Part shown: in pieces, positions 1 to 27,690 of the stretch | Numbering within the stretch: the first letter of the stretch is position 1 | How the letters are laid out: each line of letters begins with the position of its first letter | Virus record (IMG/VR): IMGVR_UViG_3300044267_004151 | Location: 1 to 27,690 of that record | Reading direction: 5' to 3' (one strand) | Source: a virus | Lineage: Duplodnaviria > Caudoviricetes | Length of the DNA stretch: 27,690 nucleotides | Position numbers and translations under genes: made by a program | Notes under the pieces: generated by a model | Databases searched by the model: none | The model's input: only the letters and a program-made list of their open reading frames with translations | Told to the model about the DNA's origin: nothing

Positions 1-27
1 CATAGATCATTCCAAGAGCACCAGTAA
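1..27 (+). repeat. 27-bp direct terminal repeat, left copy (circular assembly overlap)
   Basis: CATAGATCATTCCAAGAGCACCAGTAA at 1-27 is identical to 27663-27689. Confidence 0.95.
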
Positions 28-679
28 CAACTGGGTTCTGTGCATCTCCACGATTTAATGCGTGAGAGAATGATGTAGATTGTAATAACAACGAATAATA
101 TGAAGGTGAGCAATATAAAAATAAGTCACCATCAGTAATATCAACATCAGAAGCAATCAAATCTGCTATTGCATTTTGTACCCCAGTTTCTGCTTGAGCA
201 ACAGTCAAAGCACCTGCACCAGTAGAGCCAGTATCCACAGTGTTTGTTGTTGTCATCAACTCAGTTAATACTGCGTCATTAAAATGTTTACCAATAGCAT
301 TACCCATTGAACGAGCAAATCCATCAAAAACATCAAATGAAGATTGAACTGCTACCATATCAGCAATTCTTTTACCAACAGCAGGCTGTTGATTGCAAGT
401 AATCAAACCCTCTGCATCTGTATCATTTGAAAATGTAACACCAGTATCAATCTCATTTCCACTATCAGTCTTTTGACCAGTATAGTTATTAGCAGTTTCT
501 GCATTTAATATTGGAACATTAATTTTCTCACCTTTCTGACCACCAGCAAGTGAGGAAAAATCCATAATGTTATTTCTTATTTCATATTGTCTTTCAGCAT
601 AACCAAGAACTGCTTCAGTCCAGAGTTCTTGAAGAAAACTGGTCTGCGTTTGGTTCTGAACAGTAGTATTATTAGCCAT
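1..679 (-). CDS. Major capsid protein (HK97 fold), N-terminal 226 codons; continues across the circular junction into 27662..27436 (about 301 aa total)
   Basis: Absent from the ORF track. ATG at 679 with AGAGGT RBS. Open frame MANNTTVQNQTQTSFLQELWTEAVLGY...GEKINVP...VTGALGMIY runs to base 1. ELW and G-x-x-I-x-V-P motifs are typical of phage capsid proteins. Directly follows the scaffold gene. Confidence 0.9.
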   Translation of the reverse strand, partial: MANNTTVQNQTQTSFLQELWTEAVLGYAERQYEIRNNIMDFSSLAGGQKGEKINVPILNAETANNYTGQKTDSGNEIDTGVTFSNDTDAEGLITCNQQPAVGKRIADMVAVQSSFDVFDGFARSMGNAIGKHFNDAVLTELMTTTNTVDTGSTGAGALTVAQAETGVQNAIADLIASDVDITDGDLFLYCSPSYYSLLLQSTSFSHALNRGDAQNPVVTGALGMIY

Positions 680-695
680 TTAAAATTACCTCTTT

Positions 696-1253
696 CTAAT
701 TTTTTTGCGATTTAATAAAATCAGACCACTTTTTTTGCCTTTGATGAGAACCCATTTCTTTTACTCCTTTCTTAAAGGAATTAATTGAAGGGTCTTCAAA
801 TTGTCTCGCACTTGGTTTAGTACTATCAACTGGAACTGATTTTTCTTTTATTGTAAGTCTTTGTGCTACCTTCTTTAATTGAGCAGTAGGTAGGTCACCA
901 AATTCCTCTTTATCTTCATCCGTCATTGTGGACAATATGTCCTCACGGATTGATGCCTTTAGAGATTGAAGTTCTTCATCTGATTGTTGCAACTTTTCTA
1001 TTTTAGAAGATTGTTCAGCAATAATCTCTTTATGCCTTCCTTCTTCTTCTAACTTTTTTTGTTTTCTAAGTCTTTCAGAATCTTGATATTCTTTCAATTT
1101 CGCTTCTGCATCTTGTGCCCTTTGTCTATACTTTTTGCTTTCTGCAATATACTTCGCATTCTCTGTGCGATTATCAGTTTCGGGCATTTCTGATAAAGTC
1201 TTTTCAGTACTATCCACGTCTGTTTCATTTACTGAATTTTGTTCTTCGGACAT
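696..1253 (-). CDS. Capsid scaffolding protein
   Basis: Highly charged coiled coil (ESKKYRQRAQDAEAKL...KKLEEEG), acidic N-terminus, immediately upstream of the capsid gene, AAGGAGG RBS. Confidence 0.8.
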   Translation of the reverse strand: MSEEQNSVNETDVDSTEKTLSEMPETDNRTENAKYIAESKKYRQRAQDAEAKLKEYQDSERLRKQKKLEEEGRHKEIIAEQSSKIEKLQQSDEELQSLKASIREDILSTMTDEDKEEFGDLPTAQLKKVAQRLTIKEKSVPVDSTKPSARQFEDPSINSFKKGVKEMGSHQRQKKWSDFIKSQKN

Positions 1254-1287
1254 CTGTCCTCCTTATTTAATTAATGATTACAGATGT

Positions 1288-1335
1288 ATTTTATTAAGGG
1301 TAGGGTATCAAATATTAGTTACTTATCGGTAACCT
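1288..1335 (-). promoter_or_regulatory. Putative activator-dependent late promoter, copy 1 (drives scaffold and capsid)
   Basis: 24-bp box at 1312-1335 is identical to 7824-7847 and contains the dyad GTTAC-N6-GTAAC. A TAAAAT -10 hexamer lies 18 nt downstream on the minus strand (1293-1288). Confidence 0.75.
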
Positions 1336-1369
1336 AAAATATTAAGAACTCTATTCGATTGTATGTTAT

Positions 1370-1573
1370 TTAATTTGTTGGATTGTTGTAGCAGTCGCGT
1401 ATTGCGTCATATAATATAAACATCCAATTGAATGAACCGGTAATGATATCATAAGTCCTAACTTGTCCAGTTCTTATATACTCCCTAGATTCTGCAGAAA
1501 AAAACCAACTATAAAGGCAAGCCATATATCCCACAAAATAGATTGCAACAAGACCAGATATAAAAACCTTCAT
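1370..1573 (-). CDS. Small membrane protein, function unknown
   Basis: Hydrophobic N-terminal helix; ATGA overlap with the upstream gene. Confidence 0.6.
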   Translation of the reverse strand: MKVFISGLVAIYFVGYMACLYSWFFSAESREYIRTGQVRTYDIITGSFNWMFILYDAIRDCYNNPTN

Positions 1574-2019
1574 ACCCTAAATGACATTCGTGTAGTCTTG
1601 TTCAGTCTTTTCATATTGGTTTTTAAATTAATACCAACTTGCTTATCAACAAGAGTTTCAACCTCTTTCGGTATTTCCTTATCATTAAATATGATTCTCC
1701 CAAGTTTCATATTATTAATTACCTTATTGAGATTTTCACCGGCTTGAAGCCATCCGACCCAAACACCCTTACCTCTCTGGACAACTGCTTGAAGGTCTGC
1801 CCACATTTCGCCAGTCAAAGTTAAATCAACTTTTGCAGTCTGCCTTGAAACTTGCCTTGGTATTTTTCCGGCTCCTTTTTTTTGTATATATTTTTTACTT
1901 TTATATTTCCCGAAAGGTTTTATCCCCTTGAATTTCTTTTGCCCTAATGTTCTTAATTTTTGGACAACCTCGTTTCCAAGTTTATACCAGAATGCGTTTG
2001 TTGGTAAGATGTTAGCCAT
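1570..2019 (-). CDS. Putative neck/tail-completion (virion morphogenesis) protein
   Basis: Basic protein with YxxKY..KK and VDLTLTGEM motifs, resembling Mu gpG/HK97 gp10-like proteins; follows the head morphogenesis gene. Confidence 0.55.
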   Translation of the reverse strand: MANILPTNAFWYKLGNEVVQKLRTLGQKKFKGIKPFGKYKSKKYIQKKGAGKIPRQVSRQTAKVDLTLTGEMWADLQAVVQRGKGVWVGWLQAGENLNKVINNMKLGRIIFNDKEIPKEVETLVDKQVGINLKTNMKRLNKTTRMSFRV

Positions 2020-2801
2020 TAATTTGCCTTATTTTCATATAGTTCTTGTAATGTATAAGGAAGGTATTTATCTCCCCTATCATCAATTAATTTATTTGCT
2101 TTCTTGCCTTCCCATAAATCCCTTGAAGATGATGTAACCGGTTCCCATTGATGCCTACAATTATATCCCCCACCATCTCTGAACGCACCGGGGAATTGCT
2201 TATCTATTTCCTTTATTGTTAATTGGCCTGCCTTTAATTGTTCTAGACATACATCCCTTGTCTTACCATCAGCCGGACCATAATAAAAGAATTTTTGCTC
2301 ATCCGGTGCAAAGTCTGCCTGCAATCTTATAACTGAGCGTCTAAATGTACTCATCGCAGTAGTTACAAGAGTTGTTAAATTTCCCCTACTTATATTTGGA
2401 AGATTAACGATAGAATTTACTATCATATCTCTTGTCATACCACCTACTAGACCTTGTATTACAGATGTCCTAACAGTATTACCGAGCATACCTGCATTCT
2501 GAAGAAATGTTGCTTGTTCAAAGTCTAATAATGATTCAAGCATATTTTCAGATATAGGTGCGTAATATGGAGTATCCTTGAGTAATGCTTGATATTTTGT
2601 AATTAAGTTTCCAACAGTACTCTGGTAACCCATTTCATTCAATATATATGTTTCCATATTAATATTGGACATAATAGAAAGAAACTCCTCTCTATCAAAT
2701 TGGTTGTGCATCTCTATAATAGATTCAGCCAACCTAACCATCATATTGTTTACTTCAGTTGCGTATTGGCTTGCAACTCTATCAATAGCATTGTAATCCA
2801 T
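2019..2801 (-). CDS. Head morphogenesis / minor capsid protein (SPP1 gp7 / Mu gpF-like)
   Basis: Follows the portal gene; YYGPADGKTRDVC and GGYNCRH motifs. Confidence 0.8.
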   Translation of the reverse strand: MDYNAIDRVASQYATEVNNMMVRLAESIIEMHNQFDREEFLSIMSNINMETYILNEMGYQSTVGNLITKYQALLKDTPYYAPISENMLESLLDFEQATFLQNAGMLGNTVRTSVIQGLVGGMTRDMIVNSIVNLPNISRGNLTTLVTTAMSTFRRSVIRLQADFAPDEQKFFYYGPADGKTRDVCLEQLKAGQLTIKEIDKQFPGAFRDGGGYNCRHQWEPVTSSSRDLWEGKKANKLIDDRGDKYLPYTLQELYENKAN

Positions 2802-4102
2802 TACTCACTCCTTAAAGCATCAAGAAGTGTTGAGCCGGCAGTCTTTGGCTTTCTTTCCTCTAAATAAGCAATCGCATCCTCTCTTGTCATATCTGGATTT
2901 CTTTCTTGTAATATATCAGCAAGGTCTTTAATACCCATTTCTAAATCATCCTTTTCTAATGCTCTTTTTTCTGTAGGTGTATATACTTCTTCCATTTCGC
3001 CAAAATCTACATTTTCTAATTCACCAATATCATAGTTCTTATGAAACTTGATTAACATCCTTTCCATTTCGTGTAATTCGTGTTCAAATGCTCTCCATCT
3101 AGAAATATCTTGCTTTCGCTTATCTCTTAATTCAACATTTCTAATTGCTAACGATATTCCAGAACTTGCTTGTTCGGATTCATCAACAAATGATGTTGAA
3201 AGATGGTAATTTTGTGCTAACATTTTATACATAGACCTAATAGAAGAATCTATACTTTGCGAAGTATCCGGAGGTGTCAATATTTCTAAAGATGAATCAA
3301 TTTCTATTCTAGTTATAATGTCCGGTGCTATTGCTAAATGATCATTCTGCATTTCACCTTTTGCAACCAAATACCCGAAAGATTGGAATTTTTGATTCTG
3401 ATGCTTTGTTGTCATTAAATCAATTATTTTTAAATGCCCTCTAATTAGGTCTTGTGAAGCAGTTGTATCCAGATAGAAGGTATCTGGTCTGCCATCACGA
3501 AATACGGGGATTAAAGGCATTTTTTCGTAGAAATTCAACCCTTCTGGATTGTATTCGTCAAACATTTTTTGATTACTATTAATTTTAAATTGAAATGCTT
3601 CTGAATCAGACCAATATTGCCAAGTTTCTTCACTGTCATCATATACACTTGACCTAGTAGCAAGAGGGAAAGAAAACGCAGTAGGCTTTAATGGATCATC
3701 ACCTTCAAATTCCGGCTCAAAATCATATATAATATCATACTCTACTCTATCATTCCTCCAACAAGGTTTAATTATAACAAGTTCCAAAAGATTGACAAGT
3801 CTTTCAAATCTTTGTAGGCGATGATTTTTATTTGGGTGTAAGTATTCTTCATACTTTGAACTTGCCACTGTTCTTTTTGGTGGTTCCATATAGCATAAGG
3901 AAATTCTATCTATAACTCTTTTAGTAATGTTACTTGAACAGGGTGTCATCTTATCAGACTTTGAACCAATGTATTCACCCATTACATATTCATCTGTATT
4001 GCCGTTATAATAATCCAATGCTTCCAACCTTTTTTGTAGCCATACTTCCTTTTCTTGTTGTTGTGCATCGTGTCTGCTTTTTAGTACGATTGATTTGCTC
4101 AT
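2801..4102 (-). CDS. Portal protein (SPP1 gp6-like)
   Basis: 433 aa directly after TerL; LDYYNG, NITKRVID and ASSGISL motifs. Confidence 0.88.
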   Translation of the reverse strand: MSKSIVLKSRHDAQQQEKEVWLQKRLEALDYYNGNTDEYVMGEYIGSKSDKMTPCSSNITKRVIDRISLCYMEPPKRTVASSKYEEYLHPNKNHRLQRFERLVNLLELVIIKPCWRNDRVEYDIIYDFEPEFEGDDPLKPTAFSFPLATRSSVYDDSEETWQYWSDSEAFQFKINSNQKMFDEYNPEGLNFYEKMPLIPVFRDGRPDTFYLDTTASQDLIRGHLKIIDLMTTKHQNQKFQSFGYLVAKGEMQNDHLAIAPDIITRIEIDSSLEILTPPDTSQSIDSSIRSMYKMLAQNYHLSTSFVDESEQASSGISLAIRNVELRDKRKQDISRWRAFEHELHEMERMLIKFHKNYDIGELENVDFGEMEEVYTPTEKRALEKDDLEMGIKDLADILQERNPDMTREDAIAYLEERKPKTAGSTLLDALRSE

Positions 4103-5355
4103 CTCGGTAATGCCCTCACATTATTTTTATGGATTCTTGATTTAAACATAGACCAAACGGAATATCCAAATCCGTCTGATGCGTGTGTTAATTCTTTGTT
4201 ACTCTTGTCTATATCTGCTCTCGTTCCTTCCCGATTTATAACTTGCTCAAAATCCTTAATTAATACCTTACATTTGGGATCAACTATTGTACTTCTAAGC
4301 ATTCTATTTGTTAAATTAACTCTTTCAATTACTGGTATTGCTCTCCTCTCTGCTCTTACATCAAAACCTTCATCTCTTAATATTTGGTGGTCTGACCTCC
4401 TAGAACTTGTAGACCTATTCCGACCAGCAGGGTCTGGTATACAGATATACTGATTGTTCGGATATCTTGATTTTATTTCTCTCGCCATTCTTTCTGTCAA
4501 GAGTTCCCCTTCCCCTGCGTGACGCAACACGACCTCGTCAATGACACGAATTTTGGGATCATTATTGTATTGTTGCCATAGTATTGATACACTAGGGGAA
4601 ACATTGAAGTCTTGTCCAATGACAATGGGTAATTCAGAATTATACTTATTTTTTTTGACATAATCTCTATTCCACATATAGTATGTTTGTTGTGAACCGA
4701 ATATATGACAGAACTCCCCATTTAAATATGCCTTCTGGAGTTGTTCATCATAATTCATTTTTAAACTTTCAATAAACTCTGAAGGCAACGACTTGTTATC
4801 CATTGTCCTTCCTTGGATTAATTCATACCCATCTTTGGGGTCTGATTTCCAAGTTTCATACACCCAACCAAAACCCTCCGGAGTGGTTGTTATGAATGCT
4901 TGTAAACTATTACCTTCCCTCAACCTTGATAACAACATAAACCAAGCACTGTTATCTTTAAGTAAATCTGCTTCATCTAATCCTCCGGCACTAAGATTCA
5001 AGCCTGCCCACCTTCTATTGTTTTCTGCTGACCTTAAAATTATATCAGCATACCCAAACTCTCCCTCTCCCCATCTTACAGTATACCTTAAATCAGAAGC
5101 AGTATAATCAAAATCCCAGTTTGCTTCCTCTAACATTTTTTCAAGTGTTGGTTGAAGCACATCCTTAATCATTGGGTAGGTTGGTTCTGCTAGTAATATC
5201 AACCCTCCCGGATTTAAACCACACTGACGCATACCCATTAGAACGAAAGCAGTAGTTTTCCCACTCCCATATCCGGCAACCAGAGCAGGATACTTCGCAT
5301 TTGATCTTATAAAAAGATTCTGATGCTTGTATACATTAAATCTCGTTGAGTTCAA
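4099..5355 (-). CDS. terL: Terminase large subunit
   Basis: Walker A AGYGSGKT, Walker B GLDEA, motif III TTTPEG, nuclease motifs GQDFN and HASDGFGY. Confidence 0.96.
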   Translation of the reverse strand: MNSTRFNVYKHQNLFIRSNAKYPALVAGYGSGKTTAFVLMGMRQCGLNPGGLILLAEPTYPMIKDVLQPTLEKMLEEANWDFDYTASDLRYTVRWGEGEFGYADIILRSAENNRRWAGLNLSAGGLDEADLLKDNSAWFMLLSRLREGNSLQAFITTTPEGFGWVYETWKSDPKDGYELIQGRTMDNKSLPSEFIESLKMNYDEQLQKAYLNGEFCHIFGSQQTYYMWNRDYVKKNKYNSELPIVIGQDFNVSPSVSILWQQYNNDPKIRVIDEVVLRHAGEGELLTERMAREIKSRYPNNQYICIPDPAGRNRSTSSRRSDHQILRDEGFDVRAERRAIPVIERVNLTNRMLRSTIVDPKCKVLIKDFEQVINREGTRADIDKSNKELTHASDGFGYSVWSMFKSRIHKNNVRALPR

Positions 5356-5659
5356 ATCCTATTGGTCGTTCTTTTGTAGTCGTTTCAATTTTCTGTGCCG
5401 GCCTACCTTCCATTCGGTCTGCAATAAACTGAACTGCCCACGACCTACCCTCTAATGCGTAAGAATATACCATTCTCATTACTACTTCAAGTTTTGGGAT
5501 TCCATCCTTTGTACCTTCTTCTTCCCCTATCTTTCTCAAGATATCTGGAATAGACTTAACTCCCTTCGGTCTACCCTTTCCTACTGAAGCAGTATTTCCG
5601 GCTACAAACCTTCCATTTGAACTCCGATTACTTCCGTTTTTAATCGGCTCTTTACTCAT
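5336..5659 (-). CDS. terS: Terminase small subunit (DUF5681-like); start likely at 5659 rather than 5722
   Basis: MSKEP...NGRFVAGN...GRPKG and DRMEGRP motifs; upstream of TerL. The ATG at 5659 overlaps the end of the TET gene. Confidence 0.75.
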   Translation of the reverse strand: MSKEPIKNGSNRSSNGRFVAGNTASVGKGRPKGVKSIPDILRKIGEEEGTKDGIPKLEVVMRMVYSYALEGRSWAVQFIADRMEGRPAQKIETTTKERPIGFELNEI

Positions 5660-6455
5660 ACTTTTCAAATCCTTTGACTGCATAAAATATATGCGTATTT
5701 CTAAACGACCTATCATCATCAAGATAAATTGGCGTAACTCCGTGTATATTCCTCCAAGCCGGATACACGCATAAGGAATTGTCAGACATTTCTATTGTAG
5801 CATTATAATCCGGTATATGTAAATGTCCACCTTTGGAGTTCAATCTTTTTGTAAAAATCATATTTAATGCACCCTTAATATTACCTCTATCAAGATGGAA
5901 GGGTGCTGATATATTATAATTTGATATACTTCCAGTAAATAAATTTGCAAACCTCCATTTACTCGGTACTTTATCTATTAATCTTTTTTGTTCTTTATAT
6001 GCTTCCGGCATTAATTTTTTAATAATTTTTTCACCTTCCAAGCAAGCCATTAACATACCTTTAATATAATTCTTAGACTTTGCTTCTTGATGAACTGCAC
6101 TCCGTCTTGGGAAAAATCTTTTCATATGGGGTTTTGCCATTATACTTCCCAATATTGTACTCATCTGAATTGTCTGTGTAGCCTTTGCTTGTTTTCTTGT
6201 CAATCCTTCTTTATACACTGCTGAGAATACATCGCTTCTTTCTAATAAAGATTTTGGAACATTTTTACTACGAAACTCTATATCTATCAAATCCAATAAC
6301 TTTCTTAATTTACCTTTTAAGTTTGTCTTATAAAATCCAATAATATTTCCATTTTCTGTAAAGTAAGTATCATCTACTATATTGGGTGTAAAATGTTCAC
6401 ACCGGTTTCCAACTTTGTATGGATGTTTAATATTTTTTAATTCAAGCGATTTCAT
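5652..6455 (-). CDS. TET/JBP-family 2OG-Fe(II) dioxygenase
   Basis: FTGSISNYN, HxD motif (PFHLDRGN), GG-x-L, HGVTP distal His and R-x5-Y (RNTHIFY) 2OG-binding strand; adjacent to a glycosyltransferase. Confidence 0.85.
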   Translation of the reverse strand: MKSLELKNIKHPYKVGNRCEHFTPNIVDDTYFTENGNIIGFYKTNLKGKLRKLLDLIDIEFRSKNVPKSLLERSDVFSAVYKEGLTRKQAKATQTIQMSTILGSIMAKPHMKRFFPRRSAVHQEAKSKNYIKGMLMACLEGEKIIKKLMPEAYKEQKRLIDKVPSKWRFANLFTGSISNYNISAPFHLDRGNIKGALNMIFTKRLNSKGGHLHIPDYNATIEMSDNSLCVYPAWRNIHGVTPIYLDDDRSFRNTHIFYAVKGFEKYE

Positions 6456-7194
6456 TTACTTTTTTATTATAATAATTTGCTATACCTTTTATATCAACCT
6501 TTGTGTCTATTCTTCCACTCTTTTTGATTAGCCTTGTGTATGGTCGCCATTCTTTATGTAGCCTTTCAGCATAGACTGCATCAGTTTTGTTTTTATATAA
6601 ATCAAACAATCCTCCCTTATTGCTACCAACATTTGGACATCTGAACCAATACTTATTAAACCTCATTACTCCGTGACCATTCTTAATTGTTTTTAATGTA
6701 AAATTTCTATCTGACTTTAATTTCCAGTCGCCAAAATCCCAAGAAATGTTTTCCAAGTCTAGCATTACACAACAATCAACGAATTTACTATTAATTGAAT
6801 ATCTATTTTTTTCACTCCAAGCAAACTGACAATAATTTATACCGTATAATTCAAATGGTAATTTCTGTGCTTTTAAATAAATATCCTCCCATATCTCAGC
6901 ACCAGTTGTTATGCTTTTCCCATCCTTAACTATTCCAAAGTTCTGTATATCATCATCTGAAATAATTACCCATTTATAATTGTTATTTTTTGACCAATCC
7001 ATTACATAATTTCTCATATATGATATGCCTTGATCATTTTTATCTATAGAAACTTTATTGGGAACCTCATATTCCTTATACTCTTGTGGCTCTATAAAAT
7101 GATGTACTGGGAACAGACCTTCAAACAATTTGTATGTTCTTGTTTTTTTTCTATTTTTTGTTCCTATACAGACAACTATATCACTACCGACCAT
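6442..7194 (-). CDS. TET-associated glycosyltransferase (TAGT / GREB1-like GT-A fold)
   Basis: I-x-T-K-x-R N-terminus, EPQEY..Y, G...RN, DDD metal-binding motif and GSNKGG; between the ParB-N and TET genes. Confidence 0.8.
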   Translation of the reverse strand: MVGSDIVVCIGTKNRKKTRTYKLFEGLFPVHHFIEPQEYKEYEVPNKVSIDKNDQGISYMRNYVMDWSKNNNYKWVIISDDDIQNFGIVKDGKSITTGAEIWEDIYLKAQKLPFELYGINYCQFAWSEKNRYSINSKFVDCCVMLDLENISWDFGDWKLKSDRNFTLKTIKNGHGVMRFNKYWFRCPNVGSNKGGLFDLYKNKTDAVYAERLHKEWRPYTRLIKKSGRIDTKVDIKGIANYYNKKVNEIA

Positions 7195-7195
7195 A

Positions 7196-7789
7196 CTACT
7201 TCTCTTTCAATTTCTGTTTGAAAAATCTTAAAACCTCTCCACCCATATATCCAAATTTACCATTCAAAGTTTGATATATTTTTACTGCTTCATCATAATC
7301 TTCTAAATTAAATTCTACTAATATTGATTTTCTTGTTCCTTTACGCATATCATCCACCAAATCAGAAACATCATCATCTTCTAAAATTGAATAATCAACC
7401 TCATCAAACAATCCAAGTAATGACTTTTCACTAAATCCCCAGTCTTTTAATTCTTCTACATCAAAAAAATTAGCAAGAGCATCATAATCCCATCCACCAA
7501 TATTCTTATTTAACCTTATATTCAATTCCTTTTCTTTCTCAAGGGATAGATTGACCTCCACACAAGGAACAGTATCTATCTTTAAATCTTTTGCAACTAA
7601 CAATCTTTGATGACCACCCACAACAATATTCTTTCTTTCATTGTGGCGATTCACTATTATTGGATCAACAAGCCCGAATCGCTTAATGCTATCCTTTAAT
7701 TGATTGTACTGTTCTTTCGTTAATTGCCTTGGATTGTATTCGGCAGATATTAGGTCTTTTGATAGATATTGGACTATTTTCATATTCAT
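7196..7789 (-). CDS. ParB/Srx N-terminal-domain protein
   Basis: YNPRQ, LKDSIKRFGLVDPIIVN, GGHQR, LNIRLNK and G.WD motifs. Confidence 0.9.
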   Translation of the reverse strand: MNMKIVQYLSKDLISAEYNPRQLTKEQYNQLKDSIKRFGLVDPIIVNRHNERKNIVVGGHQRLLVAKDLKIDTVPCVEVNLSLEKEKELNIRLNKNIGGWDYDALANFFDVEELKDWGFSEKSLLGLFDEVDYSILEDDDVSDLVDDMRKGTRKSILVEFNLEDYDEAVKIYQTLNGKFGYMGGEVLRFFKQKLKEK

Positions 7790-7799
7790 TTTTACCTCG

Positions 7800-7847
7800 A
7801 TTTTAATAATATGTTGTGTTATGATATTAGTTACTTATCGGTAACCT
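7800..7847 (-). promoter_or_regulatory. Putative activator-dependent late promoter, copy 2 (drives the ParB-GT-TET-terminase operon)
   Basis: Same 24-bp box (7824-7847) with TAAAAT 18 nt downstream (7805-7800). Confidence 0.75.
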
Positions 7848-7854
7848 TACTTAA

Positions 7855-8142
7855 TTACTTAAATTTTGTATTATCAGATATTATTCTTTTGATATTTTCT
7901 TCTGATGTGTGATACAATTCTTTTATATACTTTATTTTTTTATCAAATGAAAACTCAAAGTGTGACATAGTCTCCCACCTAATTCTAATATCCATATTTC
8001 TTATACTTATTTCATCATTATTCCTAAAGGGGTAATACGGCACTTGTGGAATTAATCTAATATTTTTTAATTCCATTTCATTCTCAACATCCAACCAGAC
8101 CAGAGGTTTCTTTATTTTTTTCATAGATTCTCCATTATTCAA
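7855..8142 (-). CDS. Putative Mor/C-like late transcription activator
   Basis: IRNMDIR...IKELYHTSEENIKRII resembles the Mor-family C-terminal HTH. It is the last early gene and abuts the dyad box. Confidence 0.55.
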   Translation of the reverse strand: MNNGESMKKIKKPLVWLDVENEMELKNIRLIPQVPYYPFRNNDEISIRNMDIRIRWETMSHFEFSFDKKIKYIKELYHTSEENIKRIISDNTKFK

Positions 8143-8186
8143 TTATCCTCTCCCCAGTTTTTCTATTTACTCTAACGAACATTAAT

Positions 8187-8381
8187 TCAATCTCCCAATC
8201 GTCTGAAAACACTCGTTCCGGCTTCTCTTTTAAGACATTTTTTACACAAAGCCTTCCAGATTTTTGGAACATACTCTGGAACATACTGAGGACTTTGGTA
8301 AGTATATTGGTCCGTTTTTTTTGTTGAGCCACATTGTTCACAAGTAAATAATTTTTTCCCTAAATTTTTTGCAAAGTTCAC
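8187..8381 (-). CDS. Small zinc-ribbon protein
   Basis: CEQC and CKKC pairs; GTG start. Confidence 0.65.
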   Translation of the reverse strand: MNFAKNLGKKLFTCEQCGSTKKTDQYTYQSPQYVPEYVPKIWKALCKKCLKREAGTSVFRRLGD

Positions 8382-8528
8382 CTTCTATCACCGATAGATT
8401 TTAATTGTGTCCGTCATATATCCTTGGTGAGTTTATGCTCTCTCTTTTCTTCTAACAGTTCAGCCAATAAACTCTCAGCAATACTTTGCCAATCTATAAT
8501 ACTTTTATTCCTAATACAACTACCTTTA

Positions 8529-9041
8529 CTATTCTACTTCTTTAAGATATTTTTGAATAGACTTAGTATAAATCAGTACCTTTTCTAAATTACTATTACG
8601 CTTAACACTTTTCAATTGCCCAGTATTTATTCTTCTTTTTATTGTTGATGCAGACAATCCTAAAACCATTGTTGCTTCAGTTAGTGTTAATACCGGTCTA
8701 TCCATTAAATTATATCCAAAACTTCGGCTAGTGCTACTTCGTTTCTCGGTATCCATAGTCCGACCACTAGCCTTGCTTCCCGAATTACGGGATTCCAAAT
8801 CTAACCGATCACAGAGTTCAGCAAATTTTCTATCAAGCCGTATACATACATACTCAAGTTTGTCAACTTTATTAGAATATTCACCAATTATTGCTTCCCA
8901 TTCAACTGGAGGATGCGAGTTTTCTTCTAAATTTATAATTCTTTCTTTTAATGTTTCTATTTCCTTTACTCTTTCTTTTAATATTTCTAAAATCTTAGGG
9001 ATGTAGGTAAATACTTCTTCAACTTGACTAAATGTTGCCAT
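8529..9041 (-). CDS. Coiled-coil protein with a C-terminal HTH_17 (excisionase/MerR-like) DNA-binding domain
   Basis: LTLTEATMVLGLSASTIKRRINTGQLKS. Confidence 0.75.
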   Translation of the reverse strand: MATFSQVEEVFTYIPKILEILKERVKEIETLKERIINLEENSHPPVEWEAIIGEYSNKVDKLEYVCIRLDRKFAELCDRLDLESRNSGSKASGRTMDTEKRSSTSRSFGYNLMDRPVLTLTEATMVLGLSASTIKRRINTGQLKSVKRNSNLEKVLIYTKSIQKYLKEVE

Positions 9042-9580
9042 TATAATTTCCTCGCTATCGGTTCTATTGACCAGTGAACTTGGTCAAGTTTTAATCTTAC
9101 TTCTTCTTTATAGTACTCGTCTTTATATTTTGGATGAACCTCAACCTTCCAATTATCTACATCAATAGAATATACCTTATAAATAATTGCTTCACCTTTA
9201 TCTATATTAGGCTTAACAAACCAGTACTCATTAGGTCTTTTATTTTCATTATGATGTGATTTTTTATTGACAGACAATAAATTTTTTGATAAAGAACATT
9301 TTACATCAATAGAATTTTCATTTATCAATATATCCGGCTCTGCAACCGGTCTTTTCTCAATCAAAGAAGCACCTACAAAATTAATATTATTTTCCTCTAA
9401 ATAATGTCTTGCAATTAATTCGCCAAAAATACCCATCGTTGAAGTATAATTTTCACTCTTACCTCTATACCTTGCAGTGCCTTTACTATATATATTAGAA
9501 CTTAAATTGCTTCTAACAATAGCCAGTTCCTCTGATATTGAGTATAATACCTTGGGATATGTTATACTATCTACCCTCAA
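9041..9580 (-). CDS. PD-(D/E)xK nuclease-fold protein
   Basis: G.FGE helix, PD and IDVK catalytic pattern. Confidence 0.65.
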   Translation of the reverse strand: MRVDSITYPKVLYSISEELAIVRSNLSSNIYSKGTARYRGKSENYTSTMGIFGELIARHYLEENNINFVGASLIEKRPVAEPDILINENSIDVKCSLSKNLLSVNKKSHHNENKRPNEYWFVKPNIDKGEAIIYKVYSIDVDNWKVEVHPKYKDEYYKEEVRLKLDQVHWSIEPIARKL

Positions 9581-9944
9581 CTGCCTTCTTTAATTCTTTC
9601 TCTAGATGTTCTATTGTCATCATTAAACCAAGCCAATCATTGAATTTTAGATCAACTCTTTTTTGACCTTTATAATTATAAATTATAATCGCTTGCTTAC
9701 CAACCGGACAATCCCTCTCAGACTGCTTAATCCAAGAAGGCATTGAAATATTTTTTTGATTTTTACATTCAAAACACCATTCAGAAAAGATTGATTTATT
9801 ATTAATGACAATTATATCACCTTTGAAATCCATTCCTCCAGAAGATGGAGTTCTTTTCACATTTGCATCTGGAGATACTTTGTTTATCTCTTTCGCACAG
9901 TCTCTTTCAAAGCGATTACCTTTATCTTTTACATTTATCACCAT
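9567..9944 (-). CDS. Holliday junction resolvase (Hjc-type)
   Basis: KGNRFER, R.P.SGG, GDI, FECK and W..Q motifs. Confidence 0.85.
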   Translation of the reverse strand: MVINVKDKGNRFERDCAKEINKVSPDANVKRTPSSGGMDFKGDIIVINNKSIFSEWCFECKNQKNISMPSWIKQSERDCPVGKQAIIIYNYKGQKRVDLKFNDWLGLMMTIEHLEKELKKAVEGR

Positions 9945-10135
9945 AACCTCTTATTGATTGATGCTCGTTTTCTATTATATTCTTTTTGATATTCTTTTCT
10001 GCAACAGTCACATAAATGATGCCTATTAGGTGGAGAGCCTACCCTTATAAAAAATTCAATATTTTTTTTTATATTACACCTTTTACACACCTTTGCAGTA
10101 GGGGAATGGCGAAAGGGATTAGTTCTCAAAACCAT
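9938..10135 (-). CDS. Small Cys-rich (zinc finger) protein
   Basis: KVCKRC...F...CDCC pattern; overlaps both neighbours in operon fashion. Confidence 0.6.
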   Translation of the reverse strand: MVLRTNPFRHSPTAKVCKRCNIKKNIEFFIRVGSPPNRHHLCDCCRKEYQKEYNRKRASINKRLW

Positions 10136-10451
10136 TCCCCCCTACATCGTTTGGTAAGTGACCAAACTCTTTCTCGACCTCCTCTAAGCACTTTTCAGAA
10201 ATTGGATCGCCAATAGTTCTTAATCCACTTTCAAGCCATTTACATCTTTCAAGTAAGTGAGCATCGTTTAAATCTCTGTAAAAATCCCTTTCTCTGTATA
10301 ACTCTCTTAATTCTGTATTAAACCTTTGTAGGTCGTTTTTATACTCTATTCTTTCGTGTTTAAATAAGTCATAGACATCTCTTATTAATGAAGAAATTAA
10401 ATCCTTGTCCTTAAAATAATTACTAAATAATCTTTTCAAACTCTGAAGCAT
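10119..10451 (-). CDS. Hypothetical protein
   Basis: Coupled (TAATG) to the replication initiator gene. Confidence 0.65.
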   Translation of the reverse strand: MLQSLKRLFSNYFKDKDLISSLIRDVYDLFKHERIEYKNDLQRFNTELRELYRERDFYRDLNDAHLLERCKWLESGLRTIGDPISEKCLEEVEKEFGHLPNDVGGNGFEN

Positions 10452-11251
10452 TAATTTATCCTCTTTCCAATTTTACCAAATTTATCAAACAATTCCTTAA
10501 CATCTTCTGGACTAGCATATTCAACATCCTCCCTTTCCCTCATTTTCCTTCTTTCTTCTTGCTCTTTTTTAATACGAATTTCATCTTCAAACTCTTTTTG
10601 ATAACCTTCATAATCATTCTTCTTAAATGTACCAAGACGCTTACCTATACCAAACGGCTCATCATCCTCCCACCTCATCTTCTTCCCACCTTTAGAATAC
10701 TCAGACCAATAAGAAATAAAACTATCAACAAGTTTGGGTGCATATTTGTCCGGATGATTTGAAACATATTTCTTTACCTCTGTATCAAACTCAACACAAC
10801 GATCAGTAATTGATTTTGTTTTTTTAATTTTATTTGATTTTATTTTATTTAATGATTCACTTTTGCTTGGCTTTTGCTTGGCTTTTGCTTTCACTTTGCC
10901 ACCTTTACGACCTGCTTCAGAACGGATATTCCTCAAGGTTTCAACCTTCTCCATTCTATGATTAAATGAATTAGACATTATAAATCCACCTTGAACCATA
11001 AATAAATCATAATTATAAACAACATCTTTCACAACCTTGTATTCTTCCTTTATATCCATTACAGATATCATTTCGAGGTCATTTTCTTTAATTGAATAAT
11101 CTTTATTATCACGCATAATTTCAATTAACATAAAATATATACCATATCCTCTTGAGCCGTGCTTAAATCTTAATTTCAAGATTTTTTGATCATTCCTTGC
11201 ATTACTATCGTGTGGAAAATAATAAGCATCTTTCATATTAATCCCTTTCAA
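10451..11251 (-). CDS. Replication initiator, DUF4373 (Lin1244/Lin1753-like) N-terminal domain
   Basis: YYFPHDSNARNDQKI, GYGIYF..IE and RSEAGRKGG motifs; C-terminal F..YWSE...MRWE. ATG at 11236 is an alternative start. Confidence 0.8.
   Translation of the reverse strand: MKGINMKDAYYFPHDSNARNDQKILKLRFKHGSRGYGIYFMLIEIMRDNKDYSIKENDLEMISVMDIKEEYKVVKDVVYNYDLFMVQGGFIMSNSFNHRMEKVETLRNIRSEAGRKGGKVKAKAKQKPSKSESLNKIKSNKIKKTKSITDRCVEFDTEVKKYVSNHPDKYAPKLVDSFISYWSEYSKGGKKMRWEDDEPFGIGKRLGTFKKNDYEGYQKEFEDEIRIKKEQEERRKMREREDVEYASPEDVKELFDKFGKIGKRIN
10860..10890 (+). repeat. 11-bp tandem repeat (CTTTTGCTTGG x2.8), iteron-like
   Basis: Copies start at 10860, 10871 and 10882, next to an almost pure A/T tract (about 10810-10855) inside the initiator gene. 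Confidence 0.55.
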
Positions 11252-11256
11252 TTTTA

Positions 11257-11282
11257 AGAGGGACGGCTAATTCCATCCCTCT
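11257..11282 (-). terminator. Intergenic stem-loop (possible terminator or attenuator)
   Basis: Minus strand AGAGGGATGG-AATTAG-CCGTCCCTCT; weak U tract. Confidence 0.5.
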
Positions 11283-11298
11283 ATTTGCTATATGGTTA

Positions 11299-11646
11299 CT
11301 AAAATGGAAGTTCATTATCTCCGACCGGTTGAGGTTCTTCCATTTTTTCCTTGCCTTTCTCCGTAGAATTATATTCATCTATTCCTAATTTTAAAACCAC
11401 AGATTTGGAATCATTATCAAGATAAATATGCTTCCGGTAGATTGTATTCCCATCTTTATCAGGAGTATCGCTAGCAGTACTTGGTTCTGACAACCACAAA
11501 CCCTCCATACTTTCCATTAATCTAAGACCTTTAATTGTAATTATTACACCCATTGCCGTTTCAATGTTAAGGTCGAAGAATGCTCTACACTTACCCCAAT
11601 TTCCCTTGCTCATACGACTAATTGATAATCCTTCTGTTACATCCAT
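11299..11646 (-). CDS. SpoVG-like nucleic-acid-binding protein with an SSB-type acidic tail
   Basis: RAFFDL, IKGLRLME, GLWLSEPS and YRKHI resemble SpoVG; ends in GDNELPF. Confidence 0.7.
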   Translation of the reverse strand: MDVTEGLSISRMSKGNWGKCRAFFDLNIETAMGVIITIKGLRLMESMEGLWLSEPSTASDTPDKDGNTIYRKHIYLDNDSKSVVLKLGIDEYNSTEKGKEKMEEPQPVGDNELPF

Positions 11647-12335
11647 TATACACTTACCTCCTTGTTATTTTTTTTATCGTATTGTTCATTTTGTTTACGC
11701 ATATGCTCTAGTCCTTTATCAACTTGTGCTTGAGTTTCTAGAGAGTTCCACCACTTTTCTGTTGTGGTTTGTTTTTTCATCCATATAGTATGCGATAATA
11801 ACTTTTTAAACTCCTCGTCCTCTTTTATGCTTTTTTTCAAGGGTTTATTAACACTTTGCCCATCATCATCAATAGTTGCTATCCCAAGAACTGCACACAT
11901 ACTATACCTTCTTCCATAAGTAATAGCAGAGCCATATCCCTGCAGGTCTTGCTTATCTAACATTAATAGCAACCTTGTTTCCAGAAATTGTCCAGACGAA
12001 TGTGCTAATCTTCCAACTATGATTAAATGATGCTCTTTTATATTTGAATCATTATCAAATCCACATAAAAAGACCAATTCATTTTTAGTTAGAGCATCTT
12101 CACTGCCTTCTATGATAGCAGTAATATCAGCATAATTAAACCTCGTCTGACCATATTTCACTTGACTATTCTTAGTAACACCTTTGATTTCTTTTTTTGC
12201 TTTACACAATGCCGTAATCAATTCACCGGTATCACTTGATGTTTTAAAACCTCCCATTCTATTCGCCACTCCCACCTCTTTTGAATATGGAATTGAAGTG
12301 CCCACGAATCCGTTTTGCGATGTTGTATTTGTCAC
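11646..12335 (-). CDS. erf: ERF-family single-strand annealing protein
   Basis: F.YAD, HSSGQ, Q.YGSAITYGRRY and DDDG motifs. Confidence 0.92.
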   Translation of the reverse strand: MTNTTSQNGFVGTSIPYSKEVGVANRMGGFKTSSDTGELITALCKAKKEIKGVTKNSQVKYGQTRFNYADITAIIEGSEDALTKNELVFLCGFDNDSNIKEHHLIIVGRLAHSSGQFLETRLLLMLDKQDLQGYGSAITYGRRYSMCAVLGIATIDDDGQSVNKPLKKSIKEDEEFKKLLSHTIWMKKQTTTEKWWNSLETQAQVDKGLEHMRKQNEQYDKKNNKEVSV

Positions 12336-12525
12336 CTTTTTTTCTCCCTTCTTTTATTTGATTTTCAATTAAAAAGAGTTCAATCAAGTGGCGATACTTC
12401 ATACTTGGAGTTCTTTTATACTGAAGCCAATTACAGACTGCATCAGTACCCACTCCTATCTTTAAAGCAAATTGCCTTTGACTAATCCCTTTTACTTTTA
12501 GTGTCTTTCTTAAGTCCTCAATCAC
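12259..12525 (-). CDS. XRE/Cro-like HTH regulator
   Basis: KGISQRQFALKIGVGTDAVCNWLQYKRTPS. Confidence 0.85.
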   Translation of the reverse strand: MIEDLRKTLKVKGISQRQFALKIGVGTDAVCNWLQYKRTPSMKYRHLIELFLIENQIKEGRKKGDKYNIAKRIRGHFNSIFKRGGSGE

Positions 12526-12764
12526 GATTCCCCCTTCTCATTTAAATGTATAGATAACAGTTCTATAATAATTTTTGTTGCCGATTCGCTAGATGGTGCG
12601 AGTTTAAATACCACACTCATCGCAAAAGTCATCGAGCCAAAAGCAACATCAATGTCCTCCATTCCAACTGACCTAGCATCTGTAAAGTCTACCAAATCAT
12701 TCCTAAGTTCTACAAACCCTTCACACTCACACAGATCAGTAAATTTATCTTTATCTATTGACAT
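12522..12764 (-). CDS. Hypothetical early protein
   Basis: Operon-coupled, GAGG RBS. Confidence 0.65.
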   Translation of the reverse strand: MSIDKDKFTDLCECEGFVELRNDLVDFTDARSVGMEDIDVAFGSMTFAMSVVFKLAPSSESATKIIIELLSIHLNEKGES

Positions 12765-13104
12765 TGACAGACCTCATCTCACCTTTACTTTCCCATCCAA
12801 AATTCTCGTGCTTTCCAGCCATTTCAAAACTATCTGTAGTAAGAAAATACTCTTTTGTAGATGAATTGTAAAAGAATCCAGTTATCTTAATCCCACTCTT
12901 TTCAAGCCAATCAATAGCAATTTCGCATATATTATTTAACTTGTAATTGTATGGTATTATATCATTCTGTCTAAATCTCATATCGTAAATACCCACTCTT
13001 TCCCCTCTTGTATTTGTTGCCGGAAAGAACCTTACCCTAAAACCTCTATGATGCTTATATAACTTTCCATCCCTTCTGAACCGGTATCCATTATTCATTT
13101 TCAT
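12751..13104 (-). CDS. Hypothetical early protein
   Basis: Operon-coupled; PATNTRG.R motif. Confidence 0.7.
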   Translation of the reverse strand: MKMNNGYRFRRDGKLYKHHRGFRVRFFPATNTRGERVGIYDMRFRQNDIIPYNYKLNNICEIAIDWLEKSGIKITGFFYNSSTKEYFLTTDSFEMAGKHENFGWESKGEMRSVNVNR

Positions 13105-13399
13105 TCCCTTTCATTTTATTTTTTTGATACTCTATCAAACCTTCTTCATCCAATGCCCCTATACACTCACATTCCATTAGAATTTTATGTAATTCAACAT
13201 TTGGATCACCTTCCTCCTCCTCAAAGAAACCATCCCCTTCACACCACTTGCAATCCGGATCAGTAAACTGCCTTAACTCTCTATTCGTAGCACTTTCAAT
13301 AAATTCCCTGCGATAATAATCATCATCTTTTACTTCATTATTAAAAGAACTTTCCAAGTAGTCTAAAAATCTATCTATCATTTCTGTATTATTATTCAC
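13091..13399 (-). CDS. Acidic early protein with CxxCxGxG and CxC zinc motif
   Basis: CKWCEGDG...MECEC; GAAAGG RBS. Confidence 0.65.
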   Translation of the reverse strand: MNNNTEMIDRFLDYLESSFNNEVKDDDYYRREFIESATNRELRQFTDPDCKWCEGDGFFEEEEGDPNVELHKILMECECIGALDEEGLIEYQKNKMKGNENE

Positions 13400-13404
13400 A
13401 ATAA

Positions 13405-13629
13405 TTATCCCTTTCTGAAGGTAACAGTACCTTCATTTGTATTTTTATCTATTTTCAGAGTAGCAATAACATTAGTATACTTCTTTATACTATGTATAAA
13501 TTTAAAAATTTCCTCACTGTAAGGCATTTTTACACGGCAGTAGGTATTTGTACCCCCAACCGACAAAACCTTGTCAAATAGGTCATTTTGGACTAAATAC
13601 TTATTTATTATTACTAGAGTACTATTCAA
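13405..13629 (-). CDS. Hypothetical early protein (74 aa; start TTG at 13629, not 13749)
   Basis: GGAGGTG RBS directly upstream of TTG AAT AGT; the longer ORF-track version overlaps another gene. Confidence 0.6.
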   Translation of the reverse strand: MNSTLVIINKYLVQNDLFDKVLSVGGTNTYCRVKMPYSEEIFKFIHSIKKYTNVIATLKIDKNTNEGTVTFRKG

Positions 13630-13786
13630 TTTCACCTCCTTCTTTAAGATTGCAATTATCTGAATTAGAAATACCGGTTTGGATTCCACAGAGAACACAA
13701 ACATCCTCATTGTATATATCAGTATAATAACTGATATGATCACAACCAAGACCTATCAACTCGCTATAATATTTCATTTTACCCAT
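13622..13786 (-). CDS. 54-aa Cys-containing early protein (not in ORF track)
   Basis: TAATG coupling after a GAGGAGG RBS; MGKMKYYSELIGLGCDH...CVLC...EGGEIE. Confidence 0.65.
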   Translation of the reverse strand: MGKMKYYSELIGLGCDHISYYTDIYNEDVCVLCGIQTGISNSDNCNLKEGGEIE

Positions 13787-14067
13787 TATGCAACCTCCTC
13801 ATTCAATATTCTCATCAAACCCCAATGCCCCATTACAGAAAAATCTTGCATAATCCTGCGAACATTGTCATCCGATATTCCAGAATAAACTAGATTCATC
13901 TCTTTTAATTGATCCATTGAATCAATAATAATATTGGTCTTATAATATCCCTTTTCACCTTTATTGATTTGTATCACAGAGACATCCATACCTTTTTTCA
14001 AAAGCCATATGTCTATCGGATTAACTGAAAAACATTCATTTGGCAAGTCTTTTATATTGTATTTCAT
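13786..14067 (-). CDS. Hypothetical early protein
   Basis: Strong RBS; ends EEVA. Confidence 0.75.
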   Translation of the reverse strand: MKYNIKDLPNECFSVNPIDIWLLKKGMDVSVIQINKGEKGYYKTNIIIDSMDQLKEMNLVYSGISDDNVRRIMQDFSVMGHWGLMRILNEEVA

Positions 14068-14295
14068 TTAAGCAACCTCCTCATCACAAATAGCAGATTC
14101 AATAATAGCATTCCGACAAGTTTGTTGATAGTCATAATCACCACTTGAATCAAAAATATCAGTATCAATATCATCTCTCATATATGCTTTTGCCTTTGCT
14201 TTTGCTTGTGTTTTACTTGTAGCATAAACATATACATCTTGATATACTACTGTAGGAATACGGCACTTAACTGTATATAATTTTTTATCAGCCAT
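14068..14295 (-). CDS. Hypothetical early protein
   Basis: Strong RBS; V.A.S..QA pattern common in small phage proteins; ends EEVA. Confidence 0.75.
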   Translation of the reverse strand: MADKKLYTVKCRIPTVVYQDVYVYATSKTQAKAKAKAYMRDDIDTDIFDSSGDYDYQQTCRNAIIESAICDEEVA

Positions 14296-14486
14296 TATGC
14301 AACCTCCTTAATAACCTTATATTCACAAAAAGGTGTAAATATACACCCATTCATAGCAAGAGTATCCCAAGCAGTACCTTTTGCCCAATGCCCTGCTCCT
14401 TCAGTTTCTTCTATAAAATCATCATCAGAAACCACAATCCAAGCATCTTCACCCTTATATTGTTTCATTATTTTTGGATTCTTCAT
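14295..14486 (-). CDS. Hypothetical early protein
   Basis: Strong RBS; ends KEVA. Confidence 0.7.
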   Translation of the reverse strand: MKNPKIMKQYKGEDAWIVVSDDDFIEETEGAGHWAKGTAWDTLAMNGCIFTPFCEYKVIKEVA

Positions 14487-14765
14487 CTATGCAACCTCCT
14501 TTGATGTGTAGAATTTATTGAACATATAATATGTTAAATCCTTAATAGAACCTTTATACAAATCATTTGATTTTAATTTTTTAAATGTTTTGCTCTCATA
14601 CTGATCTGCCCTTATTAGGTATTCCCTTTTTTCTAAATGAACTAACTTTAATTGAGGAAATTGGGGCAACCCATCTTTATGTCTATTATCATCAAAAGCG
14701 CAATTTATTTGAGATATCATAAATTGCAATTTCATTTTGGTTGGTTTTGTTATATTTAATTCCAT
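14487..14765 (-). CDS. First early gene, hypothetical protein
   Basis: First ORF after the control region, AAAGGG RBS; ends KEVA. Confidence 0.7.
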   Translation of the reverse strand: MELNITKPTKMKLQFMISQINCAFDDNRHKDGLPQFPQLKLVHLEKREYLIRADQYESKTFKKLKSNDLYKGSIKDLTYYMFNKFYTSKEVA

Positions 14766-15140
14766 TTAACTAATCCCTTTCGTTTAATGTATTATTATTA
14801 TTATTAATCACGCATTAATTTAAAAATAATATAACTTAAAACCAAAGATAATAATATATATATATACTTTTTATGTAATTATTATACGGAATAATACTTT
14901 TTATAAGTAGTATTATTATCTTGAATTATTATACAATGCAAGAAAAAAGAGATTTTTTCTACTGATGAGTAGATTTTTTCTACTGATGAGTAGATTTTTT
15001 CTACTAATACACATTACAATGCAAGAAAAAAGGGAATTATTCTCTTTTTTTATAAAAGGAATGAGAAAATTTAGTTCTCATTCTTTGTAGCAAATGAATG
15101 TTTTTTATGTTCATTTGTTAATATAAGTTTAAATACCATT
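14766..15140. promoter_or_regulatory. AT-rich non-coding control region (early promoter(s), repeats)
   Basis: Largest intergenic gap, very AT-rich, between the late terminator and the first early gene; contains direct and inverted repeats. Confidence 0.7.
14950..15005 (+). repeat. 21-bp tandem dyad repeat AGATTTTTTCTACTGATGAGT x2.7
   Basis: Units start at 14950, 14971 and 14992; flanked by the 18-bp direct repeat TACAATGCAAGAAAAAAG (14932-14949 and 15015-15032). Confidence 0.9.
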
Positions 15141-15142
15141 AT

Positions 15143-15173
15143 AAAAAGACAAACCCTCGCAAAAGCAAGGGTT
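15143..15173 (-). terminator. Rho-independent terminator of the late operon
   Basis: Minus strand AACCCTTGC-TTTT-GCGAGGGTT followed by TGTCTTTTT, downstream of the last tail gene. Confidence 0.75.
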
Positions 15174-15218
15174 CATCTTGTCGGGAGTTAGCAACGAATG
15201 GAGGAGAGTAACTCGCTA

Positions 15219-16103
15219 CTATACGATTTCTGTAAAGGTTGCAGAAACACTCCAAGCATTTGGACTGATCTGACTTTGTTCCCATTTAGTTATCCTAGCA
15301 TACATAAACCAGTCTATCGCAGTTGGTTGTGTTGCAGTGCCTTTAGGCACACTATCTTGACTTAATTGTAATACTACTGGAATATGGCTTCCTTGTGTGT
15401 ATTTTAATATATCTGATAATGTAGATATTCCACTCTCAGTTCCATCATCCCATTTAATATAATCCCAAGACATATTTATTTCCCTCTGTCTATTAGTATT
15501 GTATAAAGTTGAATATGACCTACCACTTACTGAATTGCTTATTTTATTAAAATTATTAGTATTAATACTTATATCTGAGGGTGTTGTTGGCATTTCAAAT
15601 ATTGGTCCTAAATGTAATATACCAATATCAACAGAACTTGTATCCCAAGTTCCCCCATCATTAATAGCAACCCCAGTTACATCATTGTGGTAGCCAGTTG
15701 TTTCTATCACGCAAATTTGGTTATCTGTGTTGGGGTTCATAAAGTTAGATGAAAAGATGTCTGATCCAGCAATAGCAACACTCGCAGTTGCAGAACTACC
15801 ATCATAGATAGCAAGTTTACCATCAGCAGAACTAAGCGTATGCCCATCCACTACAAGCATATACTTCTTACTAATATTTGAGATTACATTAGATGTTAAG
15901 GTGCCGTCAGTTGTGCTACCAGTTAAATTTGCATCAGATTCTGTGATTGTTGTCTTAGTTGTAGCATTATGGTCAAACATTGTATATAGATTTGAACCAG
16001 TAGCGACCTCTAATGTGCTAAGTGTTATTGTATTAGATATAGATAAATTGTAATTAAAAAAGTCCGGAACAATCTTTACTATCCCTATTTCTGGTACTGC
16101 CAT
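15219..16103 (-). CDS. Tail tip protein (possibly distal-tail/Dit-like)
   Basis: Ser/Thr-rich beta protein; C-terminal SGRSY...REINMSWDY...WSVSATFTE; last late gene. Confidence 0.55.
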   Translation of the reverse strand: MAVPEIGIVKIVPDFFNYNLSISNTITLSTLEVATGSNLYTMFDHNATTKTTITESDANLTGSTTDGTLTSNVISNISKKYMLVVDGHTLSSADGKLAIYDGSSATASVAIAGSDIFSSNFMNPNTDNQICVIETTGYHNDVTGVAINDGGTWDTSSVDIGILHLGPIFEMPTTPSDISINTNNFNKISNSVSGRSYSTLYNTNRQREINMSWDYIKWDDGTESGISTLSDILKYTQGSHIPVVLQLSQDSVPKGTATQPTAIDWFMYARITKWEQSQISPNAWSVSATFTEIV

Positions 16104-18284
16104 TTATACCTCTCTTGCTTTGAATTTAATTTCTCTTACAGATATTTGTAGTTCTGTAATTATAAATTTTATTTTATCATTTGCCGTGCCATCGCTATTT
16201 GCGTCATTCCAATCTTTGTTGAACGGCTTTAATGCTGAAGAATCTATACAAACTATATCGCCAATATCAATAGTGTAAAATTTTGGATTAACTAATGTTC
16301 CGGAAACTAGTATTTTCATATCTCCCAATATATTGAAATAATAATTAGCAAAATCTTCAACACCAATATCTGCCCCAGTTTCAGTCTTGTATACTGCGTC
16401 TAAACTAACTTCCTTGATATTTTCCTTAGTTTCTATATTATACTTATCCCTTATTGCGTCAGAGCCACCAGATTTATATTCAGTATACCTTCTATAATTA
16501 TTTAACTCTTGGTATTTTGCATATCTAATTCTATATTCTGTTTCCATTTTACTAAATCTTGTATGAGAGATATTTAATTTAGAAATATCATTATCGGTAA
16601 AATCCCAGTCTTGAGAAACACTACTATAATCTGATTTAAGAACAATATACTTTGATACAAGTGTTCTTGAATATGTAAAAATAAAGCAACCCTCATACTG
16701 CAACCTTTCCAATACATCCTTAACATCCTCCGGCTCTGAAATACAATATCTAACTTTCCAGTCACTTCTATCGCTCAATGAGGTTGCCCAGTCAATAGGA
16801 TTATCAGTTACACCACAATATCTATACAAGATATCCCTATGTGCTTCAATAACATTAGTACAGAGAGCCGGTGATCCGTTCCAACTATCTAAAAATCCAT
16901 CTTGATATGAGTATAAAACCTCCTCTACTGAATCACTTGAACTTTCGAACTCCCCTATTGCTTTTACATAATCAACATCAGTTTTCGTTGCACCACTATA
17001 AAGGTATACTGAACCTCCAGAGCCACTATAACTTACTGAAAATTTTAATGATATATTTTCAGCATATTCTCCAGAAGAAAGGCTGACTGTTTTTATATTG
17101 TTTAAATCAGATTGCGATGAAGGGGATGCAGATGTTATCGTCATTGTATGTGCATCTGTCCAACTTGTATCACTATTTACTGCGTATTGCCATTTCATAA
17201 CTATTGCACCACCACTCGGCATCACAATATTACTCGCTCTGATATCTGTCTGAAATTCAATTTTTGCTACATTACTCGTGGATATAGTGCCGGAAGGGAA
17301 CGGAAATCTAAACTCACAGTACCATTCCTTTGTGGCTAATGGTAAATTCGTACTAATAATATTTCCTAGATTACACTTATTGTAAAATGTATTAGGCATA
17401 GAGCCAGTATTAACTACACTTGAAGGGTAATACCCAAATCCTCTTTTTAGATTCTTTTTTGCTATTGAATAATAGTATGTACCATTCTCACCAGTAGCAG
17501 ATGCACTCGTCTGAGTATTTTGATCTGTTAATGGGATATAGGCATTTATACTCTTGTCAAATAAAAACAAAGCACCTTTACCACTTTCTTTTACCTCTCC
17601 GACTGCATACCAATGATACAGATTGTTTGTTGAAAATCTTGGGCAAGGTTTTAATCCAATATATAAATCTTCATCTGCTACATTTTTATTTGAGTAAGTT
17701 GGTAGACTTCCAGAATATCCGTGGTCAAAATCCCCATAACTTACCGGTACTGGCACAGATTCACCTAATGTGCCGGATACAGTAAAATTGTTTGGAATAG
17801 AAAGATGATCCCAAGGTCTTTTCGTTTGAATTTTTAATTCACAAAAATCGCTTGTTGCACTGACATCCACCAACCTACCTACATATAATTGTATTAGATG
17901 ATTTAAATTTCCCGGAGATAAGTCACCATCAGCCAAATCTTTTTGGAATGCTATATATAAATCACATCTTCTATTTAAATAATCATTATCACCATAAAGC
18001 AATAGTTCAGACAATTTGTTATTAGGAGTATAATTTTGATGGCAGGAAATCGTGATGTCACCAGTCTTTGAGGTTGATTTTTCCAAGTCCAAACTCTGCC
18101 TAATTGTTGGGTCATTTTTTATTATTGGATAACAATTTTTAGGAATATCATACGAAGAGTTATCTGTAAAATTCCCAGTTGATATTGCAAAATTCTTCCC
18201 ACTACCTTCATCAGAATGGTATAAAACTGCTATCAGTATCTTTTCTAAATTTTTTGTTGATTCTGTTATCTTTCCTACTGCCAC
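16104..18284 (-). CDS. Tail tip / hub (Tal-like) protein
   Basis: 726 aa directly after the tape measure gene; YVGRL, VPVSYGD and IDIGDIV motifs. Confidence 0.7.
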   Translation of the reverse strand: MAVGKITESTKNLEKILIAVLYHSDEGSGKNFAISTGNFTDNSSYDIPKNCYPIIKNDPTIRQSLDLEKSTSKTGDITISCHQNYTPNNKLSELLLYGDNDYLNRRCDLYIAFQKDLADGDLSPGNLNHLIQLYVGRLVDVSATSDFCELKIQTKRPWDHLSIPNNFTVSGTLGESVPVPVSYGDFDHGYSGSLPTYSNKNVADEDLYIGLKPCPRFSTNNLYHWYAVGEVKESGKGALFLFDKSINAYIPLTDQNTQTSASATGENGTYYYSIAKKNLKRGFGYYPSSVVNTGSMPNTFYNKCNLGNIISTNLPLATKEWYCEFRFPFPSGTISTSNVAKIEFQTDIRASNIVMPSGGAIVMKWQYAVNSDTSWTDAHTMTITSASPSSQSDLNNIKTVSLSSGEYAENISLKFSVSYSGSGGSVYLYSGATKTDVDYVKAIGEFESSSDSVEEVLYSYQDGFLDSWNGSPALCTNVIEAHRDILYRYCGVTDNPIDWATSLSDRSDWKVRYCISEPEDVKDVLERLQYEGCFIFTYSRTLVSKYIVLKSDYSSVSQDWDFTDNDISKLNISHTRFSKMETEYRIRYAKYQELNNYRRYTEYKSGGSDAIRDKYNIETKENIKEVSLDAVYKTETGADIGVEDFANYYFNILGDMKILVSGTLVNPKFYTIDIGDIVCIDSSALKPFNKDWNDANSDGTANDKIKFIITELQISVREIKFKAREV

Positions 18285-20446
18285 TATATCTTGCCCTCTC
18301 TGACTGCAATTTCTATGGCTGGGGCAATCTGCTCAACTGCAAATTCTTCAGTCATAACATTCCCCTCAATAGATATATGGTAATTATTTTGCTTGACTGG
18401 TTCTTCTTGTCTTGCAATATTCGATATATTTGTAATATTGCTTATTGGTGCAGGTATACTAGAGCCACCCACAATCCCACCGGCTTCAAATTTATTTATA
18501 ATACTATTCTTTATAAGTTTATCATCCCCAGAATTAACTGCCTCCATCAAAGGTAAGCCTAGTTTCTCAACTGCCTTTCTATTTATGATATATTCTCCTT
18601 GCTCTGCTTCTATTATCGTACCACCTTGTGAATGTCTTTTGCCTCCAATAAATCCTCCATCCTCATAAGGTGAATTTGCTATTGTCGCTAATTCTATTGC
18701 CCCAGCAGAAGCAGTTATACCAGCAAGAGCAATATTGAATGGTGGAGGTGCTGAACTTAATGCTTTTGAAACTCCAAGAGCGATATTAGAAACTGCTTCA
18801 GCATACTTTGCCGGTTTTAATGATTTTCTATTTTGCAAATCTTTCTGTCTAAACTTTTCTTTTATATTATTTATTTTTGCATTCTTTGTTTCCTCACTCA
18901 AACTTGACTGTTGAACTGCCTTCAGTTCAGATTCCATATCTTCATCTAATTTTTGTTTTTTAAAGTCGTAAAGGTTACTGTAAACATCACCAACAGCACC
19001 TCCCCACTTTGATACTTGCCCTCCTATCTTTTCAAGACCTTTGCCCCATTCTTCTGTAAGTTTTTCCATCCCTCCAGAATCGCTATCATCACCACCTTCA
19101 CCAGAACTGAATACTTTTTTTAATGGTTTCTTAATTTTCTTGCCACCTTCTTCCGATGTTAGAGCCATATTATTTAAAGCATTAGACCAAATTTCATCCA
19201 TCTTATCAGCAAAATCTTCGACATCTTCAATAGTATCTGATCCGAAAATATCTTTCATTAAGTCTGTTTTCATTCCTTGTTTTTGCAGGTCAGCAATCGT
19301 TTCATCATACTTTGCCGTAATACCATCAGTATCAATTAATTCACTCAATTTTAAAGGTTCAAACCCCAAACTCGTAGCAATAGAATTATACTGTTTCTTA
19401 ATAAAATTAATTGCCTTTGCAAATGTATTTTGCATATTTGCTGACAATACTGCGAGGTCAGATTTTAACATTTCCCAAGCAATTTTTCCACCTATTACGA
19501 TTGGCTCAAAAACATAAGAAGAAAAACGACTTATCCAGTTGAATAATTTTGTAAAAGCACCTACAATAATCGGAGGTATTAATTCAACTGCTTTTTTCCA
19601 AGTAAATGAAAACAATTCCGGTATTCCTCCAAGTGATACTCTAAATGTATCAACAACTGCTTGCCCTAGTATAGACATATTGTTTCCGATATTCTTAAAT
19701 GATTTTGTCCAATCAATTTTTCCAGTAAAATCAAACGCACCTGCCAAAGCATCAGTAACCTCTGAAACTGCCGGCAAAATCTTTTCCCCTATTTCTGTTC
19801 CTAAATTTTTTAAACTCGCACCGAATCTTTGAAAAGCATCCCCTTGTTGTTCAATTATACCACCAGACCTTTCAACATTTTTTAAACCGATTTCCATAGT
19901 TTCATTGATTAAAGCCTGCTTTCTTTCCTCCTCTGTCAAAGCACTTGCAGATTTGTTCAATATTTTAGCATACTTTTCATTTGCCTTGTTTACATCTAAT
20001 TGAATCCCTAAATTATCAAGAATCATTTTTGATCCTCTACCAAGACCAGTTACTATTGAATTTAACATAAAATCCATAGATTCACCAGTTGCTTGTGAAG
20101 ATGCTCTCGCTATTTTTAGCATATCATCAAACCTACTAGTATCCAATCCAAGTAGAGATGCTTGATTTGCTTTCTGCATAAGTTCCATATCTGAAATCAT
20201 ACCAGATGTGGCTTTCTTCATTGAATTTAATAATTTATTCGGTTCGTCTTGTAGGTTTATGAAGGCTCTTTCAACACCCTGCATATCCCCTGCCATCTTT
20301 GCCCACTCAACAGACTTTGTTCCGGCTTGATAAAGGACATACGCACCTGCTAATTTTTTTACACCGGCAGTTACCTTCCCAAGAGCAGATGTAACATTTC
20401 TTTCCCCTTTGGTTTTAAAATCAATTATATGCTTATTTACGCTCAT
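18284..20446 (-). CDS. Tail tape measure protein
   Basis: 720 aa, helical; S.MILDNLGI motif; C-terminal GG.IGGKRHSQGG.IIEAE.GEYIIN; follows the chaperone gene. Confidence 0.93.
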   Translation of the reverse strand: MSVNKHIIDFKTKGERNVTSALGKVTAGVKKLAGAYVLYQAGTKSVEWAKMAGDMQGVERAFINLQDEPNKLLNSMKKATSGMISDMELMQKANQASLLGLDTSRFDDMLKIARASSQATGESMDFMLNSIVTGLGRGSKMILDNLGIQLDVNKANEKYAKILNKSASALTEEERKQALINETMEIGLKNVERSGGIIEQQGDAFQRFGASLKNLGTEIGEKILPAVSEVTDALAGAFDFTGKIDWTKSFKNIGNNMSILGQAVVDTFRVSLGGIPELFSFTWKKAVELIPPIIVGAFTKLFNWISRFSSYVFEPIVIGGKIAWEMLKSDLAVLSANMQNTFAKAINFIKKQYNSIATSLGFEPLKLSELIDTDGITAKYDETIADLQKQGMKTDLMKDIFGSDTIEDVEDFADKMDEIWSNALNNMALTSEEGGKKIKKPLKKVFSSGEGGDDSDSGGMEKLTEEWGKGLEKIGGQVSKWGGAVGDVYSNLYDFKKQKLDEDMESELKAVQQSSLSEETKNAKINNIKEKFRQKDLQNRKSLKPAKYAEAVSNIALGVSKALSSAPPPFNIALAGITASAGAIELATIANSPYEDGGFIGGKRHSQGGTIIEAEQGEYIINRKAVEKLGLPLMEAVNSGDDKLIKNSIINKFEAGGIVGGSSIPAPISNITNISNIARQEEPVKQNNYHISIEGNVMTEEFAVEQIAPAIEIAVREGKI

Positions 20447-20837
20447 TTTCTGCCTTTCTTATGTGATTTATTTCTTCTTTTATAATCATCCAAGCATCTA
20501 TGAAATCAGCCGGTGTTTCATTAAATGAAGGATATGGAGGTGTATTACTTTCAGAGCAGTACAAATATTGCTTAATCATAATCTGCGAATCACTATCAAT
20601 TAAATCTTCAGAGTTTGACCAGTAAAAATGTTCAAGGTAAAGTGCTTCACCTATCTTATCAAATCCCTCCTCTACACACTCATCTACAAACTCTACCATA
20701 TAATTATACACATCCTCAATCTTTTTAAAAACTCTCGTTCCCTTCGATACCTTTGCCTTGTAAGGAAAATTATATCTAGACTTTTGAACACCCTTATAAC
20801 TAAGCCATACATTCAGTCTTAAAAGTGATTCTTTTAT
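20433..20837 (-). CDS. Tail assembly chaperone gpT-like extension (expressed by -1 frameshift)
   Basis: The -1 frame is open from the A9 run (20845-20837) through the 20433..20711 ORF. Confidence 0.8.
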   Translation of the reverse strand: MKESLLRLNVWLSYKGVQKSRYNFPYKAKVSKGTRVFKKIEDVYNYMVEFVDECVEEGFDKIGEALYLEHFYWSNSEDLIDSDSQIMIKQYLYCSESNTPPYPSFNETPADFIDAWMIIKEEINHIRKAENERK

Positions 20838-21073
20838 TTTTTTTTATTCACATTATCCAAACAAGCACCGGCAATTTCCACTATATCATCAGCAGAAAGT
20901 TCATTGATTTGTTCATCGTTTAATGTGGTGCACTTTTTAATAACATCAACCCACATAGTAAAAGTGACTGAATCCATATTTTGTAAAATTCTGTCATTTA
21001 AATCACATCGGTCTTTTAGATTAAGTTGCACAACCTCATAATTCTTCTTACCAACTTTAATTATGTTACTCAT
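20834..21073 (-). CDS. Tail assembly chaperone (gpG-like)
   Basis: Between the tail tube and tape measure genes; ends AAT AAA AAA AAA TAA. Confidence 0.8.
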   Translation of the reverse strand: MSNIIKVGKKNYEVVQLNLKDRCDLNDRILQNMDSVTFTMWVDVIKKCTTLNDEQINELSADDIVEIAGACLDNVNKKK

Positions 21074-21091
21074 ACTCTCCTCTTTTATTAA

Positions 21092-22117
21092 TTACATTGT
21101 TAATCTTAATATTTTTGATGAAGAACCCAACACTCTAGCACCCTTTACTGTTACTGAATTTCTTAATTCTGGATTACCAGTATCAACAGAATGTTCAGTT
21201 GTCCTTCCGTAAACATATACATTCCAAAGACTATTATTCCCAACTGCCATAACATTGTTTCCAGAATAATTTTTAGCACCAGTATTGTCAAAATTTTCAT
21301 CTCTTTTATAGGTTACATTACCTATTATTTCCCAAGCACCATTCATTATATACCCATCCGGGTCTTTTGAACCTCCGTGCCATCCCACTCTTTCAATATT
21401 CCTCTGAACTGAAACAGAATAAGAGTATGGGTGAATTTCATATCCAGCACTACTAGATGATAGGTATGTTCCGGCACTTGTCCAGTCTCTGAAGTTAGGT
21501 GCAGTTCCCCAAGTACTTGTATATGTATTATCACCGTCAGTCATATCATCTGTATAAGAGGTATCATACCCAGTTACAAATGTCATTTCCACTATCGGTA
21601 AACCACCCTCAGAATCTATTGCGTGATTTAATACCATTGAAGTAGCAACACACCCTTTGTATACAATATCTTTTTTTACAGAAGCACTTGCAGTTTCGTA
21701 TCCACCACCACCAATATGAATACAAGCAGATTTACCATACCCTGCCGTAGCCATTACTGCATTATGTTCAAACTTTGGTGCTGAATACTGCCCAGTTATT
21801 TGATTGTCGCCATCATTATCCTCAAATAAGTATCCACACATCATATCTAATACGACTGGAGTGCATATCGCTGAAAATGATATTTCATACATCTCACTCG
21901 AAGAATCATAAGCAGTTGCATCTATTTCAATGCTCTTTTGCCCTTGAAGAACTGGAGATTCTGCGACTGATGCCTTTATGTCTACTATTGTCGGAGGACT
22001 AATTAATGGTATTTCATAAGCAGTTGCCGAACCTATGGTTGAACTGCCCATATTAGTTTCCTCAAAAATACCTAATCTTAAATCCTTTGAACTCTTTAAT
22101 TGTGTACCTACTGCCAT
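21092..22117 (-). CDS. Tail tube / major tail protein, paralog 2
   Basis: Position upstream of the chaperone; E...G N-terminus, YKGC strand; homologous to 22133..23368. Confidence 0.7.
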   Translation of the reverse strand: MAVGTQLKSSKDLRLGIFEETNMGSSTIGSATAYEIPLISPPTIVDIKASVAESPVLQGQKSIEIDATAYDSSSEMYEISFSAICTPVVLDMMCGYLFEDNDGDNQITGQYSAPKFEHNAVMATAGYGKSACIHIGGGGYETASASVKKDIVYKGCVATSMVLNHAIDSEGGLPIVEMTFVTGYDTSYTDDMTDGDNTYTSTWGTAPNFRDWTSAGTYLSSSSAGYEIHPYSYSVSVQRNIERVGWHGGSKDPDGYIMNGAWEIIGNVTYKRDENFDNTGAKNYSGNNVMAVGNNSLWNVYVYGRTTEHSVDTGNPELRNSVTVKGARVLGSSSKILRLTM

Positions 22118-22132
22118 CTAACTATCTCCTTA

Positions 22133-23368
22133 TTAAAAGTCTATGTTTACTATGTTATTAGAATCTGAATGTAAAGTCCAAGTTTCAGAATTATATGTCT
22201 CTGCAACATAATTAACGGCAGTTGCGAACCTATCATTTTCAATATGCGTTACAATATGGTCTGCATTGTATGTTCCTTCAGAAGCACCTGCTATTGTAAC
22301 CTTCTGACCTACACCTAATCCGTGACCACTTGAAGTAAACCAAGTATCTGAATTGTCGCCTGCTGGACCATTTGCAAATACAGTGACGGCACCGGTTGCT
22401 CTATGATTTCCAGTACCAGTATATGAATATGTTGCCCTCATATCTGCACTTCCAGTATCTACACTGCAATCATTCATCTTTCCGTTCAATCTAACATCAT
22501 AACCAGTTCCGGACACTTTAAATCCAGATATTTTATTATTACGCAAATAATCATCAAAATTTAATTGATTTGCATCGTGCTTGATTGTTATAGAGCCTTC
22601 AACTGAATGGTTGCCCACCTGCAAATATCCAAGTGGGTTGTTACTACCATCATATCCAACTCTCTGTATATCCCTTGAAACATTTAATGTATATCCATAC
22701 GCTCTACAATCATAATTAGAACTGCCTGCCGTTTCACCAATCCAGCGACCATTAACACAATCAAGGTCTACAAAATGTTGAGCCACCTCACTATAATGAG
22801 CCGTAGGACTTCCTGCTGAAGCAATATTAGATAAAGCAACCGGATAAGCAGTTACCCAAGTCAATGTCATTATTGGGAAGCCACCATTAGAATCTATCGA
22901 ATGAGCAACTTCTACACTTTTAAGGATACATCCTTTAAATAATAAATCATTATTTGGTGTAGCAAAGTCATATCCTGCACCCTTAACCAGTATCACTTGA
23001 GATGAATTATTTGCAACAGTAGCACCGGCATCCAAATTTGGCTGAGTGTAGGCACTCGAACTTAGGTAAACTTGCCCACCAAGTAAACCTTTACCAGAAT
23101 ATGTCATAGCATCAGCAGTAGCCAAAACTTGAACACTAATTTCCCATAAAGCATTGTCCAACCTTTGCTTTGATTGGTTATGGTCAAGAAAATATTTTCC
23201 AGTCCTTTCAGAACCTACATCTAAAGGCACATTCCCAATATTAATAGAAGGTGGTGCTATTGCATTTAGTAAATGGTATGTACTACTTGTTCCAGCACCT
23301 ACAGTTGCTTCATCGCCTATTACAAATTCAATTTCTTGCGATATTTTAAAATTCTTACTTATTGCCAT
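22133..23368 (-). CDS. Tail tube / major tail protein, paralog 1, with an extra C-terminal beta domain
   Basis: FKGC...HSIDSNGG motif; C-terminal GHGLGVGQKVTIAG module. Confidence 0.7.
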   Translation of the reverse strand: MAISKNFKISQEIEFVIGDEATVGAGTSSTYHLLNAIAPPSINIGNVPLDVGSERTGKYFLDHNQSKQRLDNALWEISVQVLATADAMTYSGKGLLGGQVYLSSSAYTQPNLDAGATVANNSSQVILVKGAGYDFATPNNDLLFKGCILKSVEVAHSIDSNGGFPIMTLTWVTAYPVALSNIASAGSPTAHYSEVAQHFVDLDCVNGRWIGETAGSSNYDCRAYGYTLNVSRDIQRVGYDGSNNPLGYLQVGNHSVEGSITIKHDANQLNFDDYLRNNKISGFKVSGTGYDVRLNGKMNDCSVDTGSADMRATYSYTGTGNHRATGAVTVFANGPAGDNSDTWFTSSGHGLGVGQKVTIAGASEGTYNADHIVTHIENDRFATAVNYVAETYNSETWTLHSDSNNIVNIDF

Positions 23369-23727
23369 TACCCATCTCCTTTACTTGCTTTGATTTTTTC
23401 TAATAAATCTGATTTTGTATCTCCAGAATTAAAGGCAATAGAATTATCAATCATATAATCTTTGAGTTCACTTTTTGTCCAATTATCTGAAGGGTCTGAA
23501 CTCTTTACCTCTTCAGAATTGGAATTAACAATCCCTTCATCACTGGCACTTCCATCAACACTTTCAAGGTGTTCTGACAAATCTTTGCCCAGCAATCTTG
23601 GACTTGTTTCAATCTCTACTGCACTACCTTCCATTAACATATTATGCTTCCACTCGCAAATCCCAAAAAAAGATTCATCATTAGACAAACCCTTGTAGGA
23701 TTCTTTTGCTTTAAATTTACCTCTCAT
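23368..23727 (-). CDS. HeH/LEM (Rho-N/SAP-like) domain protein
   Basis: C-terminal WTKSELKDYM...I.F....TKSDLLEKIK. Confidence 0.7.
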   Translation of the reverse strand: MRGKFKAKESYKGLSNDESFFGICEWKHNMLMEGSAVEIETSPRLLGKDLSEHLESVDGSASDEGIVNSNSEEVKSSDPSDNWTKSELKDYMIDNSIAFNSGDTKSDLLEKIKASKGDG

Positions 23728-23736
23728 ACTTTCTCC

Positions 23737-24156
23737 TTATAATGAATCGTGATTTTCAAGAGTTACACTCAACTGAGTTACACTCAAGTTTTCAATATCT
23801 GTTTCAATGTCATACTCTATTGAAGGTATCTGCAAGTCAAACCAATACCCAGATATATTTCTATTACTATTTAATAATTTTTTCAACCTATCGCATCTAT
23901 TCCTCACATATTCAGTCCTATGTATAGAATCCTTATCAAGATAGTAATGGACTATTTCAATATTAAATATTCTTCTTTCAAATACGCTTGTTGTTAATAC
24001 ATCCTCTGAACTTGATAAATGTATTCTAATACTTTCGTCTGTTGGTTGTGCAACATAATCACTTGATATATAAATTGAAGGAAACTCATCATTAATTACC
24101 TTTAAAAGTTTTTCTTCTATCTTAGGAAATGCCGTCTTTGTATATGCTATCGCCAT
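23737..24156 (-). CDS. Putative tail terminator / tail completion protein
   Basis: Size (139 aa), position upstream of the tube genes and alpha/beta pattern. Confidence 0.6.
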   Translation of the reverse strand: MAIAYTKTAFPKIEEKLLKVINDEFPSIYISSDYVAQPTDESIRIHLSSSEDVLTTSVFERRIFNIEIVHYYLDKDSIHRTEYVRNRCDRLKKLLNSNRNISGYWFDLQIPSIEYDIETDIENLSVTQLSVTLENHDSL

Positions 24157-25121
24157 AATTGAATACTCTTTGATTTAGCATTGGTAGGCTCTACATTCTG
24201 AACCTCAACAAACCAAGTATCTGAAAATGTCATTGAATCCCCAGCAAATCTAAAATTCAAGCCACCAGATAATCTCTGTAATTGCCCATTTAATGTAATT
24301 GTTTCTGATTGACCAAATAATCTGTCAGACTTCTTTGTATAGATTCTAACTTGTGCTTCGTGTAATGCACCGGCTACTACGCATACAATTTTTATCTTAT
24401 CATATCCGTGACCAGACCATCTTCCAGATAATTGAACCAAATCCATTCCACCAGACACACTCCCTCTAATGATTTTACCCTTATTAGATATGTTCCGTGA
24501 TTCATATAATAATTTGACATCACCGGAATTAATCTTATCAACTATACCAGTTCTATCTAGGTTTGTAACCTTTGAATAGATATAATCTGCCTTTTCATAT
24601 TCTTCTTCAGAATTTAACAATGCTACATAAGCAAGTAAACATTCTGCCTTCTTTATGATATAGTCATACTCTGCATTGTCATCTTGTGAGGAACCATCAT
24701 TATAAACCATCGCCTTAGGAATCGGTGTAACATGAGCCGTGATTAATGAATTTAATTCTTGACTAGCATCGCACAACAAGGTATCTATAAACGCATCCTT
24801 ATCTAAACCACTTTCAATTCTTGAATCATCATTTGGATCATCCGTGTGGTATAGTGCAACATAATCTTCACCAGTATTGTAAAACCACTTTTGATTGCCC
24901 GTCACATCCCCGAGAGTTGCTACCTTTGTACCCTCAATACCATTTATGAATATCTGAAAGTCAGCACTCTTACTAAGACCAGTACTATAATGTAGCCAAA
25001 GATTAGCAGAGCCACCGGATATCCATTTTTTTAGATGAGTTCTGTTTAAATACTTGGTATAATCTTTACAAATTTTATAAAAGAAACTTTGGTCGCTATA
25101 TTTAAAATCACTTACTGCCAT
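24147..25121 (-). CDS. Putative head-tail adaptor with accessory domains
   Basis: Central helical segment (IDTLLCDASQELNSLI...PIP) resembles gp6/gp36-type connectors; first structural gene after the lysis block. Confidence 0.5.
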   Translation of the reverse strand: MAVSDFKYSDQSFFYKICKDYTKYLNRTHLKKWISGGSANLWLHYSTGLSKSADFQIFINGIEGTKVATLGDVTGNQKWFYNTGEDYVALYHTDDPNDDSRIESGLDKDAFIDTLLCDASQELNSLITAHVTPIPKAMVYNDGSSQDDNAEYDYIIKKAECLLAYVALLNSEEEYEKADYIYSKVTNLDRTGIVDKINSGDVKLLYESRNISNKGKIIRGSVSGGMDLVQLSGRWSGHGYDKIKIVCVVAGALHEAQVRIYTKKSDRLFGQSETITLNGQLQRLSGGLNFRFAGDSMTFSDTWFVEVQNVEPTNAKSKSIQLWR

Positions 25122-25289
25122 TTACATCTCCTTAATCATCCCCTTGACCTGCTTCCACACTTTGTCATCTGTTTCCGATTTTGTTGCTTGAACATAATTA
25201 TCGCCTACCTTGATAAGTATATCTTTCAGATTTATGCTTCTAGCCATCTTTTTTATGATTTTTTCTAATATTTTCAATTTAAAACCCAT
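25122..25289 (-). CDS. 55-aa amphipathic protein (not in ORF track)
   Basis: AAGGA RBS; MGFKLKILEKIIKKM...TKSETDDKVW. Confidence 0.65.
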   Translation of the reverse strand: MGFKLKILEKIIKKMARSINLKDILIKVGDNYVQATKSETDDKVWKQVKGMIKEM

Positions 25290-25298
25290 TATCTATCC

Positions 25299-25370
25299 TT
25301 ATTTCCTTTTCTTTTTTTTCTTTTTAGGACTTGTAACCTTTTTTCCGTAAGTTCCTTTACCTTTAGGCAT
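25299..25370 (-). CDS. 23-aa basic micropeptide (not in ORF track)
   Basis: MPKGKGTYGKKVTSPKKKKKKRK fills the gap between its neighbours. Confidence 0.6.
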   Translation of the reverse strand: MPKGKGTYGKKVTSPKKKKKKRK

Positions 25371-25371
25371 A

Positions 25372-25515
25372 TTACTTGCCCACCAATTTAAAGATTGATT
25401 TTTTTATTGATGTCCATATAAGGTCATCCCATTCAGTTGGTGATAATGCAACCAATTTATCAATCGCCATTATTCCTATTAAAAAGTATTCCCAATTATT
25501 TATTACAAAATCCAT
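25372..25515 (-). CDS. 47-aa holin-like membrane protein (not in ORF track)
   Basis: AAGGAG RBS; MDFVINNWEYFLIGIMAIDKLVALSPTEWDD... Confidence 0.65.
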   Translation of the reverse strand: MDFVINNWEYFLIGIMAIDKLVALSPTEWDDLIWTSIKKSIFKLVGK

Positions 25516-25656
25516 TTACTTCTCCTTATTGTATAGTGAGAATAGAGTTTTTACCTTGTCCTTCAAGACATCTATGTCTACTCTCATTCTCGTTAGTATT
25601 GTTACAAGCAACACAAAGGCTGTAAGTTGTTCCCAGTAATCTGTTATAAAATTCAT
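25516..25656 (-). CDS. 46-aa membrane / coiled-coil protein (not in ORF track)
   Basis: AGAGGT RBS; MNFITDYWEQLTAFVLLVTILTRMRVDIDVLKDKVK... Confidence 0.65.
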   Translation of the reverse strand: MNFITDYWEQLTAFVLLVTILTRMRVDIDVLKDKVKTLFSLYNKEK

Positions 25657-25789
25657 TATGTACCTCTATATGTTTATGTTCTACCTCACAGTAGGATGGA
25701 CATCTATATCCGGATTTATATTCAATAAAATTCACAATCATATTAATTGCTATATTTATCAAAATTATCCATTTATCTGTTGCCCCCAT
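25526..25789 (-). CDS. Small protein with a hydrophobic N-terminus and CPSYC-x3-H-x-H motif; 3' half overlaps the next gene
   Basis: Fills 25657-25765; boundaries uncertain. Confidence 0.4.
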   Translation of the reverse strand: MGATDKWIILINIAINMIVNFIEYKSGYRCPSYCEVEHKHIEVHNEFYNRLLGTTYSLCVACNNTNENESRHRCLEGQGKNSILTIQ

Positions 25790-26532
25790 ACCGATGTCTT
25801 TCCATTAATTATCTCTACAACTTCAACCTTGAAATTCCCATCTTTCCAAAAATCAATTATCGCAAATGCGTGACCCCAGTTATGCAACCTACCAGACAAC
25901 CATTCATTATCCTCCGATTCCATAGACTTTAAACAACCCAAACTCCAAGCACCAATAGAATTGTCAATTCTTGTAATTGTATGTCGTTGGATGTCGTGAG
26001 TATGCCCATACATTATAGAGGTTCCATAACTTGATAGATGCTTCTTTGCGTGATGCAGGCAGACATAAGCACCGTGAATGAAGGCAAGTTTCCCTATCTT
26101 TAATGGTTTATTATGAGAAAGAACCTTGTATCCTCTTTTTTCCCACCTACAAGCACTATCAAATGAATATCCTTTCAAGTAAGGGTAGGCTTCTTTGAAC
26201 TGATTTAACCAATGGTCGTGATTCCCAGTTAATACATACCTTTCCTTACACCCTACCCAGTTAAGACTTCTATCTATTTCATCTATTCCAGCATTAACTC
26301 GTTGTATTTCCTCATCAATAATTGGCAATAAATATTCCAATGGTGGCTTCTTTTTTCTTCTCCAATTCCAATGGCTTACAGATTCCCACTCACCTACATC
26401 CCCAAGATTAATGAAGATGTCCGGCTTCACTATACCTATCGCTTGTTTTACACAAGATGTAGCATTTCTATCCTCTAATGGATAATGCTGATCTGGAATT
26501 ACAACTGCCCTGCGATGTCCTTTAATTTTCAA
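25765..26532 (-). CDS. Calcineurin-like metallophosphoesterase
   Basis: DxH (PDQH), GD, GNHD, HG and GHTH motifs. Confidence 0.92.
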   Translation of the reverse strand: MKIKGHRRAVVIPDQHYPLEDRNATSCVKQAIGIVKPDIFINLGDVGEWESVSHWNWRRKKKPPLEYLLPIIDEEIQRVNAGIDEIDRSLNWVGCKERYVLTGNHDHWLNQFKEAYPYLKGYSFDSACRWEKRGYKVLSHNKPLKIGKLAFIHGAYVCLHHAKKHLSSYGTSIMYGHTHDIQRHTITRIDNSIGAWSLGCLKSMESEDNEWLSGRLHNWGHAFAIIDFWKDGNFKVEVVEIINGKTSVWGQQING

Positions 26533-26538
26533 AAAGCA

Positions 26539-26781
26539 CTAATTCTTATTAAAAAAATAACCAAATAGGGAGGTAAACATAATAGCAAAAACAGAGCCAA
26601 CACCCTTAACCATAGAAATTGCATTCTCTGCCTTACCGATTCTATCATTCTGCTTGGACAAGTGTCTTTCTTGTGCATCTGTTTTTTCCTTAATATGATG
26701 TATGTCGCTTGTTATCCTTGTAAGTGCTAAAGTAACCCATTCTCGATGTTTTTGTGCTGACTTATAATTATCTGCCATCAA
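26539..26781 (-). CDS. Coiled-coil plus C-terminal TM protein (XhlA/holin-like)
   Basis: L.KQN.RI.K.E followed by a hydrophobic helix; next to the endolysin. Confidence 0.6.
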   Translation of the reverse strand: MMADNYKSAQKHREWVTLALTRITSDIHHIKEKTDAQERHLSKQNDRIGKAENAISMVKGVGSVFAIMFTSLFGYFFNKN

Positions 26782-27158
26782 TACCTCAACTCAAAATGAA
26801 CAAGATCATCAAAACTATTATCGTAAAGATTGTGATCATTATTCCAATCTCCACCCCAAACAATAGGAATCCCCAAATGATATGCAATACCTTTAATAAT
26901 TCCTGCGACATAAATAAAATTTTCCCTATCTTCCCAATTAATTGGATATGGTGCTAAGTCCACTGCCAATCCTTCTATATGTTTAGAATCGAGAGTTTTG
27001 GTTTTGCCCTCTTTTTTCAATTCCTTCTGTCTTTCAAGTGAACGCTTGCCCTCAATAAGACTAATATCCACATACTTGATTACCTCTGAAAGAAGTTCTT
27101 GCAAATCTTCATTAAGTTCATCCAAAACTCTCTTTGATTTCTTTCCGAATTTCGGCAT
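26778..27158 (-). CDS. Endolysin, peptidase M15 (L-Ala-D-Glu peptidase-like)
   Basis: EG.RS..RQ, SKH..G.AVD, WGGDW and D..HFEL motifs. Confidence 0.93.
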   Translation of the reverse strand: MPKFGKKSKRVLDELNEDLQELLSEVIKYVDISLIEGKRSLERQKELKKEGKTKTLDSKHIEGLAVDLAPYPINWEDRENFIYVAGIIKGIAYHLGIPIVWGGDWNNDHNLYDNSFDDLVHFELRY

Positions 27159-27162
27159 CTTA

Positions 27163-27378
27163 TTACTTGCCTTTTTTAGGTATACTTTTCTTTCCGGCAG
27201 GTGCTATTGTGCCACCTTTCTTAGCAGATTTTTTACCTTTTTGACCACCACCAGCACCACTACCAGCACCACTGCCAGAATAATACTTTGTAAATGCTTT
27301 GCTACTTATCCTTGAAACACTACCGGATGATCTTCTTCCACCCAATTTCCAACTTCTCACCTTTCCAACTTTTTTCAT
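27163..27378 (-). CDS. Lys/Gly/Ser-rich basic protein
   Basis: AAGGAG RBS; 71 aa with no acidic residues. Confidence 0.7.
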   Translation of the reverse strand: MKKVGKVRSWKLGGRRSSGSVSRISSKAFTKYYSGSGAGSGAGGGQKGKKSAKKGGTIAPAGKKSIPKKGK

Positions 27379-27396
27379 ATTTCTCCTTAATTTGAA

Positions 27397-27424
27397 TGGG
27401 GTGGATATATTTCAACCCACCCCA
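27397..27424 (-). terminator. Stem-loop after the capsid gene (partial terminator or mRNA stabiliser)
   Basis: TGGGGTGG...CCACCCCA inverted repeat just after the capsid stop codon; weak U tract. Confidence 0.65.
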
Positions 27425-27435
27425 GAATATAACAA

Positions 27436-27662
27436 TTAGTCAGTTATTACACAAGCAAGGTCGTTCACTAACAATGAAACGCCATAACAAGAACTTGCTA
27501 CTAAATCAGTAGAAAGATATGCAACATTTTCTTGTGCTTTTACATTTGGCTCTATTGAGAATGCACAACCCATAGCATTACGATGATACAATACACCAAT
27601 TTTATTAGCATCTGTACCAGTCGCTTCTAATGCACCTGCACTATTAGCATATACTTTCGCAC
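27436..27662 (-). CDS. Major capsid protein, C-terminal part
   Basis: In frame with 1..679 via the terminal overlap (GMIY|GAKVY). G-x-I-Y-G-x-x-V, YHRNAMG and YGV motifs are typical of capsid C-termini. Confidence 0.9.
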
Positions 27663-27689
27663 CATAGATCATTCCAAGAGCACCAGTAA
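27663..27689 (+). repeat. 27-bp direct terminal repeat, right copy
   Basis: Identical to 1-27. The following base differs (C at 28, T at 27690). Confidence 0.95.
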
Positions 27690-27690
27690 T

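Follow-up and report, generated by a model that had tools for sequence, protein, structure and literature searches.

Near-elimination of orthodox Type II sites has been described for non-temperate phages with double-stranded DNA (Rusinov et al., 2018, PMC6286503), in a report whose main text contains neither ‘amino acid’ nor ‘codon’. Similarly, GCWGC (LmoJ2) and GCNGC (LmoJ3) are reported to be rare in the lytic Listeria phages A511 and P100, where they are linked to a known Type II system and the sites that remain, fewer in number, lie chiefly in the genes for tape measure and tail lysin (PMC10059834). The small ocean bacteriophage analysed here, a tailed-phage genome represented by one stretch of 27,690 bases (hereafter, the window), resembles both: its short Type II-like words fall below a tenth of expectation and no integrase was found in the window, as for the non-temperate phages, and it avoids the very word GCNGC, as do A511 and P100. 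Unlike the former, it eliminates about a dozen words together, in a purge that reaches amino-acid pairs; unlike the latter, its tape measure gene contains no GCNGC. Dipeptide loss of the same kind is found in the cultured Prochlorococcus phage MED4-184 (JF974286), one of our controls, which lacks Pro-Gly (0 vs. 22), CCWGG (0 vs. 36), and CCGG (0 vs. 22), whereas it keeps Ala-Ala (74 vs. 59) and GCNGC (137 vs. 77). Site avoidance itself is published, and the window takes to an extreme a way of escape already known from phages; our literature searches, largely confined to papers outside subscription journals, found no paper on a dipeptide-level effect.

The genome in the window is probably complete and circularly permuted. 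Direct comparison of the ends identifies a terminal repeat (1..27 = 27663-27689, plus strand), and the capsid ORF spans both window ends, with both pieces matching phrog_267; the source collection labels the record as linear and 86% complete. Independent contigs rule out an assembly artefact as the source of GCNGC absence: one of them (L001) is 99.98% identical to the window across 6.3 kb, and pieces of ~1 kb from other seawater runs show zero differences.

GCNGC does not occur in the window for any of the four N, while a dinucleotide model predicts 22-23 copies and within-gene codon shuffles predict 33.5 (Poisson P 2.8e-15). Given that Ala-Ala is always encoded by GCN GCN, a window without GCNGC cannot encode this pair in an ORF of any frame. 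Accordingly, the 49 window ORFs chosen for counting (8,947 amino acids, 473 Ala) contain 0 Ala-Ala, compared to 28.6 ± 5.1 expected by shuffling and a minimum of 15 over 2,000 shuffles (P of absence ~4e-13). Ala-Ala is the most depleted of the 400 dipeptides in this set (z -5.7), and Pro-Gly, Gly-Pro, and His-Val are likewise depleted. A preliminary description of this DNA had claimed both complete GCNGC avoidance and a proteome free of Ala-Ala, and the counts bear this out. Its further statement that GCNGC is also missing out of frame is correct as an observation, but weak for the window alone (0 vs. 4.4 expected), gaining strength only with pooled relatives. Use of A-x-A in place of Ala-Ala, which it had also described, is visible in the window (43 vs. 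28.6 expected), but across 12 pooled AA-poor lineages the excess is slight (216 vs. 199, or 1.08x), and we therefore reject A-x-A as a general compensation for Ala-Ala loss.

About a dozen words are purged, GCNGC among them, and the purge of AGCT and CATG reaches higher significance. AGCT, CCGC, CCWGG, GAGTC, and GAATTC are absent as well, RGATCY is absent from coding DNA, CATG, ACGT, GCGC, and CGCG are left with one copy each, and GGCC, HCAGG, and GGNCC occur 2, 2, and 4 times, respectively. For the same proteins, 34-72 copies would be expected of AGCT, CATG, ACGT, and CCGC (0-1 found); HCAGG has 2 copies against 104 expected, and GCAGG is kept. Our avoidance criterion is composition- and codon-aware (CB under 0.1 with more than 15 expected); on a panel of 21 words that was itself selected from this phage family, and with controls that are mostly GC-richer prophage loci, CB is below 0.1 for GCNGC, AGCT, CATG, ACGT, CCGC, GGCC, CCWGG, GAGTC, and HCAGG. 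The purged words are palindromes of 4-6 bp, 2-N-2 palindromes, and short asymmetric words, and the palindromic six-mers RGATCY, ATCGAT, TGTACA, ATGCAT, and GAATTC all have 0 copies. A six-mer context table shows that TGATCC and AGTACT are retained. Exceptions to the palindrome pattern are HCAGG, which is non-palindromic, and CCGG, ACCGGT, and AGTACT, which are kept or enriched. We take the purged words to correspond to the sites of named restriction enzymes, although we know of no nameable restriction site that fits HCAGG. A protective GpC mark sparing GCAGG was rejected, as the purged GCNGC, AGCT, GCGC, and GGCC all include GpC.

Comparison with the marine phage family separates selection on DNA from selection on protein. 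Among 43 scorable lineages, Ala-Ala is lost in 12 and kept in 23; since these groups were defined by their Ala-Ala counts, Ala-Ala totals within them are circular, and the independent evidence lies in out-of-frame counts and in the kinds of replacement. Out of frame, GCNGC occurs 3 times in the 12 AA-poor lineages (49.7 expected) and 71 times in the 23 AA-normal lineages (74.6 expected), and the test across lineages gives rho 0.53 (p 0.009, n=23). Because the out-of-frame word shows the same lineage split as Ala-Ala, we place the driver at the level of DNA. A survey of obligate pairs by spacing (25 combinations, 46 genomes) yields 0.60 for Ala-Ala, which is near zero in 11 genomes, and 0.14 and 0.12 for Pro-Gly and Gly-Pro, each near zero in 28, whereas AxA, PxG, and GxP hold at 0.94-1.19; in 62 control loci, Ala-Ala stands at 1.02 and Gly-Pro is somewhat low at 0.67. 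Which words and which amino-acid pairs are missing differs from lineage to lineage within the family. For the window alone, GCWGC plus CCGC would fit as well as GCNGC, but this reading is rejected for its clade: in six close relatives CCGC is kept (235 copies) and GCCGC is at 0 against 39.6 expected, so the purged word is the full GCNGC, as the preliminary description had it. Five close relatives additionally purge GCN7GC and lose A-x-x-A. On a quick terminase tree with SH-aLRT support only, built from the window, two outgroups, and 36 representatives of the family drawn from the first 70 loci, Ala-Ala loss is patchy and switches on and off among relatives; for example, a clade with full support unites L034 (0 vs. 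20 expected) and L082 (3 vs. 33) with L055 (29 vs. 28). One group of relatives is nearly CpG-free.

The loss is seen in virion and packaging proteins, all encoded on the minus strand. The tape measure protein (18284..20446) has 65 Ala and 0 Ala-Ala where 5.8 are expected, and as a query it recovered zero relatives among viral contigs. Tube-like protein 1 (22133..23368; 37 Ala, 0 Ala-Ala), which gave no match in family searches and is named from the preliminary description and gene order, and tube-like protein 2 (21092..22117; 24 Ala, 0 Ala-Ala) are paralogues with 26% identity. The major capsid protein also lacks the pair in its N-terminal part (2..679) and in its continuation at 27436-27690 (23 and 13 Ala, respectively), as does the terminase large subunit (4099..5355; 23 Ala). 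In the terminase, Ser122-Ala123 (4987..4992, minus strand) directly precedes the Walker B DE; Ala-Ala stands at this position in 50 of the 119 homologues and, within the family, in 15 of the 24 AA-keeping lineages, and lineages that lost it have SA, AS, AG, or AC. Homologues thus do carry Ala-Ala at aligned positions, a check the preliminary description had called for, and together with the out-of-frame loss this supports well its view that selection on DNA was strong enough to alter proteins. Over 21 aligned columns, at which AA-keeping lineages show Ala-Ala in 142 of 383 cells, the AA-poor lineages (169 cells) show SA 16, AS 11, AD 8, AG 6, and AK 6 times, and VA and AT only 5 and 4 times.

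We consider it probable that host Type II restriction enzymes selected against GCNGC and the other words. From the sequence patterns observed here we infer Type II endonucleases of the host population as the selective agent, one of them recognizing GCNGC and destroying site-bearing genomes. Silent codon changes suffice to remove most of the targeted words, while GCN-GCN, CCN-GGN, and GGN-CCN offer no silent escape, so that the pair itself had to change, at the aligned sites usually to a tolerated neighbour such as SA, AS, AG, AD, or AK; the absence of Ala-Ala follows from that of GCNGC. Family lineages presumably met different enzyme sets, which would explain why the missing words and pairs are particular to each of them, and in the five close relatives the purge has extended to GCN7GC and to the i,i+3 spacing of A-x-x-A. 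The depth of the loss, its independence of frame, and its specificity for exact words, exceptions included, all agree with avoidance of Type II sites, and restriction-modification is the likely cause. The dominance of SA and AS points to selection, not 5mC deamination, as the route of escape, though GTNGC is slightly raised.

Searches of GTDB, cultured phages, ERF homologues, and integrases linked no host, methyltransferase, or endonuclease to this phage. When GTDB was scanned with the terminase alignment, 80 loci out of 263 were retained, 79 of them at ≤35%; the closest (L089, 69%), a contig of 9.3 kb binned into a Woesebacteria MAG with no C5-methyltransferase match, is likely a misbinned phage contig. 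Cultured phages match at ≤34%, and the names of the ERF homologues were not informative. The integrase from L183, a temperate relative, had 44 matches, three with a phylum name (Nitrospinota at 35%, Marinimicrobia twice at 29%), which is too weak to name a host. The motifs CTAG and CTCC reported for marine Marinimicrobia (PMC8919816) fit the window poorly (CTAG 34 vs. 73, CTCC 115 vs. 116).

Mutation might imitate such a pattern if orphan 5mC methyltransferases of the host marked the words and C to T deamination wore them away without any cutting. GTNGC, the decay product of GCNGC, is raised in the window (129 vs. 112 ± 5), as are VA (40 vs. 30, 1.34x) and AT (43 vs. 30, 1.42x); VA is also higher in the other AA-poor lineages (1.19x) than in AA-keeping ones (1.04x), and CpG loss tracks TpG gain across 46 genomes of the family (rho -0.69). 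Methyl-driven mutation may therefore have helped, but as the main cause we regard it as unlikely: the other purged words leave no such excess of decay products (AGTT 280 vs. 308, ATGT 263 vs. 283), the neighbours that are raised in the window are AGCA, CAAG, and AGGT, the aligned replacements are mostly SA and AS, which require transversions, AT stands at 1.00 in the other AA-poor lineages, and an exact zero at the conserved terminase site would be out of reach for mutation alone. Selection against Ala-Ala at the level of protein or translation, or chance, with the DNA word as by-product, would be compatible with the window in so far as ~28 of the ~32 expected GCNGC fall in frame. The pooled out-of-frame loss refutes this reading, and close relatives and controls hold normal Ala-Ala, many purged words require no amino-acid change, and shuffling puts the absence at the probability given above; we assign it next to no weight.

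Two further readings invoke other nucleases, and both appear very improbable to us. An endonuclease of the BisI kind could cut methylated or hydroxymethylated GCNGC in phage DNA modified by the phage’s own TET/TAGT enzymes or by host methylation; the abstracts on the BisI family indeed name modified GCNGC as its target, and the window encodes a TET/JBP-type enzyme. However, the GCNGC purge is found in 3 of 9 TET-bearing lineages and in 9 of 37 in which, the loci being partial, no TET was seen (p 0.68), such an enzyme would account for one word of a dozen, and GCNGC, taken as a Type IIM site, is reported not to be avoided (CB<1 in 22.5% of genomes; PMC6286503). Alternatively, a phage nuclease might cut host DNA at GCNGC, with the phage’s own genome purged accordingly. 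A 179-aa protein (9041..9580, minus strand) shows a PD...D-x-K pattern by eye, is thus a possible nuclease, and has homologues in two AA-poor relatives (L169 and L089), but another homologue resides in L071, which keeps Ala-Ala (13 vs. 15). Family searches and Atlas gave this protein no family name, the other candidate (9567-9944) matches a RusA-like resolvase family, and a dozen words are beyond one nuclease. Elsewhere in the window, Atlas identifies 11299-11646 as SpoVG-like.

Short-word selection, most likely by host restriction enzymes, can therefore alter virion and packaging proteins, including residues adjoining a terminase catalytic motif and, in sister lineages, even the non-adjacent spacing A-x-x-A. 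With some relatives that have the trait and others that lack it, the family offers a natural experiment on the cost of substitution and on how quickly purging follows a host switch. Proteins alone suffice to read the missing pairs (AA, PG, GP, AxxA), which, if hosts confirm the link, could act as a barcode of host range in uncultured phages.

The restriction-enzyme reading does not account for the enrichment of CCGG (63-65 copies vs. 24-34 expected), and half of the window’s Pro codons preceding G are CCG. Redirection of purged neighbours into CCGG explains this only in part: a null forbidding 25 words gives 33.5 ± 4.3 against 65, with TCGA and CCGA, both also low, left unpenalised. The window further encodes a DNA-modification cassette of adjacent genes on the minus strand, beginning with a stand-alone ParB_N protein (PF02195, 7196..7789), followed by a family match to the TET-associated glycosyltransferase TAGT (PF20691, 6442..7194), and a TET/JBP-type 2OG-Fe dioxygenase (PF12851, 5652..6455; 34.1 bits vs. 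a cut-off of 34.9). Because no C5 methyltransferase was found (searches of the genome with PF00145 and PF01555 matched nothing at E≤1), the TET/JBP enzyme is likely a ParB-dependent thymine dioxygenase. Such phage T-dioxygenase (5mYOX) pathways likewise place ParB_N, a glycosyltransferase, and TET/JBP by the terminase and lack a C5 methyltransferase (O’Toole et al., 2026, PMC13229309); here, the T-containing words AGCT, CATG, and ACGT are purged from the window despite the cassette, and relatives show no link between cassette and GCNGC. More generally, a link between the TET cassette and the choice of purged words was convincing for 0 of 14 words (best p 0.04 for CCGC, uncorrected). The phage could purge words it is unable to shield and keep CCGG as a landing site for a host methyltransferase, the 5mC then being oxidised and glycosylated by ParB-TAGT-TET; CCGG hypermodification would in that case borrow the host’s mark, the phage cassette being methyltransferase-less. 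We think this improbable, half of the TET-bearing lineages that could be scored (4 of 8) having purged CCGG. Also outside the restriction-enzyme reading are the presence of ParB-TAGT-TET genes in a phage with no detectable methyltransferase and the near absence of CpG from one group of relatives. Several relatives carry a fusion of ParB to an N6/N4 methyltransferase in the ParB_N slot, and in different members the place ahead of the terminase is taken by C5, N6/N4, Dam, or MT-A70 methyltransferases, or else by Mom, QueC/FolE/PTPS, ADDT, or TET/TAGT genes, a variety of modification genes as expected under heavy restriction pressure.

The loss of GCNGC and of Ala-Ala dipeptides (AA) from the window is real and extreme. 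As the preliminary description had claimed from a manual scan, GCNGC is missing altogether (0 copies, where dinucleotide composition predicts 22-23 and codon shuffling 33.5), and the claimed absence of AA was borne out in 49 ORFs comprising 8,947 aa and 473 Ala, where 0 were found against 28.6 ± 5.1 in 2,000 shuffles with a minimum of 15. The sequence itself is matched by an independent contig and by pieces from other runs. That A-x-A stands in for AA fits the window (43 vs 28.6), yet across the AA-poor lineages pooled the count is barely raised (216 vs 199); likewise, out-of-frame GCNGC is indeed absent, but with 4.4 copies expected this is weak for the window alone. After AA, depletion is strongest in Pro-Gly and Gly-Pro (3 vs 15.9 each), and His-Val, which can only be written via CATG or ACGT, is also low (1 vs 8.4).

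GCNGC is one among many purged words in the window. With proteins and codon usage held constant, the coding sequence contains AGCT 0 vs 72, CATG 1 vs 56, ACGT 1 vs 35, CCGC 0 vs 34, GCGC 1 vs 14, GGCC 2 vs 14, and GACTC 0 vs 20 times; CCWGG (0 vs 27), GGWCC (4 vs 20), and HCAGG, that is CAGG not preceded by G (2 vs 104), are similarly scarce. At partly depleted cores, the palindromic six-mers RGATCY, ATCGAT, TGTACA, ATGCAT, and GAATTC are absent, while TGATCC, AGTACT, and TTGCAA are retained. We take the purged words to be sites of Fnu4HI, AluI, NlaIII, HpyCH4IV, AciI, HhaI, HaeIII, EcoRII, AvaII, MlyI, BstYI, ClaI, BsrGI, NsiI, and EcoRI. The purge of CAGG/CCTG spares only the G-preceded context genome-wide (ACAGG 1, TCAGG 1, CCAGG 0, GCAGG 36), HCAGG is likewise missing from L062 and L013, and we know of no named site that fits it. 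Contexts exempted from the purge could have indicated a DNA mark, but they showed no consistent pattern here.

Is the purged word GCNGC, or GCWGC combined with CCGC? GCSGC is uninformative in the window because the CCGC purge already excludes it. Six close relatives retain CCGC (235 copies) and nevertheless contain GCCGC 0 times against 39.6 expected, which rejects the combination for the window's clade and identifies the full GCNGC as the purged word.

Relatives came from three scans covering viral and metagenome contigs; 149 loci with a terminase identity of at least 48% formed 71 lineages at 90%, and 45 lineages of at least 8 kb were scored together with the window. Among the 43 lineages for which 5 or more in-frame occurrences are expected, AA is lost in 12 (11 vs 199.6 pooled), intermediate in 8, and normal in 23 (413 vs 462.9 pooled). 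Out-of-frame GCNGC splits in the same way, with 3 vs 49.7 copies in the AA-poor and 71 vs 74.6 in the AA-normal lineages; the driver is therefore the DNA word and not the dipeptide. This pooled test is the key evidence, and it upholds the earlier proposal of selection acting on DNA. CCNGG and GGNCC behave like GCNGC across lineages. On a 21-word panel, family members purge 2-14 words (the window 11) and 66 control loci 0-2, a contrast favored both by drawing the panel from this same family and by the GC-richer controls. A quick terminase tree places AA loss at several separate positions, and one fully supported clade unites L034 (0 vs 20 AA) and L082 (3 vs 33) with L055 (29 vs 28).

Homologues do carry AA at positions aligned to the window: at terminase residues 122-123, directly before the Walker B acidic pair, AA occurs in 50 of 119 homologues, while SA stands in the window and SA, AS, CA, or AC in the ten homologues closest to it. 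Over 21 aligned columns, AA fills 142 of 383 cells in AA-keeping lineages; the 169 cells of AA-poor lineages include SA 16, AS 11, AD 8, AG 6, AK 6, VA 5, AT 4, and AA 1. Because the groups were defined by AA counts, the type of replacement is all that these cells can inform on. Deamination of 5mC in GCNGC would yield VA and AT. The SA and AS replacements require transversions and are conservative, a pattern that points to selection. Methyl-driven mutation may nonetheless contribute to word loss. Under a constrained null, in which proteins and codon counts are kept and 25 purged words penalized, GTNGC is slightly raised in the window (129 vs 112 ± 5), AGTT (280 vs 308) and ATGT (263 vs 283) show no rise, and the raised neighbor words are AGCA, CAAG, and AGGT. 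VA and AT dipeptides are both raised in the window, VA but not AT is raised in the other AA-poor lineages, and TpG gain accompanies CpG loss family-wide. Such mutation, however, leaves the zeros unaccounted for, and loss of GCNGC and AA from the window is probably best explained by selection from Type II restriction enzymes of a presumed host.

Codons for Ala, Pro, Gly, Thr, and Val each have a single fixed two-base prefix, so that a gapped palindrome is unavoidable for the pairs AA, PG, GP, TV, and VT, whatever the spacing between the two residues. Across 46 genomes, observed-to-expected ratios are 0.60 for AA, 0.14 for PG, and 0.12 for GP, with no drop in AxA, PxG, or GxP and a partial drop in AxxA (0.74) and PxxG (0.79); in 62 control loci the same ratios are 0.94-1.14, GP excepted (0.67). 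In the five large relatives nearest to the window (L169, L174, L170, L089, and L079), A-x-x-A occurs 6 vs 47 times and GCN7GC, presumably a MwoI-type site, 10 vs 71 times, and the window is partly affected at most (18 vs 28 and 20 vs 23). Dipeptide loss is not peculiar to this family, given that a cultured control, Prochlorococcus phage MED4-184 (JF974286; L249), has Pro-Gly 0 vs 22 times; its CCWGG (0 vs 36), CCSGG (0 vs 8), and CCGG (0 vs 22) are missing as well.

Site avoidance itself is already known in phages: near-elimination of Type II sites is established for non-temperate phages (PMC6286503), and depletion of GCNGC has been reported in Listeria phages (PMC10059834). Among the literature search results listed, none describes dipeptide loss via site avoidance. 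The present case adds on/off switching of the purge inside one family, tests based on aligned sites and on out-of-frame copies, and a reach extended to A-x-x-A spacing.

The window carries a ParB_N, TAGT (TET-associated glycosyltransferase), and TET/JBP cassette (5652-7789) immediately ahead of the terminase genes, and its gene content fits the ParB-dependent T-dioxygenase arrangement outlined in PMC13229309. No C5 or N6/N4 methyltransferase is detectable in the window genome (PF00145, PF01555, E up to 1). In relatives (144 proteins scanned, chosen from 261 clusters), this slot contains ParB-methyltransferase fusions, C5, Dam, or MT-A70 methyltransferases, Mom, and QueC/FolE/PTPS or ADDT genes. 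Swapped modules comprise FolE/QueC/PTPS (7-deazaguanine type), ADDT/aGPT, Mom, C5 methyltransferases, and a Vsr gene (L210:6349-7826, L076:5961-6395, L248:4970-6025, L188:6255-6971, and L034:6786-7223). TET presence does not predict the purged words, GCNGC being purged in 3 of 9 lineages with TET and in 9 of 37 with none seen in their partial loci.

Alongside its purged neighbor words, CCGG is 2-3.5-fold enriched in the window, which has 63 sites (65 counted in coding DNA, vs 24 in synonymous shuffles or 33.5 ± 4.3 under the constrained null), most strongly as GCCGG/CCGGC and ACCGGT, and is dispersed along the genome in two frames; 34 of 66 Pro codons preceding G are CCG, while 15 of 45 Ala codons preceding Gly are GCC. 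In contrast, CCGG is near zero in 32 of 46 family genomes, and the close relatives L169 and L089 are enriched in CCGC instead. A related phage group is almost CpG-free, including L024:1-18786 (4 CG in 18.8 kb vs 408 expected), L021, L022 (1 vs 280), L023, L025 (3 vs 310), and L179; its GpC lies at or above normal levels, AA is retained, and genes for N6/N4 methyltransferase, ParB-methyltransferase, and Mom-family proteins occur among its members.

The window derives from a tailed phage of 27.7 kb and 34% GC whose credible genes all lie on the minus strand. Family matches cover terminase, capsid, tape measure, ERF recombinase, replication initiator, RusA-like resolvase, phosphoesterase, and M15 endolysin, with no integrase among them. 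Bases 27663-27689 repeat bases 1-27 and both ends hold capsid gene pieces, so the genome is likely complete, though the record collection gives it as linear and 86% complete. All ten runs listed as bearing the window are seawater metagenomes; at least half of its words are present in six, two of which are a possible source. Terminase identity to the window never exceeded 34% among the cultured phages compared. A SpoVG-like gene (11299-11646) adjoins the ERF recombinase, in the slot where phages often carry a single-strand binding gene, and 21092-23368 holds two tube-like paralogues in tandem (26% identity), of which the first has an additional C-terminal ~75 aa. Elsewhere in the family, C-terminal dockerin type I domains (L024:86-736, L245:1-432, L203:3-1841, and L207:1-1536) are a possible clue to host or attachment, and in the AA-poor relative L082 the capsid genes are followed by an ORF of 1,778 aa or more (L082:15829-21162).

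Follow-up and report, generated by a model that had tools for sequence, protein, structure and literature searches.

The window analysed here, a stretch of 27,690 nucleotides (IMGVR_UViG_3300044267_004151, positions 1 to 27,690), comes from a marine tailed phage of the Caudoviricetes with a genome of 27.7 kb (Table 1). This genome is probably complete, because it carries a 27-base end repeat and its major capsid gene continues from one end into the other; IMG/VR classes the record as linear and 86% complete. We found no close phage among cultured relatives (best terminase identity 34%) and no close prophage among the best 80 GTDB loci, where a single match reached 69% on a 9-kb contig and the others at most 35%. 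Two terminase homologs bear MAG labels whose taxa disagree, and these labels were not accepted as hosts. Contigs from four runs, compared over window positions 1-14000, gave just 33 variant places, some of them from other organisms' DNA.

Table 1. Coordinates of genes, repeats and sites discussed in the text (window numbering)
Feature	Position	Strand	Remarks
Terminal repeat, 27 bases	27663..27689	.	copy of window 1-27; major capsid gene spans join
Stand-alone ParB-N protein, 197 aa	7196..7789	-	profile matches
TET-associated glycosyltransferase (TAGT)	6442..7194	-	PF20691, above cut-off
TET/JBP 5-methylpyrimidine dioxygenase	5652..6455	-	PF12851, E 2e-8, 34.1 bits (cut-off 34.9)
Small terminase (probable)	5336..5722	-	DUF5681 match below cut-off; role inferred from position
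Large terminase	4099..5355	-	served as family marker
CCGG sites, n=63	1437..27326	.	63/63 within ORFs, random spacing
Remaining GC-only palindromes	1396..14701	.	CGCG 1396; GGCC 2225, 5400; GCGC 14698
Surviving CCTG[AGT]/[ACT]CAGG, n=2	3938..11463	.	starts 3938, 11459; 70 expected

The catalytic residues of the dioxygenase (H187-x-D189, H238 and R252) are invariant in 30 homologs. No methyltransferase was found by Pfam and PHROG profiles over 47 ORFs, by six-frame searches with PF00145 and PF01555, or by tblastn with three short C5-methyltransferase homologs, and a PHROG 'DNA methyltransferase' match on the ParB-N protein is confined to the ParB part of the profile (positions 31-178 of 633). 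The cognate C5-methyltransferase of clade A/B-type clusters is thus not among the genes found; judged by its sequence, the cluster instead resembles the clade C1 5mYOX systems in the accessible text of O'Toole et al., 2026 (PMC13229309), with an adjacent stand-alone ParB, an intact HxD...H...R set, no C5-methyltransferase found and an adjoining terminase. It differs in its partner, a TAGT, whereas that text ties the subclass mainly to GATase, P-loop kinase and AADT genes. A TET/JBP gene and a glycosyltransferase near packaging genes also recall the C5-MT/TET/GT clusters described in the available part of Burke et al., 2021 (PMC8256090), but those target GpC and the window lacks the cognate methyltransferase. 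The ParB-GT-TET cluster would likely be a thymine-modifying system, without a link to CCGG.

CCGG occurs 63 times in the window, against 20.0 expected from base composition (~3-fold) and 34.2 from a maximal Markov model (z 7.0). The sequence-only reading had put the count at about 60 for some 20 expected; the exact count bears this out, all seven coordinates that it cited are CCGG sites, and the other GC-only palindromes are indeed rare (GGCC 2, GCGC 1, CGCG 1). The excess is present in 4/4 genome blocks (2.8- to 4-fold), and the sites divide by reading frame into 34, 26 and 3. Chance or miscounting is ruled out by the exact counts and a synonymous-shuffle null, and neither even spacing (CV 1.05, P = 0.76) nor regional clustering was seen in the spacing and block tests over the whole window. 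A highly iterated longer palindrome was likewise rejected (the commonest 8-mers hold only 4-5 of 126 half-sites), as was a thymine-shielded CCGG, T lying within 1-3 bases as frequently as the null predicts. Position -1 alone deviates from the null among the flanks (G up, C down, p = 0.002). CAAG is a second excess word (287 vs. 218, synonymous-shuffle null).

The same genome has been purged of short words, more broadly than the sequence-only reading had noticed: 39 minimal words of 4-6 bases stand at or below 15% of their synonymous-shuffle expectation, and depletion against that shuffle reaches AGCT (0 vs. 70), CATG (1 vs. 56), ACGT (1 vs. 34) and CCGC (0 vs. 34). This exceeds codon and protein constraints, as restriction-site avoidance demands. 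CCTG/CAGG retains 38 sites on both strands, 36 of them CCTGC/GCAGG and 2 CCTG[AGT]; CCTGC is near expectation (35 vs. 37) whereas CCTG[AGT] is near zero. A search for hidden drivers among banned words with gaps or two parts returned 10 weak candidates, none with a zero count. Host restriction-modification (R-M) is the likely cause of the purge: about 39 short words, as targets of the host's restriction, would have been lost almost completely from the phage, which would have kept CCGG, a word that this host presumably does not cut. Like the dsDNA phages in the accessible portion of Rusinov et al., 2018 (PMC6286503), the window has nearly lost short palindromic and asymmetric words; it differs in the unusually large number of words (39 minimal), in word sets that are not the same from one sister phage to the next, and in a permitted palindrome in compensating excess.

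With CCTG[AGT]/CAGG and neighbouring words banned, CCGG is probably over-represented as the spelling that stays available for Pro-G and Ser/Thr/Ala-Gly codon pairs. Bans were imposed stepwise on synonymous shuffles that keep protein and codon usage. The expected CCGG count was 23.9 in the free shuffle, 33.0 ± 4.2 under the CCTG[AGT] ban alone, 37.2 with 42 words capped, 38.4 ± 4.6 (max 49) in a hard null of all purged words, chosen in-script, and 46.0 ± 4.3 (max 59) in a hard + soft null that adds weakly avoided words and is partly circular, vs. 63 observed. The soft step gained 7.6 in the real genome and only 3.4 in a synthetic genome built to prefer CCGG (one replicate). Bans thus raise the expectation from 24 to 38-46, and codon spill-over explains about 40-55% of the excess above the free shuffle; no null tried abolishes it, leaving a residue of 1.4-1.6x. 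Synonymous escape from CCTG/CAGG, one of two explanations in the sequence-only reading, is therefore right in kind but insufficient in amount (33.0 ± 4.2 vs. 63 under the CCTG[AGT]-forbidding null which that reading had put forward), and in its pure equilibrium form it is rejected by all the constrained codon nulls.

The CCGG excess is, in our judgement, probably the permitted spelling that remains after the restriction-site purge and not a target of the TET cluster. Its placement agrees: the CCG-G frame is used in 34/56 cases (vs. a 31% baseline, p = 8e-6) and NCC-GG in 26/104 (vs. 18%, p = 0.07), and the excess is greatest at Pro-G codon pairs. Thr-Gly pairs show none (3 vs. 6.5; ACT 40, ACC 3), unlike what uniform selection for CCGG would give. 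The residue lies mainly at Pro-G pairs. It would fit the remains of a broader ban in the past, on both CCTG and CCAG, which would force Pro-G onto CCG-G, weak avoidance of other CpG words adding to it. Such an ancestral ban is conjectured from a single phage, L014, a sister in the terminase tree (SH-aLRT 99, quick tree), whose 4.6-kb fragment has CCTG 1 vs. 14, CCAG 0 vs. 12 and CCGG 11 vs. 5 (observed vs. expected) and uses the CCG codon in 8/9 Pro-GA pairs; no longer contig of it was found in the viral collection. The residue is as large as the overshoot of the top permitted word in relatives, which exceeds the same null 1.5-1.8x in 6/8 other phages tested (7 counting the CCGG of L362, 1.71x); G044 reached just 1.29x.

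Across relatives, CCGG trades off against CCTG and CCAG. Pooled counts drew on 164 non-redundant loci, 103 of them informative and 46 CCGG-permitting (an earlier set was cut from 226 to 136 and then to 84 loci), leaving out distant bacterial prophages (L091-L169), loci below 4 kb, redundant loci and those with fewer than 4 CCGG expected. CCGG reached at least 2x in 4/5 CCTG-banned vs. 3/41 remaining permitting loci (Fisher p = 0.001; loci share kinship), and its excess rose as the (CCTG+CCAG) ratio fell (Spearman -0.45, p = 0.002, 46 permitting loci that are not phylogenetically independent). The see-saw falls short of significance when only TET-less loci are taken (rho -0.28, p = 0.20, n = 23), and L411, CCTG-banned and TET-less, shows CCGG at just 1.44x. 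G001, which has a GT, a ParB and the closest TET among the homologs compared (62% identical), is tipped the opposite way, with CCGG 0 vs. 7, CCAG 4 vs. 109 and CCTG 291 vs. 184.

The other explanation in the sequence-only reading was that the host places 5mC at CCGG and the phage cluster then oxidises and glycosylates it, the sites being selected for. The phage would borrow a host CCGG methyltransferase, its ParB-activated dioxygenase and GT would turn the methylated site into a mark for packaging or protection, and selection for that mark would account for the remaining 1.4-1.6x. We consider both the general proposal and this fuller version very improbable. The residue stands above every null, two representative T-dioxygenases oxidise 5mC too in vitro (PMC13229309, accessible text), and TET is present in 3/4 of the strongest CCTG-banned cases. 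However, CCGG lies below 0.25x in 62/80 TET-homolog loci and in 12/15 loci with TET, GT and ParB matches (both redundant sets with many short loci), is absent from G001, and is 0 vs. 14 in the 20.8 kb of the cultured MED4-184, which has ParB and TET homologs ahead of its terminase. After de-replication, CCGG is banned in 17/30 TET vs. 31/54 TET-less loci, and medians among permitting loci are 1.21 and 1.23, respectively (p = 0.45). In a syntenic pair, L367 (a 55% complete record), without GT-TET at that position, is as enriched (2.76x) as L362 with GT-TET (2.97x); equal enrichment in a TET-less relative is half of what the sequence-only reading had named as its second ground for refutation. 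CCGG enrichment does not co-vary with the cluster. Moreover, CCGG contains no T, the ParB-linked, methyltransferase-free 5mYOXs assayed to date yield 5hmU in the literature text available, and the 5mC-oxidising phage TETs in the accessible part of PMC8256090 favour GpC and are accompanied by their own methyltransferase.

A thymine-oxidation footprint, in which the dioxygenase target T in CCTG miscodes to G, eroding CCTG and building CCGG, deserves very little credence. Oxidised thymine miscodes, three TET carriers (the window, L190/L362 and L192) combine a CCTG ban with CCGG excess, and Pro-G shows the largest excess; an NTG preference is given for 5mYOX176 in the accessible text of PMC13229309. 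However, CCTG is abundant in G001 and is banned in TET-less L014, L380, L396 and L409 too, and intact CCTGC beside near-zero CCTG[AGT] looks like selection against a site.

A host DNA-level drive towards CCGG atop the spill-over is unlikely. Its source would be an orphan CCGG methyltransferase that slows decay of the site, or very-short-patch-type repair that turns CTGG/CCAG into CCGG. The residue over all nulls would suit such a drive, and a short C5-methyltransferase-like gene is common to L362 and L367. G016, which is TET-less and has neither CCTG nor CCAG banned, has CCGG 132 vs. 90 and favours CCGG over CTGG in both frames (Thr-Gly ACC 21 vs. ACT 3; Pro-GA CCG 35 vs. CCA 6); a second cause therefore exists in the phage family. 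However, in the window CTGG is undepleted (ACTGG 69 vs. 57, TCTGG 47 vs. 47, GCTGG 16 vs. 24, a test blunted by a null that fixes codon usage), Thr-Gly has the opposite preference to that of G016, and the short methyltransferase is missing, its family occurring also in phages with zero CCGG. A precedent is Helicobacter pylori, rich in R-M, in which CCGG is over-represented, the authors giving no explanation in the accessible text (PMC4687349, PMC10423294). There, as in the window, CCGG is the standout over-represented palindrome of a genome moulded by many R-M systems; H. pylori differs in having CCGG R-M genes itself, whereas the window is a phage in which no methyltransferase was found.

If the excess is the spelling left open by the purge, a palindrome that is over-represented in a phage under heavy restriction would largely mirror the purged words, and should therefore not be taken for a modification target. 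This reading also offers an account, open to testing, of the unexplained CCGG excess in genomes with many R-M systems, e.g. H. pylori. We found no paper on phage CCGG excess or on this phage family in the literature covered, which takes in few subscription journals.

In the window, as in its relatives with TET, T-containing sites are purged as strongly as in TET-less phages. Site avoidance is slight, by contrast, in coliphages whose DNA is hydroxymethylated globally (2.4% vs. 55.8%; PMC6286503, accessible portion). The mark made by ParB-GT-5mYOX would therefore probably be sparse or targeted rather than a general anti-restriction shield, which bears on a question left open in the accessible text of PMC13229309.

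We found CCGG to be about 3-fold over-represented in the window (63 sites in 27,690 bases at 33.9% GC vs. 20.0 expected from base composition and 34.2 under a Markov model), with all seven positions quoted in the sequence-only reading correct. The sites all lie within ORFs, are randomly spaced and occur in every gene block; neither a longer iterated word nor a T-flank rule explains them. The accompanying claim that other GC-only palindromes are rare was borne out (GGCC 2, GCGC 1, CGCG 1), but the purge is not confined to them: AGCT (0 vs. 70 under synonymous shuffling), CATG (1 vs. 56), ACGT (1 vs. 34) and CCGC (0 vs. 34) are also nearly absent, 39 minimal words stand at ≤15% of expectation, and CCTG[AGT] occurs twice vs. 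70 expected, with CCTGC at its normal count.

One proposal held that CCGG is the synonymous escape from CCTG/CAGG. Under nulls that swap synonymous codons while keeping proteins and codon usage, expected CCGG was 23.9 when unconstrained and rose to 33.0 when CCTG[AGT] was capped and to 37.2 when the cap covered 42 words; banning every near-absent word (hard null) gave 38.4 ± 4.6 (maximum 49), and restricting the weakly avoided words as well (soft step) gave 46.0 ± 4.3 (maximum 59, shorter chains 43–48). As expectation rises under the bans from 23.9 to 38.4–46.0, the purge spills over into CCGG and accounts for ~15–22 of the 39 extra sites; the excess is largely synonymous escape, yet it persists when CCTG[AGT] is forbidden, and the 63 sites are reached by neither the hard nor the soft null. 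The soft null is itself partly circular: when CCGG was truly preferred, in a synthetic genome, that step raised the expectation by 3.4, compared with 7.6 in the real genome.

The size of the remaining residue is not special, because the top permitted word overshoots the hard null 1.5–1.8-fold in six related phages (L259, G041, L367, L327, L250 and G016), 1.71-fold in L362 and 1.29-fold in G044, and CAAG/CTTG in the window (287 vs. 218, hard null) is as strong by z as CCGG. CAAG/CTTG is also near the top of the overshooting words in L362 and L367. Direct selection for CCGG should raise all codon-pair classes, but the residue is uneven: 14 sites fall at Ala-Gly (3.9 expected), 16 at Pro-Asp/Glu (9.0), 8 each at Pro-Ala (4.0), Ser-Gly (4.2) and Pro-Val (5.9), and 3, fewer than expected, at Thr-Gly (6.5). 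Against a Gly/Val third-base baseline, CCG-G was high (34/56, p=8e-6) and NCC-GG barely raised (26/104, p=0.07). The terminase sister of the window, L014, bans both CCTG and CCAG and uses CCG in 8/9 Pro-GA pairs; from this one 4.6-kb fragment we infer a wider ancestral ban, which would have left a frame-biased CCGG relic once CCAG was released.

The other proposal, that CCGG is the target of the TET (5mYOX)/glycosyltransferase (GT) pathway, found no support. CCGG falls below 0.25x expectation in 62/80 TET-homolog loci and reaches at least 2x in 4/80, in a redundant set with many short members. After de-replication, leaving out loci with <4 expected CCGG and counting as TET-less those with no TET match within the locus compared, CCGG was banned in 17/30 TET and 31/54 TET-less loci, with median ratios among permitting loci of 1.21 and 1.23, respectively. 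The related phage G001, which carries GT, ParB and the closest TET among those compared (62% identical), has zero CCGG in ~10,900 codons, and the Prochlorococcus phage MED4-184 has 0 vs. 14 expected, although ParB and TET homologs are present. L362 and L367 are syntenic, except that in L367 no GT-TET separates ParB from the following gene common to both, and the CCGG excess of L367 is similar to that of L362 (ratios 2.76 and 2.97); G016, an 88% complete record with no TET, has 132 CCGG vs. 90. These results show that the excess is independent of TET; CCGG is very probably not a TET target.

Across the family, word bans are all-or-none and differ among close relatives. Bans switch between close sisters (e.g. 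L050, L299) in the terminase family L010–L085, L250–L329, and these switches may record host changes. CCTG and CCGG see-saw: CCTG swells where CCGG and CCAG are banned (291/184 in G001), and among 46 CCGG-permitting loci, which are not independent, CCGG reached at least 2x in 4/5 CCTG-banned loci vs. 3/41 others (p=0.001) and its ratio fell as CCTG+CCAG content rose (rho −0.45). TET is present in 3/4 of these high-CCGG, CCTG-banned loci; in TET-less loci alone the see-saw was not significant (n=23, p=0.20), and the ratio in the TET-less, CCTG-banned L411 was only 1.44x. The leading alternative is that the host itself drives a bias toward CCGG, for instance by very-short-patch repair; G016 seems to show such a bias. 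CTGG in the window has no general depletion. A CCGG bias is also described, unexplained, in H. pylori (PMC4687349, PMC10423294). The excess is real, and we favor the reading that it is mostly a by-product of restriction-site avoidance, which has been reported in phages (PMC6286503). The host would carry many restriction systems, none cutting CCGG as HpaII and MspI do, and bans would have been wider in the past.

The 47 annotated ORFs, on the minus strand, include capsid, terminase, tape measure, endolysin, ERF and replication initiator genes. The ends overlap by 27 bases within the capsid gene, which suggests a complete circular map; IMG/VR lists the record as linear and 86% complete. It occurs, whole or in part, in 10 seawater metagenome runs, of which two may be its source.

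Features of the window and their coordinates
Feature	Position	Strand	Remark
TET/JBP dioxygenase	5652-6455	-	upstream of terminase; HxD, H and R residues intact
TAGT glycosyltransferase	6442-7194	-	upstream of terminase
ParB	7196-7789	-	upstream of terminase
179-aa ORF	9041-9580	-	candidate; by eye resembles PD-(D/E)XK nuclease
Substitution block	13819-13879		10 substitutions, one contig, in 3/4 runs; possibly a variant or a different phage
Stretch of 400-450 bases	14766-15218		no annotated gene
Stretch of 400-450 bases	25122-25525		no annotated gene

The 179-aa ORF had no Pfam or PHROG match at E 0.001 and matched only hypothetical phage proteins in the atlas. No methyltransferase was found in the window with Pfam and PHROG across the 47 ORFs, with PF00145 and PF01555 in six frames, or with three short C5-methyltransferase homologs as tblastn queries. 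As described by O'Toole et al., the tested ParB-linked, methyltransferase-free 5mYOXs oxidize thymine, one with an NTG preference, and for two representatives 5mC is a further substrate in vitro (PMC13229309); 5mC-oxidizing phage TETs are described as preferring GpC and having their own methyltransferase alongside (PMC8256090). T-containing words (AGCT, CATG, ACGT, GAATTC and others) are purged despite the probable thymine-modifying cluster in the window, which therefore seems to give them no protection. Rare GC palindromes and CCTG[AGT] sites are both absent from the cluster region.

Matches to N6/N4 methyltransferases occur in 9/31 related records searched, and full-length C5-methyltransferases in G022, G033 (two) and G034. 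A related lineage (L022–L026, G012 and G013, the latter L332–L335) is nearly without CpG (ratio 0.00–0.01); G012 and G013 carry a short (~210 aa) C5-methyltransferase-like gene with homologs also in normal-CpG phages (L190, L003). In the cultured MED4-184, the ParB and TET homologs before terminase (L442 8656-12443) are annotated ‘DNA methylase’ and ‘queuine tRNA-ribosyltransferase’, making this phage a ready system for testing the ParB-TET cluster.

Follow-up and report, generated by a model that had tools for sequence, protein, structure and literature searches.

Which DNA base, if any, is modified by a ParB-like protein, a glycosyltransferase (GT) and a TET/JBP-type dioxygenase encoded directly ahead of the terminase genes of a phage without a recognizable DNA methyltransferase is the question raised by the 27,690-nt stretch of DNA analyzed here (IMG/VR record IMGVR_UViG_3300044267_004151; hereafter, the window). 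The phage is small and originates from seawater, and the window most likely represents a circularly complete genome of ~27,662 bp, as nucleotides 1-27 are repeated at its end (27663..27689) and the capsid gene reads through this junction (phrog_267 positions 15-249, followed by 249-323, in the PHROG scan). The database class of the record is "linear, 86% complete". A contig from a separate run covers positions 4910-8569 with zero differences.

The genes run head to tail on the minus strand in the order ParB (7196..7789, 197 aa; Pfam ParB_N, E 3e-9, and alignments), TET-associated GT-A glycosyltransferase (6442..7194, 250 aa; Pfam TAGT, E 4e-8; phrog_842, E 6e-18), Fe(II)/2OG TET/JBP dioxygenase of a "short" clade (5652..6455, 267 aa; Pfam Tet_JBP, E 2e-8), putative small terminase subunit terS (5336..5659, start ATG at 5659; DUF5681) and large subunit terL (4099..5355; Pfam Terminase_6N; phrog_2, E 2e-40). 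ParB and GT are separated by a 1-nt gap; the GT/TET, TET/terS and terS/terL pairs overlap by 14, 8 and 20 nt, respectively. The packing of three genes upstream of and into terS, as well as the apparent completeness of the genome, bear out the original prediction, while the putative late promoter that it placed before the cassette is not confirmed. In the AT-rich 65-nt gap ahead of ParB (7790..7854, minus strand), which holds a GAGGT ribosome-binding site, we found no above-chance promoter and no terminator. The sole minus-strand sigma-70-like site just upstream of the cassette scores 9 of 12, and such sites number 22 in the region 5000-9100 versus 19.6±5.3 in shuffles, a number at chance level.

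The absence of a DNA methyltransferase, also part of the original prediction, was confirmed in every scan performed: no match among the genes of the genome with Pfam, PHROG and NCBIfam, nothing for PF00145 in the window at E≤1, and none in all six frames with home-made C5 and N6/N4 profiles. A PHROG "DNA methyltransferase" match on ParB covers only the N-terminal ParB part of that profile and was discarded. With these scans empty, a hidden methyltransferase or a pre-replicative pathway was rejected. Among related records PF00145 occurs in one of 20 (one of the 10 near-complete ones, where it lies 5.5 kb off the cassette), leaving nine of 10 near-complete relatives without a C5-methyltransferase; an ORF of locus L079 flagged by our C5 profile has no Pfam match and was not counted. 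The premise that a characterized phage TET enzyme works only alongside a C5-methyltransferase from the same genome no longer holds: TET89 oxidizes thymine (accessible part of PMC8256090), clades C1 and C2 are thymine dioxygenases without a C5-methyltransferase, ParB-activated representatives of such enzymes have been published (O'Toole et al. PNAS 2026, PMC13229309), and only ~6% of the loci mined in that study carry a C5-methyltransferase. A missing methyltransferase is therefore the norm rather than a surprise.

The Tet_JBP match of the dioxygenase (34.1 bits) falls slightly below the Pfam cut-off of 34.9. The H187-x-D189...H238 triad and R252, noted as intact in the original prediction, are invariant in an alignment of 43 relatives and also align to TET2. 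An AlphaFold model (pLDDT 89) has its best Foldseek matches in CcTet, TET2 and NgTET1 (E 1e-10 to 1e-8), which together with CMD1 make up all listed rows to rank 26 (E≤1.6e-8); other 2OG oxygenases begin only at E 1.2e-6. Instead of the grouping with non-nucleic-acid oxygenases that would have spoken against the prediction, DNA 5-methylpyrimidine dioxygenases thus match first. Judged by the agreement of iron ligands, 2OG arginine and modeled fold, the enzyme is a member of the TET/JBP superfamily.

Within this superfamily, the enzyme appears from its sequence to lie outside the tested clades, on a branch without a tested member. Its clade (support 100) is marked by the motifs FTGSISNYN..HxDxxN..YPAWRNxHG..R and sits on a long branch (1.6-1.8 changes per column). 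The SISN/PAW motif is absent from the parts of Dataset S11 of PMC13229309 that were compared; the Burke 2021 and Pyle supplements may hold clade members. A search with the dioxygenase matched 2,389 clusters (90% identity) at E≤1e-3, a count that includes more distant clades, and the C1-type TET of locus L117 used as query found only itself. Among the closest published parallels is C1 (5mYOX176/ParB176 and 5mYOX185/ParB185), which likewise combines a short HTH-less ParB with a TET/JBP dioxygenase and no C5-methyltransferase; in locus L221, whose proteins are by eye letter-identical to this first pair, the genes occupy the same slot before terS/terL. However, the window enzyme shares just 26% identity over 121 aa with that of L221 (25-29% over 102-121 aa with four C1-type proteins), and the two groups form separate clades, each with support of 100. 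It has HxDxxN where C1 has HxDxxD, and I177 and V260 in place of C1 Thr and Arg, making two pocket positions hydrophobic. I177, invariant in relatives, occupies the TET2 T1372 pocket position. Residue 260, two past Y258, is Leu in 211 of 213 matched sequences, Arg in C1/C2 and His in TET2; with Val at this place, base recognition cannot be read from the sequence. The protein ends 9 residues past Y258 with no Cys or helix there, whereas C1 enzymes carry a C-terminal Cys-helix extension, which 5mYOX176 needs (PMC13229309). The usual C1 partners are GATase, kinase and amino-acid:DNA transferase (AADT) rather than a GT. The ParB-independent C2 enzymes (5mYOX89, 5mYOX97) also require no methyltransferase and often lie beside GTs (PMC13229309), but they have no ParB and show FSTLTIN..TAxHxDxGD motifs.

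ParB is, by comparison, linked to the window clade in 58 of the 59 relatives with at least 2 kb of upstream DNA, and terL lies within 1.6 kb in 64 of the 67 with at least 0.9 kb downstream. The order ParB-X-TET-terS-terL is conserved while slot X is exchangeable: GATase, AADT and P-loop kinase fill it in L068, L070, L089 and L093, a kinase alone in three further clade loci, and FkbM genes also stand in for the GT among relatives. Kinase and AADT act on 5-hydroxymethyluracil (5hmU) DNA (PMC8989533, partial text). Among cultured phages, Prochlorococcus phage P-HS2/MED4-184 has this order with a full-length same-clade dioxygenase (43% identical), differing in that X is an FkbM O-methyltransferase. 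Further cultured carriers are Prochlorococcus phage MED4-117, mycobacteriophage Nigel/Cooper (gp1-gp2) and Rhodococcus phage Tonitrus; the genes of cultured carriers are often mis-annotated as queuine tRNA-ribosyltransferase. Nigel shows ParB-TET-terS-terL, although the actinophage enzymes form a sister group in which a C-terminal helix is present. Our search for published base analyses of mycobacteriophage or P-HS2 DNA returned nothing relevant.

The GT shows the motif R15...DDD80-82...D162, with S-D-R where most relatives have E-D-Y/F, i.e. with Ser replacing Glu ahead of the invariant D162. Its model (pLDDT 93) matches the fold of TarS/TarP and viral TAGTs, and the protein falls into a 13-row subclade of TET-linked GTs (FastTree support 97). 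An R...DDD...[E/S]D motif is common to those GT-A enzymes of phages that attach sugar to 5hmC and are similar to the trypanosome glucosyltransferase JGT (bioRxiv 10.1101/2023.12.21.572611, accessible part). Given this GT-A fold and motif, the protein may transfer a sugar to a hydroxymethylpyrimidine in DNA.

The third protein comprises an N-terminal ParB/CTPase-fold domain, an acidic linker and a short C-terminal strand-helix-helix segment, and is too short for a DNA-binding HTH domain. Its N19, R21, S34 and R62 align with N14, R16, S29 and R56 of ParB176. Two parts with different affinities can be recognized. The N-domain (residues 1-119, 7433..7789, minus strand) is of a phage-lineage type: its identity to the N-domain of a ParB-N6/N4-methyltransferase fusion is 73% for the fusion in L097 and 66% for that in L112, versus just 32-37% for most TET-linked ParBs. 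The fusion with the 73% identical N-domain belongs to a sister phage. The tail (residues 120-197, 7199..7432, minus strand) contains a DYSIL motif (7382-7396), of a DYS[IL]L type found in 67 of the 72 ParBs of TET loci, and is unlike that of C1 (18% identity to ParB176). Tail similarity follows TET similarity (partial rho 0.80 given terL, 0.79 given GT), but that of the GT, which lies between ParB and TET, does not (rho 0.10). This pattern makes the tail a candidate docking part for the dioxygenase, and the protein looks like a two-part adaptor with a phage-lineage N-domain and a tail that would select the enzyme. For the loader or targeting role originally proposed for ParB, the part that stands is that of a factor for the dioxygenase, as demonstrated in another clade, where ParB176 raises thymine oxidation from ~1% to 25-35% (PMC13229309); here a similar role would be expected by analogy.

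The reading that we favor, and regard as reasonably probable, is that the cassette converts thymine via 5hmU to a sugar-capped, base-J-like base. The three overlapping genes would form a post-replicative DNA-modification module, in which the dioxygenase likely oxidizes a subset of phage-DNA thymines to 5hmU, a step that probably depends on the ParB-like partner. Oxidation would stall at the hydroxymethyl stage, I177 being the pocket counterpart of TET2 T1372, after which the GT-A enzyme would attach a sugar taken from an NDP-sugar of the host. Consistent with this are the intact metal ligands, the folds, the gene packing, the missing methyltransferase, the conserved order with exchangeable X, the replacement of the GT by 5hmU-type kinase/AADT machinery in the same clade, the near-constant linkage to ParB and terL in relatives, the GT motif and TET-linked GT subclade, the parallel similarity of ParB tail and TET, and the match to ParB176 in architecture and in the four probed residues. 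On the opposite side stand the separation of the clade from tested enzymes, the missing C-terminal extension, Val at 260, the activity of 5mYOX97 and 5mYOX176 on 5mC, the weakness of several C1 pairs and of Burke clade D, the occurrence of TAGT-family GTs without TET and an enrichment of CCGG in the genome. The predicted chemistry, thymine to 5hmU to glycosyl-5hmU, would be that of kinetoplastid base J (JBP1/2 plus JGT), and phage GT-A enzymes resemble JGT structurally (bioRxiv 10.1101/2023.12.21.572611, accessible part; a published rather than direct comparison), but the kinetoplastid system is eukaryotic and has no ParB. Clades A/B (C5-methyltransferase, TET43 and GTs) share post-replicative oxidation followed by GT-A sugar transfer (PMC8256090 and bioRxiv 10.1101/2023.12.21.572611, both in part), as well as the GT motif and a TarP-like fold (same preprint, in part); there, as far as these partial texts go, a co-encoded GpC methyltransferase is needed, and none lies within five genes here.

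The foremost alternative, albeit an unlikely one, retains 5hmU as the product of the dioxygenase and assigns the GT a different acceptor, as is necessary for ParB-GT modules lacking a TET. This could be a sugar already in place, a different base, a site in the backbone or a protein of the virion. ParB-TAGT-terS-terL occurs without any TET in seven loci (L178, L179, L184, L190, L229, L232, L245), a TAGT-family GT with ParB but no TET also in L181 and L233 (Pfam), and, conversely, ParB-TET without a tailoring gene in L123, L092 and Nigel. PF12851 was unseen in the records of the TET-less ParB-TAGT loci (one of them 94% complete), in a search whose control matched nowhere either. Attachment of a second glucose is the presumed role of TAGT in T6-like phages (accessible part of PMC13390438), and together with the TET-less loci this leaves the GT acceptor not fixed. 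Yet no TET-less GT exceeds 33% identity to the TET-linked GTs, the two sets separate in the tree (weak support, 58), and the ParB tail accompanying the TET-less ones is of another kind; the window GT fills the slot of other hydroxyl-tailoring enzymes, and a second GT or other priming enzyme is absent from the genome. The other product offered by the original prediction, host-deposited 5mC (candidate site CCGG) that is oxidized and capped as 5hmC, finds little support in comparison with the base-J-like branch, and we hold it improbable. CCGG is enriched in the genome (63 versus 29.7 under codon shuffles, z 7.9; versus 42.7±5.0 with avoided sites held fixed, 11 samples), and the only similarly enriched TET relative of at least 9 kb, L023 (53 versus 17), encodes a C5-methyltransferase. 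HxDxxN is also the TET2 motif, and C1/C2 enzymes accept 5mC in vitro, 5mYOX97 and 5mYOX176 about equally to thymine (PMC13229309). The enrichment is real for this genome but was rejected as a mark of host 5mC: ORFs of 26 of 35 TET loci of at least 9 kb have no CCGG, P-HS2 has 0 versus 27 expected, and the terminase kin L100 and L101 are CCGG-rich without a TET beside terS. Of the C-containing 2- to 4-mers, only GACC/CCAC show notable enrichment in 26 TET+GT loci relative to 18 TET-less loci (uncorrected p 0.004-0.01), and the same-clade AADT/kinase partners point to thymine.

That the clade acts on a different substrate, such as a base methylated on nitrogen or a pyrimidine that carries a prior modification, is very improbable in our estimate, in spite of the invariant I177, V/L260 in place of the polar residue of tested enzymes, the long clade branch and the existence of a 6mA-DNA complex structure for CcTet, the first-ranked fold match. 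CcTet and TET2 have alike Foldseek E-values, making this rank not diagnostic. A stable hydroxymethyl group is required by kinase, sulfotransferase, O-methyltransferase and GT, which argues against such a substrate. The sister actinophage enzymes adjoin kinase and aGPT-Pplase2 genes, loci annotated, by prediction only, as thymidine hypermodification (PMC11955845). Least probable of all is an inactive or nearly inactive module, a moron in the pre-terminase slot. Several C1 pairs are almost inactive, many tested ones giving <5% 5hmU (PMC13229309), Burke clade D (with TET40 and TET73) is inactive or weak (PMC8256090, in part), and strong restriction-site avoidance persists in the window (CATG 1, AGCT 0, ACGT 1, GAATTC 0, CCWGG 0). 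But the module consists of three unbroken, coupled ORFs, its catalytic residues do not vary among relatives, and the matched clusters are numerous. Relaxed avoidance was rejected as a clue to the base, no relaxation being seen in the 26 TET+GT loci; GATC, TCGA and GTAC are avoided more there than in the 18 TET-less terminase kin, other palindromes equally, in a comparison of mutually related loci with controls carrying other modification genes. The modification is probably sparse and no blanket shield against type II restriction. Its timing to packaging seems doubtful to us: what argues for it, and for late expression of the cassette, is gene position only, since the promoter does not exceed chance, activation by ParB176 of its partner enzyme takes place in E. 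coli with terminase absent (PMC13229309), and the pre-terminase slot is filled elsewhere by many unrelated modification genes. Literature searches on a ParB/Mom/methyltransferase/terminase combination returned one seemingly unrelated prophage paper only, and PMC12704722 has no passage concerning TET, terminase or packaging.

The layout itself is common and published, and this is no new kind of system; what appears new, at the level of sequence, is a dioxygenase outside the tested clades and an apparent two-part ParB. More tentatively, an abundant phage TET/JBP branch may produce base J proper, or a version of it with a sister sugar, with ParB as a modular adaptor of the pre-terminase slot. Its phage-lineage N-domain would be loaded onto the DNA of that phage or onto its packaging machinery. 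Its exchangeable tail would recruit the DNA-modifying enzyme that the phage happens to have gained, be it from one of three TET clades, Mom, a TET-less GT or a GNAT-ATPase, or would be replaced by a fused methyltransferase. Natural ParB chimeras do exist: ParB185, by eye, joins an N-domain of the window type to a C1 tail. The N-domain/tail mosaic offers a direct handle on a question left by O'Toole et al. (PMC13229309), namely the mechanism of enzyme activation by ParB and the reason for cognate pairing; the adaptor, if real, would account for the specificity of ParB for its own 5mYOX, and enzymes could be retargeted by exchanging tails. We found no published demonstration of base J in a phage. 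If the thymine-to-5hmU-to-sugar reading is true, this cassette would be the shortest route to it and would add a large aquatic clade, which has another pocket and no C-terminal extension, to the proven thymine dioxygenases; as the cultured P-HS2 carries the clade, the base would be readable from virion DNA.

The 27.7-kb tailed-phage genome (34% GC) has every annotated gene on the minus strand, and the metagenome runs containing its sequence carry seawater labels. Its initial 27 bases are repeated at 27663 and the capsid gene runs through the junction, which makes a complete genome most likely despite a CheckV estimate of 86%. Pfam matches confirmed the three genes of the original prediction, ParB_N (7196-7789, minus), TAGT (the glycosyltransferase, GT; 6442-7194, minus) and Tet_JBP (5652-6455, minus), followed by terS (5336-5659, minus) and terL (4099-5355, minus). 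ParB and GT are separated by a 1-nt gap, while GT/TET, TET/terS and terS/terL overlap by 14, 8 and 20 nt, and a contig from a second run spans 4910-8569 with zero differences. The predicted lack of a DNA methyltransferase also held in Pfam, PHROG, NCBIfam and home-made profile searches of the window, which returned no thymidylate-synthase-like gene or second GT either; the proposed late promoter ahead of the cassette scored at chance level in a site scan. Overall, the cassette is a genuine feature of ordinary layout. No integrase was found in the window genome. An AT-rich gap of ~450 nt before the early genes (14766-15218) is likely a control or origin region, and two neighbouring proteins in the tail region (341 aa, 21092-22117, and 411 aa, 22133-23368), with alike internal motifs and no family match, are possibly duplicated major tail proteins.

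Residues H187, D189, H238 and R252 of the dioxygenase are invariant across 43 relatives. Fold matches of its predicted structure (pLDDT 89) rank CcTet, TET2, NgTET1 and CMD1 ahead of every other 2OG oxygenase, which speaks against a grouping with non-nucleic-acid oxygenases, an outcome that would have counted against the original prediction. The family comprises 2,389 clusters (90% identity) at E<=1e-3, the top 119 being 52-68% identical, and a profile search gave 1,023 representatives (50% identity), with 64 reaching E<=1e-30. Clade patterns matched ~1,400 viral stretches; the analysis took the 80 top-ranking of 524 confirmed ones and two further loci (L-numbers below denote these and other related loci). 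Two quick trees, of 61 and 28 rows, both set off the window enzyme's short clade, which lacks a C-terminal extension, by a 100* branch; actinophage enzymes and other longer ones lie close to it, and C1-type proteins stand apart (C1 and C2 being the ParB-dependent and ParB-independent phage T-dioxygenases). Several TET/JBP genes (PHROG 6059, RefSeq NC_020847, NC_011044 and others) are labelled "queuine tRNA-ribosyltransferase", apparently a propagated mis-annotation.

A direct comparison was possible because L221:3905-5378, also located in the pre-terminase slot, encodes proteins that, compared by eye, are the same as the characterised C1 pair 5mYOX176 and ParB176. The window dioxygenase shares 26% identity with 5mYOX176 over 121 residues, has HxDxxN instead of HxDxxD, and lacks the C-terminal Cys and helix on which 5mYOX176 activity depends (O'Toole et al., PMC13229309). 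At the positions of TET2 T1372 and H1904 it carries I177 and V260, whereas C1/C2 have Thr and Arg; among 213 matched sequences, 211 have Leu at the V260 position. H1904 of TET2 serves to recognise the base, and side chains bulkier than those at T1372/A212 make oxidation stop at the hydroxymethyl stage. Burke et al. (PMC8256090) state only that the T1372/A212 pocket may select substrates. Tested sequences in the accessible portion of Dataset S11 (PMC13229309) have no SISN or PAW motif in place. Given the low identity, the divergent motifs, pocket and C-terminus, and this absence of the clade motifs, the window enzyme is a TET/JBP enzyme outside C1, C2 and the 5mC dioxygenase clades A/B.

Among 81 relatives surveyed, 59 have at least 2 kb of upstream DNA, and 58 of these encode ParB. 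The ParB-TET interval holds GT-A alone in 38 relatives; GT-A with a second GT, a HAD/kinase-like gene or a sulfotransferase (3 each); FkbM O-methyltransferase (5); P-loop kinase (3); GATase, amino-acid:DNA transferase (AADT) and kinase (2); or a GT-B-like gene (2; our own label, without Pfam match). Genome bins L089 and L093 add two AADT cases. Kinase plus AADT is a known tailoring pair for 5-hydroxymethyluracil (5hmU), and thymine oxidation was inferred for TET loci carrying it by Lee et al. (PMC8989533), as it was for GT loci by Pyle et al. (bioRxiv 10.1101/2023.12.21.572611). C5-methyltransferases occur in 1 of 20 whole related records (1 of 10 near-complete ones); in the >23,000 contigs of O'Toole et al. 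(PMC13229309), they accompany ~6%, GT ~31%, ParB ~27% and terminase ~19%, and C1/C2 enzymes were shown there to turn T into 5hmU. Because of these tailoring partners, scarce methyltransferases and precedents, thymine is the most likely substrate. This favours the base-J-like option of the original prediction; the altered pocket, the CCGG excess described below and the near-equal in vitro activity of 5mYOX97 and 5mYOX176 on 5mC and T (PMC13229309) count against certainty.

Variant loci predict other products: a methoxymethyl-pyrimidine in a cultured cyanophage from ParB-FkbM-TET (L083:15790-17914, Prochlorococcus phage P-HS2; also L056, L063, L065, L075, L079, L090), a sulfated sugar on DNA where a sulfotransferase sits between GT and TET (L043:9435-9998, L053:1684-2247, L054:2315-2878), and free 5hmU from ParB-TET without a tailoring gene (L123:3544-4865, L092:9406-10792, L176:1-1744). 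Nucleotidyltransferase and HAD/kinase-like genes beside GT (L035:141-2337, L045:874-3067, L067:3376-5923) suggest a phage-made sugar donor. The ParB-TET pairs of L092 and L094 lie on contigs without a nearby terminase, L094 having an additional ParB fused to a methyltransferase-like domain.

CCGG occurs 63 times in the window versus 30 expected (43 +/- 5 with avoided sites held fixed), a roughly twofold, evenly spread enrichment in which G follows 34 of 53 CCG proline codons; possible causes are a CCGG methylase of the host and a repair bias. It is not a clade trait, since 26 of 35 long TET loci (>=9 kb) have zero CCGG, one is enriched, and kin without TET beside terS are also rich. That single locus, L023 (53 vs 17), encodes a small 222-aa C5-methyltransferase (3831-4499), a candidate CCGG methylase; L093 is rich in CCGG and GATC. 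Restriction sites are almost wholly avoided in the window (CATG 1, AGCT 0, ACGT 1, GAATTC 0, CCGC 0, CCWGG 0, GCGC 1). As T-containing sites are still avoided, palindrome avoidance is no weaker in TET+GT phages than in TET-less kin (26 vs 18 loci), and T conversion in C1 reaches 25-35% at best (PMC13229309), a sparse, context-specific modification fits better than a global shield.

The GT model (GT-A fold, pLDDT 93) matches TarS/TarP best in the PDB and TAGTs among viral models. Its alignment shows the R...DDD...[S]D motif described in bioRxiv 10.1101/2023.12.21.572611 for phage DNA GT-As resembling trypanosome JGT. GTs are freely exchanged, being <30% identical in 66 of 92 pairs whose TETs are >75% identical, a pattern suggestive of sugar diversification. 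ParB-TAGT-terS-terL without any TET occurs in 7 of 79 terminase-found loci, a caveat to assigning the GT to the TET product; these TAGTs have <=33% identity to TET-linked GTs and form a separate, weakly supported group, the window GT falling within a 13-row TET-linked subclade. ParB and TAGT directly precede terS, with no TET in the slot, in L178:99-2138, L179:1100-2442, L184, L190, L229, L232 and L245 and, with a second TAGT type, in L181:1547-2431 and L233:8819-9661.

The window ParB shares with ParB176 the N-domain, acidic linker, short C-terminal segment and four probed residues, with identities of 34% in the N-domain and 18% in the tail. Its N-domain is 73% identical to that of a ParB-N6/N4-methyltransferase fusion of L097, the phage with the closest terminase (terL 68-70%), 66% to that of L112, and ~35% to most TET-linked ParBs. 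The tail carries a DYSIL motif present in 67 of 72 ParBs of TET loci. In the 39 loci left after dereplication of 56, tail identity follows TET (partial rho 0.80 given terL) and not terL (-0.09), while the N-domain correlates with terL (0.41 given TET) and TET, located between them, does not (-0.04), these being pairwise statistics on related sequences rather than independent contrasts. The N-domain pattern would also arise by simple cassette exchange with a breakpoint within parB, no terminase contact being needed; linkage accounts less readily for the tail-TET association, as the gene in between is exchanged. When 49 short ParBs encoded upstream of terminases are sorted by tail, the classes go with the partner enzyme: short-clade TET (11), C1 TET (3/4), a third TET clade (3), Mom (5 and 2), TET-less TAGTs (5 and 3) and ATPase-GNAT (2), the exception being short-clade L123, whose tail forms its own class. 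N-domains are 70-94% identical in 92 of 1,085 cross-class pairs. Window-type N-domains also accompany an ABC-ATPase-GNAT fusion (L180:1369-2942, L183) or a Mom-family enzyme (L150:93-1441, L188:3678-4945, L194, L214, L217), with a separate tail for each partner. From these sequence patterns we put forward a model in which ParB would act as an adaptor.

In 64 of 67 relatives terL lies within 1.6 kb downstream. Since the same place in terminase-found loci is also occupied by ParB-methyltransferase fusions, small C5- or N6-methyltransferases, Mom, or C1-type TET-AADT-kinase sets, the pre-terminase slot accommodates DNA-modification genes in general. Co-expression of the cassette with packaging genes is plausible; modification during packaging, as the original prediction suggested, is a weaker possibility, and ParB176 functions in E. 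coli without terminase (O'Toole et al., PMC13229309).

The cassette resembles the ParB-dependent T-dioxygenase pathway, although its enzyme lies outside the tested clades, and the predicted route would comprise a ParB-dependent T-dioxygenase step and then a GT end step. Our literature searches found no phage base J. What remains new here is an enzyme branch absent from the tested sets, a possible phage base J, and the ParB adaptor model.
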